Counted from the first letter of the stretch, positions 1-64,000 are shown. The stretch is 64,000 nt of DNA from an uncultured Thiomicrospira sp. (GCA_965195345.1 OZ239628.1:800001-864000), one strand, 5' to 3'. The notes: a model not told the origin generated them from the sequence alone. Numbers and translations are program-made.

Positions 1-402
1 TGGAGCCAGCAAGCCTACCTAAAAGCATCAAATACAGATGCAGATGATCAATTTGGTATGGCTTTATCGGTGAGTGATGATGGTAATACGCTTGCAGTCG
101 GTGCATTATTTGAGGACAGCGCTGCTACTGGCATCAACGGCGATGAAACAGCAAATAGTGCAGCTGGTGCTGGTGCAGTCTATGTTTTTGTTCGTAGCAG
201 CACGGGCACGTGGAGTCAACGAAGCTATATCAAAGCATCAAATACAGATGCAGATGATCAATTTGGCGATGTTCTCTCAATAAGCGGTGATGGTAAAACG
301 CTCGCTATTGGTTCTAATGCTGAAGATGGCGGTGCCACTGGCATCAATGGCGATCAAACAGACAATAGTCTAAATAGTGCTGGTGCAGTGTATTTATATT
401 AG
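1..402 (+). CDS. 3' end of an FG-GAP/integrin-like beta-propeller lipoprotein paralog (truncated by window edge; array copy 0)
   Basis: Frame is open from base 1 (WSQQAYLKASNTDADDQFG...). It shows two FG-GAP-like blades and ends GAVYLY like the downstream paralogs. Confidence 0.9.
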   Translation, partial: WSQQAYLKASNTDADDQFGMALSVSDDGNTLAVGALFEDSAATGINGDETANSAAGAGAVYVFVRSSTGTWSQRSYIKASNTDADDQFGDVLSISGDGKTLAIGSNAEDGGATGINGDQTDNSLNSAGAVYLY

Positions 403-621
403 AAATTAAATAGCTAAAAGGCAACTAAAGTACAGGCATACAGCTTTTCTGCTTAACGTTTATTGCCTTAAGTGTTATAAACTGCTTGCATGTTTTCTCA
501 TGCTTTAATTTATAATGATTTGAGTATTCGTGTCACAGGCGCGTTCCTTTCATTGAATACGGGCTTTTATCACACGCATAAACTGTGGTGGTAATTAATA
601 CATACAAAAGTTGGGGCTATA

Positions 622-3600
622 ATGTTATTTGATATGCATAATATAAAACGGTGGTTGTTTTTGTCTTTGTTTGTTTTTCTGTCTGCCTGCGGCGGTGGCG
701 GCGGCGGTGGCGATGACGACACAACACCTCCATCTACTAATACAGCACCAGATTTAAGTCTCTCTGTCAACGCCCTAACGCTTGATGAAGACTTTGGCAC
801 CTTTATCATCAACGCCACTGCAACCGATGCAGAGGATGGTCCTCTTCCCATTGCAGTTACTGGACAAGATGCCAGTCTATTCGCCATAACCACTTCTACC
901 AATCAGATAATACTTACCTCCGTTGCTAATGCCAATGGCATAGCTACACTTACAGTAAGCACTAACGATAGTGAAAATCTCTCCGTTTCCACCGAAGTAG
1001 TGGTGATTATCAATGCCATCAACGATACACCTACATTGACGCTATCAACGACCGCCATTAGTCTCAATGAAGATTTTGGCACCTTTATCATCAACGCCAC
1101 TGCCACCGATATAGAAGATGGAGCACTGTTAGTAAACGTATCTGGACAGGCTGGCTTGCTAACCACTAATATTACCACTGATCAAATTACCTTAACTTCC
1201 ATTGCCAATGCCAATGGCATAGCTACGCTTACAGTAAGCATTGTTGATAGTGAAAATCTCTCCGCTTCCACCGAAGTAGTGGTGATTATCAACGCCATCA
1301 ATGACACACCCACACTTACCTTTTCAACCACTCAACTTAGTCTAAATGCAAATTTTATATCTCAGGCAATAGCAACAGCAACAGACGTTGATGATGCTTC
1401 CTTGCTCTTAACCTTTGCACTATCTGCAACCGATGTAGTACAAATAATGACGGTTGCTAATCAGTTTATATTAAATCCTATCACTAATGCTTTTGGCGAC
1501 ACAACTATCACCCTAGCAGTATCTGATGATGATGGTGCACGCTCTTCTTCTCAAATTTTCACAGTGCGCGTTAACGCGCCCATTGCATCGACAACGCCTA
1601 CGTTAGCTTTATCAACGCAGAACATCACTTTAGATGAAGACTTCGGTACTTTTATTATCAACACCACAGCAACCGATGCAGAAGATGGGACGTTATCAGT
1701 GACCGTATCTGGACAAGCTGGCTTACTAACCACTAATGCTACTACTGATCAAATTACGCTCACTTCCGTTGCCAATGCTAATGGAATAGTTACGCTCAAT
1801 GTGCGTGCTGTTGATAGTGGTAATCTTGCAACCTCCACTGAAGTGGTAGTGGTTATCAATGCCATCAATGATGCTCCGATATTGACTCTTGCTACAACAA
1901 ATATTACCATCGTTGAAAATGCCACTGCCCGTCAAACGATTTCCATTACCAATGTGACGGATGTTGACGGAGACACACTTACTTTTTCAGTCATTGGCTC
2001 CACTTCTGTGTTTAGTAGTAATCCAACGCCCATAGTCTCCTTTTCAGACACAAGAATGATAACCTTCAGTAGACAAAGTACTACAGCTCAACTTTATTAC
2101 ACTTTACTGCCCGATACCACAGGCACTGGCTTCATTCAAATCGCTTTAACAGATGGCATAGAGACCCAACGTACTACCGTTAGCGTGACTGTAACAGAAG
2201 TTAGAACCCCACCCCAAATCACCCAAGACTTTAGAACACATCGCTTCTTTGATGCTCGTGCAACGCGTGTAGGCGCTGTTGGAGGTGTCTTATTTGCAGC
2301 ACGGGGTGTGCTCACTGGATCGACTGCAACAACCTCAACAGATGGTACGGGGAATTTTAGTAATCAATTAAACTTTGCCCGCTCTTTAGGAGGGAGTTTA
2401 GCAGAACTGTACACTGAGGAAACATACAACGCTTTATTGGGTTCTGTCTTGGTTGCCAATGGCACTGCAACAGTAGGGTTTGGGGATGATCGTTTTTGGC
2501 TTGGACTCACTGATACACCCAATACTTTTGGCGCTTCTGTGTCAGATCAATCTGCCTCAGAAGACCGTTATTTTTGGTTATCTGGTCAACGGGTGTCACA
2601 AGGATTAAACAGTGCTCGTATAGACGCCCCAGGAGTCTATATAGGTTGGGGGTCATCCGCCCCAGCTGCAAGTAATCAGCCTTGTGCGGATCTCATTCTT
2701 GGTGAAGAAGTGTCTGTAGGGTTCAGACCTTGGGCAAGTGATGGGTGCGATGGATCAGTATTTGTTATCTTCGATGTGCTAAAAGCGTTGATGCAGTTCC
2801 CAAATGGCTTACCTACTACCTCCTCAATGGTTTTTCAAGCAAACTCCCTAACCACACGTATTCGTTTAAGTGGTTATGATCTTGATGGTTCAGATAATGC
2901 ACTATCTTGGCAAGTCACCAATGCATCTGGCGGTAGTGTAACCACTTCCACAGTCTATAGCGGTACTGGCGCACAAACCTTAGAGATTGCTTACACCCCT
3001 GTGAGCAACTTTTCAGGCACTGCAACCCTTTTCGTAAGTTTAAATGATGGTGATAGTGCTACACAAAATAGTACTGCTCGTGTATTGGTGGTTAATAACA
3101 CACCAACTTTAATACTCTCAACCAATACTATCAGCTTAGATGAAGATTTTACCAGCTTCGTCATTAACACCACTGCAACCGATGCAGCAGGGATAACCGA
3201 CTTTAGTGTTAGTACAGGAAACGGTATTGTTCTTGTAACCACCTCTGCTGATGCAATTACGCTGCAATCACTTCCCAATGTAAATGGTGCTGTAACCTTA
3301 ACAGTCGTTGTGGATAGTGGTCTTTTGGCAAATACACAGACGATTAGCGTTGAGGTTAATCCAGTCAATGATAGACCTGTATTGATGCTATCATTAACCA
3401 GTCTTAGCTTAAATGAAGATTTTGGTACCTTTATCATAAATACCACTGCAACCGACGCAGAAGATGGGACACTGTCAGTGAGCGTATCTGGACAGGCTGG
3501 CTTGGTAACCACTACTATCACCACTGGTCAAATTACTCTAACTTCCATTGCCCATGCCAACGGAAGAACCACTCTAACTGTAAGCGCTAACGATAGTGAA

Positions 3601-6600
3601 AACCTCTTCGTAACCGACGAAGTGGTGGTGATTATCAATGCTGTTAATGATAATCCTGTATTGACGTTATCAACAACCAATCTCAGCCTTAATGAAGACT
3701 TTGGCACTTTCATAATCAACACCACTGCCACCGATATAGAAGATGGCGTGTTGCCTTTTACAGTGTCTGGACAAGATGCCAGTATATTCACCGTCACTAC
3801 CTCCACCAATCAGATAATGCTCACCTCCGTTGCTAATGCCAACGGAATAGTTACACTAACTGTAAGTGCTAACGATAGTGAAAACCTCTCGGCAACCACC
3901 GAAGTTGTTGTTGTTGTCAATGCCATCAATGACACACCCACACTTACCTTTTCAACCACTCAATTTAATCTGAATGCAAACTTTACCCCGCAAACAATAG
4001 CAACAGCAACAGACGTTGATGATATTTCCTTGCTCCTAACCTTTGCACTATCTGCAACCGATGTAGTACAAATAACGACGGTTGCTAATCAGTTTATATT
4101 AAATCCTATCATCAATGCTTTTGGCGACACAACTATCACCCTAGCAGTATCTGATGATGATGGTGCACGCTCTTCTTCTCAAATTTTCACAGTGCGCGTT
4201 AACACACCCATTGCATCGACAACGCCTACATTAGCCTTATCAACGCAGAACATCACTTTAGATGAAGACTTTGGTACTTTTATTATCAACACTACTGCAA
4301 CCGATGCAGAAGATGGGACACTGTCAGTAACCGTATCTGGACAGGCTGACTTATTAACCACTAATGCTACTACTGGTCAAATTACGCTCACTTCCATTGC
4401 CAATGCTAACGGCACAACTACACTTACTGTACGTGCTACCGATAGCGGAAACCTTTCCGTTACCACCGAAGTGGTGGTAACCATCAATGCCATCAACGAT
4501 ACTCCGACATTGACTCTTGCGACAACAAATATTACCATCGTTGAAAATGCCACTGCTCGTCAAACGATTTCCATTACTGATGTGGCAGATATTGAGGGAA
4601 GCACACTTACTTTTTCAGTCATTGCCTCCACTTCTGTATTTAGTAGTAATCCTACATCTGTAGTCTCTTTTTCAGACACAAGAATGATAACCTTCAGTAG
4701 ACAAAGTACGACTGCTCAACTCTATTACACTCTACTGCCCGATACCACAGGCACTGGCTTCATTCAAATCGCTCTAACAGATGGCATAGACACACAGGTT
4801 ACAACTGTTACCGTGACTGTGACAGAAGTTAGAACCTCACCCCAAATCACTCAAGACTTTAGAACACATCGCTTCTTTGATGCGCGTGCAACACGTGTAG
4901 GCGCTGTTGGAGGTGTCTTATTTGCAGCACGAGGTGCATTCACTGGATTGCTTGCATCAACCTCTACAGATGGTACAGGGAGTGCTATGAACCAATTAAA
5001 CTTTGCTCGTTCCTTAGGGGGGAGTTTAGCCGAACTATACACTGAGGAAACATACAACGCTTTATTGGGTTCTGTTTTGGTTGCCAATGGCGCTACAACA
5101 GCAGGCTTTGATGATGACCGTTTTTGGCTTGGGCTTACCAGTGTACCTAGCTTTTTTGGCGTCACTCTACCAAATCAACTTGACTCAGAAGCCCGTTATT
5201 TTTGGTTATCTGGTCAACGGGTATCGCAAGGATTAGGCGGCGGTACTCGTATAGACGTCCCAGGAGTATACATAGGCTGGGGGCCATCTGCTCCGGGTAC
5301 TCAGGGTTGTGCTGATCTGATTCTTGGTGCTGAAGTATCTGCAGCGTTCAGGCCTTGGGCAAGTGATCAATGCTTTGGAGGTGTTTTTGACGCTTTAAAA
5401 GCGTTGATGCAGTTCCCAAATGGCTTACCTACTACCTCCTCAATGATTGTTCAAGCAAGGTCTCCGATCACACTTATTCGTTTAAGTGGTTATGATCTTG
5501 ATGGTTCAGATAATACATTGTCTTGGCAAGTCACCGATGCATCTGGTGGTGGTATCGCCACTTCCACAGTCTATAGCAGTACTGGCGCACAAACCTTAGA
5601 GATTTCTTACACCCCTGTGAGCGGCTTTTCAGGCACTGCAACCCTTGTTGTAAGCTTAGATGATGGTGATAGTGCTACACAAAATAGTACTGCCCGTGTA
5701 TTGGTGGTTAATAACACCCCAACTTTAACACTCTCAACCAATGTTGTCAGCTTAGATGAAGACTTTACCAGCTTCGTCATTAACACCACTGCAACCGATG
5801 CAGAAGGGATAATCGACTTTAGTGTTAGTACAGGAAACGGCATTGTTCTTGTAACCACCTCTGCTAATGCAATTACGCTGCAATCACTTGCGAATATAAG
5901 TGGTGCTGTAACCTTAACAGTCGTTGCGGATAGTGGTCTTTTGGCAAATACACAGACGATTAGCGTTGTGGTTAATCCAGTTAACGACACTCCCACGCTG
6001 TCTTTATCTGTGACGCAAAGGGCGCTTGCTCAAAACTTTGGCACTTTCGTCATCAACACCACTGCAACCGATGTGGAATCAGGACCATTGGGCTTTAGTG
6101 TCAGCACAGGTAATGGTATTGTCAATGTGACCACCTCTGTCAATACGATTACTCTGCAATCACTCGCTAATGTCATAGGCGATGTGACGTTAACGGTTAG
6201 CGTAAGCGATGGACTATTGACGGCGACACAGTCCATTTTTATAACCGTTAGTAGACCGTTTACGTTTGAAGTATCGACAAACACTATCGTTTTAGATGAA
6301 GATTTTAATACCTTCATTATTAACACCACTGCAACGGCTGCAGATGGGACTATATTACCTATTTCAGTGGTGCAGAGCAGCTCTAACCTACTTACATTCA
6401 GCACTATAACTGGGCGCATTACCCTTTCATCTATTGCGAATGCTAATGGAGTAACAACCCTTACCGTGAGTGCGGCTAATCAAAGTGGGCTAACGAACAC
6501 GACAGAAGTAGCCATTACCATTAATTCCGTTAATGATACTCCCACGCTCAGTTTATCAAGTACAAACTTAACCTTGGCATCTAATAGCACTGGTTTGATA

Positions 6601-8571
6601 ACTGCCTTTGTCACGGATGTGGAAACAAGCAGTGCCTCATTGATCTTTTCGGTACAACAAAATCCACCTTTGTTGCAGGTGAGTACACAAGGCAATGTCA
6701 TCGTACTGAGATCGAGTGCTACTGCAGGCTCGACCACTTTAGTGATCACCGTTACTGATGGCGATGGTTCAAGCGCTTCAGCAACTGCTCGAGTTACTGT
6801 TCTATCAGGTGCTTTGAATATTGCTTTAAATGTTAAGCGCATTGATTTTTCTTGGAACACACTTCCTACAGCAAATCATTACCGCATGCTTAGCAATGTT
6901 GATTTGAATGCTGGTGGTGGTTTTGTTGATGCCAGTAGCGCAGGTTTGGTGTTTGTACCGAATAGCACGAATATTATCAATACCACAGTTTCTGCAACAG
7001 TGGATGTAGCACGCTATCTTTCTACGGCTAATGGACCACAGTACCTGCTAGAAGCTTGTACCAGTGTGGATAATTCAGCCTGTTCTATTCATGCGCAACA
7101 AACCCTGAGCAATATTCAGTTACAGGGATTAATTGGTTATTTTAAAGCCTCTTTTGCAGATGAGGGTGTGTTTGGTAGAGCTGTAGCAATAAGCGGTGAT
7201 GGCAACACATTAGTTGTCGGTGCACCCGGAGAAAATAGCGACGCCACCGGCATCAATGGTGATCAGACGAACAATAACGCATCTGCCTCTGGTGCAGCCT
7301 ATGTTTTTGTACGCAACAGTGCAGGCACATGGAGTCAACAAGCCTATGTCAAAGCTTCTAATACAGGAGTTTTGGATCAATTTGGCACAGCTGTAGCAAT
7401 AAATGATGACGGTAACACCATAGTTGTCGGTGCACTTGGGGAGGACAGTACCGCCACGGGTATCAACGGTGATCAATTAGATAATTCTGCAAGTGACTCT
7501 GGTGCAGCCTATGTTTTTGTGCGTAGTAGTACAGGTACATGGAGTCAACAGGCTTACATCAAGGCTTCTAATGCAGAAGCTCTTGATGATTTTGGCAGAA
7601 CTGTATCGGTCACTGCTGATGGTAATACACTCGCTATTGGTGCGCCTTTAGAAGACAGTACTGCTACAGGCATTAACGGCGACGAAACAAACAATGGAGC
7701 AAGTGGCTCTGGTGCAGCCTATGTTTTTGTGCGTAGTACTACGGGCACATGGAGTCAACAAGCTTATATCAAAGCTTCTAATGCAGAAGCTCTTGATGAT
7801 TTTGGTTTTGCTGTATCGGTGAGCGATGATGGTAATACTTTAGTTATTGGGGCATCTTTTGAAGACAGCACCGCCACGGGCATTAACGGCGATCAAACAA
7901 CTAATAGTGCAAGTGCTTCTGGTGCAGCTTATGTTTTTGTGCGCAGTGCTACCGACACATGGACGCAAGAAGCCTACATCAAAGCCTCAAACACAGGTGT
8001 TAATGATCAATTTGGTTTAGCTACTTCAATTAGTGGTGATGGTAACACACTGCTCATCAGCTCAATTGGAGAAGACAGCAATGCCACGGGTATCAACGGT
8101 GATCAAACAAACAATGCCGCAAATGGTGCTGGTGCAGCCTATGTTTTTGTGCGTAGTAGTACAGGCACATGGAGTCAACAAGCCTACATCAAGGCCTCCA
8201 ATACAGGAGATCAGGATGAATTTGGTAGCGCTCTCTCAATTAACAATGATGGTAGTATATTTGCTATCGGTGCTCCTTTTGAAGATAGTGATGTTAGTGG
8301 CATCAACGGTGATCAAATAAACAATGATGCATTTCGCGCTGGTGCAGCCTATGTTTTTGTGCGTAGTAGTACAGGCACATGGAGTCAACGAAGTTACATC
8401 AAAGCATCAAACACAGGAGTTTTAGATCGATTTGGTTCAGCTCTCTCAATAAGCGGTGATGGTAAGACACTCTCTATCGGTGCACCTTTCGAAGATAGCG
8501 ATGCCACCGGCATTAATGGTGATCAGACGAATAACAATGAGTCTGAGGCTGGTGCAGTGTATTTATATTAG
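622..8571 (+). CDS. Giant surface lipoprotein adhesin, copy 1: cadherin/Ig-like repeats, two C-type-lectin-like domains, FN3-like neck, 7-blade FG-GAP propeller
   Basis: Lipobox FLSA-C followed by poly-Gly; repeats with LxED/ATDxED/NDxP cadherin-like motifs; CTLD-like segments at ~2350-2800 and ~4980-5420; seven FGxAVAISGDG...GAP...GAAYVF blades from ~7135. True start may be the ATG at 634. Confidence 0.88.
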   Translation: MLFDMHNIKRWLFLSLFVFLSACGGGGGGGDDDTTPPSTNTAPDLSLSVNALTLDEDFGTFIINATATDAEDGPLPIAVTGQDASLFAITTSTNQIILTSVANANGIATLTVSTNDSENLSVSTEVVVIINAINDTPTLTLSTTAISLNEDFGTFIINATATDIEDGALLVNVSGQAGLLTTNITTDQITLTSIANANGIATLTVSIVDSENLSASTEVVVIINAINDTPTLTFSTTQLSLNANFISQAIATATDVDDASLLLTFALSATDVVQIMTVANQFILNPITNAFGDTTITLAVSDDDGARSSSQIFTVRVNAPIASTTPTLALSTQNITLDEDFGTFIINTTATDAEDGTLSVTVSGQAGLLTTNATTDQITLTSVANANGIVTLNVRAVDSGNLATSTEVVVVINAINDAPILTLATTNITIVENATARQTISITNVTDVDGDTLTFSVIGSTSVFSSNPTPIVSFSDTRMITFSRQSTTAQLYYTLLPDTTGTGFIQIALTDGIETQRTTVSVTVTEVRTPPQITQDFRTHRFFDARATRVGAVGGVLFAARGVLTGSTATTSTDGTGNFSNQLNFARSLGGSLAELYTEETYNALLGSVLVANGTATVGFGDDRFWLGLTDTPNTFGASVSDQSASEDRYFWLSGQRVSQGLNSARIDAPGVYIGWGSSAPAASNQPCADLILGEEVSVGFRPWASDGCDGSVFVIFDVLKALMQFPNGLPTTSSMVFQANSLTTRIRLSGYDLDGSDNALSWQVTNASGGSVTTSTVYSGTGAQTLEIAYTPVSNFSGTATLFVSLNDGDSATQNSTARVLVVNNTPTLILSTNTISLDEDFTSFVINTTATDAAGITDFSVSTGNGIVLVTTSADAITLQSLPNVNGAVTLTVVVDSGLLANTQTISVEVNPVNDRPVLMLSLTSLSLNEDFGTFIINTTATDAEDGTLSVSVSGQAGLVTTTITTGQITLTSIAHANGRTTLTVSANDSENLFVTDEVVVIINAVNDNPVLTLSTTNLSLNEDFGTFIINTTATDIEDGVLPFTVSGQDASIFTVTTSTNQIMLTSVANANGIVTLTVSANDSENLSATTEVVVVVNAINDTPTLTFSTTQFNLNANFTPQTIATATDVDDISLLLTFALSATDVVQITTVANQFILNPIINAFGDTTITLAVSDDDGARSSSQIFTVRVNTPIASTTPTLALSTQNITLDEDFGTFIINTTATDAEDGTLSVTVSGQADLLTTNATTGQITLTSIANANGTTTLTVRATDSGNLSVTTEVVVTINAINDTPTLTLATTNITIVENATARQTISITDVADIEGSTLTFSVIASTSVFSSNPTSVVSFSDTRMITFSRQSTTAQLYYTLLPDTTGTGFIQIALTDGIDTQVTTVTVTVTEVRTSPQITQDFRTHRFFDARATRVGAVGGVLFAARGAFTGLLASTSTDGTGSAMNQLNFARSLGGSLAELYTEETYNALLGSVLVANGATTAGFDDDRFWLGLTSVPSFFGVTLPNQLDSEARYFWLSGQRVSQGLGGGTRIDVPGVYIGWGPSAPGTQGCADLILGAEVSAAFRPWASDQCFGGVFDALKALMQFPNGLPTTSSMIVQARSPITLIRLSGYDLDGSDNTLSWQVTDASGGGIATSTVYSSTGAQTLEISYTPVSGFSGTATLVVSLDDGDSATQNSTARVLVVNNTPTLTLSTNVVSLDEDFTSFVINTTATDAEGIIDFSVSTGNGIVLVTTSANAITLQSLANISGAVTLTVVADSGLLANTQTISVVVNPVNDTPTLSLSVTQRALAQNFGTFVINTTATDVESGPLGFSVSTGNGIVNVTTSVNTITLQSLANVIGDVTLTVSVSDGLLTATQSIFITVSRPFTFEVSTNTIVLDEDFNTFIINTTATAADGTILPISVVQSSSNLLTFSTITGRITLSSIANANGVTTLTVSAANQSGLTNTTEVAITINSVNDTPTLSLSSTNLTLASNSTGLITAFVTDVETSSASLIFSVQQNPPLLQVSTQGNVIVLRSSATAGSTTLVITVTDGDGSSASATARVTVLSGALNIALNVKRIDFSWNTLPTANHYRMLSNVDLNAGGGFVDASSAGLVFVPNSTNIINTTVSATVDVARYLSTANGPQYLLEACTSVDNSACSIHAQQTLSNIQLQGLIGYFKASFADEGVFGRAVAISGDGNTLVVGAPGENSDATGINGDQTNNNASASGAAYVFVRNSAGTWSQQAYVKASNTGVLDQFGTAVAINDDGNTIVVGALGEDSTATGINGDQLDNSASDSGAAYVFVRSSTGTWSQQAYIKASNAEALDDFGRTVSVTADGNTLAIGAPLEDSTATGINGDETNNGASGSGAAYVFVRSTTGTWSQQAYIKASNAEALDDFGFAVSVSDDGNTLVIGASFEDSTATGINGDQTTNSASASGAAYVFVRSATDTWTQEAYIKASNTGVNDQFGLATSISGDGNTLLISSIGEDSNATGINGDQTNNAANGAGAAYVFVRSSTGTWSQQAYIKASNTGDQDEFGSALSINNDGSIFAIGAPFEDSDVSGINGDQINNDAFRAGAAYVFVRSSTGTWSQRSYIKASNTGVLDRFGSALSISGDGKTLSIGAPFEDSDATGINGDQTNNNESEAGAVYLY

Positions 8572-8821
8572 AATACGTATATAGCTAAAAGAGAACTAAA
8601 ATTGCTTGATTACCCATACATTATGTATTCATCAGGAAGACGGGCATACAGCTTTTCTATTTAACGTTTATTGCTTTAAATGTTATAAACTGCTTGCATG
8701 TTTCATCATACTTTAATTTATAATCAATCAAATTGTCACAGGCAAAATGTGAGCTTCTATCACATACGCAAGCTGTAGTGAAATTGTAATTGCATAATTA
8801 AATACATTAAGGTGAATTGAT

Positions 8822-11800
8822 ATGGGATATATACAGCGCTGGGCATTTCTGTTGTTGCTTGTTTTTCTGTCAGCTTGTGGTGGTGGTGATGGCGACACAA
8901 TACCTCCGTCTACTAACACAACACCAACTTTAAGTCTCTCTGTCAATGCCGTAACGCTTGATGAAGATTTTGGTACCTTTATCATCAACACCACTGCCAC
9001 CGACGTAGAAGATGGGACGCTGTCAGTGACCGTGTCTGGACAGGCTGGCTTGCTAACCACTAATGCTACTACTGATCAAATTACGCTCACTTCCATTGCC
9101 AATGCTAACGGAACAACTACACTCACTGTAAGTGCTACCGATAGTGGCGCTCTTACAGTCTCCACCGAAGTGGTTGTTATTGTCAATGCCGCCAATGATA
9201 CGCCCACACTTACCTTTTCAACCACTCAATTTAGTCTAAATGCAAATTTCATGCCTCAGACAATAGCAACAGCAACAGACGTTGATGATGCTTCCTTGCT
9301 CCTAACCTTTGCACTATCTGCAACCGATGTAGTACAAATAACGACAGTTGCTAATCGGTTTATATTAAATCCTATCACTAATGCTTTTGGCGAGACAACC
9401 ATCACTCTAACAGCAACTGATAGCAGCGGCAATCAGTCATCTCAACGTTTTACAGTGCATGTTAACGCATCCATTGCATCGACAACACCTACATTAGCCT
9501 TATCAACGCAACGTATCACTTTAGATGAAGATTTTGGCACTTTCGTCATCAACACCACTGCAAGTGATGCAGAAGATGGCGTGCTTCCCGTTGCAGTGAC
9601 TGGACAAGACGCCAGTCTATTCGCCGTAACCACTTCTACCGATCAGATAATACTTACCTCCGTTGCTAATGCCACCGGCATAGCCACGCTTACAGTAAGC
9701 ATTGTTGATAGCGGAAATCTCTCCGCTACCACCGAAGTGGTTGTTGTTGTCAATGGCATCAATGATAGTCCTACATTGACACTATCAACAACGAACCTCA
9801 GCCTCAGTGAAGATTTTGGCACTTTCGTCATCAACACCACTGCAAGTGATGCAGAAGATGGCGTGCTTCCCGTTGCAGTGACTGGACAAGACGCCAGTCT
9901 ATTCGCCGTAACCACTTCTACCGATCAGATAATACTTACCTCCGTTGCTAATGCCACCGGCATAGCCACGCTTACAGTAAGCATTGTTGATAGTGGAAAT
10001 CTCTCCGCTACCACCGAAGTGGTTGTTGTTGTCAATGGCATCAATGATAGTCCTACCTTGACACTATCAACAACGAACCTCAGCCTCAGTGAAGATTTTG
10101 GCACTTTCGTCATCAACACCACTGCAAGTGATGCAGAAAATGGCAGGCTTCCCGTTGCAGTGACTGGACAAGATGCCAGTCTATTCGCCGTAACCACTTC
10201 TACCGATCAGATAATACTTACCTCCGTTGCTAATGCCAACGGAACAGCCACACTCACTGTAAGCATTGTTGATAGTGGAAATCTCTCCGCTACCACCGAA
10301 GTGGTTGTTGTTGTCAATGGCATCAATAGTGCACCTGCATTGACGCTATCAACAACGAACCTCAGCCTCAGTGAAGATTTTGGCACTTTCGTCATCAACA
10401 CCACTGCCACCGATGTAGAAGATGGCGTGCTTCCCGTTGCAGTGACTGGACAAGATGCCAGTTTATTCGCCGTAACCACTTCTACCGATCAGATAATACT
10501 TACCTCCGTTGCTAATGCCAACGGAACAGCCACACTCACTGTAAGCATTGTTGATAGTGGAAATATCTCCGCTACCACCGAAGTGGTTGTTGTTGTCAAT
10601 GCCATCAATGATAGTCCTACATTGACACTATCAACAACGAACCTCAGCCTCAGTGAAGATTTTGGCACTTTCGTCATCAACACCACAGCAAGTGATGCAG
10701 AAGATGGCGTGCTTCCCGTTGCAGTGACTGGACAAGATGCCAGTCTATTCGCCGTAACCACTTCTACCGATCAGATAATACTTACCTCCGTTGCCAATGC
10801 CAACGGAACAGCCACGCTTACAGTAAGCATTGTTGGTAGCGGAAATCTCTCCGCTACCACCGAAGTGGTTGTTGTTGTCAATGCCATCAATGATAGTCCT
10901 ACATTGACACTATCAACAACGAACCTCAGCCTCAGTGAAGATTTTGGCACTTTCATCATCAACACCACTGCCACCGATGCAGAAGATGGCGTGCTTCCCG
11001 TTGCAGTGACTGGACAAGATGCCAGTTTATTCGCCGTAACCACTTCTACCGATCAGATAATACTTACCTCCGTTGCTAATGCCAACGGCATAGCCACACT
11101 TACAGTAAGCATTGTTGATAGTGGAAATCTCTCCGCTACCACCGAAGTGGTTGTTGTTGTCAATGCCATCAATGATAGTCCTACATTGACACTATCAACA
11201 ACGAACCTCAGCCTTAGTGAAGATTTTGGCACTTTCGTCATCAACACCACTGCAAGTGATGCAGAAGATGGCGTGCTTCCCGTTGCAGTGACTGGACAAG
11301 ATGCCAGTCTATTCGCCGTAACCACTTCTACCGATCAGATAATACTTACCTCCGTTGCCAATGCCAACGGAACAGCCACGCTTACAGTAAGCATTGTTGG
11401 TAGCGGAAATCTCTCCGCTACCACCGAAGTGGTTGTTGTTGTCAATGCCATCAATGATAGTCCTACATTGACACTATCAACAACGAACCTCAGCCTCAGT
11501 GAAGATTTTGGCACTTTCATCATCAACACCACTGCCACCGATGCAGAAGATGGCGTGCTTCCCGTTGCAGTGACTGGACAAGATGCCAGTTTATTCGCCG
11601 TAACCACTTCTACCGATCAGATAATACTTACCTCCGTTGCTAATGCCAACGGCATAGCCACACTTACAGTAAGCATTGTTGATAGTGGAAATCTCTCCGC
11701 TACCACCGAAGTGGTTGTTGTTGTCAATGCCATCAATGATAGTCCTACATTGACACTATCAACAACGAATCTCAGTCTCAGTGAAGATTTTGGCACTTTC

Positions 11801-14800
11801 GTCATCAACACCACTGCCACCGATGTAGAAGATGGCGTGCTTCCTGTTGCAGTGACTGGACAAGATGCCAGTCTATTCGCCGTAACCACTTCTACCGATC
11901 AGATAATACTTACCTCCGTTGCCAATGCCAACGGAACAGCCACACTCACTGTAAGCATTGTTGATAGTGGAAATCTCTCCGCTTCCACCGAAGTGGTTGT
12001 TGTTGTCAATGCCATCAATGATAGTCCTACATTGACACTATCAACAACGAACCTCAGCCTCAGTGAAGATTTTGGCACTTTCGTTATCAACACCACAGCA
12101 AGTGATGCAGAAGATGGCGTGCTTCCCGTTGCAGTGACTGGACAAGATGCCAGTTTATTCGCCGTAAGCACTTCTACCGATCAGATAATACTTACCTCCG
12201 TTGCCAATGCCAACGGAACAGCCACACTTACTGTAAGCATTGTTGATAGCGGAAATCTCTCCGCTTCCACCGAAGTGATTGTTATTGTCAATGGCATCAA
12301 TAGTTCACCTGCATTGACGCTATCAACAACGAACCTCAGTCTCAGTGAAGATTTTGGCACTTTCGTCATCAACACCACAGCAAGTGATGCAGAAGATGGC
12401 GTGCTTCCCGTTGCAGTGACTGGACAAGATGCCAGTCTATTCGCCGTAACCACTTCTGCCAACCAGATAATACTCACCTCCGTAGCTAATGCCAATGGCA
12501 GAGCTACGCTTACAGTAAGCATTGTTGATAGTGGAAATCTCTCCGCTTCCACCGAAGTGGTGGTGCTTGTCAACGCCGTCAATGACACGCCCACACTTAC
12601 CTTTTCAACCACTCAATTTAGTCTAAATGCAAACTTTACCCCGCAAACAATAGCAACAGCAACAGACGTTGATGATGCTTCCTTGCTCCTAACCTTTGCA
12701 CTATCTGCAACCGATGTAGTACAAATAACGACTGTTGCTAATCGGTTTATATTAAATCCTATCACTAATGCTTTTGGCGAGACAACCATCACTCTAACAG
12801 CAACTGATAACAGCGGTAATCAGTCATCTCAAATTTTCACAGTGCGCGTTAACGGATTCCCTACATTAGCCTTATCAACGCAGCGTGTCACTTTAGATGA
12901 AGACTTTGGTACTTTCGTCATCAATACCACTGCAAGTGATGCAGAAGATGGCGTGCTTCCCGTTGCAGTGACTGGACAAGATGCCAGTCTATTCGCCGTA
13001 ACCACTTCTACCAATCAGATAATGCTTACTTCCATTGCTAATGCCAACGGCATAGCCACACTCACTGTAAGCATTGTTGATAGTGGAAATCTCTCCGCTA
13101 CCACCGAAGTTGTTGTTGTTGTCAATGCCATCAATGATAATCCTACATTGACGCTATCAACAACGAACCTCAGCCTCAGTGAAGATTTTGGCACTTTCGT
13201 CATCAACACCACTGCAAGTGATGCAGAAGATGGCGTGCTTCCCGTTGGAGTGACTGGGCAAGATGCCAGTCTATTCGCCGTAACCACTTCTACCGATCAG
13301 ATAATACTTACCTCCGTTGCTAATGCCAACGGCATAGCTACGCTTACAGTAAGCATTGTTGATAGTGGAAATCTCTCCGCTACCACCGAAGTGGTTGTTG
13401 TTGTCAATGCCATCAATGATAGTCCTACATTGACACTATCAACAACGAACCTCAGTCTCAGTGAAGATTTTGGCACTTTCGTCATCAACACCACAGCAAG
13501 TGATGCAGAAGATGGCGTGCTTCCCATTGCAGTGACTGGACAAGATGCCAGTCTATTCGCCGTAACCACTACTACCAATCAGATAATACTTACCTCCGTT
13601 GCTAATGCCAACGGCAGAGCTACGCTTACAGTAAGCATTGTTGATAGTGGAAATCTCTCCGCTACCACCGAAGTGGTTGTTGTTGTCAATGCCATCAATG
13701 ATAGTCCTACATTGACACTATCAACAACGAACCTCAGTCTTAGTGAAGATTTTGGCACTTTCGTCATCAACACCACTGCAAGTGATGCAGAAGATGGCGT
13801 GCTTCCCGTTGCAGTGACTGGACAAGATGCCAGTCTATTCGCCGTAACCACTTCTACCGATCAGATAATACTTACCTCCGTTGCCAATGCCAACGGAACA
13901 GCCACGCTTACAGTAAGCATTGTTGATAGCGGAAATCTCTCCGCTACCACCGAAGTGGTTGTTGTTATCAATGCCATCAATGATAGTCCCACATTGACAC
14001 TATCAACAACGAACCTCAGCCTTAGTGAAGATTTTGGCACTTTCGTCATCAACACCACTGCAAGTGATGCAGAAGATGGCCTGCTTCCCGTTGCAGTGAC
14101 TGGACAAGATGCCAGTCTATTCGCCGTAACCACTTCTGCCGATCAGATAATACTTACCTCCGTTGCCAATGCCAACGGAACAGCCACGCTTACAGTAAGC
14201 ATTGTTGGTAGCGGAAATCTCTCCGCTACCACCGAAGTGGTTGTTGTTGTCAATGCCATCAATGATAGTCCTACATTGACACTATCAACAACGAACCTCA
14301 GCCTCAGTGAAGATTTTGGCACTTTCATCATCAACACCACTGCCACCGATGCAGAAGATGGCGTGCTTCCCGTTGCAGTGACTGGACAAGATGCCAGTCT
14401 ATTCGCCGTAACCACTTCTACCAATCAGATAATACTTACCTCCGTTGCTAATGCCACCGGCATAGCCACGCTTACAGTAAGCATTGTTGATAGCGGAAAT
14501 CTCTCCGCTACCACCGAAGTGGTTGTTGTTGTCAATGCCGTTAATGACACTCCAACGCTCAGTTTATCAAGTACAAACCTAACTTTGACAGCTAATACCA
14601 CCGCTTTAATCACTGCCTTTGGCGTAGATGTGGAAACAAGCAGTGCTTCATTGATCTTTTCTGTACAACAAAACCCATCTTTGTTGCAGGTGAGTACACA
14701 AGGCAATGTTATCGTACTAAGAGCGGGTGCTACTACAGGCTCTACCACTTTAGTGATCACCGTTACTGATGGTGATGGCTTAAGCACTTCAGCAACCGCT

Positions 14801-16588
14801 CAAGTTACTGTTGTATCAGGTGTTTTGAATGTTTTGAATGTAAATTTAAATGTTAAGCGCATTAACTTTTCTTGGAACACACTTCCTGCAGCAAATCATT
14901 ACCGCATGCTTAGCAATGTTGATGTGAATGCTGGTGGTGGTTTTGTTGATGCCAGTAGCGCAGGTTTGGTGTTTGTACCGAATAGTACGAATATTATCAA
15001 TACTACAGTCTCTGCAACAGTGGATATAGCACGCTATCTTTCTACGGCTGATGGACCACAGTATCTGCTACAAGCTTGTAGTAGTGTTGACAATTCCGTT
15101 TGTTCTGATCTTGCGCAAGAATCTCTGAGTAATATTCAGTTAGAGGGATTGATTGGTTATTTCAAGGCTTCTAATACAGATGCAGATGATGAATTTGGTG
15201 AGGGTGTCGCAATAAGCGGTGATGGCAACACATTAGTTGTCGGTGCACCATTTGAGGACAGCACCGCCACTAGTATCAACGGCGATCAAACAAACAATAG
15301 TGCGGGTGATTCTGGTGCAGCCTATGTTTTCGTGCGCAGTAGTACGGGCAGCTGGCGTCAACAAGCATACCTTAAAGCCTCTGATGCACAAGCTAATGAT
15401 CAGTTTGGTGCAGTTGTAACAATAAGCAATGACGGTAATACTATAGTTGTTGGTGCAGAATTTAAGGATGTTGGCGCTCCTGGCGGTGTCCCCCAAGGCG
15501 ACGCTGGTGCAGCCTATGTTTTCGTGCGCAGTAGTACCGGCAGCTGGCGTCAACAAGCTTTCATCAGCGCTTCTAATCTAAATGCCAATGATCGGTTTGG
15601 AAGAACTGTATCGGTTGCTGCTGATGGTAATACACTCGCTATCGGTGCACCTTTAAAAAGTGTACCTGGCACAAATCCTTTCACGGGTCAACCTGCGAGT
15701 ATAGCTAATGTTGGTACAGCCTATGTTTTTGTACGCAGTAGTACGGGTACATGGAGTGAGCAAGCTTTATTGACACCACCTGCTGTAACACTTAATGCTA
15801 ATTTTGGTAATGCTGTATCGATGAGTGGTGATGGTAATACCATGGTCGTTGGTGCAGTTGGTGACCAAAGTACTGGCATGGGTATCGACAGTGATGAATT
15901 CACCACTTTTGTTTTTGGTTCTGGTGCAGCCCATGTTTTTGTACGCAGTAGTACGGGTACATGGAGTCGGCAAGCTTATATTAAAGCCTCAAATTCAGAA
16001 AGTGTTGATCTCTTTGGTACAGCTGTATCGATGAGCGGTGATGGTAATACCATGGTCGTTGGTGCACCACAAGAAGACAGCAATGCCACGGGTATCGACG
16101 GCGATCAAGCAAATAATGGTAGTGGTGCTGATGGTATTAATTCAAATTCTGGTGCAGCCTATGTTTTTGTGCGCAGTAGTACGGGCACATGGACGCAAGA
16201 TGCCTATATCAAAGCCTCAAATACAGGACTTGGTGATGAGTTTGGTTTTGCTGTTTCAATGAGAAGTGATGGTAATGCGTTCGTTGTTGGTGCACCATTT
16301 GAGGACAGCAATGCCACGGGAATCAACGGGGGGCAAGCAGATGGTGCTAATAACGCTGGTGCAGCCTATCTGTTTGTGCGCAGCAGCGCAGGCACATGGA
16401 GTCAACAAGCCTACACCAAAGCCTCAAACACAGGAGCTGATGATGCGTTTGGTTCAGTTCTCTCAATAAGCAGTGATGGTACAACGTTTGCTGTTGGCGC
16501 ACCCAATGAAAACAGCAGTGCCACTGGTATCAATGGTAATCAAACAGACGATAGTCAAGATAACGCTGGTGCAGCGTATTTGTATTAG
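8822..16588 (+). CDS. Giant surface lipoprotein adhesin, copy 2: ~21 cadherin/Ig-like repeats, FN3-like neck, FG-GAP propeller
   Basis: Lipobox FLSA-C-GGGD; near-identical 94-aa (282-bp) repeats; C-terminal propeller ending GAAYLY; no lectin-like domain. Confidence 0.88.
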   Translation: MGYIQRWAFLLLLVFLSACGGGDGDTIPPSTNTTPTLSLSVNAVTLDEDFGTFIINTTATDVEDGTLSVTVSGQAGLLTTNATTDQITLTSIANANGTTTLTVSATDSGALTVSTEVVVIVNAANDTPTLTFSTTQFSLNANFMPQTIATATDVDDASLLLTFALSATDVVQITTVANRFILNPITNAFGETTITLTATDSSGNQSSQRFTVHVNASIASTTPTLALSTQRITLDEDFGTFVINTTASDAEDGVLPVAVTGQDASLFAVTTSTDQIILTSVANATGIATLTVSIVDSGNLSATTEVVVVVNGINDSPTLTLSTTNLSLSEDFGTFVINTTASDAEDGVLPVAVTGQDASLFAVTTSTDQIILTSVANATGIATLTVSIVDSGNLSATTEVVVVVNGINDSPTLTLSTTNLSLSEDFGTFVINTTASDAENGRLPVAVTGQDASLFAVTTSTDQIILTSVANANGTATLTVSIVDSGNLSATTEVVVVVNGINSAPALTLSTTNLSLSEDFGTFVINTTATDVEDGVLPVAVTGQDASLFAVTTSTDQIILTSVANANGTATLTVSIVDSGNISATTEVVVVVNAINDSPTLTLSTTNLSLSEDFGTFVINTTASDAEDGVLPVAVTGQDASLFAVTTSTDQIILTSVANANGTATLTVSIVGSGNLSATTEVVVVVNAINDSPTLTLSTTNLSLSEDFGTFIINTTATDAEDGVLPVAVTGQDASLFAVTTSTDQIILTSVANANGIATLTVSIVDSGNLSATTEVVVVVNAINDSPTLTLSTTNLSLSEDFGTFVINTTASDAEDGVLPVAVTGQDASLFAVTTSTDQIILTSVANANGTATLTVSIVGSGNLSATTEVVVVVNAINDSPTLTLSTTNLSLSEDFGTFIINTTATDAEDGVLPVAVTGQDASLFAVTTSTDQIILTSVANANGIATLTVSIVDSGNLSATTEVVVVVNAINDSPTLTLSTTNLSLSEDFGTFVINTTATDVEDGVLPVAVTGQDASLFAVTTSTDQIILTSVANANGTATLTVSIVDSGNLSASTEVVVVVNAINDSPTLTLSTTNLSLSEDFGTFVINTTASDAEDGVLPVAVTGQDASLFAVSTSTDQIILTSVANANGTATLTVSIVDSGNLSASTEVIVIVNGINSSPALTLSTTNLSLSEDFGTFVINTTASDAEDGVLPVAVTGQDASLFAVTTSANQIILTSVANANGRATLTVSIVDSGNLSASTEVVVLVNAVNDTPTLTFSTTQFSLNANFTPQTIATATDVDDASLLLTFALSATDVVQITTVANRFILNPITNAFGETTITLTATDNSGNQSSQIFTVRVNGFPTLALSTQRVTLDEDFGTFVINTTASDAEDGVLPVAVTGQDASLFAVTTSTNQIMLTSIANANGIATLTVSIVDSGNLSATTEVVVVVNAINDNPTLTLSTTNLSLSEDFGTFVINTTASDAEDGVLPVGVTGQDASLFAVTTSTDQIILTSVANANGIATLTVSIVDSGNLSATTEVVVVVNAINDSPTLTLSTTNLSLSEDFGTFVINTTASDAEDGVLPIAVTGQDASLFAVTTTTNQIILTSVANANGRATLTVSIVDSGNLSATTEVVVVVNAINDSPTLTLSTTNLSLSEDFGTFVINTTASDAEDGVLPVAVTGQDASLFAVTTSTDQIILTSVANANGTATLTVSIVDSGNLSATTEVVVVINAINDSPTLTLSTTNLSLSEDFGTFVINTTASDAEDGLLPVAVTGQDASLFAVTTSADQIILTSVANANGTATLTVSIVGSGNLSATTEVVVVVNAINDSPTLTLSTTNLSLSEDFGTFIINTTATDAEDGVLPVAVTGQDASLFAVTTSTNQIILTSVANATGIATLTVSIVDSGNLSATTEVVVVVNAVNDTPTLSLSSTNLTLTANTTALITAFGVDVETSSASLIFSVQQNPSLLQVSTQGNVIVLRAGATTGSTTLVITVTDGDGLSTSATAQVTVVSGVLNVLNVNLNVKRINFSWNTLPAANHYRMLSNVDVNAGGGFVDASSAGLVFVPNSTNIINTTVSATVDIARYLSTADGPQYLLQACSSVDNSVCSDLAQESLSNIQLEGLIGYFKASNTDADDEFGEGVAISGDGNTLVVGAPFEDSTATSINGDQTNNSAGDSGAAYVFVRSSTGSWRQQAYLKASDAQANDQFGAVVTISNDGNTIVVGAEFKDVGAPGGVPQGDAGAAYVFVRSSTGSWRQQAFISASNLNANDRFGRTVSVAADGNTLAIGAPLKSVPGTNPFTGQPASIANVGTAYVFVRSSTGTWSEQALLTPPAVTLNANFGNAVSMSGDGNTMVVGAVGDQSTGMGIDSDEFTTFVFGSGAAHVFVRSSTGTWSRQAYIKASNSESVDLFGTAVSMSGDGNTMVVGAPQEDSNATGIDGDQANNGSGADGINSNSGAAYVFVRSSTGTWTQDAYIKASNTGLGDEFGFAVSMRSDGNAFVVGAPFEDSNATGINGGQADGANNAGAAYLFVRSSAGTWSQQAYTKASNTGADDAFGSVLSISSDGTTFAVGAPNENSSATGINGNQTDDSQDNAGAAYLY
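9480..14550 (+). repeat. Intragenic tandem repeat with 282-bp period (94-aa cadherin-like domain), interrupted once by a variant unit at ~12590-12860
   Basis: Unit SPTLTLSTTNLSLSEDFGTFVINTTASDAEDGVLPVAVTGQDASLFAVTTSTDQIILTSVANANG...VNAIND recurs every 282 bp. The antisense shadow ORFs at 9643, 9925, 10207... show the same spacing. Confidence 0.95.
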
Positions 16589-16852
16589 AAATAAGTTAAA
16601 GTAGTAACTTCAAAAGTCTAAAAGTTTTCCAAAAATATAAGCAAATTATTTTTGCAAGAGCACATGTTATTCCATTAGCTTTTATTCTATCGTTATGATT
16701 CTTATTGCTCTGAATTATTTCAGTTATTAGAGTAATTTGTAGTCTATAATGTCACGATTATTGACTCACTACATAGTGAGTATTTACTATTGCTATCTAT
16801 GTGTAAATCACATGATGTTATCTTGTACTAACTTTCACACTGTGAGGATAAA

Positions 16853-19324
16853 ATGTTAAAGAATTCAGAGAAAAAAATATATCACGTAAGTTGGGGGTCT
16901 CTACTACTTTTTGTCTTTTTATCTGCCTGTGGTGGTGGCGGTGGCGGTGGCGGTGATACAGCACCTCCGATTATTGCGAGCACAACACCAAATTTAAGTG
17001 TATCGACCAATGCCATAACACTCAATGAAGATTTTGGCACTTTTATCATCAACACCACTGCTACCGATGCAGAAGATGGAACGTTGTCAGTAACCGTATC
17101 TGGACAGGCAGGCTTGATAACCACTGATATCACCACTGATAGAATTACCTTAAATTCTGTTGCCAATGCTAATGGCGTAACTACACTTACTGTACGTGCT
17201 ACCGATAGCGGAAATCTCTCCGCTTCCACCGAAGTAGTTGTCACCATCAACGCCGTCAATGATGCTCCAACGTTAAGTTTATCAACTACAAACTTAATCT
17301 TATTACCCAATAGTACTGGTAGGATAACTGCCGTTTTTTCGGATGTGGAAACAAGTAGTAACGCATTGAATTTTGCGTTCCCAGTAAATACAGCTTTGGT
17401 GCAGGCGAGTAGGGAAGGCAATGATGTCATCGTGCTGATATCGAGTGTTGTTGCAGGCTCAACTACTTTTGTTGTTACCGTCACTGATCAAGGTAACTTA
17501 AGCGCTTCAGCAACAGCTCGAGTTACTGTTCTCTCTAATGCTTTGGATGTCGCGTTAAATGTTAAACGCATTGATTTTTCTTGGGGCAACTTCCCTGAAG
17601 CAAATCATTACCGCATGCTCAGTAATGTCGATTTAAACGCTGGTGGTGGTTTTATTGATGCTAGTAGTGCAAACTTGGTATTTTTGCCAAATAGTACAAA
17701 TATTATCAATACTACAGTCTCTGCAATAGTGGATGTAGCACGCTATCTTCCTGCGGTTAATGATCCGCAGTATCTGCTACAAGCTTGTACCAGTGTGGAT
17801 GATTCCGTTTGTTCTAATCTTGCGGAAGGAACTCTGACCAATGCTCAGTTAGAAGGATTGATTGGTTATTTCAAAGCTTCTAATACGGGAATGGGAGATA
17901 TATTTGGTGATGCTGTAGCAATAAGTGGTGATGGTAATACGCTTGCAGTCGGTGCTGCTTTTGAGGACAGCGACGCCAGGGGCATCAACGGGGATCAATC
18001 AGACAATGATGCAGGTAACGCTGGTGCAGTGTATGTTTTTGTACGCAACAGTGCAGGAACATGGACACAACAAGCATACATTAAAGCCTCGAACTCACAA
18101 GGAAATGATCAATTCGCTGCCAGTGTAGACCTAAGCAATGATGGTAATACCTTATTGGTTGGTGCACGTTTTGAAGGGAGTGGCGCTACTGGTATTAACG
18201 GTGATCAATCCAACAATAATCTTGACCAATCTGGTGCAGGCTATATTTTTGTACGCAACAGTGGAGGCACATGGAACCAGCAAGCTTACGTCAAAGCCTC
18301 TAATACGGGTCGGATTGATCAATTTGGTGCAGCTATAGCAATAAGCGGTGAAAGTGGTGCTACCGCATTTGTTGGTGCGCCAAATGAGGACAGTGGTGCG
18401 ACTGGCATCAACGGTAATGAATCTGATAGTGTTGGTGCTGTAACTAACTCTGGTGCAGTCTATGCTTTTGTGCGTGATAGCATTGGTGCGTGGAGTCAAC
18501 AAGCCTATATCAAAGCATCTAATACAGGAGCTGAAGATGATTTTGGTGAAGTTTTATCAGCGAGTAGAAATGGCAATACCGTCATCGTTGGTGCGCCAAA
18601 TGAGGACAGCGTTGCCACGGGCATCAACGGGGATCAATTAGACAATTCTACAGCTAACTCTGGTGCAGCCTATGTTTTCGTGCGTAGTAGTACGGATACA
18701 TGGAGTCAACAAGCCTATATCAAAGCCTCTAATACAGGATTTACTGATCGGTTTGGTGGAGCTGTATCGATAAGTGGTGATGGTAATACCATAGTCGTTG
18801 GTTCATCTTTTGAAGACAGCAACTCTACCGGTGTTAATGGGGTTCAAACGAATAATGGCGCAAGCAACTCTGGTGCAGCCTATGTTTTTGTGCGCAGTAG
18901 TACGGGCAGATGGAGTCAACAAGCCTACCTAAAAGCCTCCAATACAGATACAAATGATCAATTTGGTATAGCTTTAGCAATAAGCGGTGATGGTAACTCC
19001 ATCATTGTTGGTGCAGTTGGGGAAGGAAGCGATGCCACAGGTATTAACGGTGTTCAAAGCAATGATCTCTCAAATAGGGGACCTCGTGGTGCAGCCTATC
19101 TCTTTGTGCGTAGTGGTACGACATGGAGTCAACAAGCCTACATCAAATCCTCGAATACAGGTATTTTGGATGAGTTTGGTAACTCTGTTTCAATAAGTAA
19201 TGATGGTAAAACGTTTGCTGTTGGTGCACCCACTGAAGATAGCACTGCCACCGGCATTAATGGCGATCAATCAAATAATGGTACTGGTATTGGTTCAAAT
19301 GCTGGTGCAGTGTATTTGTATTAG
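16853..19324 (+). CDS. Short lipoprotein adhesin, copy 3: 2 cadherin-like repeats, FN3-like neck, FG-GAP propeller
   Basis: FLSA-C-poly-Gly, same modules, ends GAVYLY; gagga RBS precedes the ATG. Confidence 0.88.
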   Translation: MLKNSEKKIYHVSWGSLLLFVFLSACGGGGGGGGDTAPPIIASTTPNLSVSTNAITLNEDFGTFIINTTATDAEDGTLSVTVSGQAGLITTDITTDRITLNSVANANGVTTLTVRATDSGNLSASTEVVVTINAVNDAPTLSLSTTNLILLPNSTGRITAVFSDVETSSNALNFAFPVNTALVQASREGNDVIVLISSVVAGSTTFVVTVTDQGNLSASATARVTVLSNALDVALNVKRIDFSWGNFPEANHYRMLSNVDLNAGGGFIDASSANLVFLPNSTNIINTTVSAIVDVARYLPAVNDPQYLLQACTSVDDSVCSNLAEGTLTNAQLEGLIGYFKASNTGMGDIFGDAVAISGDGNTLAVGAAFEDSDARGINGDQSDNDAGNAGAVYVFVRNSAGTWTQQAYIKASNSQGNDQFAASVDLSNDGNTLLVGARFEGSGATGINGDQSNNNLDQSGAGYIFVRNSGGTWNQQAYVKASNTGRIDQFGAAIAISGESGATAFVGAPNEDSGATGINGNESDSVGAVTNSGAVYAFVRDSIGAWSQQAYIKASNTGAEDDFGEVLSASRNGNTVIVGAPNEDSVATGINGDQLDNSTANSGAAYVFVRSSTDTWSQQAYIKASNTGFTDRFGGAVSISGDGNTIVVGSSFEDSNSTGVNGVQTNNGASNSGAAYVFVRSSTGRWSQQAYLKASNTDTNDQFGIALAISGDGNSIIVGAVGEGSDATGINGVQSNDLSNRGPRGAAYLFVRSGTTWSQQAYIKSSNTGILDEFGNSVSISNDGKTFAVGAPTEDSTATGINGDQSNNGTGIGSNAGAVYLY

Positions 19325-19573
19325 AAGACGTATATAGCTAAAAGGCAATTAGAGTTGTTTGATTACTCGAGCATTATGTGTTCATCAGGAGAACAGGCGC
19401 ACAACTTTCTTACTTAACGTTTCGCTGTAAATGTTATGAACTGTTTGCGAATTTTCTCATGCTTTAATTTGTAATGATTGAGATTGCTGGATTGTAGATA
19501 TATTGCTTTTATCAAACACATAAACTGTTGTGATAATTGTGATTTCATAGTTAAAAATAAAATATAGGCCTAA

Positions 19574-22540
19574 ATGAAAATGAAACATTTAAAGTGCTGG
19601 GGGTTTCTATTGTCACTTGTTTTTCTATCTGCCTGCGGTGGCGGCGGCGGTGGCGGTGGCGGTGATACAGCACCTCCGATTATTGCGAGCACAACACCAA
19701 ATTTAAGTGTATCGACCAATGCCGTAACACTCAATGAAGATTTTGGCACTTTTATCATCAACACCACTGCTACCGATGTAGAAGATGGAACGTTGTCAGT
19801 AACCGTATCTGGACAGGCTGGTTTGCTAACCACTGATATTACCACTGGTCGAATTACCCTAACTTCTGTTGCCAATGCTAACGGCGTAACTACACTTACT
19901 GTACGTGCTACCGATAGCGGAAATCTCTCTGCTACCACCGAAGTGGTTGTCACCATCAATGATGCTCCAACATTGACACTATCAACAACGAACCTCAGCC
20001 TCAGTGAAGATTTTGGCACTTTTGTCATCAACACCACAGCAAGTGATGCAGAAGATGGCGTGCTTCCCGTTGCAGTGACTGGACAAGATGCCAGTCTATT
20101 CGCCGTAACCACTTCTACCGATCAGATAATACTTACCTCCGTTGCTAATGCTAACGGCATAGCTACGCTTACAGTAAGCATTGTTGATAGTGGAAATCTC
20201 TCCGCTACCACCGAAGTGGTTGTTGTTGTCAATGCCAGTCCTACATTGACACTATCAACAACGAACCTCAGCCTCAATGAAGATTTTGGCACTTTTATCA
20301 TCAACACCACTGCTACCGATGTAGAAGATGGAACGTTGTCAGTAACCGTATCTGGACAGGCTGGTTTGCTAACCACTGATATTACCACTGGTCGAATTAC
20401 CCTAACTTCTGTTGCCAATGCTAACGGCGTAACCACACTTACTGTACGTGCTACCGATAGCGGAAATCTCTCTGCTACCACCGAAGTGGTTGTCACCATC
20501 AATGATGCTCCAACGTTAAGTTTATCAACTACAAACTTAATCTTATTACCCAATAGTACTGGTAGGATAACTGCCGTTTTTGCGGATGTGGAAACAAGTA
20601 GTAACTTATTGACTTTTGTGATACAAGAAAATACAGCTTTGGTGCGGGTGAGTAGGCAAGGCAATGATGTCATCGTGCTGAGATCGAACACTGCGGCAGG
20701 CTCAACTACTTTAGTTGTTACCGTCACTGATGAAGGTGGGGCAAGCGCCTCAGAAACAGTTCGAGTTACTGTTCTCTCTAATGTTTTGAATGTCGCGTTA
20801 AATGTTAAACGCATTGATTTTTCTTGGGGCAACTTCCCTGAAGCAAATCATTACCGCATGCTCAGTAATGTCGATTTAACCGCTGGTGGTGGCTTTGTTG
20901 ATGCTAGTAGTGCAAACTTGGTATTTTTGCCAAATAGTACAAATATTATCAATACTACAGTCTCTGCAATAGTGGATGTAGCACGCTATCTTTCTGCGGT
21001 TAATGGACCAGAGTATCTGCTGCAAGCTTGTACCAGTGTGGACAACTCAGTTTGTTCTAATCTTGCGCAACAAACTCTGACCAATGCTCAGTTAGAAGGA
21101 TTGATTGGTTACTTCAAAGCTTCTAATACAGGTGCTGATGATAGGTTTGGTAGGGCTGTAGCAATAAGTGGTGATGGTAATACGCTTGCAGTCGGTGCTG
21201 CTTTTGAGGACAGCGACGCCAGGGGTATTAACGGCGGAACAAATGATGCCCTCGCCGACTCTGGTGCAGTGTATGTTTTTGTACGCAACAGTGCAGGAAC
21301 ATGGGCACAACAAGCATACATTAAAGCCTCGAACTCAGGAGGAGATGATCAATTCGGTGCCAGTGTAGACCTAAGTAATGATGGTAATACCTTATTGGTT
21401 GGTGCACGTTTTGAGGACAGCGATGCGACTGGCATTAACGGTGATGAAACAAACAATGATTCAAGAGCCTCTGGTGCAGCCTATATTTTTGTACGCAACA
21501 GTGGAGGCACATGGAGCCAACAAGCTTACGCCAAAGCCTCTAATACAGGATCTGATGATGACTTTGGTGAGGCTGTAGCAATAAGTGGTGATGGTAATAC
21601 GCTAATTGTTGGTGCATCTGGTGAGGACAGCACCGCCACGGGCATCAACGGGGATCAATTAGACAATTCTACAGCTAACTCTGGTGCAGCCTATGTTTTT
21701 GTGCGTAGTAGTACTGGTACATGGAGTCAACAAGTCTACCTTAAAGCATCTAATGCAGAAGCCGGTGATAATTTTGGTAGAGCTTTATCGGCGAGCAGTA
21801 ATGGCAATACCGTCATCGTTGCTGCGCCAAGTGAGGACAGCGCTGCCACTGGCATCAATGGGAATCAATTAAATAATTCTACAGCTAACTCTGGTGCGGT
21901 CTATGTTTTCGTGCGTAGTAGTACTGGTACATGGAGTCAACAAGCCTATGTTAAAGCCTCTAATACAGGAACTAATGATGATTTTGGTTTTGCCTTGTCA
22001 CTGAGCGATGATGGTAATACCATGGTCGTTGGTGCGCCTGCTGAAGACAGCAATTCTACCGGTGTTAATGGGGTTCAAACGAATAATGGCGTAAGTAACT
22101 CTGGTGCAGTCTATGTTTTTGTACGTAGTAGTACGGGCAGCTGGCGTCAACAAGCATATCTAAAAGCCTCCAATACAGATAATGACGATCTATTTGGTCA
22201 TGCTGTAGCAATAAGCGGTGATGGTAATTCCATCATTGTTGGTGCAGTAGCTGAAGAAAGCGATGCCACAGGTATTAACGGCGATCAAACAAGCAATGCT
22301 ACACGTTTTTCTGGTGCAGCCTATCTTTTTGTGCGTAGTGGTACGACATGGAGTCAACAAGCCTACATCAAAACAACGAACCCAGGCTTTTTTGATGAGT
22401 TTGGTGACGCTGTTTCAATAAGTAATGATGGTAAAACGTTTGCTGTTGGCGCACGCAATGAAGAAAGCAGTGCCACTGGTATCAATGGTGATCAAACAAA
22501 CAATAGTCAAGATAACGCTGGTGCAGTGTATTTGTATTAA
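19574..22540 (+). CDS. Lipoprotein adhesin, copy 4: 4 cadherin-like repeats, FN3-like neck, FG-GAP propeller
   Basis: FLSA-C-poly-Gly; N-terminal and neck segments closest to copy 3; ends GAVYLY. Confidence 0.88.
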   Translation: MKMKHLKCWGFLLSLVFLSACGGGGGGGGGDTAPPIIASTTPNLSVSTNAVTLNEDFGTFIINTTATDVEDGTLSVTVSGQAGLLTTDITTGRITLTSVANANGVTTLTVRATDSGNLSATTEVVVTINDAPTLTLSTTNLSLSEDFGTFVINTTASDAEDGVLPVAVTGQDASLFAVTTSTDQIILTSVANANGIATLTVSIVDSGNLSATTEVVVVVNASPTLTLSTTNLSLNEDFGTFIINTTATDVEDGTLSVTVSGQAGLLTTDITTGRITLTSVANANGVTTLTVRATDSGNLSATTEVVVTINDAPTLSLSTTNLILLPNSTGRITAVFADVETSSNLLTFVIQENTALVRVSRQGNDVIVLRSNTAAGSTTLVVTVTDEGGASASETVRVTVLSNVLNVALNVKRIDFSWGNFPEANHYRMLSNVDLTAGGGFVDASSANLVFLPNSTNIINTTVSAIVDVARYLSAVNGPEYLLQACTSVDNSVCSNLAQQTLTNAQLEGLIGYFKASNTGADDRFGRAVAISGDGNTLAVGAAFEDSDARGINGGTNDALADSGAVYVFVRNSAGTWAQQAYIKASNSGGDDQFGASVDLSNDGNTLLVGARFEDSDATGINGDETNNDSRASGAAYIFVRNSGGTWSQQAYAKASNTGSDDDFGEAVAISGDGNTLIVGASGEDSTATGINGDQLDNSTANSGAAYVFVRSSTGTWSQQVYLKASNAEAGDNFGRALSASSNGNTVIVAAPSEDSAATGINGNQLNNSTANSGAVYVFVRSSTGTWSQQAYVKASNTGTNDDFGFALSLSDDGNTMVVGAPAEDSNSTGVNGVQTNNGVSNSGAVYVFVRSSTGSWRQQAYLKASNTDNDDLFGHAVAISGDGNSIIVGAVAEESDATGINGDQTSNATRFSGAAYLFVRSGTTWSQQAYIKTTNPGFFDEFGDAVSISNDGKTFAVGARNEESSATGINGDQTNNSQDNAGAVYLY

Positions 22541-22787
22541 ATACGTATATAGCTAAAAGGCAATTAGAGTTGCTTGATTAACCCACCATTATGTATTCAT
22601 CAGGAGAACAGGCGCACAACTTTTTTACTTAATGTTTCGCTGTAAATGTTATGAACTGTTTGCATGTTTTCTCATGCTTTAATTTATAATGATTAGGATT
22701 GCTGGATTGTAGACATACTGCTTTTATCAAACACATAAACTGTTGTGATAATTGTGATTTCATAGTTAAAATAAAATATAGGACTAA
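22541..22787 (+). repeat. Conserved intergenic unit of the array (related copies at 403-621, 8572-8821, 19325-19573, 27261-27508, 31973-32132, 35649-35856)
   Basis: Shared blocks tagctaaaaggcaattagagttgcttgatta, ttcatcagga, ttaa(c/t)gttt...taaatgttat and tttctcatgctttaatttataat occur between genes, with some copies partly deleted; absent at 16589-16852. Confidence 0.85.
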
Positions 22788-25700
22788 ATGAAAATGAACC
22801 ATTTAAAGTGCTGGGGATTTCTATTATCACTCGTTTTTTTATCTGCCTGTGGCGGTGGGGGTGGCGGCGATTCAACACCTCCGTCTACTAATACAGCACC
22901 AAGTTTAAGTCTCTCTGTCAATGCCCTAATGCTTGATGAAGATTTTGGCACTTTTGTCATCAATACCACTGCAACCGATGCAGAAGATGGGACACTGTCC
23001 GTAACTGTATCTGGACAGGCTGGTTTGCTAACCACTGATGTCACCACTGGTCGAATTACCCTAACTTCTATTGCCAATGCTAACGGCACAACTACACTTA
23101 CTGTACGTGCTACCGATAGCGGAAACCTCTCTGCTACCACCGAAGTAGTTGTCACCATTAACGCCATCAATGATGCCCCGACATTTACTCTTGCTACAAC
23201 AAACATTACTATCGTTGAAAATGCCACTGCTCGTCAAACGATTTCCATTCCCAATGTAGTCGATGTTGACGGAAACGCACTGACCTTTTCAGTCATTGCC
23301 TCCACTTCTTTATTTAGTACTAACCCAACACCTGTTGTGTCTTTTTCAGATACAAGGGTGATAATCTCCGATACACAACCTACAGCTCAACTCTATTACA
23401 GCCTACTGCCCGACGTCACAGGCTCTGGCTTCATTCAAATTGCTTTAACAGATGGCATAGAGACCCAACGTACGACCGTTACTGTTACTGTTACAGAAGT
23501 TAGAACTCCACCCCAAATTACCCAAGACTTTAGAACACATCGCTTCTTTGATGCGCGTGCAACGCGTGTAGGCGCTGTTGGAGGTGTCTTATTTGCAGCA
23601 CGAGGTGCATTTACTGGATCGACTGAAACAACCTCAACAGATGGTACGGGGAATTTTAGTAATCAATTAAACTTTGTCCGTTCCTTAGGAGGGAGTTTAG
23701 CCGAACTTTACACTGAGGAAACATACAACGCTTTATTGGGTTCTGTTTTGGTTTCCAATGGCACTGCAACAGCAGACTTTAATGATGATCGTTTTTGGCT
23801 TGGACTCACTGATACACCCAATGCTTTTGGCGCTTCTGTGTCAGATCAATCTTCCTCATTAGAGCGTTATTTTTGGTTGTCTGGTCAGCGGGTGTCACAA
23901 GGATTAGGTATTTCTCGTATAGAAGTTCCAGGAGTGTACATAGGCTGGGGGTCATCCGCCCCAACTGCAAGCAATGAGCCCTGTGCTAATTTGATTCTTG
24001 GTGCCGAAGTATCTGCAGGGCTCAGACCTTGGGCAAGTACTGGGTGCGATGGATCATCATCTGCTACTTTCAATGTGCTAAAAGCGTTGATGCAGTTCCC
24101 AAATGGCTTACCTACTACTTCTTCAATGATTGTTCAAGCGAGGCTCCCAATCACCCGTATTCGTTTAAGTGGTTATGATCTTGATGGTTCAGATAATACA
24201 TTGTCTTGGCAAGTTACCGATGCATCTGGTGGTGGTATCACTACTTCCACAGTCTATAGCAGTACTGGCGCACAAACCTTAGAGATTTCTTACACTCCTG
24301 TGAGCGGCTTTTCAGGCACTGCGACCCTTGTTGTAAGCTTAGATGATGGTGATAGTGCTACGCAAAATAGTACTGCCCGTGTATTGGTGGTTAATAACAC
24401 ACCAACTTTAATATTTTCCACCAATACTGTCAGCTTAGATGAAGACTTTACCAGATTCGTCATTAACACCACTGCAACCGATGCAGCAGGGATAATCGAC
24501 TTTAGTGTTAGCACAGGAAACGGTATTGTTTTTGTAACCACCTCTGCTAATGCGATTACACTGCAATCACTTTCGAATATAAATGGTGCTGTAACCTTAA
24601 CAGTCGTTGCGGATAGTGGTCTTTTGACAAATACACAGACGATTAGCGTTGTGGTTAATCCAGTTAATGACACTCCCACGCTGTCTTTATCTGTGACGCA
24701 AAGGGTGCTTGCTCAAAACTTTGGCACTTTCGTCATCAACACCACTGCAACCGATGTGGATTCAGGCCCATTGGGCTTTAGTGTCAGTACAGGTAATGGC
24801 ATTGTTAATGTAACAACCTCTGTCAATACGATTACTCTGCAATCACTCGCTAATGTCATAGGCGATGTTACGTTAACGGTTAGCGTAAGCGATGGACTAT
24901 TGACGACGACACAGTCCATTTTTATAACCGTTAGTAGACCGTTTACGTTTGAAGTATCGACAAACACTATCGTTTTAGATGAAGATTTTAATACCTTCAT
25001 TATTAACACCACTGCAACGGCTGCAGATGGGACTATATTACCTATTTCAGTGGTGCAGAGCAGCTCTAACCTACTTACATTCAGCACTATAACTGGGCGC
25101 ATTACCCTTTCATCTATTGCGAATGCTAATGGAGTAACAACCCTTACCGTGAGTGCAGCTAATCAAAATGGACTAACGAACACGACAGAAGTAGCCATTA
25201 CCGTTAATTCCGTTAATGATACTCCCACACTCAGTTTATCAAGTACAGACTTAACTTTCTCACCTAATGGAACCGGTTTTATAACTGCTTTTGGTGCGGA
25301 TGTGGAAACAAGCAGTGCCTCATTGATCTATTCTGTACAACAAAACCCATCTTTGTTACAGGTGAGTACACCAGGCAATGTCATCGTACTGAGAGCGGGT
25401 GATACTACAGGCTCGACCACTTTAGTGATCACCGTTACTGATGGCGGTGGTTCAAGCGCTTCAGCAACCGCTCGAGTTACTGTTTTATCAGGTGTTTTGA
25501 ATGCTTTGAATGTAAGTTTAAATGTTAAACGCATTAACTTTTCTTGGAACACACTTCCTACAGCAAATCATTACCGCATGCTTAGCAATGTTGATTTGAA
25601 TGCTGGTGGTGGTTTTGTTGATGCCAGTAGCGCAGGCTTGGTGTTTGTACCGAATAGTACGAATATTATCAATACTACAGTCTCTGCAACAGTGGATGTA

Positions 25701-27260
25701 GCAGGCTATCTTTCTACGGCTGATGGACCACAGTACCTGCTACAAGCTTGTAGTAGTGTTGACAATTCCGCTTGTTCTAATCTTGCACAACAATCTCTGA
25801 GCAATATTCAGTTAGAGGGATTGATTGGTTATTTCAAAGCTTCTAATACAGATGCAGATGATGAATTTGGTGAGGGTGTCGCAATAAGCGGTGATGGCAA
25901 CACATTAGTTGTCGGTGCACCATTTGAGGACAGCACCGCCACTGTCATCAACGGCGATGAATCAGACAATTCTAGAAGTGACTCTGGTGCAGCCTATGTT
26001 TTCGTGCGTAGTAGTACGGGCAGCTGGCGTCAACAAGCCTATATCAAAGCCTTTGATGCACAAGCCAATGGTCAGTCTAATTCAGCTGTACCAAGGAGCA
26101 ATGATCAGTTTGGTGCAGCTGTAACAATAAGCAATGACGGTAATACTATAGTTGTTGGTGCAGAATTTAAGGATGTTGCCGCTCCTGGCGGTTCCGTTCA
26201 GCCCAACACTGGTGCAGCCTATGTTTTCGTGCGCAGTAGTACCGGCAGCTGGCGTCAACAAGCTTTCATCAGCGCTTCTAATCTAAATGCCAATGATCGG
26301 TTTGGAAGAACTGTATCGGTCGCTGCTGATGGTAATACACTCGCTGTCGGTGCACCTTTAAAAAGCGTAAATGCTCTAACTTCTGTTGGTACAGCCTATG
26401 TTTTTGTACGCAGTAGTACAGATTCATCATGGAGTGAGCAAGCTTTATTTACACCACCTACTGTAATAATTAGTAGTAATTTTGGTTCTGCTGTATCGAT
26501 GAGTGGTGATGGTAATACCATGGTCGTTGGTGCAAGTGGTGACCGAAGTAATGGCATGGGTATCAACGCTGATGAAGTCCCTACTAGTACTCCTCTTTTT
26601 AATTCTGGTGCAGCCCATGTTTTTGTACGCAGTAGTACAGATAGTACATGGAGTCGGCAAGCTTATATTAGAGCCTCAAATCCAGGTAGTACTGATCTCT
26701 TTGGTGCAGCTGTATCGATGAGTGGTGATGGTAATACCATGGTCGTTGGTGCACATCAAGAAGACAGCAATGCCACGGGAATCGGCGGGGGGCAAGGAGA
26801 TGTTAGTAATCCTAATTCAAATTTTGGTGCAGCCTATGTTTTTGTGCGCAGTAGTACGGGCACATGGAGCCAACAAGAATATATCAAAGCCTCAAATACA
26901 GGATTTGGTGATGTGTTTGGTTTTGCTGTTTCAATGCGCAGTGATGGTAATGCGTTCGTTGTTGGTGCACCATTTGAGGACAGCAATGCCACGGGAATCA
27001 ACGGGGTCCAAGGAGGTGGTGCTACTGACGCTGGTGCAGTCTATCTTTTTGTACGCAGTGGTACGACATGGCGTCAACAAGCCTACATCAAAGCCTCAAA
27101 CACAGGAGCTGATGATGAGTTTGGTGACTCTGTTTCAATAAGCAGTGATGGTAAAACGCTTGCTGTCGGTGCACCCAATGAAGATAGCAATGCCACTGGT
27201 ATCAATGGTAATCAAACAGACGATAGTCAAGATGACGCTGGTGCAGTGTATTTGTATTAG
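22788..27260 (+). CDS. Lipoprotein adhesin, copy 5: cadherin-like repeats, one C-type-lectin-like domain, FN3-like neck, FG-GAP propeller
   Basis: Lipobox; CTLD-like segment at ~23650-24100; propeller from ~25827. Confidence 0.88.
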   Translation: MKMNHLKCWGFLLSLVFLSACGGGGGGDSTPPSTNTAPSLSLSVNALMLDEDFGTFVINTTATDAEDGTLSVTVSGQAGLLTTDVTTGRITLTSIANANGTTTLTVRATDSGNLSATTEVVVTINAINDAPTFTLATTNITIVENATARQTISIPNVVDVDGNALTFSVIASTSLFSTNPTPVVSFSDTRVIISDTQPTAQLYYSLLPDVTGSGFIQIALTDGIETQRTTVTVTVTEVRTPPQITQDFRTHRFFDARATRVGAVGGVLFAARGAFTGSTETTSTDGTGNFSNQLNFVRSLGGSLAELYTEETYNALLGSVLVSNGTATADFNDDRFWLGLTDTPNAFGASVSDQSSSLERYFWLSGQRVSQGLGISRIEVPGVYIGWGSSAPTASNEPCANLILGAEVSAGLRPWASTGCDGSSSATFNVLKALMQFPNGLPTTSSMIVQARLPITRIRLSGYDLDGSDNTLSWQVTDASGGGITTSTVYSSTGAQTLEISYTPVSGFSGTATLVVSLDDGDSATQNSTARVLVVNNTPTLIFSTNTVSLDEDFTRFVINTTATDAAGIIDFSVSTGNGIVFVTTSANAITLQSLSNINGAVTLTVVADSGLLTNTQTISVVVNPVNDTPTLSLSVTQRVLAQNFGTFVINTTATDVDSGPLGFSVSTGNGIVNVTTSVNTITLQSLANVIGDVTLTVSVSDGLLTTTQSIFITVSRPFTFEVSTNTIVLDEDFNTFIINTTATAADGTILPISVVQSSSNLLTFSTITGRITLSSIANANGVTTLTVSAANQNGLTNTTEVAITVNSVNDTPTLSLSSTDLTFSPNGTGFITAFGADVETSSASLIYSVQQNPSLLQVSTPGNVIVLRAGDTTGSTTLVITVTDGGGSSASATARVTVLSGVLNALNVSLNVKRINFSWNTLPTANHYRMLSNVDLNAGGGFVDASSAGLVFVPNSTNIINTTVSATVDVAGYLSTADGPQYLLQACSSVDNSACSNLAQQSLSNIQLEGLIGYFKASNTDADDEFGEGVAISGDGNTLVVGAPFEDSTATVINGDESDNSRSDSGAAYVFVRSSTGSWRQQAYIKAFDAQANGQSNSAVPRSNDQFGAAVTISNDGNTIVVGAEFKDVAAPGGSVQPNTGAAYVFVRSSTGSWRQQAFISASNLNANDRFGRTVSVAADGNTLAVGAPLKSVNALTSVGTAYVFVRSSTDSSWSEQALFTPPTVIISSNFGSAVSMSGDGNTMVVGASGDRSNGMGINADEVPTSTPLFNSGAAHVFVRSSTDSTWSRQAYIRASNPGSTDLFGAAVSMSGDGNTMVVGAHQEDSNATGIGGGQGDVSNPNSNFGAAYVFVRSSTGTWSQQEYIKASNTGFGDVFGFAVSMRSDGNAFVVGAPFEDSNATGINGVQGGGATDAGAVYLFVRSGTTWRQQAYIKASNTGADDEFGDSVSISSDGKTLAVGAPNEDSNATGINGNQTDDSQDDAGAVYLY

Positions 27261-27508
27261 AAGACGTATATAGCTAAAAGGCAATTAGAGTTGCTTGATT
27301 ACCCCACCATTATGTGTTCATCAGGAGAACAGGCACACAGCTTTTTTACTTAATGTTTCGCTGTAAATGTTATGAACTGTTTGCATGTTTTCTCATGCTT
27401 TAATTTATAATGATTAGGATTGCTGGATTGTAGACATACTGCTTTTATCAAACACATAAACTGTTGTGATAATTGTGATTTCATAGTTAAAATAAAATAT
27501 AGGACTAA

Positions 27509-30500
27509 ATGAAAATGAACCATTTAAAGTGCTGGGGATTTCTATTATCACTCGTTTTTTTATCTGCCTGTGGCGGTGGGGGTGGCGGCGATTCAACACC
27601 TCCGTCTACTAATACAGCACCAAGTTTAAGTCTCTCTGTCAATGCCCTAATGCTTGATGAAGATTTTGGCACTTTTGTCATCAATACCACTGCAACCGAT
27701 GCAGAAGATGGGACACTGTCCGTAACTGTATCTGGACAGGCTGGTTTGCTAACCACTGATGTCACCACTGGTCGAATTACCCTAACTTCCATTGCCAATG
27801 CTAACGGCACAGCTACACTTACTGTACGTGCTACCGATAGCGGAAACCTCTCTGCTACCACCGAAGTGGTTGTCACCATTAACGCCATCAATGATGCCCC
27901 GACATTTACTCTTGCTACAACAAACATTACTATCGTTGAAAATGCCACTGCTCGTCAAACGATTTCCATTCCCAATGTAGTCGATGTTGACGGAAACGCA
28001 CTGACCTTTTCAGTCATTGCCTCCACTTCTTTATTTAGTACTAACCCAACACCTGTTGTGTCTTTTTCAGATACAAGGGTGATAATCTCCGATACACAAC
28101 CTACAGCTCAACTCTATTACAGCCTACTGCCCGACGTCACAGGCTCTGGCTTCATTCAAATTGCTTTAACAGATGGCATAGAGACCCAACGTACGACCGT
28201 TACTGTTACTGTTACAGAAGTTAGAACTCCACCCCAAATTACCCAAGACTTTAGAACACATCGCTTCTTTGATGCGCGTGCAACGCGTGTAGGCGCTGTT
28301 GGAGGTGTCTTATTTGCAGCACGAGGTGCATTTACTGGATCGACTGAAACAACCTCAACAGATGGTACGGGGAATTTTAGTAATCAATTAAACTTTGTCC
28401 GTTCCTTAGGAGGGAGTTTAGCCGAACTTTACACTGAGGAAACATACAACGCTTTATTGGGTTCTGTTTTGGTTTCCAATGGCACTGCAACAGCAGACTT
28501 TAATGATGATCGTTTTTGGCTTGGACTCACTGATACACCCAATGCTTTTGGCGCTTCTGTGTCAGATCAATCTGCCTCAGTAGAGCGTTATTTTTGGTTG
28601 TCTGGTCAGCGGGTGTCACAAGGATTAGGTATTTCTCGTATAGAAGTTCCAGGAGTGTACATAGGCTGGGGGGCATCCGCCCCAACTGCAAGCAATCAGC
28701 CCTGTGCTAATTTGATTCTTGGTGCCGAAGTATCTGCAGGTCTCAGACCTTGGGCAAGTACTGGGTGCGATGGATCATCATCTGCTACTTTCAATGTGCT
28801 AAAAGCGTTGATGCAGTTCCCAAATGGCTTACCTACTACTTCTTCAATGATTGTTCAAGCGAGGCTCCCAATCACACGTATTCGTTTAAGTGGTTATGAT
28901 CTTGATGGTTCAGATAATACATTGTCTTGGCAAGTTACCGATGCATCTGGTGGTGGTATCACTACTTCCACAGTCTATAGCAGTACTGGCGCACAAACCT
29001 TAGAGATTTCTTACACTCCTGTGAGCGGCTTTTCAGGAACTGCGACCCTTGTTGTAAGCTTAGATGATGGTGATAGTGCTACGCAAAATAGTACTGCCCG
29101 TGTATTGGTGGTTAATAACACACCAACTTTAACACTCTCAACCAATGTTGTCAGCTTAGATGAAGACTTTACCAGCTTCGTCATTAACACCACTGCAACC
29201 GATGCAGCAGGGATAATCGACTTTAGTGTTAGCACAGGAAACGGTATTGTTTTTGTAACCACCTCTGCTAATGCGATTACACTGCAATCACTTTCGAATA
29301 TAAATGGTGCTGTAACCTTAACAGTCGTTGCGGATAGTGGTCTTTTGACAAATACACAGACGATTAGCGTTGTGGTTAATCCAGTTAACGACACTCCCAC
29401 GCTGTCTTTATCTGTGACGCAAAGGGTGCTTGCTCAAAACTTTGGCACTTTCGTCATCAACACCACTGCAACCGATGTGGATTCAGGCCCATTGGGCTTT
29501 AGTGTCAGTACAGGTAATGGCATTGTTAATGTAACAACCTCTGTCAATACGATTACTCTGCAATCACTCGCTAATGTCATAGGCGATGTGACGTTAACGG
29601 TTAGCGTAAGCGATGGACTATTGACGACGACACAGTCCATTTTTATAACCGTTAGTAGACCGTTTACGTTTGAAGTATCGACAAACACTATCGTTTTAGA
29701 TGAAGATTTTAATACCTTCATTATTAACACCACTGCAACGGCTGCAGATGGGACTATATTACCTATTTCAGTGGTGCAGAGCAGTTCTAACCTACTTACA
29801 TTCAGCACTATAACTGGGCGCATTACCCTTTCATCTATTGCGAATGCTAATGGAGTAACAACTCTTACCGTGAGTGCGGCTAATCAAAATGGACTAACGA
29901 ACACGACAGAAGTAGCGATTACCGTTAATTCCGTTAATGACACTCCCACACTCAGCTTATCAACTACAAACTTAACTTTCTCACCTAATGGAACCGGTTT
30001 TATAACTGCTTTTGGTGCGGATGTGGAAACAAGCAGTGCCTCATTGATCTATTCTGTACAACAAAATCCATCTTTGTTGCAGGTGAGTACACCAGGCAAT
30101 GTCATTGTACTGAGAGCGGATGATACTACAGGTTCGACAACTTTAGTGATAACCGTTACTGATGGCGGTGGTTCAAGCGCTTCAGCAACTGCTCGAGTTA
30201 CTGTTCTATCAGGTGTTTTGAATGCTTTGAGCGTAAGTTTAAATGTTAAACGCATTAACTTTTCTTGGAACACACTTCCTACAGCAAACCATTACCGTAT
30301 GCTTAGCAATGTCGATTTGAACGCTGGTGGTGGTTTTGTTGATGCCAGTAGCGCAGGTTTGGTGTTTATACCGAATAGCACGAATATTATCAATACTACA
30401 GTCTCTGCAACAGTGGATGTGGCACGCTATCTTTCTACGGCTGATGGACCACAGTATCTGCTGCAAGCTTGTAGTAGTGTGGACAATTTCGCTTGTTCTA

Positions 30501-31972
30501 ATCTTGCACAACAATCTCTGAGCAATATTCAGTTAGAGGGATTGATTGGTTACTTCAAAGCTTCTAATACGGAAATGGGAGATGAATTTGGTGAGGGTGT
30601 CGCAATAAGTGGTGATGGCAACACATTAGTTGTCGGTGCACCCGGAGAAGATAGCGACGCCACCGGCATCAACGGCGATGAATCAGACAATTCTAGAAGT
30701 AACTCTGGTGCAGCCTATGTTTTCGTGCGCAGTAGTACAGGCAGCTGGCGTCAACAAGCATACCTTAAAGCCTCTGATGCAGCAGATGATGATGGGTTTT
30801 CTTCAAGAGCTGTAACAATAAGCAATGACGGTAATACTATAGTTGTTGGTGCACCACGCAAGGATGTTGCCGCTCCTGGCGGTAGCCCCCAGGGCAACAC
30901 TGGTGCAGCCTATGTTTTCGTGCGCAGTAGTACCGGCAGCTGGCGTCAACAGGCTTTCATCAGCGCTTCTAATCTAAATGCCAATGATCAGTTTGGAACA
31001 GCTGTATCGGTTGCTGCTGATGGTAATACACTCGCTATCGGTGCGCCTTCAAAAACTGTACGTACTATAGATTCTATGGGTCAATCTGTGAGCAGAGCTA
31101 CTGCTGGTACAGCCTATGTTTTTGTACGCAGTAGTACAGATTCATCATGGAGTGAGCAAGCTATATTGACAGCACCTTTTGTAACGAGTTTTGCTTTTTT
31201 TGGTAATGCTGTATCGATGAGTGGTGATGGTAATACCATGGTCGTCGGTGCAGACGGTGACCAAAGTACTGGCACGGGTATCGGCAGTGATGAATCCACC
31301 ATTAATGATTTTGGTACCGGTGCTGCCCATGTTTTTGTACGTAGTAGTACGGGTAGATGGAGTCGGCAAGAATATTTTAAAGCCTCAAATGCAGAAGGTA
31401 CTGATCTCTTTGGTACAGCTGTATCGATGAGCGGTGATGGTAATACCATGGTCGTTGGTGCACCAGGGGAAGACAGCAATGCCACGGGTGTCGACGGGGA
31501 TCAAGCAAATAATGGTAGTGGTGTTAATTCAAATTCTGGTGCAGCCTATGTTTTTGTGCGCAGTAGTACGGGCACATGGACGCAAGAAGCCTATATCAAA
31601 GCCTCAAATACAGGAGATGGTGATGTGTTTGGTTCTGTTCTCTCAATGAGCAATGATGGTAATGCGTTCGTTGTTGGTGCACCAAATGAGGACAGCAATG
31701 CCACGGGAATCAACGGGGGGGAAGCAGGTGGTGCTAATAACGCTGGTGCAGTCTATCTTTTTGTGCGCAGTGGTACGACATGGCGTCAACAAGCCTATAC
31801 CAAAGCCTCAAACACAGGAGCTGATGATGCGTTTGGTGACTCTGTTTCAATAAGCAGTGATGGTAAAACGTTTGCTGTTGGCGCATCTGGCGAAAATGGC
31901 AGCGCCACTGGTATCAATGGCGATCAAACAGACGATAGTCAAGATAACGCTGGTGCAGTGTATTTGTATTAG
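27509..31972 (+). CDS. Lipoprotein adhesin, copy 6 (recent tandem duplicate of copy 5 with a diverged propeller)
   Basis: Starts 4721 bp after copy 5; first ~1000 aa nearly identical to copy 5; propeller loops differ. Confidence 0.88.
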   Translation: MKMNHLKCWGFLLSLVFLSACGGGGGGDSTPPSTNTAPSLSLSVNALMLDEDFGTFVINTTATDAEDGTLSVTVSGQAGLLTTDVTTGRITLTSIANANGTATLTVRATDSGNLSATTEVVVTINAINDAPTFTLATTNITIVENATARQTISIPNVVDVDGNALTFSVIASTSLFSTNPTPVVSFSDTRVIISDTQPTAQLYYSLLPDVTGSGFIQIALTDGIETQRTTVTVTVTEVRTPPQITQDFRTHRFFDARATRVGAVGGVLFAARGAFTGSTETTSTDGTGNFSNQLNFVRSLGGSLAELYTEETYNALLGSVLVSNGTATADFNDDRFWLGLTDTPNAFGASVSDQSASVERYFWLSGQRVSQGLGISRIEVPGVYIGWGASAPTASNQPCANLILGAEVSAGLRPWASTGCDGSSSATFNVLKALMQFPNGLPTTSSMIVQARLPITRIRLSGYDLDGSDNTLSWQVTDASGGGITTSTVYSSTGAQTLEISYTPVSGFSGTATLVVSLDDGDSATQNSTARVLVVNNTPTLTLSTNVVSLDEDFTSFVINTTATDAAGIIDFSVSTGNGIVFVTTSANAITLQSLSNINGAVTLTVVADSGLLTNTQTISVVVNPVNDTPTLSLSVTQRVLAQNFGTFVINTTATDVDSGPLGFSVSTGNGIVNVTTSVNTITLQSLANVIGDVTLTVSVSDGLLTTTQSIFITVSRPFTFEVSTNTIVLDEDFNTFIINTTATAADGTILPISVVQSSSNLLTFSTITGRITLSSIANANGVTTLTVSAANQNGLTNTTEVAITVNSVNDTPTLSLSTTNLTFSPNGTGFITAFGADVETSSASLIYSVQQNPSLLQVSTPGNVIVLRADDTTGSTTLVITVTDGGGSSASATARVTVLSGVLNALSVSLNVKRINFSWNTLPTANHYRMLSNVDLNAGGGFVDASSAGLVFIPNSTNIINTTVSATVDVARYLSTADGPQYLLQACSSVDNFACSNLAQQSLSNIQLEGLIGYFKASNTEMGDEFGEGVAISGDGNTLVVGAPGEDSDATGINGDESDNSRSNSGAAYVFVRSSTGSWRQQAYLKASDAADDDGFSSRAVTISNDGNTIVVGAPRKDVAAPGGSPQGNTGAAYVFVRSSTGSWRQQAFISASNLNANDQFGTAVSVAADGNTLAIGAPSKTVRTIDSMGQSVSRATAGTAYVFVRSSTDSSWSEQAILTAPFVTSFAFFGNAVSMSGDGNTMVVGADGDQSTGTGIGSDESTINDFGTGAAHVFVRSSTGRWSRQEYFKASNAEGTDLFGTAVSMSGDGNTMVVGAPGEDSNATGVDGDQANNGSGVNSNSGAAYVFVRSSTGTWTQEAYIKASNTGDGDVFGSVLSMSNDGNAFVVGAPNEDSNATGINGGEAGGANNAGAVYLFVRSGTTWRQQAYTKASNTGADDAFGDSVSISSDGKTFAVGASGENGSATGINGDQTDDSQDNAGAVYLY

Positions 31973-32132
31973 AATACGTATATAGCTAAAAGGCAATTAG
32001 AGTTGCTTGATTACTCCACCATTATGTATTCATCAGAAGAACAGGCGCACAACTTTTTTACTTAACGTTTATTGCTGTAAATGTTATAAACTGTTGTGGT
32101 AATTATGATTTCATAGTGAGAATATAAGGTTA

Positions 32133-35100
32133 ATGAAAATGAAACATTTAAAACGTTGGGGATTTCTACTACTATTTGTCTTTCTAACTGCCTGTGGGGA
32201 TGACACAACACCTTTGTCTACTAATATTAACACAACACCAAACTTAAGTCTCTCTGTCAATACCTTAACACTTGATGAAGATTTTGGCACTTTTATCATC
32301 AATACCACTGCTACTGATGCAGAAGATGGGATACTGCCAGTAACCGTATTTGGACAGGCTGGCTTGCTAACCACTGATGTCACTACTGGCCAAATTACGC
32401 TCACTTCCATTGCTAATGCTACCGGCATAGCTACGCTCACAGTGCGTGTTGTTGATAGCGAAAACCTCCCCGTTTCCACCGAAGTGGTGGTGACCGTAAA
32501 CGCCATCGATGATACGCCTGTTTTGACGTTATCAACGACTAACCTCAGTCTCAGTGAAGATTTTGGCACTTTTATTATCAACACTACAGCAACTGATGTA
32601 GAGGATGGTGTATTATCTTTTACAGTATCTGGTCAAGATACAAGTGTATTAACAGTCAGAACTTCCACCAATCAGATAATACTCACCTCCGTTGCTAATG
32701 CCACCGGAACAGTCACACTCACTGTAAGCGCTACCGACAGTGAGGCTCTTACAGCTAACACCGAAGTGGTGGTGATCATCAATGACATCGATGATACTCC
32801 TGTGCTGACAATATCAACAACGAACCTCAGCCTCAGTGAAGACTTTGGCACTTTTATCATCAACACCACTGAGGGTGATATAGAAGATGGTGTATTACCT
32901 TTTACAGTATCTGGTCAAGATGCAAGTATATTAACAGTTAGCACTGCTATCAATCAGATAATACTCACCTCCGTTGCTAATGCCAACGGAACAGTCACAC
33001 TCACTGTAAGTGCTACTGATAGTGAGGATCTTACAGTCTCCACCGAAGTGGTGGTGATTATTAATGCCGTCAATGATACGCCTGTATTGACGCTATCAAC
33101 AACCAACCTTAGCCTCAGTGAAGACTTTGGCACTTTCATCATCAACACCACTGCAAGTGATGCAGAAGATGGCGTGCTTCCCGTTGCAGTGACTGGACAA
33201 GATGCCAGTCTATTCGCCGTAACCACTTCTACCGATCAGATAATACTTACCTCCGTTGCCAATGCCAACGGAACAGCCACGCTCACTGTAAGCATTGTTG
33301 ATAGCGGTAACCTCTCCACTTCCACTGAAGTGGTGGTTGTTGTCAACGCCATCAACGATACGCCTGTATTGACGCTATCAACATCTAACCTCAGTCTCGA
33401 TGAGGATTTTGGCACTTTCATCATCAACACCACTGCATCTGATGCAGAAGATGGTGTGTTATCTTTTACGGTATCTGGTCAAGATGCAAGTGTATTAACA
33501 GTCAGCACTTCTATCAATCAGATAATGCTCACTTCCGTTGCTAATGCTAATGGAACAATGACTCTTACAGTCAGTGCAACCGATCAAGGTGGACTAACGA
33601 CAACGGCAAAAATAACTATTGTCATTAATCCTGTTGATGACAATCCAATACTTAATTTATCAGCAACAAACTTTAACTTACTAATGGATACAGCTGCGGT
33701 GCTCACTGCCTTTGGTGTAGATGTGGATTCAAGCAGTGCCGTGTTGGTCTATTCTGCACAGCAAGAAACACCTCTGTTAAATCAGATACAAATAGCAAGC
33801 AATACCATCGCGCTGGGAGCAGGTAATACTTTAGGCTCAACCACTTTGGTAATCACCGTCACTAATGACAGAGGATTAAGTACTTCTGCAACCGCTCGAG
33901 TTACTGTTTTATCTGCTATTTCGAATACTTTTTTAAATGTAAGTTTAAATGTTAAGCGGATTAACTTTTCTTGGAGTATGCTTCCTGCAGCCAATCATTA
34001 CCGCATGCTCAGCAATGTGAATTTGGCTACAGCGCGTGGCTTTGTTGATGCCAGTAGTGCACATGCAGTGTTTGCACCGAATAGCACCAATATTATCAAT
34101 ACTACAGTCTCTGCGACAGTAAATGTGGCGCGTTATCTTTCTACGGCTGATAGACCAGAGTATCTGCTACAAAGTTGTACGAGTGTGGATAATTCAGCCT
34201 GTTCTACTTATGCACAAGCAGCCCTGAGCAATACTCAAATAAAGGGATTGATTGGTACTTTCAGACCCACTTGGCCAGACTTTGGAGATCAATTTACTGA
34301 AAGTCTGACATTCAATGGCGCTGGTAATATTTTTGTTGCTGGTGCACCTTTTGAAAGCAGTGACTTTACTGGCATCAACACATTTGTTTTAGTAGGTTCA
34401 AACAATAGGGCTAGGGCCTCTGGCGCAGCCTATATTTTTGAGCTTAGTAGCACTGGCACGTGGAGTCAACGAGCTTACCTCAAAGCCTCTAATACAGGAG
34501 TTGGTGATTTCTTTGGTAGAAGTCTGGCAATAAGTGGCGACGGCAATACTTTAGCTGTTGGGGCAACTTTGGAAGACGGCACCTCCACTGGCGTAAACGG
34601 GTATCAATTTAGCGATAATGAACTTCAATCCGGTGCAGTTTATGTTTTTGTGCGTAGTAGTGCCGGTGCATGGAGCCAGCAAGCGTACATAAAAGCTTCT
34701 AATACAGAAATGTATGAACAATTTGGTAGAGCTCTAACAGTCAGCAGTAACGGCAATACCATCTTTGTTGGTGTCCCTCGTGAGGCTACTGGATTAGACG
34801 GCGATCAAACAAGAAACGGTGCACCTCAATCTGGCGGAGTCTATGTTTTTGAGCGCAACAGTTCGAGCGTATGGAGCCAAACAGCTTTAATCAAAGCTTC
34901 TAATTTACAGGCTGGTGACAATTTTGGTGAGGCTGTATCGGTAAGCAGTGACGGCAATGTTTTACTTGTTGGTGCCCCTTTTGAAGCCAGTCTCGCTACT
35001 GGAATTAACGGAGATCAAACAAACAATGCTGGAAATGACACTGGCGCAGCTTATCTTTTTGTCCGTAGTAGCACTGGTTCGTGGAACCAACAAGCCTACA

Positions 35101-35648
35101 TCAAAGCCTCAAATCCAGAGGAATTTGATGTTTTTGGTGCCAGAGTAGCGATAAGTGGTGATGGTAATACCCTAGCCGTTGGAGCGGATTCAGAAGATAG
35201 CAACGCCACTGGAATCAATGGCGATCAAACGAACAATGATGCACTTCAATCCGGTGCAGTCTATGTTTATGCTCGTAGTGGTACCGATACATGGGCACAA
35301 CAAGCCTACATCAAAGCCTCTAATACAGACGCATACGATTTCTTCGGTTCAGATCTTTCAATAAGTGATGATGGTAATAGCTTAACCGTTGGCGCACCTG
35401 GGGAAGACAGCAGTAGCAATGCCATCAATGGGGATCAAATAAACAATAATGTAAATGGCTCTGGTGCAGCTTATCTTTTTGTCCGTAGCAGTAATGGCAC
35501 ATGGAGCCAACAAGCCTATATCAAAAGCCCATTCGCTGTCTCAGGAGTTACACTTGGCACAAGTGTTTCAATGAGCGGTGATAGCAATGCAATAGCCATC
35601 GGTGCATTTAGATTTGACAATAATGCTGGTGAAGTGTATTTATATTAG
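32133..35648 (+). CDS. Lipoprotein adhesin, copy 7: ~6 cadherin-like repeats and the most divergent FG-GAP propeller
   Basis: Lipobox FLTA-C-GDD with no poly-Gly; neck LNVKRINFSW...; ends GEVYLY. Confidence 0.87.
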   Translation: MKMKHLKRWGFLLLFVFLTACGDDTTPLSTNINTTPNLSLSVNTLTLDEDFGTFIINTTATDAEDGILPVTVFGQAGLLTTDVTTGQITLTSIANATGIATLTVRVVDSENLPVSTEVVVTVNAIDDTPVLTLSTTNLSLSEDFGTFIINTTATDVEDGVLSFTVSGQDTSVLTVRTSTNQIILTSVANATGTVTLTVSATDSEALTANTEVVVIINDIDDTPVLTISTTNLSLSEDFGTFIINTTEGDIEDGVLPFTVSGQDASILTVSTAINQIILTSVANANGTVTLTVSATDSEDLTVSTEVVVIINAVNDTPVLTLSTTNLSLSEDFGTFIINTTASDAEDGVLPVAVTGQDASLFAVTTSTDQIILTSVANANGTATLTVSIVDSGNLSTSTEVVVVVNAINDTPVLTLSTSNLSLDEDFGTFIINTTASDAEDGVLSFTVSGQDASVLTVSTSINQIMLTSVANANGTMTLTVSATDQGGLTTTAKITIVINPVDDNPILNLSATNFNLLMDTAAVLTAFGVDVDSSSAVLVYSAQQETPLLNQIQIASNTIALGAGNTLGSTTLVITVTNDRGLSTSATARVTVLSAISNTFLNVSLNVKRINFSWSMLPAANHYRMLSNVNLATARGFVDASSAHAVFAPNSTNIINTTVSATVNVARYLSTADRPEYLLQSCTSVDNSACSTYAQAALSNTQIKGLIGTFRPTWPDFGDQFTESLTFNGAGNIFVAGAPFESSDFTGINTFVLVGSNNRARASGAAYIFELSSTGTWSQRAYLKASNTGVGDFFGRSLAISGDGNTLAVGATLEDGTSTGVNGYQFSDNELQSGAVYVFVRSSAGAWSQQAYIKASNTEMYEQFGRALTVSSNGNTIFVGVPREATGLDGDQTRNGAPQSGGVYVFERNSSSVWSQTALIKASNLQAGDNFGEAVSVSSDGNVLLVGAPFEASLATGINGDQTNNAGNDTGAAYLFVRSSTGSWNQQAYIKASNPEEFDVFGARVAISGDGNTLAVGADSEDSNATGINGDQTNNDALQSGAVYVYARSGTDTWAQQAYIKASNTDAYDFFGSDLSISDDGNSLTVGAPGEDSSSNAINGDQINNNVNGSGAAYLFVRSSNGTWSQQAYIKSPFAVSGVTLGTSVSMSGDSNAIAIGAFRFDNNAGEVYLY

Positions 35649-35859
35649 AGTACTTAGATAGCTAAAAGGCAACTTGAATCGCCTGTAATAACCTCAAGAT
35701 TATTTGTTCATCAGGGGGACAGGCATTTATATTTTTCATTTAACGTTTATTGTTTTAGCATGTAAGTAATCCTTGTACGCATGGTCATGCGTATAAATTA
35801 AAAGAATTCAAATTGTCGCAGTATAAAATATGAGCTTTTATCAAGCACATGAACTGAGC

Positions 35860-35914
35860 GGGACAACACAAATCAAATAATCATAATCAGTGATTTGGGA
35901 CTGTATGTGGATGC
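35860..35914. mobile_element. Degenerate att-arm-like remnant homologous to the sequence beside the tRNA 3' end
   Basis: gggaca...aatc...aataa...cagtgatttgggactgtatgtggatgc aligns with gggacactataaatccaacaataa...cagtgatttggggctatatggggatgc at ~62579-62639. Confidence 0.6.
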
Positions 35915-36400
35915 GAGATTTCCACTTAAGTATTTAGGCATACAGGAAAAAGATGGAGTAGGCAAAGTGAAGAATTGCCTTTACATAGAGTTTTAGATTT
36001 AGCTAATCTGGTTCTATCAGCGTATTTACAGAAAAAAGGTAATTATGTGCAAAATACGATTTTAGAAGAAGAAATTGTTGAACCAAGCGAGTATGAGAAA
36101 ATACAAAAAGTATATAGAAGACAGTGAATATCTGACAGAAAGGACAAGAGAGTTAAAAAAGACTTTAGAGGAAATCCAAAAATAACTTTATACAACAATT
36201 TTTAGAGCAAATAATAAAACCGTATATTCTTTGCAAGTAATTCCAAAAGATGTAGAGTCACCTATTAAAGGCAGCTTGAATGAGAGGTATAATTTACGCA
36301 TAGTAAACTCCTATCTTGCTATTGTAGAATTTTCTACTTATCCCGACAACTTCTTTTAGGGGGCATTACACTCACGCTTAAATTCAGTTGGATTTTCAAT

Positions 36401-36800
36401 TTATACAGGTTTATTTTGTAATTTTAAAAGTGGTTCTTTTTGTCTATATTCTTGACGCTTATTTTTATCAGAATCATCATCGATACATTGTTCTGAATCA
36501 GCAAAGATGACAATTGATTTACCTGCACTTTTAGAACTCTGATAAGCTATTCCATCAATTCTCTCATCTTGTTTTGTGAAAACATTATTTTTAATGTATT
36601 CAGTCACTACTTGAGTAGGAACATAATCAATGTCTTCTTTGCCATCTTTTTCAATAGGTTTAGAAAAATCTTTTAAAAATTCATCAATAAAAATTAGTTC
36701 ATCTCTATTGCGATTTTTATGTTCATCAAATAAACTAGGAATTTCCTCTACATCTGTTAAATCTATGATGTTGATTTTCCCAACAGGTTTAAAAGCGACG
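36401..36800 (-). pseudogene. C-terminal fragment of a RES-domain protein
   Basis: Frame extends upstream of the called ORF: IIDLTDVEEIPSLFDE...FLKDFSKPIEKDGKEDIDYVPTQVVTEYIK...IDGIAYQSS, typical RES C-terminal motifs. The N-terminus is absent. Confidence 0.7.
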
Positions 36801-37094
36801 CAATAGACAAATAGGTTTGTTGTTTATGTACTCAACTATTCTTTTGGGATTCTGTTTTAGAGATACCGTATCGTGAATATCAATAGGCCCATAAATACCT
36901 GTTGTCATCATTAAAGGTATTCCTTGAGCATCACCACGAAGCACCACAGCTTGATTTAAGAAATTGAAATTCTTCTCCAATACTTTTGGGTTAACTTGAT
37001 TCTTACAATATTGCCAACGTGGTTCTTGCAAAATTTTCTCACGCTGTTTGGGCGTGTATATGATGTTTTCTTTTGGTTTTGGAACGTGACTCAT
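36789..37094 (-). CDS. Hypothetical protein, probably the N-terminal fragment of a larger gene
   Basis: 101-aa ORF with an AGGA RBS upstream; abuts the RES fragment; no motif recognised. Confidence 0.35.
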   Translation of the reverse strand: MSHVPKPKENIIYTPKQREKILQEPRWQYCKNQVNPKVLEKNFNFLNQAVVLRGDAQGIPLMMTTGIYGPIDIHDTVSLKQNPKRIVEYINNKPICLLRRF

Positions 37095-37367
37095 TAAAAA
37101 TGGTTCCTATGTTGTAGTCTTTTGACAGATTGGTTTTGAGAAGATTGCACTATAAACTCCCTTTTTTTAGTATTTCAAAATGCCATTTTTATTGGGTATA
37201 GGTCCTGGTATGCTCTATGATTACAATGGATTTATAGATGGTGACGATGAAAAATTTCTAAATCTTATGGTTTTTAGTAACCTTATTTTTGTAAGAGTCC
37301 AATCTCTCAACAATTGATGATAGGTCTTATCTAGTTAAGAGGGTCATTTCTAAGTTTTTTAAGTAAT

Positions 37368-38429
37368 TTAAATTTCAGAACGTCTTTGCCAGAATGGACT
37401 ATCAATCCATCTTGATTCCATGTTGTAATAGTTTTTTTTGTGGTTTAAGTACTGTTGCCAAACACCCTCCATTTGTTGTTGATACTTGATGTGGATAGGT
37501 TGATTACTTTGAATAAGCTCAGATAGTTGCATTCCACTTGCCATTGCATGAAATATTCCTTGAGATGATAGTGGATCAAAACTGAGAGAAGAATCTCCTA
37601 TAGCTGCCCAATTTGCATCACAAAACTGTCTTAAACGCGTTGAATTTGCAGGGACAATTCCGCTTTCGTGTATGGTTATTTCTCCATTAAGTACATCTAA
37701 TAGCTTGCTCATCTGAGGAGAAAGTCTGCTATATTCAATAAGTGCATTTGGCTTCTTCTTTAAAGAGTCATCCATCAAGTCAGAATCTGTCTGAAAGGCG
37801 ATGATACGCCTTTGATTAGGTATTGGTACACTATACCACCACCCGTTTTTATCAGCTATAACATGACCATAAGCTTTATGATTATTATTGGTTATACATG
37901 CCCAACATGAAATCAGCTTGTCAAAGCTTTGACGTTCGATTTTAATACTTCGAGTAAATGGAGATGCTCGCCCTCCAGCATCAATGATGAATGGAGCAGA
38001 AATGTTATTTTTAGACGAGGTAGTGATGTTCCATTGACCCTCTTGGGTTTTGGCATGTAAGAATTTTTGATCCCATAAACAATGGATGTTACCTTGTATT
38101 ACTTTTTTGCGAAAGAAGCTTTCGAAAGCCTTTCTATCTATAAACCAACCGAGTCCGTCAGGATTGAAAATATGATCGACATACTGCACCCTATCGCTTC
38201 CCCAATAGGAATGAAACCCAGGGTTAGTAAGATGGTTTTCATGAATAAAATCATCATATATTTTTAAGTTTTTTAAAATTCGTTGACACGCTGGAGGTAA
38301 TGATTCTCCTATTTTTGATTTGGCTTGTATATTTTGATCAATCAGTACAACCTTATGTGTCATTTCTAGTGCTAGTGCTGCTGTACAACCAGCAATACCA
38401 GCACCAATGATGACGACGTCTGAGTGTAT
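37368..38429 (-). CDS. LodB/GoxB-like FAD-dependent oxidoreductase (CTQ cofactor maturase)
   Basis: In-frame extension above the called Met gives IHSDVVIIGAGIAG (Rossmann GxGxxG). Also KIGESLPP, IDAGGR and IGDSSLSFDPLSSQG motifs. Lies directly downstream of the lodA-like gene. Confidence 0.82.
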   Translation of the reverse strand: MHSDVVIIGAGIAGCTAALALEMTHKVVLIDQNIQAKSKIGESLPPACQRILKNLKIYDDFIHENHLTNPGFHSYWGSDRVQYVDHIFNPDGLGWFIDRKAFESFFRKKVIQGNIHCLWDQKFLHAKTQEGQWNITTSSKNNISAPFIIDAGGRASPFTRSIKIERQSFDKLISCWACITNNNHKAYGHVIADKNGWWYSVPIPNQRRIIAFQTDSDLMDDSLKKKPNALIEYSRLSPQMSKLLDVLNGEITIHESGIVPANSTRLRQFCDANWAAIGDSSLSFDPLSSQGIFHAMASGMQLSELIQSNQPIHIKYQQQMEGVWQQYLNHKKNYYNMESRWIDSPFWQRRSEI

Positions 38430-41368
38430 TATCTTCTTGGAGATAAACGCCTGACTAATTCAATATTCGATAAATCAACTTTACGATGATGCGTTTCTCC
38501 ATGCATTGATCCATCGTCATTTAGTGGTTTTATTGAACTCGTTTTTTTGCTTTGATCTTTTGTTAGACCTACTTGCATCATTGGAGGAAACTGAGTGTCG
38601 TTCTCAACCCCAGACTGAACTTGAACAATCGCTAATTTATCAAAGTGATCAATCATTGAGTTTATTTGCTTTGTATAAGTGACAGGTTCATCTATTGGAA
38701 GGTCATCTAACCAAGCCGTGCGATAAGCAAAGGATTGTAAACGTTCTTGCTCTGATAATGAACGATCTATTGTTTTATCATACATAGCTTGACTCAAGAT
38801 GTTGTTAGGCACTCTTGCAGGCCAAAAGGTGGGTACATAGGGATCGTATTGTGGTTCATAACCATCTCGACAACTCGCTGTATCACATTGCCAAGGTATA
38901 GCCATCCAACGGGTTATAGCTCCTGCAGTCTGTCCTCCCATTAATGGTCCTTTAGGTAGCGTGATGACACTATTGTTTAAAAGAGGACCGTAATAATGAC
39001 CATTAGTTGGTTCAGTTTTTTTTGCATGTTTTATGCGAAAGGGACTTATGTACATGTCTGGGGTGCGCATAGGCCATGTCATCTCACAACCAGGGTGAAA
39101 AGCATCAGCTAAACAGAAGTCCATTGAGGCTTTAGTCAGCATGTCTGGTTGTTGATTAATAGGTAAATCTTCAATTTCTTGTGGATGAGTTGATAGATTA
39201 TCAGGATCGTAGTCTGCTTCAAAATCTCCTTCTACCCATTGAGCTAAGAAGGATAACTGTAATTCAGATAGAGTGGCATTTTGCCTAACAGAATCGGTTG
39301 GAGGGATATTCATTGCATCACCATATATCCACGGCCATAGTTGAGGGGCTGTTGCTCCAGCAGCATCATAACGACGAAAGTTATTATTGATTGTTTTTCG
39401 TAATTCGTAGAACGATGATGATGGATTGCTTAATTTTTTCAACCATTCTAGCGTTGTGAAATTAAACTGTCCTCCCCATCCAAAAGCGGCAGCAAACCCT
39501 GCATTAACCCATTGCAAATCAGTCATACGTTGGAAGATAGGTAAAATATCGTTCTTAAATGAAGGGCGAGCAGGGCGCTTGAGTGTTCCAGATTGAATAG
39601 CAACATCGCGCATTAAATCCCACATTGTGCGAGTTGATTTTTGCATTGGAGCAAAATCAGGTGGTGCACTAATAACCCAAGCAGGTTCAACTCTTAATTC
39701 AACACCGTTTAATTTAACTTTTGCTTTGACGGGACCGTCGGCAATGTCATCATACCATCCCTCATTGTTAGCGAATGTGACCGCCATATCTCCCTTAACA
39801 TTTTTCGAAACTCCATGCCCACCTAACATAATCAATCGTCCGTCTTCATCAGTTTGCATTTCTCCAAGATAAACCTCATCGTCCATAAAGCGACCAACGA
39901 AACTGAATTTTGAGTGATCTTTAGTATTCTTATCGGATATTTTATGTCCACCACCGTCTATTAAAAGTTTAGTACGGTCAGCAATATCATTATTGCGTAA
40001 TAGAGAGGGAGGGGCGTGTGCTGCTTCAGGAATGTCTAAGGCAAGCTGAAATTCGTACCATGAAGCTTTTTGATTTGCTAAGTGTACTTCCCACTCAATT
40101 TCTGCATTGTTCAATGTTAGTTCTTTTACAGCTTTTCCTGCTGCATTAAATCCGTATATTCTAAATTTTGCAGCCTGTCTTTTAAGCTTACCTGAAGTAT
40201 CACGGTACGCATTTTTATCTGCTCTTGCAATTGGGTTATCAACCTCGGGGCCTATAAAATACGCTTCTTTACTATTTCCAACCCGCATCACGCCTATAGG
40301 GGGATAAATTCCGGCATAAACAATACAGTCGCTTGTATCATCTTCGTTATCTTTAAAAGGTGGATTGATTTTTTCAGGTTCATATAATTGTTGCCCGTTG
40401 GCTTGATGTCGTGCTTTAGCACTTGCTTTATAAACTACTTTTCGAGCATCTGCTATGCTTCCCAAAGGTTCATGTGCTGGTAGAGTTCTCCATATATTAA
40501 ATGCCAGATTCTCTCCAAACTCTTCTTGTCCGATAGCACAAATATCTTGTTTTGGTAGATGTAGTTCTGCAATACATATGTAAGGACTTTTCTGTGTAGA
40601 CCAAACTGATTGAGCATCATCAATTGGCATATTATTATCAGTTCGCAGTTGAACTTCAAAACGAAACTTAGCTGAATCATTACGCAGACGGTTTTGTAAA
40701 TCGTAACCCAGATAATTTAGATTATCAAATGGGGCTCCACCTGTGGTTTTGTCAGGAACGAGTCGGTATTTAACAATTTGGTGATTGCCGAGTTTAAACG
40801 GTAGTATCGCCCAATAGCTCGCCGTAAGACAACTTGCTTCAATTTTTTGCATTTCATCTAATATTTCGGCTACTTTCGGGTGATGTTTCAGATAACTTGG
40901 ATAATTATGGTCAATAGCACCGGCAGTAGTAAATTCGCACATTTGCTTTGCATCAGAGGCAAAAAAATGGTCGATGTTTTGAAAAATGAAATCTGCATTA
41001 TTGCTCTCTCCCAACAGATTTTCTCCAGAAACTCCAAACAATTTTAATCCTACTCCAAGGGTTGAGTGCAGGTCAGGTGCATTGGGTGCTGTATCGCTTG
41101 AAAAGCGAACGACACAGTCATAATGATTGCCGTCAAATATACCAATTTTGAAATGCTTATTAATGTCTTGATTGATGATAAATTGACCGTAGGCAATACC
41201 ATGTTGCTTTCTAAATACTGCTCGTCTGGCAGGTTTTGAACCTTTTTCAATACTATGCTTTTGACCAAACTCGACGAACATTTCTTTGAGTTTTTCTGTA
41301 GCATCGCGTTTGCAATCCCAACATTTAATATTGTTGGCTGAATGTTTAGTCAATGTAGATTTTTTCAT
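38429..41368 (-). CDS. Catalase-related heme domain fused to a LodA/GoxA-family CTQ-dependent amino-acid oxidase
   Basis: N-terminal RRAVFRKQHG, VRFSS, GVGLKLFGV, FNIWRTLPAHEPLGSIADARKVVY (small catalase-like). Then IYPPIGVMRVGNS, KRQAAKFRIY, HLANQKASWY, NNEGWYDDIADGPV, FHPGCEMTW and MAIPWQCDTASC...FWPARVP (LodA-family CTQ motifs). Confidence 0.88.
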   Translation of the reverse strand: MKKSTLTKHSANNIKCWDCKRDATEKLKEMFVEFGQKHSIEKGSKPARRAVFRKQHGIAYGQFIINQDINKHFKIGIFDGNHYDCVVRFSSDTAPNAPDLHSTLGVGLKLFGVSGENLLGESNNADFIFQNIDHFFASDAKQMCEFTTAGAIDHNYPSYLKHHPKVAEILDEMQKIEASCLTASYWAILPFKLGNHQIVKYRLVPDKTTGGAPFDNLNYLGYDLQNRLRNDSAKFRFEVQLRTDNNMPIDDAQSVWSTQKSPYICIAELHLPKQDICAIGQEEFGENLAFNIWRTLPAHEPLGSIADARKVVYKASAKARHQANGQQLYEPEKINPPFKDNEDDTSDCIVYAGIYPPIGVMRVGNSKEAYFIGPEVDNPIARADKNAYRDTSGKLKRQAAKFRIYGFNAAGKAVKELTLNNAEIEWEVHLANQKASWYEFQLALDIPEAAHAPPSLLRNNDIADRTKLLIDGGGHKISDKNTKDHSKFSFVGRFMDDEVYLGEMQTDEDGRLIMLGGHGVSKNVKGDMAVTFANNEGWYDDIADGPVKAKVKLNGVELRVEPAWVISAPPDFAPMQKSTRTMWDLMRDVAIQSGTLKRPARPSFKNDILPIFQRMTDLQWVNAGFAAAFGWGGQFNFTTLEWLKKLSNPSSSFYELRKTINNNFRRYDAAGATAPQLWPWIYGDAMNIPPTDSVRQNATLSELQLSFLAQWVEGDFEADYDPDNLSTHPQEIEDLPINQQPDMLTKASMDFCLADAFHPGCEMTWPMRTPDMYISPFRIKHAKKTEPTNGHYYGPLLNNSVITLPKGPLMGGQTAGAITRWMAIPWQCDTASCRDGYEPQYDPYVPTFWPARVPNNILSQAMYDKTIDRSLSEQERLQSFAYRTAWLDDLPIDEPVTYTKQINSMIDHFDKLAIVQVQSGVENDTQFPPMMQVGLTKDQSKKTSSIKPLNDDGSMHGETHHRKVDLSNIELVRRLSPRR

Positions 41369-41880
41369 GAAGATGTTTAATGTGTAATGAAATTAATATA
41401 AATATATAATATCGTGATAATAAGCCAACAGTATTAATTACAATTAATTGGAACTGCCAGAATAATAACTCATGACTTTTAGTATACATGAATTCTCTGC
41501 ACTCAATTCATTTTTTAATCAATAAAATTGATGTTGAACCGAAATATTCTATAAGAAAAAATGATATTGCAGACCGTACTAAACTTTTAATGCATATCAC
41601 TGCGTTTGCAATAGTTATAGGGATTCAAACATGATTTTTTGAATTCCTCTACTGTAAGAATAAGACGGCTGTATTTAGAGTTAGAACGTTTTGTTTTAGT
41701 CCTGAATGCAAGCAGGACTAAAGCACATTAAATGGAGTTGATATGGATACTTATTCTGATTTGTGTAGATTAGTAAGTACACCAAAAAAAGGGTGAGTAA
41801 AAAAGGCTGATAAAAAACAAAGTCAGTCGGTATATACAGATAGTTTGTTTTTTAGTGGTCATTTTATATTCATTAATTTC

Positions 41881-41910
41881 AAAGCCCTAACTTCGGTTAG
41901 GGTTTTTGTT
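41881..41910 (+). terminator. Rho-independent terminator-like hairpin
   Basis: aaagccctaac-TTCG-gttagggtttttgtt: stem, UUCG tetraloop and U-tract. Confidence 0.7.
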
Positions 41911-41997
41911 ATTAGGAGGTGATTGCGGTAGCGCTTTAGAAGTGACTTTGATACAATTGTTTTAGTATCTATTTAGGATGAACAAGATTATTTTAGG

Positions 41998-42558
41998 ATG
42001 AACAAGATTATGAATTTGGAACAATTAAAAGTCGGTGATGTTGTATGGTTTGATTGCTGCTTTGTTGGGGTTTTTCCCTATAAGCATTATGGGTTGTGCT
42101 TTTGGAAGAATGAGGAATGGTGGGTAGTGCATCTTTCTAAGCAGCATAAGAAAGTGATGCAGGAGCCGTTAGCATCTTTTGCGCAAGGAAATGAACTATT
42201 TATTTCTAAGCAAATAACGAGTATTAGCCCTTCTAAAGCAGTTCAAAGAGCATTGAGTAGGATTGATAGTTACGATCTTTTTGCCAACAATTGCGAGCAT
42301 TTTGTTAGATGGGCGCATGATATGAAAAAAGAAAGTAAACAATTACAAAAAAGAGCAGTGGTAACTACGGGATTAGTTATGACTCGTGTGCCTTCTCCAC
42401 CTGTACAAGTAGCGGGAGTTGTAGGTGCGGCTGTTGGCTATTTTTCAGATGAAAAGGGTGCTTTGAAAAACTCTTTAGTAGCCGGTGGAGTTGTTTTAGG
42501 TGCTGTTGCTTTGGGAGCATTCTTTTCTGCTTTGACTTCAAAATCAAGCGCATCCTAA
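41998..42558 (+). CDS. LRAT-like (permuted NlpC/P60) acyltransferase/phospholipase with hydrophobic C-terminus
   Basis: KHYGL, VVH and YDLFANNCEHFVRW motifs; Gly/Ala-rich C-terminal helices. A 20-bp tandem duplication covers the RBS/start (~41972-42010). Confidence 0.8.
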   Translation: MNKIMNLEQLKVGDVVWFDCCFVGVFPYKHYGLCFWKNEEWWVVHLSKQHKKVMQEPLASFAQGNELFISKQITSISPSKAVQRALSRIDSYDLFANNCEHFVRWAHDMKKESKQLQKRAVVTTGLVMTRVPSPPVQVAGVVGAAVGYFSDEKGALKNSLVAGGVVLGAVALGAFFSALTSKSSAS

Positions 42559-42907
42559 TATTCCAATAATCTATATCAAAAACGTCGGTCGTTCCCGACA
42601 GTCAACAAAGGTTTATAGAGTATTTTGCAGCTCTGGGGGGGTAAGAGTATTTTTGCAGAATTAGATAGGATAGGCTGGTTCTAATTAAAGGGACTAAGTT
42701 GTCTTTTCAATCCACTTTTTTCTAACATTCGTGTTGATTTATCTTATATTTAAAGTCGTTGAGGATTAATAGTCAAAAAAGAGATATGTTTACATAAATA
42801 TTGTTGGTTAGCGCTATTGACTAATTGTTATTAAATGGTATATTATTTGAGTAAGTGAAATTTAACTGTACTGATTTATAGAGGTTTGATGATTAATCGT
42901 CCTGTTA

Positions 42908-43417
42908 TTGATACTGATTTTAGTGAGTCTGCTCGGAGTGATTGGCTATCTTATAGTTGTTAAGAAAGACGCGCCCCTAGAGAGCATCGATCAAGTCTTA
43001 AAAGAAGATATAGAACAACAAACTGAAGAATCCAAGACGATTTTAAAGATTGACCCAACGTTGGATTATGATAAAGAAGTATCCTCTTTAACACTTCCAG
43101 AAAAGAAGAAATCAACTAAAGAAGAGCTGCTCACAAAAGAAGAGCTTCTTAAGATAAAAATTCCCCCGCTCCCTGACTTTAACAACGATGGGCAACATGA
43201 AAAAGCATTAAAGGCTATTGAGCATATCAATGCTTTATTTGCTGAAATTGATGCCAGCAGACCCAATGCCGTATCGCTTTCAAGTACGCAGGCGACGGCT
43301 TTAAAAAAGCAACAGGATGAGCGCGCTGCGATTTTTGAGCGATTAAAAGCTGAACAAGCGGCATTACAAACGCGCCTTCAATTACTAAAAGAAAAACAAT
43401 CAAATAAGCAACCATGA
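42908..43417 (+). CDS. Hypothetical membrane-anchored protein with C-terminal coiled coil, upstream of the RHS gene
   Basis: N-terminal hydrophobic helix and charged helical body. The true start may be the in-frame ATG at ~42889. Confidence 0.55.
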   Translation: MILILVSLLGVIGYLIVVKKDAPLESIDQVLKEDIEQQTEESKTILKIDPTLDYDKEVSSLTLPEKKKSTKEELLTKEELLKIKIPPLPDFNNDGQHEKALKAIEHINALFAEIDASRPNAVSLSSTQATALKKQQDERAAIFERLKAEQAALQTRLQLLKEKQSNKQP

Positions 43418-43457
43418 GTGTTGCGATTAACCAAATTATACTGAGGAGATAATTATT

Positions 43458-44948
43458 ATGAATATGAAACAACTGCATTTATCAATTATTCTATTACTGG
43501 GTTTTTGTTTTTCATCTTTTAGTTTTGCTTCATTAGTAGGTAAGACAGGAGGACAGTTTTCAGCGTCTAATGGAGCGGCGACTTATTCTGTGCCGTTGGT
43601 TCTACCTCAAGGGATCAATAAATTAACCCCGCAATTGGGTATTTCTTATAACTCTCAAGGAGCGTCTGCGGGATATTTGGGTGTTGGTTGGGTTTTGACA
43701 GGGCTTTCTGCGATTAATCGCTGTCCTTCAACATTAGCCTCAGAAGGCTATACGCGTCAACTCATGCTTGATAATGGAGATCAACTTTGTTTGGACGGTG
43801 CGAAACTGATCCAGAGGTTTGGTGGTACTTACCGCACTCAAACGGATTCTTATCAAAAGATTGAACGAATTGGAAGTCATTTTGTCGTTTACAAAAAGTC
43901 GGGAGAAATTTTTGAATATGGAAATAGCGTGGACTCATTCGTTGAAGCACAAGGTAAAAGTGTCGCATTAGCATGGAAAGTCAATAAGATAACAGATCGA
44001 TTTGGAAATACGATTAGATTCCACTATGATGAACGTACAGAATACAGCGAAAGTGTTATTTCAAAAATAGTTTATAACGTCGGTCCAAAGACTGAAGCAG
44101 AAGTGCGTTTTTCTTATGAAAATTTAAATGCTGCGCTTCTCTCAACGAGTGATGCAAGTAGGATTGGGGGTTCATTAATCAGCATCAGCAAGCTTTTAAC
44201 GAAAATTGAATTTAGGTTAGATGGTGAGGAGATTCGTTCATACACCCCCACTTACGAGCATCGACATGCAGATAAGTTGTTTCCACTTATTACCCAAGTA
44301 CAGGAATGTGTTAAAGGTGAATGTTTAAGTCCAATTCGTTTTACTTGGGATAAACAAAAGGAATTGAGTGGATCAGAAGAGGTACATGCAGGTGTACGCT
44401 CATTGCATTTACAACATCCTCATAGGGCATCAGGGCGTACTAACGTAAGCAGAACTGCCCGGTGCAATGGATATTATGGTAATGCTGGTAACTGCAATAG
44501 AGTGTATACATATAAAACTGGGATATATGTCAATAATGAGCTTTTAGGGACTCATAATGGAATCGTTAGTGCATATTATTTAGATTTGAATATTGATGGA
44601 TTGATTGATTATGTTGTTTGGAAAGGTGATAACCGTCCACGCTATGATATGTACATCAATCAAGGAGACAATCAATTTAAAAAAATACAGCATGTGATGC
44701 TTGCTGATCACAATGGTGATGGAGCAGTTGATAAGATATTTCTTAAATATGCTGGTAGGTTTAGTAAATTTTTTGTTGAACCATTTAAAGTAAAAGGAGA
44801 TTTAATCACGCAATTTCAAGTAGGCGATGATCCTGCGACAATAGTTGAGTATATGGATGGTTATTTGGACGATGCATATGTTAAAGAAACGAATCCACCA
44901 GCAAATCACACGGCGATAACTCATCCTGGTTTTTGGTTAAGAAAGTGA
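43458..44948 (+). CDS. N-terminal part of a TcB/SpvB-like RHS toxin (signal peptide, SpvB-like region, FG-GAP-like DxNxDG motifs); frameshifted from 44933-49654
   Basis: Sec-like signal peptide; GAATYSVPLVLPQG...PQLGISYNSQ...GVGWVLTGLSAINRC; AWKVNKITDRFGN; DLNIDGLID and DHNGDGAVD; GAGGAG RBS. Confidence 0.8.
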   Translation: MNMKQLHLSIILLLGFCFSSFSFASLVGKTGGQFSASNGAATYSVPLVLPQGINKLTPQLGISYNSQGASAGYLGVGWVLTGLSAINRCPSTLASEGYTRQLMLDNGDQLCLDGAKLIQRFGGTYRTQTDSYQKIERIGSHFVVYKKSGEIFEYGNSVDSFVEAQGKSVALAWKVNKITDRFGNTIRFHYDERTEYSESVISKIVYNVGPKTEAEVRFSYENLNAALLSTSDASRIGGSLISISKLLTKIEFRLDGEEIRSYTPTYEHRHADKLFPLITQVQECVKGECLSPIRFTWDKQKELSGSEEVHAGVRSLHLQHPHRASGRTNVSRTARCNGYYGNAGNCNRVYTYKTGIYVNNELLGTHNGIVSAYYLDLNIDGLIDYVVWKGDNRPRYDMYINQGDNQFKKIQHVMLADHNGDGAVDKIFLKYAGRFSKFFVEPFKVKGDLITQFQVGDDPATIVEYMDGYLDDAYVKETNPPANHTAITHPGFWLRK

Positions 44949-47900
44949 CTACTCCAGATGGGGTAGGTGGTACACAATCGAGTAACTACCGTTATGGTGG
45001 TATGGTCATGGAACATCTTGGTAAAGGGAGCAAAGGGTTTAGTTGGACAGAAGTTACTAGTGCGAAAACGAATGCAAAAACACGCACAGAATTTTATCAA
45101 GATTACCCTTTTATTGGAATTCCTAAAAAGGTTCAGGGTTTTAGTGATGGCGTGTTATTGAGTGAACAAGAGTCGGTTTATGATTACCGGCTCCGGTCAG
45201 CAATTAGATTTATCACTAAAGGACCTCAAAGTCTTAATAAACAAAACGTGAATGATCAAATCATTGAGTTTTGGATGTCAGAACAAAGTAATAAGAGTTA
45301 TTCTCCACAAGGCGCACATATACAGACAGTTATTACCAAAAATGAAGCACCGGATGCTTATGGTAACATGACTAATATAAAAGTAACCACAGAGGATCAT
45401 GAAAACAATCAAACGTGGGCTGTTGAATCAATCAATACGTTTGACAATGATGCAAGTGATTGGGTTTTGGGTCGATTATTGACATCGAAAGCGATTCATG
45501 ATGGACCTGATGGCAATCGAATTATAAAAGAGGCAAGTTTTGAATACGATGATGAAGGGGTACTGATTGGTGAAATAACGGAGCCGAATAATGCGAGCCT
45601 GTATAAAAGAGTGACTTACAGTTATGATTCTTATGGGCATAAGAATCGAGTAACATCAGCAATAGCAGGTCACTCAAGGGAGACGAGGAAGACGACGACA
45701 TATGATGCAGTAATTGATGGCGTTTCAGTGCGCAAGGTGGTCCTTACGAATGCATTGGGACATTCGGAAGAAAGTTTGTATTCATTAGAGCACGGTGGAT
45801 TGTTAAAACAGACCGGTCCTAATGGACTTTCAACGTCTTGGCAGTACGATGTGATGGGTCGTAAGGTGTTCGAAGATAGAGCAGATGGGACGTGGACGCG
45901 TTGGACCTATGAATACAGTGATTGGACTGGTGCGCGTTTTAAGAATGGGGTTGAGTCATCGGGTAGTCCAATAAGCTATCAATATTACGACACCCATGGT
46001 CGAGTGGTGCGCAAGAGCAATGTCTCATTAGATGGTCGCAGGCTATTTAGAGACACCCGCTATAATGATTTAGGACAAAAGGTATTCACATCGCGTCCAT
46101 ATTTTGAGGGTGAGGCAGTGTATGGAGGTCAGCTTATTTATAATCAATTTGGTTTATTGACGGAACAAGTGACCCCTGGTGCAAATGGAGAAGAAATACG
46201 TACGCGCTATGAATACGATGGCTTTAAAGAGACGGTTATCTATGCGAATGGTTCACGCAAAACACTTACTAAGAATGCCAAAGGTCAGGTACTTGAAGTT
46301 AATGATCGGGGAGCGATTATTAAGAATGAATATGATGCATTAGGACATGTAGTCCGGGTAGAGAATGCAAAGGGATTAATCACAACCATTGCTTACGATA
46401 ATGTGGGCAATAAAACGGGTATGATTGATCCTGTGCTTGGGTATTCGTACTATATCTACAACGGTTTTGGTGAGCTATTTCTACAACGAAATGAACAAGG
46501 TGGTACATTCAATTATAATCTTTACGATGTTCTGGGGCGTAAAGTATACTCAGCAAATCCAGATGGATCAACGACATGGGTGTATGATACGGGTTCAGGT
46601 AAGGGGATTGGTAAACTGGCGAGTAGTCGAAGTTCACTGGGTATAGGTAAGACGTACAGTTATGATGATTTAGGACGAACAATTAAATCAGAGTCTGAGT
46701 TTCAAGGGCAAACCCATGTTACTGAATCATCTTATGATAATTTATCAAGGATTGCATCAACAAAATATCCAGGCGGTTTGGAAGTGAACAATGTGTATAA
46801 CGACAATGGTCATCTTATAGCAGTTCAATCACCCAAATCACAAGTAACGGACTACAGTTCAGAATTTATGATGCGTCAATATCAAAAAGCGCAGAGGTAT
46901 AGACAATTAATAGATGTTGATATTGAAGGATATAGAAAAAAAGCTGCATTATATGCACAGCTGGCACAAGCGTATAAGGCGCATTCACTTAGATATAATG
47001 ATATGCTTGCTTACTCTGCTAGTGGAGTATCTAATAGTAATTGGGAGGCTAAAGTCACCCGTAATGTAGCAAAGGCAAACGAAGCGATTAAGCAGTTAGA
47101 AGATACGGTAGCTTATTATCAAGGAAGAATAGCGGAAGCAAACACGTGGAAGGCTATCTATGGGAACGCAGAGAGACATTTTCGTAATTACTTAGAGTAC
47201 TTTGATGAGTACCGTCCTGGGCACAATCTCGATAGCTACTTTCAAGGTGAAATCGATTATTATGAGGAAAAGACTCAATTTCACTCTTTGAAGGCGGAGA
47301 AATACATTGCTTTGGCGGATGAGATCACAGGTATCCAAGCGCAAATAGACAGAATCCATAATACTTCTTATCAGCCGGTTGCAGGCGCGTATGCGCCACA
47401 TGGTTGGTGGCATTCAATCTATGCCGGCTATGATCATAGTGTTGGTGGAGACCTTTATACGGTTGTGTCTCAATTCCAGAAGAAAGCAGATAAGGCGTTA
47501 ATTGAAGCCAGTTCTATAGCGGAGGAATATAACAATTACCTATCCCTTCTAGGTGATAGTGCATATGATCGTAATAATGTTACGTGGTATCGTGTTGCTA
47601 AAACGGATGTTGAGGGTCGTATTACCCGAGCCTTGTACGGTAATAGTTTGATGAGTAGTTTTGATTACGATCAAGCGAGTGGTTATTTGATGGGTTTACA
47701 GACGGGCAATATGTATAAAGGTGCTAACACCGACATACAGGATCTGGAGTTTAGTTACGATGCGATGAACAATTTAGTATCGAAACAAGACCATGTGCTC
47801 ACTCGTCAAGAGAGTATGAGCTATGATCATATGGATCGTATCTTAACGCATTCGGTCGTGGCTCCTCAGCAATCATATAACCATACTTACAGTTATAACG

Positions 47901-49654
47901 ATCATGGTGATATTTTAAGTGGTCCAGCGGGTAATTATCTTTATGGGGATTATCAACATCAGTCGAATACGTTAAGGGGGGTATTATTGAGTGTTGGTGG
48001 TGTCAATGTTCATTATGATGCGCTGGGTAATATGACTCGTGCAGTAAACGGTACCCAAATCACTTATAACGGACAGAACAAACCCATACTTTTTGAAAAA
48101 GGTATTAATCGTACGGGAGCTTATGGTGAGAGTGGTAGTAGTTTTAATCGTACGGGATTTGCTTATGATGAGAGTGGTAGTCGTTTTCTAAAGACGGTGA
48201 ATGGTGTGCAGAGTCTTTATATTGGTAAGATTTATGAGAAGAATCTTGCAAGTGGAGACGAAGTCAATCATATTTACTTTGGTGGAAAACACATAGCAAG
48301 TTATGAAAAGCGAGGTGGTGGGCATAATCTAACGAGTTATATGCACAAAGATGCATTGGGGAGCGTTGATGTTGTAACCAATGCACAAGGAAATGTAATA
48401 AAGCGCTACGCATACGATGCTTTTGGTAAGCGACATGAACTCACCACCAAGTTATCCCAAGCGAAGGATGGATTTACACATGTAAAATCAAATGTTGACA
48501 GGGGCTATACGGGTCATGAGCATTTTAATGTTGGAGATGATGCAAGCACTGGTTTTATACACATGAATGGACGTGTGTATGATCAGAATATTGGACGTTT
48601 TTTAAGTGCTGACCCACATATTCAAGCACCATCGGTTGCGATGTCACACAATCGTTATGCTTATGTATTGAATAATCCGTATAAATACACGGATCCAAGT
48701 GGTTACTTTTTCAAGAAGTTTTTTAACTGGCTTGGAGAAAGAGTGCGCCAACTTGGCAATTGGATTAAGGAAAATGAAAAAGCGTTGGGTGCGGCTCTTC
48801 TTGCAGCAGTAGGGGGTTGGGCTATATTATATGCGCAAGGTGTAACATTTGGAACTGCTGGGGCTGCTCAGCTTGTAGCTGTTGGTGCTTTTGGAGGTGC
48901 GGTGACTGGGGGAATCAACTCAGGGTCCTTTGCAGGTGCGTTTAAGGGAGCGATATTTGGTGCATTTTCAGCTGGGGTAGCATTTGGCATAGTAAACGGG
49001 TTTGGTAATGGGTTAACGGGATGGGATGCAATTGCAAAGGCAGGTGCGCATGGTATAGCTCAAGGCGGTCTAAGTGCGGCTCAAGGTGGCGACTTTTGGT
49101 CGGGTTTTGTATCAGCAGCAGCGGGGTCGTATGTGCCTGCTGGGGATGTTGCTCAAAAACTTGGCATTGATAGCATAGCTGGTAGGACCATAGTTGCATC
49201 AGTAACGGGCGGTACTGCCTCCGCGCTTACTGGCGGTTCATTTGCTAATGGTGCTCAAACCGCTGCTTATGTCCATTTGTTTAATGGCGAAACAAGGAAA
49301 CAATTTGAAAAATTCATGGATTTTATTGGAATGCAAAGTGTTGAGAGGGGTGAATCTGACCCTTTCATACATGAAAAAGTAGCCAACTCTAAGGCAGATT
49401 TACCTGATAGTATTGCCAACTATGAGCCTGATGGTTGGGCTGGGTTTGTTGATGATAGAGGAAACCACGAATGGAATCAAAGGTTGCCTGGTGGATATCA
49501 CTTAACTACGGATCTTGGTAGGTCTGGTGTTTACGTACACTATGATGCTCTAGACCCATTAAATGGTGCTGTGGACACTGGTAGGCACATATGGGTTGAA
49601 GTCGGGAATAGCAATACTTATGTTGACAATCACCCAGACTGGGGGGCACAATAA
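44933..49654 (+). CDS. RHS/YD-repeat core with C-terminal polymorphic toxin domain (continuation after the frameshift)
   Basis: Many YD..GR repeats; RHS core RGYTGHE...HMNGRVYD..IGRFLSADP and NPYKYTDPSG cleavage motif; Gly-rich linker ending FANGAQTAAYVHLFN; unique C-terminal tip after ~49286. Confidence 0.88.
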   Translation: MVKKVTTPDGVGGTQSSNYRYGGMVMEHLGKGSKGFSWTEVTSAKTNAKTRTEFYQDYPFIGIPKKVQGFSDGVLLSEQESVYDYRLRSAIRFITKGPQSLNKQNVNDQIIEFWMSEQSNKSYSPQGAHIQTVITKNEAPDAYGNMTNIKVTTEDHENNQTWAVESINTFDNDASDWVLGRLLTSKAIHDGPDGNRIIKEASFEYDDEGVLIGEITEPNNASLYKRVTYSYDSYGHKNRVTSAIAGHSRETRKTTTYDAVIDGVSVRKVVLTNALGHSEESLYSLEHGGLLKQTGPNGLSTSWQYDVMGRKVFEDRADGTWTRWTYEYSDWTGARFKNGVESSGSPISYQYYDTHGRVVRKSNVSLDGRRLFRDTRYNDLGQKVFTSRPYFEGEAVYGGQLIYNQFGLLTEQVTPGANGEEIRTRYEYDGFKETVIYANGSRKTLTKNAKGQVLEVNDRGAIIKNEYDALGHVVRVENAKGLITTIAYDNVGNKTGMIDPVLGYSYYIYNGFGELFLQRNEQGGTFNYNLYDVLGRKVYSANPDGSTTWVYDTGSGKGIGKLASSRSSLGIGKTYSYDDLGRTIKSESEFQGQTHVTESSYDNLSRIASTKYPGGLEVNNVYNDNGHLIAVQSPKSQVTDYSSEFMMRQYQKAQRYRQLIDVDIEGYRKKAALYAQLAQAYKAHSLRYNDMLAYSASGVSNSNWEAKVTRNVAKANEAIKQLEDTVAYYQGRIAEANTWKAIYGNAERHFRNYLEYFDEYRPGHNLDSYFQGEIDYYEEKTQFHSLKAEKYIALADEITGIQAQIDRIHNTSYQPVAGAYAPHGWWHSIYAGYDHSVGGDLYTVVSQFQKKADKALIEASSIAEEYNNYLSLLGDSAYDRNNVTWYRVAKTDVEGRITRALYGNSLMSSFDYDQASGYLMGLQTGNMYKGANTDIQDLEFSYDAMNNLVSKQDHVLTRQESMSYDHMDRILTHSVVAPQQSYNHTYSYNDHGDILSGPAGNYLYGDYQHQSNTLRGVLLSVGGVNVHYDALGNMTRAVNGTQITYNGQNKPILFEKGINRTGAYGESGSSFNRTGFAYDESGSRFLKTVNGVQSLYIGKIYEKNLASGDEVNHIYFGGKHIASYEKRGGGHNLTSYMHKDALGSVDVVTNAQGNVIKRYAYDAFGKRHELTTKLSQAKDGFTHVKSNVDRGYTGHEHFNVGDDASTGFIHMNGRVYDQNIGRFLSADPHIQAPSVAMSHNRYAYVLNNPYKYTDPSGYFFKKFFNWLGERVRQLGNWIKENEKALGAALLAAVGGWAILYAQGVTFGTAGAAQLVAVGAFGGAVTGGINSGSFAGAFKGAIFGAFSAGVAFGIVNGFGNGLTGWDAIAKAGAHGIAQGGLSAAQGGDFWSGFVSAAAGSYVPAGDVAQKLGIDSIAGRTIVASVTGGTASALTGGSFANGAQTAAYVHLFNGETRKQFEKFMDFIGMQSVERGESDPFIHEKVANSKADLPDSIANYEPDGWAGFVDDRGNHEWNQRLPGGYHLTTDLGRSGVYVHYDALDPLNGAVDTGRHIWVEVGNSNTYVDNHPDWGAQ

Positions 49655-49750
49655 AGTATGAAGCACATGCTTATTAGTGTACACGCCATCAGATTGGTTG
49701 TTGTATGTGTACAGTGGATAGTAATTAAATGATGAATAGGGTACCAACCA

Positions 49751-50053
49751 TTGACTAGGACAATAAAATACCAAATTGCCAATATACTGGTTATATTGAT
49801 ATATTTAATTTCGATTTGTCTATTAATATTAAGCAAAAATAATATTTACTACACACAGCCTCCTCTTGAATTTTTGATTATCTTTATCGTCTATTTTCTA
49901 TTGGTATTTTCGGGGGTGCCTTGGGCTTTATTGTTTGCAAAGATTCATGAAAAAAATGTATATGAATACACATTATTTGGTCTCTTAATAGGCCCAATAC
50001 AGATAATACTCATCTGTTGTTTCTTGATTTTAATTAGGTTTGTTTTACATTAG
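49751..50053 (+). CDS. Putative membrane immunity protein
   Basis: Small, low-GC ORF with ~3 hydrophobic segments right after the RHS tip. Confidence 0.5.
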   Translation: MTRTIKYQIANILVILIYLISICLLILSKNNIYYTQPPLEFLIIFIVYFLLVFSGVPWALLFAKIHEKNVYEYTLFGLLIGPIQIILICCFLILIRFVLH

Positions 50054-50168
50054 GTTCATTTCGCTTTAATCTAAGATTTATGAAATATATTTACCACACA
50101 AATTGTTTATTTGGAATGAATGGCAAAACGCATACAGGGACAGATAAGCATAAAAAAACAAACGCATT

Positions 50169-50447
50169 GTGAAAAAAACATTAATTTTTTTAGTTATTTC
50201 ACTAACAATGTTAGGACTCTATTTTGGAGTATTGATTTTCTCGATTGATGACGACTTTGGTGAAACGATCCTTTCGGCATACGTTATACCAACGCTGCTC
50301 TTTTCTATATTGTCAAGCACTGTATATGCTTATAAATTCAAAAAAAATTACTATATTTCGTTGGTATTCGGCATTATATTTTTCTTTCACATGCAAATAA
50401 ATGGTTTTCTTATCGTTATGATTGCAGGGGTAGTGTATGGTCCGTAG
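50169..50447 (+). CDS. Putative membrane (orphan) immunity protein
   Basis: Small, hydrophobic ~3-TM ORF inside the RHS cassette region. Confidence 0.45.
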   Translation: MKKTLIFLVISLTMLGLYFGVLIFSIDDDFGETILSAYVIPTLLFSILSSTVYAYKFKKNYYISLVFGIIFFFHMQINGFLIVMIAGVVYGP

Positions 50448-50564
50448 ATTACAGTGGCTGAAACCCTTTATACATAGGTATGTGCGCATCCCTCTTTCGC
50501 TGCCAGAATAAAAAGGGACACCACCGGCGTCTTTTTTTTATTCTGATGCTGAGTATGACCGGTC

Positions 50565-51426
50565 GGTAACTGGATTAAGGAAAATGAAAAAGCGTTGGGT
50601 GCGGCTCTTCTTGCAGCAGTAGTGGGCTATATTGGCAGCACAAGGAGTTACATTTGGAACTGCTGGGGCAGCTCAGCTTATAGCTGTTGGTGCTTTTGGA
50701 GGTGCGGTGACTGGGGGAATCAACTCAGGGTCCTTTGCAGGTGCGTTTAAGGGGGCGATATTTGGTGCATTTTCAGCTGGGGCAGCATTTGGTATAGTAA
50801 GCGGGTTTGGTAATGGGTTAACGGGATTGGATGCAATTGCAAAGGCAGGTGCGCATGGTATAGATCAAGGCGGTCTGAGTGCGGCTCAAGGTGGCGACTT
50901 TTGGTCGGGTATCAGCAGAAGCGGGGTCGTATGTGCCTACAGGGGATATTGCTCAAACACTTGGCATTGATAGCATAGCAGGTAGGACAATAGTTGCATC
51001 AGTAACGGGCGGTACTGCCTCCGCGCTTACTGGCGGTTCATTCGCTAATGGTGCTCAAACCGCTGCTTATGTCCATCTTTTTAACAACAAAGCAAAACGC
51101 GTTTGGAAGTATTCACAAAGCACAGGAGAGCTATTAGATCCTGATGGTGAGCAAGTTGGAAAGAAGGTATATTCAGTAGCTGGTAAGGGAAAAAATAATC
51201 CAGATATGCAAGATGTACCCAATGTAGGACCAATACCGCTGGAAAGTTAAATGGTAATGACCATACAGCCGTCGTTGTTTTATTAAATGTAGATACTACT
51301 CGGCATAGTTTTCTTATACACGGTGGTGATGGCAGTGGTACTTCTTCACAGGGGTGTGTCGTTCTCAATGGAGTCTCAAATCGCCGTAAATTCAAAGTAG
51401 GTGATGTACTAAGGGTTACGATGTGA
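50565..51426 (+). pseudogene. Orphan RHS C-terminal cassette with Tlde1/DUF2778-like (L,D-transpeptidase-fold) toxin, frameshifted
   Basis: 50565-51085 is a near-copy of 48755-49285. It continues WKYSQSTGEL...GKNNPDMQDVPNVGPIP and, in another frame, RHSFLIHGGDGSGTSSQGCVVL (H...SxGC). Confidence 0.75.
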
Positions 51427-52136
51427 TGAAGAAATTGTTACTTGTTTTTTTTGCTTTATGTAGTATTTCGCTTCCTACTTTTGGGGATAAACATAGATAT
51501 TACTTTAGCTATATACCAGATAAGTCAATTCCTTACGATGTTATCCGATTTGACACCTTTGAACTGTATCAGACTTCAGTCGACGAAGTACCTGCTATTT
51601 GGGGCGGGGAGAAGTTTTCTGAGCCAAACGTGAGGAGAAAATCCCATGGTAGGTCTTATAGAGATAAAATCTACTGTTATTTTCAAAAGGATGAACAAGG
51701 AGGAACGGTGTGGACATATTTTGCGGCTGGAAAATTTACGGGTTATGATGAAATAAGTCGCGTAGTAATGACTACAAACAAAGAAAAAATAAAAGATTTA
51801 GAATGTATTGCGAGTAAGCACACTAATCTTCTTAAACCACAATCTGGTATTCAATTAGGGATGTCTTATCGTAAGGTGAAAGAGACTTTAGAAGGCTTGA
51901 ATCTTGAATTAGAGAAAGAGGACTCTTACTATGATGAGCAATATGTAGAAGGAGAGAGAGAAAAATTTCATTTTTATAAATCAGGGTTATATTTAAAGGC
52001 TCCAATAACGAATTCGTATGGAGCTACCTTCAATAGAATGGATTTTAGTATTGGTGTTTATGTTGATTTTAAAAATGGCATATTAGAAACTTTAGATACC
52101 AGTTCATATTTAGAACCGTATTGGGTGCCTGATTAA
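51426..52136 (+). CDS. Putative periplasmic immunity protein for the Tlde1-like toxin
   Basis: ATG overlaps the toxin stop (TGATG); Sec-like signal peptide MKKLLLVFFALCSISLPTFG. Confidence 0.6.
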   Translation: MKKLLLVFFALCSISLPTFGDKHRYYFSYIPDKSIPYDVIRFDTFELYQTSVDEVPAIWGGEKFSEPNVRRKSHGRSYRDKIYCYFQKDEQGGTVWTYFAAGKFTGYDEISRVVMTTNKEKIKDLECIASKHTNLLKPQSGIQLGMSYRKVKETLEGLNLELEKEDSYYDEQYVEGEREKFHFYKSGLYLKAPITNSYGATFNRMDFSIGVYVDFKNGILETLDTSSYLEPYWVPD

Positions 52137-52301
52137 GTATTTTTATTGCATATTATTATGAACAAACTTTGTGGATGTAGAGGGAAAGGAGATGGTTTGA
52201 TTGATTTTATCGGCATACTTAAAGCGAACTTTATATCCCTTTTTTACATGGGCTTTTAGCCATTCTTTTCTATTATGCCTCGATTGGTACTGTTAGTTAA
52301 A

Positions 52302-52402
52302 GCGGTTCATTTGCTAATGGTGCTCAAACGGCTGTGTACGTTCATTTTTTTAGCTCTGAAGCCATTAGGCATACAGAGGCAATAAAAGATGGAGCACGGT
52401 GA
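52302..52402 (+). pseudogene. Third RHS junction remnant (GSFANGAQTAVYVHFF) with internally deleted tip
   Basis: gcggttcatttgctaatggtgctcaaac matches the junction at ~49234 and ~51034; its stop overlaps the next GTG start. Confidence 0.65.
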
Positions 52403-52683
52403 GAATTTTACGTAAGCTTTTAAGCTATACCCTAATTTTTCTTAAGTACTTAAGTTTTACTCTAAGCGGTATATTTGTAATATTACTATTTTATTCTATA
52501 TTTTGGAATGTGTTTATTAGTATTGATGAAGAACAAGTTCGAAAAGATTTTTATAATAACTATGATACAAAGATAGAAATTTCATCCATACATTCTTCAG
52601 AAGATGATGATGAACATGTTTACATGGACATTAAATATCTTTCTCAAGGAAAAAAAAGAAAACAGCTTTTTTATATCGTCTAA
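52399..52683 (+). CDS. Putative membrane-anchored immunity protein, possibly truncated
   Basis: Start overlaps the remnant's stop; one N-terminal TM helix and an acidic soluble part. Confidence 0.45.
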   Translation: MRILRKLLSYTLIFLKYLSFTLSGIFVILLFYSIFWNVFISIDEEQVRKDFYNNYDTKIEISSIHSSEDDDEHVYMDIKYLSQGKKRKQLFYIV

Positions 52684-52812
52684 GTGATTTTAACACATGG
52701 TTTTTAACGCGGATGTATCCTGAAAGAGATCTACATCAACATCCATATCTACATCAACGTCCATATCAAAAAAAACATAAACATTAACACGACAGGCAGA
52801 ACGAATCTGTCA

Positions 52813-53118
52813 ATGAATGAAATCGCTAGCTACGGTATTAGACGGAGTGAAGGGTCTCTTTATCATATCTATAATGGAGAGTCAGGGAATCGAAAGTTTA
52901 TACACCCCAAAGGATATGAGACTGTGCTTGATGTTAATGGTAATATAGTGCGCTCCCCAAGTAATAGGAGTACTTTTAATTTTGGAGCTGACTGTGATAG
53001 TATCAGACATGTTATCTTGAGTGTGCTTCCATATTACATCTTGGGTAATTCTCCTGATGAACCGACTCCATTTCGAGATGGATTTTGTGGTGGAGAGAGA
53101 AGTTGTTGGGGTTGTTAA
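52813..53118 (+). pseudogene. Degenerate polymorphic-toxin C-terminal fragment
   Basis: YH...NRKFIHPKGYETVLDVNGNIV...STFNFG...RHVILSVLPYYILGNSPDEPT resembles, by recollection, tips seen on RHS proteins. Confidence 0.4.
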
Positions 53119-53182
53119 CTATGATTATAAGGTGTACTGTATACTAGTTCAAAATAGCAAAAAAATAGTTTTAGATGATTTT

Positions 53183-54232
53183 ATGGATAAAAACGCAAAC
53201 GTATTTAAAGTATTAAGCATAGATGGTGGTGGTATGCGAGGGTACTATAACGCTTTATATTTAGATGGGGTGAAGAAGCTAGCTAATTCTAAATTTAAAA
53301 ATACCAATTTTATCAACCAATTTGGCATGTTAGTAGGCACTAGCACAGGAGCAATTATTGCCTGTGGCTTAGCGAATTCAATGGATCCAAAAGAAATATC
53401 AAATCTCTACAAAGAACATGGTCAAAAAATATTCCCAAAAAAAGTGCCCACAAAGTGGTGGCAATTTTTACAATTTATTAATCGCGAATCAATTAATCAA
53501 AAAGGAAACATCGCTTTAAGGGCAGTGCTGAAAGAGGCCTTTAACGATAAAACAATCAAACAGATCTATGATGATACTAGAACAGCTTTGGTAATGCCCT
53601 CCATAAATGCCACAACCCATGAAGGATATATTTTTAAAACACCACACAATAATGATACTAACAACAGAGATGACAACATTGCTTTGGTTGATGCTTGTTT
53701 GGCTAGTTCCGCAGCACCAATTTATCGTTCTCTTGCTAGTATAAACAATGATTTATTTGTTGATGGAGGGTTGTATGCTAATAATCCTGTTTTGGTCGCA
53801 CTATCAGAGGCGTTGCGAATAACTAAAGGCACAAAGCAAAAAATTGAAATTTATTGTTTAGGCATGTCTCCTATTGCTGGCTCCACTGTTGATTGTAAAG
53901 TTCCAAACTGGGGTTTTAGAAAGTGGAAATTTGGTTCCAAAGCTGTAAATATGTCTATAGATTCTCAAGCCAGTGTATTTGATTATTTAGCGAAAGAGTT
54001 TAGCAATCATGTGGATAGAAAAATATCCATTGTACGTTTTCCTCAGGCAAATATTGCTCCAGAACACGCCAATTTTTTAGACTTAGATGATGCCTCTGAG
54101 AAATCACTAAACTTAATGCAAACTTTAGCAAATACCGCAATCGATAACACCAATCAATTAATCAGTGATGAAGCTAACCAAGATGGTAAGCTTATAAAAT
54201 CTTTATTAACTAATGATTCAAAAGGAAATTAA
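53183..54232 (+). CDS. Patatin-like phospholipase, CBASS CapV-like effector
   Basis: VLSIDGGGMRG, GTSTG nucleophile elbow, ASSAAPIY and VDGGLYANNP motifs. Start reassigned to ATG 53183 (MDKNANVFKVL); the ORF track's 53021 start overlaps the previous ORF. Confidence 0.82.
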   Translation: MDKNANVFKVLSIDGGGMRGYYNALYLDGVKKLANSKFKNTNFINQFGMLVGTSTGAIIACGLANSMDPKEISNLYKEHGQKIFPKKVPTKWWQFLQFINRESINQKGNIALRAVLKEAFNDKTIKQIYDDTRTALVMPSINATTHEGYIFKTPHNNDTNNRDDNIALVDACLASSAAPIYRSLASINNDLFVDGGLYANNPVLVALSEALRITKGTKQKIEIYCLGMSPIAGSTVDCKVPNWGFRKWKFGSKAVNMSIDSQASVFDYLAKEFSNHVDRKISIVRFPQANIAPEHANFLDLDDASEKSLNLMQTLANTAIDNTNQLISDEANQDGKLIKSLLTNDSKGN

Positions 54233-54237
54233 TACGG

Positions 54238-54480
54238 TTTCACTGTGATAAATACTTGAGGAGATATCATAATGAAAGTGTAAGTCATAACAAATGATCA
54301 AAGAAACGAAATGCGAAGCAAAAGAGAAGCTAATCGTAATAGACTAAAAATAAGACTGGGCGTTTCTATAGAAAAACATTAATCTCAAGGCTCATATGCT
54401 ATGTATACTATGGTGCAAGATAGTGAGAACGACTATGATATAGCGACGGAGTAATCTTTCTTAAAGAAGACCTCAAAGGA
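54238..54480 (+). pseudogene. Degraded CD-NTase (cGAS/DncV-like cyclic oligonucleotide synthase) N-terminus
   Basis: Across frameshifts and a stop it reads FHCDKYLRRYHNESVS/TNDQRNEMRSKREANRNRLK...*SQGSYAMYTMVQDSENDYDI/DGVIFLKEDLKG, carrying the QGS and DxD nucleotidyltransferase motifs. Not in the ORF track. Confidence 0.75.
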
Positions 54481-54729
54481 TTCATGCTCTGAGGTTTTTT
54501 CATTTGCAGGATAGGAGATTAGGAGTAATAGGTACAACAATAAAAAAGAAGGTTTAGGAGCTCTTTGCCTGGACGTTTCGACACCTCCCAAGACGCTCGA
54601 GAATGATGCATGAATCCTGTAGGATTTCAAGCGGAACATTCAATCGTTTTACTACCTTTTGTGTATGTCGATCAATCTCAATTTCGGTTCTAAATCAACA
54701 ATAGGGTGGACTGTATGGGAATACTGTGG

Positions 54730-54746
54730 TGGTGCCCCCTGTAGGA
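54730..54746. mobile_element. att core: 17-bp direct repeat of the tRNA-Ile2 3' end
   Basis: tggtgccccctgtagga is identical at 54730-54746 and 62645-62661. Confidence 0.88.
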
Positions 54747-55231
54747 TAAACTTGTTTTTAATAAATAATTGATAAACCTAATTTATTGCTTTAAATTGAT
54801 TCAAAATCTACCCGTTTATTACCCATGTTGCTAGCGATTTCTGTCAATAATTGCACATTAATTTCAAAAGATTAAGTAAAACAAGCGAACCATGTGTCGA
54901 TATTTGAGAGCTTCTTGGCTGGTTGGTGTCATTTTATATCTATGTAGAGGAAGTTTTAGTATATATTTTTAAAGTCATTATTATTAACCGTACAATTATT
55001 AAGTCAACCCTTTGGGATTGCGACGCGATCAATTAAATCTGAAACGCGTGTTCTTTGGACTTGGTATTGCAATTTCCCAATATAAGGAATATTTTAAAAA
55101 CCGGCGTTGGTCCACGAATGTAATATTGAGAGGGTAGAAAACATTAAAATCCTCCGCTCTTAAAAATTCAATCAAATTTTAATCAAGCGTATCTTTTATA
55201 AATCTGTAAATACCACAATTTGTCTTTCGAT

Positions 55232-55600
55232 TTACTTAAGGGATCGTAGATGATGCGCTAGTTCTGCTTCTTTCATTGTACCTTGAGCAACTTTGATGAT
55301 GATTTGTCCTAATTTTTGCACATCAAATTGTAGATTAATTCCATTCCTACGCAAAGTTGTGTCCATTGCGATAACCGCAGTTCTTTTGTTGGCATCATTA
55401 AAAACATGACCAACAGCTATGACTACTGCATAGGTCGCTGCCAAATGATATTCGTCATCAATAAACCCATAATTGATACGATTTTCAACACGAAAAATTA
55501 TTGTTTCCAGTGATTTATTTTTAGCGAGCCCTTGCAGTTCTTGTGAGTCAATCACTTTTTCGTGGATATTAAAGATATCCTCACTGCTCAGCAGTTCCAT
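55232..55600 (-). CDS. doc: Doc/Fic-family type II toxin
   Basis: GHVFNDANKRTA Doc-type Fic motif; 122 aa; directly downstream of the antitoxin. Confidence 0.85.
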   Translation of the reverse strand: MELLSSEDIFNIHEKVIDSQELQGLAKNKSLETIIFRVENRINYGFIDDEYHLAATYAVVIAVGHVFNDANKRTAVIAMDTTLRRNGINLQFDVQKLGQIIIKVAQGTMKEAELAHHLRSLK

Positions 55601-55601
55601 A

Positions 55602-55850
55602 CTACTTGTCTTTTAGATAGTCAATTAATTCTTGGTTTTGCTCAATAGATTGATCAACAGTTTTTTGCACTTCAGTACTGTCGGCGTATTCAAACTGTAC
55701 GTCATCTACCGCTGATTTTGGCACAAAATAGCCAACAACACTGCTACGATTTAGCACAGCTACTGGTGAATCTCCTGCCCCAGCGAGTACTTTTGCAGGA
55801 TCTCTAAGTTCGGTTAACGTTACTGTTTTATTTGCTAGAATTCTTTCCAT
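55602..55850 (-). CDS. Phd/YefM-like antitoxin
   Basis: TVTLTELRDPAKVL...PVAVLNRSSVVGYFVP Phd-fold signature; 1 bp from the doc start. Confidence 0.78.
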   Translation of the reverse strand: MERILANKTVTLTELRDPAKVLAGAGDSPVAVLNRSSVVGYFVPKSAVDDVQFEYADSTEVQKTVDQSIEQNQELIDYLKDK

Positions 55851-56137
55851 TTTTCCGCTCCTACAATCACATTAAAATATACACTTATGTGTACATTATA
55901 TATACATTATATGTTATTTTATCCTTTTCAGTACAACACACCGTAATACTTACACAAAGGGGTACCTTACAAGAGCGTAACAGTTGGCTTGGATGTTTTT
56001 TGCACGTTTAAGTCGTACAGTTCTATAACCGTTTCTATATTAGAGAAGCGTTAACGGGTTATTCTCCAAATGGGACGCAAATAAGCTTCACTACAAAAGG
56101 AGGTAATGGTAGTGATGTAATTCTGGGACATACTGAT

Positions 56138-56389
56138 ATGGAAGCTTTCGCAGGATTTCCTAATACCGCTCAACCAAGATATTGGAGTAGTTTTAACGCA
56201 TCATGCCATGGATGTCATGCAACTGCAGCAATTCAGAGTCCTGAATATTTTCCACAGCTTGGTAGTAATAGGGTGAAAAAGCTTAAGTTCTTTCCTTTTA
56301 CAGTACTTTCAGGGAAACTTTCACCACAATACAATGGTTCATCTGGGAATGGTCCTCAACAATGGCTAAGCGTATTTCATTTACTCTAA
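56138..56389 (+). pseudogene. Fragment with a c-type heme-binding motif
   Basis: SCHGCH (CxxCH) with no signal peptide; surrounded by gene debris. Confidence 0.3.
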
Positions 56390-56634
56390 TTGGTCATCCT
56401 GCCAAAACTTACTTTTTACCATCTGAAGTAAATACAAATGTTGCCTATGCAGAAGAAAGAAGAGTGTTTTATGTAGCGCTGACAAGAGCCAAGCGTCAAG
56501 TCTATATGGTAGGTAAAGAGATGGATGTCTCACCTTTTGTGACTGAGCTTTTAGGAGAACGTACTGACGGTTTATCCAATGCAAAATATCACGCTCAAAT
56601 CCTAAATAGTGAAGATAATCCCACTGACTTTTAA
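56362..56634 (+). pseudogene. C-terminal fragment of a UvrD/HelD-like SF1 helicase
   Basis: AEERRVFYVALTRAK (motif VI) followed by SPFVTEL; the rest of the gene is missing. Confidence 0.75.
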
Positions 56635-56935
56635 GTATCTCTTTTTCGGATAAAATAAAAAAACATGAGGTGACCATCTCAGCCTATAAAGCATTAAGAA
56701 ATATTTTTGAATCATTATATTTGCATCGAATAACCAAATATATTGTATGATATTTGTCTTGATTACCTCTATGCTTAGTAGTTGCCGTATCCGATACGAA
56801 GAATTTTGTGTGTTTTGATATATTAGTCTCGACGACGGCAAAACTGACGCGCATGCGACGGCTCACTTTAATCGTTATAGAGCATTTAGATTCAGTTCTA
56901 TTATTTTATAAGAGTTATATCCGCACAGAGAAATT

Positions 56936-59900
56936 ATGGGAAAACTAAATCAAATTAAACTCAAATTGTTGGCAATGGAAGGGGGTAAGTTCCACCGATT
57001 ATGTGATGATTGGCTACGCCAGAAAGGATATAGAAACATCAAATCTATTGGTATGATGGCTACGACGGATCGTGTTATCAAAGGCACTCCCGACAGTTTA
57101 TTTACCCAGCCAAATGGCAACTATGTGTTTGCTGAGTATTCGGTACAAAATAGAGGGCTTGCTAATAAACTGAAAGCTGACATATCCAAATGTTTTGATG
57201 AAAATAAGACTGGCATCTCAAATGAACAGATTGACAAAATAATAATCTGTTATCTGGGAGAACTTTCAACTCATGAAATTAGAAAATTAAGAGACAGTTG
57301 CAACGATAGAGGGACTTCGTTGAGCTTAAAAGGCTTGGATGAGCTAGCTCACAGTATTCAAAATGACTATCCTATTCTTTCAGAGAGACACCTTGATCTG
57401 CCACTGGATACTGGTCAACTATTGCCGGTTGACGACTTTATTATCCAATACGAGAAAAATAGGTTAACACCACCAATCAAAAACGACATATTGTTTCAAG
57501 AGGATGCGTTAAAAAAAGCTACTTCAGAGTTAAATTCCGCTAATTTTTTGCTTGTATCAGGTGCTGCAGGTGTTGGAAAAACCTTGTTTTCGGTGAATCT
57601 ATTGAAAGAAATGCAACTCCAAAATGAAAATTTAATTGTATTATGTCTTTTTGACAAAAACTTAGATTTATTTCAAGATGCTATGACCCATTTTAGTGAT
57701 CCAGGCGATTATTTGCTTTTCATTGATGATGCAAATAGGTTAAACAATCGGGTTGATTATCTACTGGATTACCTTCATCAAAATGATAGCAGTAGAACTT
57801 TTCGTATTGTTGCAACTGTTCGAGACTATGTACGTAAGTGGTTAATGGAAAAAGTAAATCAGTTCACAGAAATACGTGAACTATTCATCGAACCCCTTTC
57901 AGATAATCAAATTAAAGAACTCACGGGCACCCTATTTGGTATTAAAAATTTTGAAGCCCAAAATCGGATTGAAGAGATAGCGCTTGGAAACCCTAGGCTA
58001 GCAGTAATGGCTTCTGAAAAGTTCATAGAAGAAAATCAAATAGACTCAATTCAAAATGTCGCTTCTCTCTTTGATGAGTATTTTCGTGACAACGTTCACG
58101 TTAAAGATATTATTGAAGATGAAAAATTAATGACTGCTGCTTGTGCCGTTTCTTTTTTTAGAAAAGTTGATAAGTCAAATAAAGTGCAAATGCAGTGTAT
58201 TCATGACTCATTTGGTATTCAGCCTGAAGAGTTTTGGGAGTTAATTCGTTCTTTACACAATAATGAGGTAGTAGATTTTTATGAAAACGAAGTAGTAAAA
58301 ATATCTGATCAGAGTCTATCAACCTATCTATTTTATATCTCTGTCTTCAAAAAGAGAGTAGTATCACTTTCTGTGATTTTAAATGACTTTTACCCTGATT
58401 TTACACAAACGATTGTTGACTCTTTATATCCGGTACTTAGTTCATTTGATCAATATAGAATTGTCTCTGAAATAAGGAATGAAGTAAGAACCATTTTTAG
58501 AGAATTATCCAACGATAACGATGAGTCAATTGAATTTCTAAATACATTTTGGTTTGCATTACCAACAGAAGCACTGTCATTTGCTGACAGAGTTATTTCA
58601 CAAATTCCAGTAATTGAAATAGATTGGAGTCATGAATCCTTTGATTCGGCGAATCATGATCCAGAGAAATCTTCATTAGTAGAATTGTTGGGTAAATTTA
58701 GGTACTATGATGAAGAAAAATTCAAAAAATCATTTGACCTATTACTCAATTATCTAGAGAAAGATAGAGCTTCGTTAGAGTTTGTCGTTCGAAACCTTAC
58801 GGAATATTACAATATCAAAACAAGTGATTTGCGTAATGGTTATGTTATACAAAAATATATTGTAGGAAAACTTATTGAAAAAATGGATGAGGGTAGAAGC
58901 TACCTTTTTACCAGACTATTTATATTAGTAGCGAAGGATTTTCTCAAAACAAAGCTCAGAGATCACCCAAGGTTACGTGGAGAAAAGATGTACTTTGTAA
59001 ATTTCTCCCTAGTGCCCGATAACTACCTATTACCGTTAAGAGAAAAATTGATAATAAACTTATCCGATCTAATGAAAAAAAATGAGTACAAAGTTTATAT
59101 TATAGAACTGCTTAGGGGGTATGTGGATATGGTTATGCATGAGGAAAAGGAAATAGTAGAAGCTGACCTACCATTTTTTATAGACCATCTTGTCGTTGTT
59201 TTAGATCGAAATGATGTTTCACACTGCTTAATCATGCAAGATTATTGTGAGAATCTTGAATCTTTGCAGTTACATTTTCCAATTGGATGGAAAAAAGAGT
59301 TTTTAAACGACACTCTTACATTACCCAATTTGCTTCTTGGAAAGAGACACGAGCAGCGAATGTTTGAGATGTCCCACGAAGAGTACAATCAATATCGACA
59401 TGAAAGTATTGTTGATTATTTTTCAAATATTCCAACAAACGTTTTTATTGACTTTATTGATAGGTGCAAAGTATTGCATGAGGTTTTATCTGGTTGGAAT
59501 GATCACTCACTAAAACAGGGATTGGAAAAGTGCTTTAGGGCAATGGCTGAGGTTGAACCTGAAATGTATCCGGAATTAGTATCAAGATACCTTGAGTATG
59601 ATTGCTATTTTAAAATTAGCCCTTATGCCATAGTTAGTGATTTATTTAATGTTATTCCAAGCAATGAAGTTTTGTTCTTATTGAAAAAAACGAATTATAA
59701 GCGAAAAAATTTATGGATATCCGCTTATTTTGTACAATTTCCTGAAGAATCTATTACTAAGCATGATTCAGATTTTCTAATAGAGCATACTTCTAACACG
59801 CTGAGTAATGAGTTGTTTGAAGATTTAGATTTCTTGGACAGGTATAAGCGTGTTGACACTGATATTTATAGTAAAGTTGTTAGTATATTGGTACGTAAAT

Positions 59901-60688
59901 GTAAGGAAGATGGAAAATATGCACGGCCGTTAGTTAACTTTATTAGAATTCACCCAACCATATTTGGGGAATGGTTTAACGAATCCTTGTCAGATAAAGA
60001 ATTAGTTTTTGATGCGTACATTGCAGCGATCAGTTTATATAGTGGTTTAGATTCCTCTGGAGAAGCATTGAGATTGCTAACGGAAAGAAATTTTGAATTT
60101 CTATTCAGGGTGATTGACCAAGTATACGAGGAAGATAATTCACTCGACTTGAATACCCATATGCCAAAGTTAAATTATTTATGGGAGCGTGACTCTTATA
60201 TTGAAGATATAGAGTCTTACGGGAAGTATCTCATGAAAAAGAATCAGAGTTCTTTTAGAAGAAGCATATTTAGTAACCTATTCATTCAGAAAAGCGGAAA
60301 ACTTAATCCAGAGGAGCTAACTGATAAAAAGAAGCTCTTCTTCATTAGGTCAATTCAAGACAATGCGACTGATATAAATTATATGTGTTTTATCTTCCAA
60401 ACAGTTCAACTTTTGGGTAAAGATTTTATACGAGAATTCCTTGAATCATTTATTAAAAAAAATGTTGATTTAAATAATTTCAAGACTTTGGTTGACCAAT
60501 TAACCAAGAATACCTGGTGCGGAAGTCGCGTTCCTATATTTGAGAAAGAAAAAAAAATCCTAGAGAGTCTTTTACCGATCTTTACGGGTATTGAACTTCT
60601 TGGACATGAGGGATATGTGGAAAGACAGATAGAAGCTAAGACTGAGTCAATAGAACGCGAAAAGAAAAGAGATTTCTTGGAAAGCTGA
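56936..60688 (+). CDS. Restriction-endonuclease-like domain + STAND-like P-loop NTPase + long helical region (Avs-like putative anti-phage protein)
   Basis: N-terminal F..LC...GTPDSLF...VFAEYS (degenerate PD-(D/E)xK); Walker A GAAGVGKT; Walker B LLFIDD; VATVR and GNPRL (GxP) STAND-like motifs; ~850-aa helical tail; island location. Confidence 0.65.
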   Translation: MGKLNQIKLKLLAMEGGKFHRLCDDWLRQKGYRNIKSIGMMATTDRVIKGTPDSLFTQPNGNYVFAEYSVQNRGLANKLKADISKCFDENKTGISNEQIDKIIICYLGELSTHEIRKLRDSCNDRGTSLSLKGLDELAHSIQNDYPILSERHLDLPLDTGQLLPVDDFIIQYEKNRLTPPIKNDILFQEDALKKATSELNSANFLLVSGAAGVGKTLFSVNLLKEMQLQNENLIVLCLFDKNLDLFQDAMTHFSDPGDYLLFIDDANRLNNRVDYLLDYLHQNDSSRTFRIVATVRDYVRKWLMEKVNQFTEIRELFIEPLSDNQIKELTGTLFGIKNFEAQNRIEEIALGNPRLAVMASEKFIEENQIDSIQNVASLFDEYFRDNVHVKDIIEDEKLMTAACAVSFFRKVDKSNKVQMQCIHDSFGIQPEEFWELIRSLHNNEVVDFYENEVVKISDQSLSTYLFYISVFKKRVVSLSVILNDFYPDFTQTIVDSLYPVLSSFDQYRIVSEIRNEVRTIFRELSNDNDESIEFLNTFWFALPTEALSFADRVISQIPVIEIDWSHESFDSANHDPEKSSLVELLGKFRYYDEEKFKKSFDLLLNYLEKDRASLEFVVRNLTEYYNIKTSDLRNGYVIQKYIVGKLIEKMDEGRSYLFTRLFILVAKDFLKTKLRDHPRLRGEKMYFVNFSLVPDNYLLPLREKLIINLSDLMKKNEYKVYIIELLRGYVDMVMHEEKEIVEADLPFFIDHLVVVLDRNDVSHCLIMQDYCENLESLQLHFPIGWKKEFLNDTLTLPNLLLGKRHEQRMFEMSHEEYNQYRHESIVDYFSNIPTNVFIDFIDRCKVLHEVLSGWNDHSLKQGLEKCFRAMAEVEPEMYPELVSRYLEYDCYFKISPYAIVSDLFNVIPSNEVLFLLKKTNYKRKNLWISAYFVQFPEESITKHDSDFLIEHTSNTLSNELFEDLDFLDRYKRVDTDIYSKVVSILVRKCKEDGKYARPLVNFIRIHPTIFGEWFNESLSDKELVFDAYIAAISLYSGLDSSGEALRLLTERNFEFLFRVIDQVYEEDNSLDLNTHMPKLNYLWERDSYIEDIESYGKYLMKKNQSSFRRSIFSNLFIQKSGKLNPEELTDKKKLFFIRSIQDNATDINYMCFIFQTVQLLGKDFIREFLESFIKKNVDLNNFKTLVDQLTKNTWCGSRVPIFEKEKKILESLLPIFTGIELLGHEGYVERQIEAKTESIEREKKRDFLES

Positions 60689-61006
60689 ATACTTTGAACA
60701 GTAGTGTTAGTATACTACCCTATGACAAATTGCCAAACATGGAAGAATACTTGTTTAGCTCTTAATTATTCTGCTGAATAAAGCGTTATATTCCAAATTA
60801 GAAGTCTTTATGTCATTAAATGCCTATTCCTGCGATGGCAAAAAACATGATGGCTTGTAAGAGGTGGGCATCCATATGCATTATTATGTGTAGCGTTTAC
60901 CTCTTAGTTAAATGTTTTTTTAAGGTGCTTAGCTCAAGAATTTTATTAGAGAATAAAATCCTTTTATAGAGGCACTATCAGTTAATATTCCCCTCTACTA
61001 AGAAAT

Positions 61007-61369
61007 ATGAAATATTACTTCTTAGTTATAGTTAGTTTTCTCCCATCCATTTCCTTTGCGAACGGTTTCTTTATTGGTGGTGCTTGGGAGGTCTATACAA
61101 ACGGTGCTGGATTAATCTTAGCGGATGTTTTTGAGGCGATCGTACTCATATCAAACGATCAATCTTTAAAAGCGATTTTTGGCTCTGCAATGATCCTCTC
61201 TATTGCTCTTGGTGCTTATCGTTTCTTTCAAGATCAAAAAATAGAAAACATCATCTCACCAATGGTGATCGCACCATTAATCGTTGTGTTCTTCTTCACC
61301 AATCATACAAAAGTGAGTGTGATTGATTTTAATGATGTCTCAAATAACGGTAATACCACCATTGCATAA
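61007..61369 (+). pseudogene. Truncated TraG_N-like (F-type mating-pair stabilisation) N-terminus
   Basis: WEVYTNGAGLILADVFEAIV followed by two TM helices and VSVID resembles TraG N-termini; it stops where the convergent integrase ends. Confidence 0.5.
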
Positions 61370-62470
61370 TCTTTACGCGCGTATTCTAAATACTCTGCTT
61401 GATTATAAACACCTCGGATCTTATTTTGATCAACATGGGCTAATTGACGCTCTATAGCATCCGATGACCAGTCCTTTTCATGCAAAATAGTGCTTGCTGT
61501 GTGTCGCCAACCATGCATAGATAATTCTTCTTTTCCAATGCCTAATCTTCGTAGTCCAGCAAGCAACGCTTCTGAACCAATTGGACGCTCATGAGTACGC
61601 ATACTTGGAAAAACATAGATGCTATTTGTCCTATTTTTTTGACATAATTCTAAAATATTAAGTGAATAAGTGCTTAAAGGTACTAAATGAACACGCCTTG
61701 ATTTCATACGACTTGCAGAAATACGAACGAGTTTATTAGCAATATCCACCTCATTCCATTCTAAACCTGCTAACTCTGATAGGCGCAAAAATACATAGGC
61801 GTTAAGCGCAAAGCATTTCCAATATTCTGATCCCAAGGGTATTCTTCCATCATTGTTAAAACACCAGATATTTGCTTGGAGTCAGTTATGCACGCATAGT
61901 GTTCTTCCTTTTCTTTTTGAAATATATCTCTAGGAATATCACGAGAAGGGCCAACACTGCAATAGCCCATGCCAACTCCATAACGAAATACGCGTGAAGT
62001 GTAATTTCGTACTTTATTCAGCGTGTGAATCTTACCAGAGTGCTCAATATTCTTGAGCAGTTCAATAATATGCTGAGGTTGAATAGCACTTATTTCGAAA
62101 TGGTCTATGTAAGGAAATACATATGTCGTACACCTATTCAGCACGTTTTCTATGGTCTTTTTACTCCAGTTCAATGAATTGAGTTCATACCATAACTGAA
62201 ATACATCCTTAAACGTTATTGATTGGGTTTTAGTAATGCTATTTGATGGATGATGCCCTTGAGCACGCATTGCACCCTTTTGAGCCGCAATTCTTCGTGC
62301 TTCAACCAAGATAAAGTAGGGTACGATCCTAAAGTCATCATCTGCTCTTTTCTATTCCAAAAATAACGATAACGCCAAGATTTCTTACCTCTTGGTGATA
62401 TCAAGGTACAAACCAAGACCATCTCCTAATCGATACACTTTATCTTTCGCAAGTGCCTGCTTTATCTGAA
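61303..62470 (-). pseudogene. P4-like tyrosine integrase split by frameshifts into at least 4 pieces
   Basis: KDKVYRLGDGLGLYL / SPRGKKSWRYRY...LGSYPTLS arm-binding domain; catalytic LRLSEL, HGWRHTAST, IERQLAH and YNQAEY motifs; adjacent to the tRNA. Confidence 0.88.
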
Positions 62471-62644
62471 TGTTATTTAATCGTCTCAAACTTTACCCAT
62501 GTTAATTTATAAAATAAAATATTACCCATTATTTTACCCGTTTTTTTCTGGGATGGTATGGTACACATGGGACTGTATGGGACACTATAAATCCAACAAT
62601 AACCACTGATGCCAGTGATTTGGGGCTATATGGGGATGCTGTGA

Positions 62645-62720
62645 TGGTGCCCCCTGTAGGACTTGAACCTACGACCAATCGATTATGAGTCGACTGCTCT
62701 GACCACTGAGCTAAGGGGGC
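62645..62720 (-). tRNA. ileX: tRNA-Ile2 (CAT anticodon, lysidine type)
   Basis: Reverse complement GCCCCCTTAGCTCAGTGGTCAGAGCAGTCGACTCATAATCGATTGGTCGTAGGTTCAAGTCCTACAGGGGGCACCA: 76 nt cloverleaf with encoded CCA, resembling gammaproteobacterial ileX rather than tRNA-Met. Confidence 0.9.
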
Positions 62721-62740
62721 GCTGGGTGCGTATTATACAG
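62721..62740 (-). promoter_or_regulatory. Probable sigma70 -10 box and GC-rich discriminator of the tRNA promoter
   Basis: Minus strand reads ctgTATAATacgcacccagc immediately before the tRNA 5' end; no clear -35. Confidence 0.55.
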
Positions 62741-62773
62741 CGACGCTTAAAGTTGATTGCTACGGTGTGAGCA

Positions 62774-64000
62774 TCAATTTGATTTTATAGGAAAGACCAC
62801 TCGAAATCCTAAGTCAATGCCTTTATATTCTGGGGGTGCCTCTCCAATTTGTGTTATATTTCCGCCTTCTTCAGGCATTAAAAAACTTCCACCTTTGATG
62901 ATGAGGTTGAACGAATTACCGCGCAGTATTGAGGTGTTTGTCCATTCGGAAACATTTCCCGCAAACCCTTGAATCGTATGTTTACTTGCATCTTTTGAAG
63001 CTAAAACATTTTGAGGCAACCATTTATGGTCCGCAACGCTGTTTCGGTCAACAGAAAGCCCTGACACGTATTCATTCCCATAAGGGTATTTTGTTAGATT
63101 TGCACCTGCAAGTGCTTGCCATTCTTCAGCTGAAGGTAGACGGCCTTTAGCCCAAGTAGCAAAAGACCAAGCACTCCACCAACTAATCTGAGTTACGGGT
63201 TGATTTGAAAATTTCTTTTGTTCTTCCCAGTTTAAAGGGGTATGGTCAATATTTAAAGGCTGTTGAGAATGGTTGTAAAAACCTAAATGAATTAGAGGAT
63301 CGCGAAGAAATCGTGCGTAGAGTTCCGTGGTAACTTCGTAGCGCATTATTTTTAAGTTAATGCTCGTGTGTTTGATGGGGAATTGCTCAATACTTTTTGT
63401 TTGATCATTTTCCAAATAACGAAATAAAGCAGCTAATCGGCTTTTATCAGGCGGTCCTATTTCAACATTTTGAGCATTTATGGTAGCAACTTTACTGTCT
63501 CCTCCCCAAGGTAGTGGTAGGGTTTCAATTTGAGCAGTGGGATTACGGTCATAAACGCAACGAAAACCAGTGAATTGTGATCGAAAATCATGCGGAGCAC
63601 GTCGGCGAATTAAATTCAAGCTATGCAAGCTGTAAGGTCGATTGTAAGCATTTCCGCCCATGAGCACGGGTTGCTTATCATCGATAGTCCATTCGCTTAG
63701 ATTGTTACCTAAATCATGAATGCCTTCTGGTGTGCTTGTTTCAGGGTGAGCAGAGCACGTTTCTGCTATGTTCAGCGAAGGGTCTTTATACTTCCATGCG
63801 CTGTTAATGAATACGTTTCCCCATGGATATATGCGTTTTTGTGGACCTGAACTGATTGCTTCGTATTCATCGCTTTTAGGCAATCGTCCTCCTGCCGCAT
63901 TGCAATACGCCCATGCATCAAAAAAGCTCAAGCCTCCAGCAGGGACGGTTAGTTGACCAAGTATTTTGTTGTCTTGACTTTGGCTTTGGAATGTCCAGTT
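62774..64000 (-). CDS. Protein with two FGE-sulfatase (SUMF1-like) domains, 5' end beyond the window
   Basis: Two copies of the RLP(K/S)xxE, YP(W/Y)GN, GN(L/V)SEW, GG and GFR(C/V)V motif set; the frame stays open from 63931 to 64000. Confidence 0.85.
   Translation of the reverse strand, partial: NWTFQSQSQDNKILGQLTVPAGGLSFFDAWAYCNAAGGRLPKSDEYEAISSGPQKRIYPWGNVFINSAWKYKDPSLNIAETCSAHPETSTPEGIHDLGNNLSEWTIDDKQPVLMGGNAYNRPYSLHSLNLIRRRAPHDFRSQFTGFRCVYDRNPTAQIETLPLPWGGDSKVATINAQNVEIGPPDKSRLAALFRYLENDQTKSIEQFPIKHTSINLKIMRYEVTTELYARFLRDPLIHLGFYNHSQQPLNIDHTPLNWEEQKKFSNQPVTQISWWSAWSFATWAKGRLPSAEEWQALAGANLTKYPYGNEYVSGLSVDRNSVADHKWLPQNVLASKDASKHTIQGFAGNVSEWTNTSILRGNSFNLIIKGGSFLMPEEGGNITQIGEAPPEYKGIDLGFRVVFPIKSN

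Follow-up and report, generated by a model that had tools for sequence, protein, structure and literature searches.

A tandem array of stalked, propeller-headed lipoproteins in an uncultured Thiomicrospira sp., probably a diversifying family of binding proteins

Introduction

What are the very large, repetitive and co-oriented genes that open this stretch of DNA, and what could a bacterium do with so many of them? An initial annotation described them as lipoproteins built of cadherin-, lectin- and integrin-like modules and proposed that the locus works like a bacterial protocadherin cluster. Here, we analyzed the window (64,000 nucleotides, OZ239628.1:800001-864000) together with the remainder of the genome and its relatives; the bacterium is uncultured, has a small genome and is probably of marine origin. 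We conclude, with a probability of roughly 0.6, that the products of the locus are lipid-anchored and probably cell-surface binding proteins, either adhesins or lectins, of a family that has expanded within this lineage and diversifies fast.

Results and Discussion

Extent and layout of the array

Positions 1-35648 of the window hold seven complete copies, all on the plus strand, and the 3' tail of an eighth (Table 1). The only other open reading frames of at least 150 amino acids in this segment are five antisense frames, all nested inside the big genes, and the genes are parted by spacers alone (219, 250, 264, 249, 247, 248 and 160 bp). The earlier count of at least eight co-oriented paralogs with no gene between them is thus confirmed, and it was an understatement: when the window edge was extended leftwards, as had been proposed, the array reached 14 co-oriented genes over 75 kb (genome 760714-835648), with one interruption to the left of the window, a 2-kb insert made up of a degraded copy and unrelated small open reading frames. 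Four further copies lie outside the array, bringing the family to about 4.5% of the 1.92-Mb genome, and the array adjoins the defense or conflict genes Rhs, patatin and STAND NTPase. All 14 array copies share one layout, consisting of a lipobox, a poly-Gly tether, 2 to 21 tandem-95 repeats, a β-rich neck with two Cys and a seven-blade FG-GAP_2 propeller.

Table 1. Features of the array within the window; repeat counts are from our own HMM.
Feature	Position	Strand	Length (aa)	Repeats	Details
Array copy 7, 3' end (last two blades)	1..402	+	2045		Gene start left of window, genome 794265
Copy 8	622..8571	+	2649	16	Lipobox Cys 23; two lectin-like cassettes; neck and propeller 6832-8568
Probable C-type-lectin-like module, first of two in copy 8	2209..2826	+			
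Probable C-type-lectin-like module, second in copy 8	4840..5442	+			
Copy 9	8822..16588	+	2588	21	Lipobox; without lectin module; neck and propeller 14852-16585
Long stalk of copy 9, intragenic tandem array	9526..14547	+			17.9 units of 282 bp, 89% matches
Copy 10, shortest	16853..19324	+	823	2	Lipobox; neck and propeller 17561-19321; used for structure model
Copy 11	19574..22540	+	988	4	Lipobox; neck and propeller 20804-22537
Copy 12	22788..27260	+	1490	6	Lipobox; one lectin-like cassette, module 23508-24125; neck and propeller 25524-27257
Copy 13	27509..31972	+	1487	6	Lectin-like module 28229-28846; neck and propeller 30245-31969
Copy 14, last, most divergent	32133..35648	+	1171	6	Lipobox LTAC; neck and propeller 33951-35645; 6 FG-GAP_2 stretches (Pfam)
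Spacer, example of conserved ~250-bp kind	22541..22787	+			Others 403-621, 8572-8821, 19325-19573, 27261-27508, 31973-32132

Since the DNA is repetitive, and public short-read contigs are fragmented with none running across two genes, it might be asked whether one or two genes were falsely expanded during assembly. This is almost certainly not the case. The copies differ by 4-45% in the protein sequence of their C-terminal 580 amino acids and are unequal in length and module content, the unique junctions at 16545-16915, 31985-32311 and 35300-35780 occur as exact contigs in public runs with 0 differences (although these runs may be the source sample), and two congeners with closed genomes carry comparable arrays.

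Lipid anchor and tether

The lipobox reported for each complete copy was found in all 14 array copies as L[ST]AC (LSAC or LTAC), with the Cys at residue 19-26, and conforms to the signal peptidase II substrate pattern [LVI][ASTVI][GAS]C. Gly occupies position +2 after this Cys in every array copy, a residue that indicates outer-membrane sorting by the E. coli rule only, and it is followed by poly-Gly tracts that are encoded by mixed GGN codons and keep the reading frame. A type II secretion secretin scored above cut-off in the genome, and type II secretion is one known route for surface lipoproteins. No match to a Slam-type lipoprotein exporter was found in the genome, where the control searches were equally silent.

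The stalk

The variable number (2 to about 21) and unit length (~94 amino acids) of the stalk repeats given by the initial annotation agree with our counts (Table 1), which omit, for each of the two shortest genes (16853-19324 and 19574-22540), a single partial match located within the neck. The NCBIfam tandem-95 model (NF012211, 90-bit cut-off) was passed by five of the seven complete copies in the window (258.9, 319.6, 112.1, 106.4 and 105.0 bits), and the two shortest scored 28.3 and 51.8 bits because they contain few repeats. Pfam Big_9 matches the stalk as well (best E 2.7e-17). In a profile search, the best solved relatives of the repeat were PKD domains (E 6.5e-4), followed by cadherin-23 (E 0.017), and acidic motifs of the NDxP and DxEDG type occur once per repeat. 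A true cadherin was considered and rejected, as Cadherin_4 reached 16.9-19.1 bits (cut-off 25.1) and the CELSR cadherin model 18.6 bits (cut-off 36.8). The stalk unit is best described as an Ig-like repeat, not a cadherin, whose acidic linker resembles those of cadherins. The emphasis on metazoan folds was overstated, given that the stalk is an ordinary bacterial tandem-95/Big_9 Ig-like repeat.

The lectin-like cassette

A cassette with a probable C-type-lectin-like module is present in seven of the 14 array copies. Pfam Lectin_C was the sole family returned for the module (E 0.06 and 0.15; 14.5 and 13.3 bits, below the 22.6-bit cut-off), its closest PDB profile match was a C-type lectin (6a7s_B, a weak E of 0.12), and Lectin_C is carried by 25 of its 30 nearest ESM-Atlas clusters (score 0.93). 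On these three weak but concordant signals, the module proposed earlier for some copies is probably C-type-lectin-like. Each module has the motifs WLGLT and C...W..D.C and exactly two Cys; its AF2 model (pLDDT 34.9) was unusable. The Ca2+/sugar motifs of C-type lectins are EPN/QPD and WND; inspection of the aligned modules by eye revealed no EPN or QPD tripeptide, and RPWAS or RPWSS at the expected place of WND.

Neck and propeller head

The neck, putatively FN3-like in the initial annotation, is β-rich (AF2 pLDDT 52-84) and matched none of the family models. The propeller proposed earlier is borne out by several lines of evidence. Pfam FG-GAP_2 (PF14312) matches it at E 1e-45 to 1e-57 (150.5-189.6 bits, gathering cut-off 23 bits), with seven stretches in each complete window copy except the last, and the AF2 model of copy 10 has seven blades (pLDDT 87.2, pTM 0.82), the C-terminus of the protein being the last propeller strand (...AVYLY). 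Integrin chains made up 49 of 50 among the Foldseek matches listed (E 3e-14 to 4e-11; target TM 0.63-0.67), and the best eight matches in VIA-align were integrin α subunits (Z 30.6-32.5, rmsd 2.9-3.2 Å over 353-375 aligned residues), values nearly equaled by generic seven-blade propellers in a wide fold search (Z about 30). Integrin α propellers (4wjk_A, 7usm_A) share the seven FG-GAP blades and the closure by an N-terminal strand. However, the array heads are only 14-22% identical to them and lack the thigh and calf legs, the C-terminal transmembrane helix and a known β partner; in the array copies, the lipid anchor is N-terminal and the head C-terminal. None of the 14 propellers contains the integrin Ca2+ hairpin DxDxDGxxD, and integrin-style metal chemistry thus cannot be assumed.

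Propeller identity across many phyla amounts to 50-58%, which could reflect a conserved, non-adhesive job for the core. Such conservation, the near parity of generic propellers with integrins and the frequency with which β-propellers carry enzymes would all suit periplasm-facing or enzymatic lipoproteins, in which the propeller is catalytic or binds substrate (e.g., in polysaccharide processing or nutrient capture) and has no attachment role. We nevertheless consider this very unlikely, as up to 21 Ig-like repeats, and a longest congener frame of 12231 codons, extend beyond any periplasmic width, no catalytic family was matched in Pfam and NCBIfam searches of the copies, and the variable sites are surface loops rather than a conserved pocket.

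Diversification of the copies

Identity between copies 1 and 5 falls from 96% in the C-terminal part to 70% in the N-terminal part, whereas copies 12 and 13 show the opposite pattern (99% at the N-terminus, 82% at the C-terminus); in nucleotides, the latter two are 99-100% identical from the spacer through stalk and cassette as far as the neck but 79-91% identical within the propeller. Since the N- and C-terminal parts have different nearest paralogs, modules have been recombined and the copies are mosaic. Young duplicates are least alike in the propeller. Among the three young copies 9, 12 and 13, dN/dS was 0.82-0.96 for whole propellers versus 0.10-0.54 for necks, and, with residues assigned beforehand to loops or strands from the strands of the structure model, the 4-1 loops stood out at 2.27 (87.7 non-synonymous changes against 12.3 synonymous ones), these being simple Nei-Gojobori counts on recombining paralogs whose pairs are not independent. 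The other classes gave 0.96 (2-3 loops), 0.51 (strands), 0.33 (1-2 loops) and 0.31 (3-4 loops). No residue class of the older pairs reached a dN/dS of 1 (0.40-0.73 for loops of the variable face). Variable positions recur in all seven blades, and the 4-1 and 2-3 loops would share one face, a placement taken from propeller topology and not from measured coordinates.

The copies do not qualify as targets of a diversity-generating retroelement, because the 99.7% complete genome contains no match to reverse transcriptase (RVT_1), while control genomes were matched. The spacers showed neither invertible nor slippery elements, and no on/off switching device was found. These results bear on the possibility that the proteins form a variable protective coat or decoy, a dense and changeable brush diversified under pressure from phages or grazers for which it is a receptor, in a manner resembling antigenic variation and not ligand capture. 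Restriction of rapid change to exposed loops of the distal head, lineage-specific gain and loss of copies, the heavy genome investment and the adjoining defense genes could all be read in this way, but the lack of a switch, the in-frame, mixed-codon poly-Gly tracts and the conservation of the head core and motifs across phyla, which fits a binding function under retention, make it unlikely.

Vertebrate clustered protocadherins, the model invoked by the initial annotation, splice variable exons to constant exons, choose promoters stochastically and bind homophilically, none of which is seen in the array. Like them, the array offers many tandem variants whose distal part would carry specificity; the likeness is one of analogy. 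The claim that it varies both reach and tip is sustained by the range of stalk lengths, the divergence of the propeller and the excess of non-synonymous change in the 4-1 loops. The proposed mechanism is not: the genes are all complete, each having its own start and spacer, they share no constant parts, and nothing points to a one-of-many expression choice. The protocadherin comparison is good only for a variable reach combined with a variable tip. A strict version, in which same-variant heads or stalks bind between cells and the set of variants serves as an identity code for self or kin, could draw on the many paralogs, the variable distal heads, the cadherin-like stalks and the only solved structure that a whole copy matched in sequence, a protocadherin linker region (E 0.0045). 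That match is a short linker motif, however, the genes are autonomous with no variable-plus-constant structure, and the short forms that other bacteria carry in low copy give no hint of an identity code; we regard homophilic recognition as highly improbable.

Relatives and comparison with known systems

Array content was compared across genomes, as had been suggested. Open frames at E <= 1e-60 numbered 16 in G000, 33 and 25 in the congeners G001 and G002, and 0 in both G003 and G004. In a tree, the 16 closest copies of this genome formed one clade (SH-like support 100) apart from 19 sampled congener copies, and the expansion is therefore lineage-specific.

The neck-plus-propeller lipoprotein occurs in free-living bacteria of many phyla. 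Records from Microbulbifer, Grimontia and Ghiorsea contain short proteins of 620-700 amino acids, in 1-2 copies with unrelated neighbors, that have a clear lipobox, a Gly-rich tether, a neck and a propeller, and those from Paucimonas and Noviherbaspirillum contain neck-plus-propeller frames in which a clear lipobox was not seen. These short proteins, annotated as "FG-GAP repeat protein," "integrin" or hypothetical, resemble the array copies in the neck and seven-blade head (46-58% identical) and the ...GAVY[LI]Y C-terminus but have neither the tandem-95 stalk nor the lectin cassette. As their function is not established, they explain the descent of the array copies and not their function. The short, low-copy form is already known and widespread; what is new here is the stalked, arrayed form. 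Our literature search found no description of a lipobox-stalk-neck-propeller array, just as the initial annotation had recognized none.

Variable surface-lipoprotein gene families of Mycoplasma, Borrelia and Leptospira (Lig), which belong to host-pathogen systems, are likewise tandem or multi-copy and diversify by duplication and recombination, and Lig proteins combine a lipobox with tandem Ig-like repeats. The folds differ, however, and the switching mechanisms known in those families have no counterpart found in the array. Among marine Gammaproteobacteria, the RTX/LapA-type adhesins MpIBP of Marinomonas primoryensis and FrhA of Vibrio are reported to comprise a tandem Ig-like rod with Ca2+ in the linkers and distal ligand-binding domains, including lectins, and are single giant genes with type I secretion and C-terminal RTX repeats (PMC7493085, PMC8092209, PMC10523503). 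The array copies are similar in having a long rod of tandem Ig-like repeats that would carry distal binding domains but differ in their lipobox anchor, their family of 14-33 members and their lack of RTX repeats. Membership in the RTX adhesins was rejected, with no HemolysinCabind match and GGxGxD occurring 0-1 times per protein, within the poly-Gly tether only. Finally, CglB and CglD of Myxococcus xanthus are reported to be surface-exposed outer-membrane lipoproteins with integrin-type domains that act as Ca2+-dependent adhesins; these domains are of the VWA kind (α-I or β-integrin-like) rather than an α-type propeller, and the proteins come from single genes and serve a gliding machine (10.1101/2023.10.19.562135).

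A model for the array proteins

On the preferred reading, that of diversifying, lipid-anchored binding proteins, each copy would pass through Sec, receive its lipid at the lipobox Cys and be directed to the outer membrane. A flexible poly-Gly/Thr-Pro tether next to the anchor would lead into a rod of 2-21 Ig-like tandem-95 repeats. Like those of cadherins and RTX-adhesin extenders, its acidic NDxP-type linkers probably bind Ca2+ and may thereby make it rigid. The rod would place the neck and propeller at its distal end, some 10 to 90 nm off the membrane. There, the propeller would serve as the main ligand-binding head, with one diversifying and probably multivalent face formed by seven similar sets of loops, while half of the copies would present the lectin-like module sideways from within the stalk. 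New variants could arise by tandem gene duplication, by intragenic expansion of repeats and by recombination that swaps stalks and heads. We would guess that the ligands are glycans or proteins, borne by phytoplankton, particles or other cells.

A bolder version, which we regard as unlikely, is that the array belongs to a genus-wide, germline-encoded recognition repertoire evolving by birth and death, in which dozens of receptors are built on a common scaffold of lipid anchor, adjustable Ig-like stalk and multivalent seven-blade head, positive selection acts on the ligand face of that head, shuffling between genes exchanges heads, stalks and an orphan lectin module, and the products discriminate among and attach to eukaryotic partners (e.g., phytoplankton) or kin. 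If true, a streamlined bacterium would possess a counterpart of the variable-receptor families of animals, such as protocadherins and variable lymphocyte receptors.

None of the listed runs containing the locus was an RNA run. The conserved spacer contains a promoter-like TTATCA-17-GATAAT site with TG upstream and an imperfect palindrome overlapping it; the spacer at 16589-16852 differs from the remaining spacers.

Extent and integrity of the array

Positions 1-35648 of the window hold seven complete plus-strand ORFs together with the 3' end of another, and the only other ORFs of at least 150 aa there are five antisense frames inside the large genes. Extending leftwards by tblastn and an ORF map through the host genome (G000; a single contig of 1.92 Mb, rated 99.7% complete, with the window at C1:800001-864000) brought the array to 14 co-oriented copies over 75 kb, more than the minimum of eight in the initial annotation. 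A tandem pair at 1.23 Mb and two divergent copies at 1.62 and 1.83 Mb lie outside it, and the 18 family genes together comprise about 28,800 codons (4.5% of the genome). The array is interrupted once, left of the window, by a 2-kb insert in which a degraded copy is represented by a 95-aa 5' stub (the lipobox and the beginning of its first repeat) and a 53-aa piece of repeat, with three small unrelated ORFs (84, 125 and 192 aa) between them. Judged by eye, the 125-aa ORF looks rhodanese-like and the 192-aa ORF resembles a LysE-type transporter.

That the array is an assembly artefact, a possibility raised by the initial annotation itself, is extremely improbable, because the copies diverge too far in sequence, length and modules, unique junctions are covered by exact public contigs (possibly from the source sample), and the same kind of array is present in two other closed genomes, both from congeners. 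The long-range gene order is that of the G000 assembly alone, the public contigs being short and none spanning two genes. Four public runs from one study, possibly of the source sample, hold the stretch, with 30 of 30 bins covered in three and 29 of 30 in the fourth; no RNA run is among those listed as holding it. A contig in all four joins window position 18546 to 21579, omitting 3032 bases, with 11 other letters at the join and a shorter side of only 35-37 letters, and may represent another paralog or a recombinant variant of copies 10 and 11 in the population.

Architecture of the encoded proteins

Each array protein combines a lipoprotein signal with an Ig-like stalk of variable length and an integrin-alpha-like head distal to the anchor. 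All 14 copies carry the lipobox L[ST]AC, with its Cys at residue 19-26, followed by Gly at +2, a poly-Gly run and a Thr/Pro-rich stretch. An HMM built from the copies divides the stalk into units of about 94 aa, numbering 2 to 21 in each protein (in copy 9, 17.9 units of 282 bp with 89% matches). The NCBIfam tandem-95 repeat model scored above cut-off in five of the seven window copies, Pfam matched Big_9, with Cadherin_4 below threshold only, and a 17-unit profile searched against solved domains found PKD nearest (E 6.5e-4), followed by cadherin-23 and protocadherins (E 0.017-0.2). With these matches and its acidic linker motifs (..VNAxNDxP.. and DxEDG), the stalk unit is, by its sequence, an Ig-like repeat of bacterial type whose acidic linker resembles that of cadherins, and not a cadherin; the cadherin-like repeats first proposed keep their length and number but belong with tandem-95. 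One Ig-like domain is about 4.5 nm long, which would give the stalks an estimated reach of about 10-90 nm. By analogy with cadherins and with the extenders of RTX adhesins (PMC7493085), Ca2+ might stiffen the stalk.

Between stalk and head lies a neck of about 100 aa, beta-rich, with two Cys and a pLDDT of 52-84, to which no Pfam family was matched. The stalk HMM overlaps part of it in two of the 14 copies, which suggests a degenerate Ig-like domain; the FN3-like identity given in the initial annotation found no Pfam match to back it.

The head, at the end opposite the lipid anchor, consists of seven FG-GAP_2 repeats (Pfam), and the model of neck plus head (pLDDT 87.2, pTM 0.82) bears out the seven-bladed FG-GAP propeller originally described. 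Integrin chains filled 49 of the best 50 Foldseek rows (E 3e-14 to 4e-11). In a fold search independent of Foldseek, integrin alpha subunits took the top eight rows (Z 30.6-32.5, rmsd 2.9-3.2 A, 353-375 residues aligned at 18-22% identity), followed by generic WD40-type propellers (Z about 30, about 290-300 residues aligned). PF01839-type bacterial propellers have one Ca2+ hairpin site per blade (PMC3192720); the heads differ from these, since the integrin Ca2+ hairpin motif is found in none of the 14. The proteins are lipoproteins by sequence that carry FG-GAP_2 and tandem-95 repeats; they are not cadherins, RTX adhesins or DGR targets, and match integrin alpha in fold only.

The lectin-like cassette

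Seven of the 14 array genes carry a cassette of about 410 aa, copy 8 twice, in which a module of 201-206 aa is flanked by two divergent Ig-like domains. The module contains exactly two Cys and the motifs WLGLT, YFWLSG, GWG..P, C[AD]L and RPW...C. Lectin_C is its sole, weak Pfam match (E 0.06 and 0.15), its best profile match in the PDB is a GlcNAc-specific C-type lectin, again weak (E 0.12), and Lectin_C is present in 25 of its 30 closest ESM-Atlas clusters. From these three weak but concordant signals the module may be a very divergent bacterial C-type-lectin-like domain, as the initial annotation had it, although an AF2 model built from eight paralog rows (pLDDT 34.9) was too poor to show the fold. 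Classical Ca2+/sugar motifs are not evident in the aligned modules; the module could bind sugar.

HMMER searches of 1.84 billion representative proteins returned only copy 1 of this genome and one spurious repetitive frame. Whole-genome searches found the module in G000, gave one weak match in G003 (E 7.6e-5), a genome of another genus in the family, and gave none in the congeners G001 and G002 or in G004, likewise from another genus in the family. A diversity-generating retroelement behind lectin-fold variability was considered and rejected, the genome having no reverse transcriptase. A ninth module, 47% identical, lies at about residue 1001 of a 14,360-codon open frame elsewhere in the genome, which also starts with an N-terminal signal, gives 18 matches to tandem-95-like repeats and ends in a Gly run, a hydrophobic stretch and basic residues, a C-terminus that we take to resemble a GlyGly-CTERM-like sorting tag. 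The cassette may have come from this frame or moved into it.

Mosaicism and diversification of the head

Modules are exchanged between copies, since the identity matrices for the C-terminal 580 aa (55-96%) and the first 125 aa (61-99%) disagree. Copies 1 and 5 share 70% of N-terminal and 96% of C-terminal residues, whereas for copies 12 and 13 the figures are 99% and 82%; over the N-terminus, copy 5 is 95-96% identical to both copies 12 and 13. At the DNA level, identity between these young duplicates (12 and 13) is 99-100% through spacer, stalk and cassette, falls to 95-97% around the neck and is lowest, at 79-91%, in the head.

dN/dS by region or residue class (Nei-Gojobori, own script; classes pre-set from the strands of the model; values affected by recombination, non-independent pairs and small counts)
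Comparison	Region	dN/dS
Copies 9, 12, 13	Whole head	0.82-0.96
Copies 9, 12, 13	Neck	0.10-0.54
Copies 9, 12, 13	4-1 loops	2.27 (87.7 non-synonymous, 12.3 synonymous)
Copies 9, 12, 13	2-3 loops	0.96
Copies 9, 12, 13	Strands	0.51
Copies 9, 12, 13	1-2 loops	0.33
Copies 9, 12, 13	3-4 loops	0.31
Older pairs 10/11 and 3/4	4-1 and 2-3 loops	0.40-0.73
Older pairs 10/11 and 3/4	Strands	0.29-0.56
All 91 pairs	4-1 and 2-3 loops	0.46-0.57
All 91 pairs	Strands and 1-2, 3-4 loops	0.24-0.30

Diversification is centred on one set of head loops. The variable positions are the same in all seven blades, comprising the three residues that precede the invariant D.FG, the two that follow it and portions of the long 2-3 loop, while KASNT, S.DGNT, EDS.ATGINGDQ and the strands are fixed. 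By the beta-meander topology, and not from coordinates, the 4-1 and 2-3 loops should share one face of the head, opposite the 1-2 and 3-4 loops. In the older pairs, dN/dS is below 1 in all classes. The cassette is overall under purifying selection (0.22-0.38), with local windows near 1 falling in the lectin module.

Relatives and lineage-specific expansion

The head matches at least 7809 proteins in many phyla, many of them 50-58% identical over the head and joined to other N-terminal modules. Few carry a name, and those are annotated as FG-GAP repeat protein, integrin or hypothetical. Matches occur in genome records of, among others, Ghiorsea, Microbulbifer, Grimontia, Paucimonas, Noviherbaspirillum, Flavobacteriaceae, Myxococcota and Planctomycetota. 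At eight such loci the homologs are short (567-696 aa, neck and head, in one or two copies) and the neighbours unrelated, none being conserved; the frames from Microbulbifer, Grimontia and Ghiorsea show a clear lipobox and Gly-rich tether.

The closest relatives are closed Gammaproteobacteria MAG genomes of about 2 Mb, and a first search found any family match in six of 41 genomes. At E <= 1e-60, neck plus head is matched by 16 open frames in G000, 33 in G001, 25 in G002 and none in G003 or G004. Summed by hand from stop to stop, the family frames of G001 come to about 62,300 codons and those of G002 to about 84,000, roughly 9% and 12% of genomes rounded to 2.1 Mb, and the longest in G002 run to 6547, 6717, 7019 and 12231 codons. 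Congener copies have tandem-95-like repeats and, wherever the N-terminus was fetched, a lipobox; short stalk-less forms are also found there in tandem.

In a FastTree tree of 46 heads (18 from G000, eight of the 33 from G001, 11 of the 25 or more from G002, and nine outgroup rows), one clade (SH-like support 100) unites the 14 copies of the array with the pair at 1.23 Mb, and all 19 sampled congener copies fall in another (support 98). Because the two sets separate in this way, the tree indicates expansion or homogenisation specific to the G000 lineage. Housekeeping neighbours of the array are only 58-64% identical to their congener orthologs, and those of the upstream aldehyde dehydrogenase and cysS are not beside comparable arrays, the nearest family frame being about 10-25 kb off.

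Possible function

We consider it reasonably probable, at roughly 60%, that the locus is a surface adhesin or lectin repertoire. The lipoproteins would be sorted to the outer membrane and displayed at the surface, where the head could bind its ligand multivalently; algal cells, particles or other microbes are our guess for the targets. The genome encodes a type II secretin, and the Slam exporter (PF04575) was matched neither there nor in the control genomes, so that its absence is uninformative. A variable protective coat or phage decoy is unlikely, and an enzymatic or periplasmic role for the proteins is somewhat more so. Homophilic self-recognition we rate a little lower still; a homodimer prediction of the propeller (2 x 490 aa) scored 0.00, which weighs neither for nor against binding.

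Functionally, giant Ca2+-dependent adhesins and variable surface-lipoprotein families are the nearest known systems. The protocadherin cluster, after which the locus had been thought to work, shares with the array many tandem variants with variable distal specificity, a likeness that goes no further than analogy. Literature searches turned up no account of FG-GAP lipoprotein arrays, in keeping with the earlier impression that no such system had been described. The array is made of known parts, and its evolutionary pattern, in a lineage with tiny genomes, is striking; its function is a prediction.

If that prediction is right, genomes of about 2 Mb devote 4-12% of their DNA to one surface binding family, an unusual outlay for streamlined genomes that would make attachment or recognition central to the lives of these bacteria. 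The copies form a natural series in which one type of head is carried on stalks ranging from 2 to 21 repeats (a congener has far longer frames), and the variable head positions can be read directly, which makes ligand hunting and structural work tractable. They could also provide a first route to the function of the FG-GAP_2 lipoproteins, which are widespread but uncharacterised and, among bacterial proteins, most resemble the head of integrin alpha.

Spacers and surroundings of the array

The intergenic spacers measure 160-264 bp, and six of the seven are similar along most of their length. The spacer at 16589-16852, before copy 10 (the shortest copy), is unlike the other six, and the N-terminal leader of copy 10 also differs; this copy may use a different promoter. 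A promoter-like site is conserved before three copies, and an imperfect palindrome (TTATCAAACAC...GTTGTGATAA) that overlaps it could be the site of a common regulator. A promoter and terminator scan found 56 promoter-like sites against 43.2 +/- 6.2 expected, so single sites of this kind count for little. A structured RNA or riboswitch in the conserved spacers was rejected: Rfam gave nothing in the array at gathering scores, and only one of 45 predicted pairs covaried across five spacers.

Coordinates of the array and associated features
Feature	Position	Strand	Remark
Whole array, 14 copies	genome 760714-835648		co-oriented
Array interruption	L085 (stretch left of the window) 13360-15385 = genome 773360-775385		between copies 2 and 3
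Promoter-like TTATCA-17-GATAAT with upstream TG	window 19509-19537, 22724-22752, 27445-27473		conserved; about 35 bp upstream of three start codons
Low-G+C stretch	window 36000-62720		right of the array
Phage-type integrase	window 61303-62309	minus	split into two frames
tRNA-Met	window 62645-62720		adjoins the split integrase
FGE-sulfatase (formylglycine-generating-enzyme-like) domain protein	window 62774-64000	minus	extends past the right window end
14,360-codon open frame	G000:C1:285547-328629		outside the window; ninth lectin-like module

The G+C content of the array is 42-47%, against 32-41% in the DNA to its right, which looks like an island separate from the array. Among the products of this low-G+C stretch are LodA (lysine oxidase) with its tryptophan-halogenase-like partner (LodA/LodB-like genes), an SpvB/RHS pair, an LRAT-like protein, a patatin and a STAND NTPase of 1250 aa; the stretch probably represents a genomic island that inserted at the tRNA and is now in decay.
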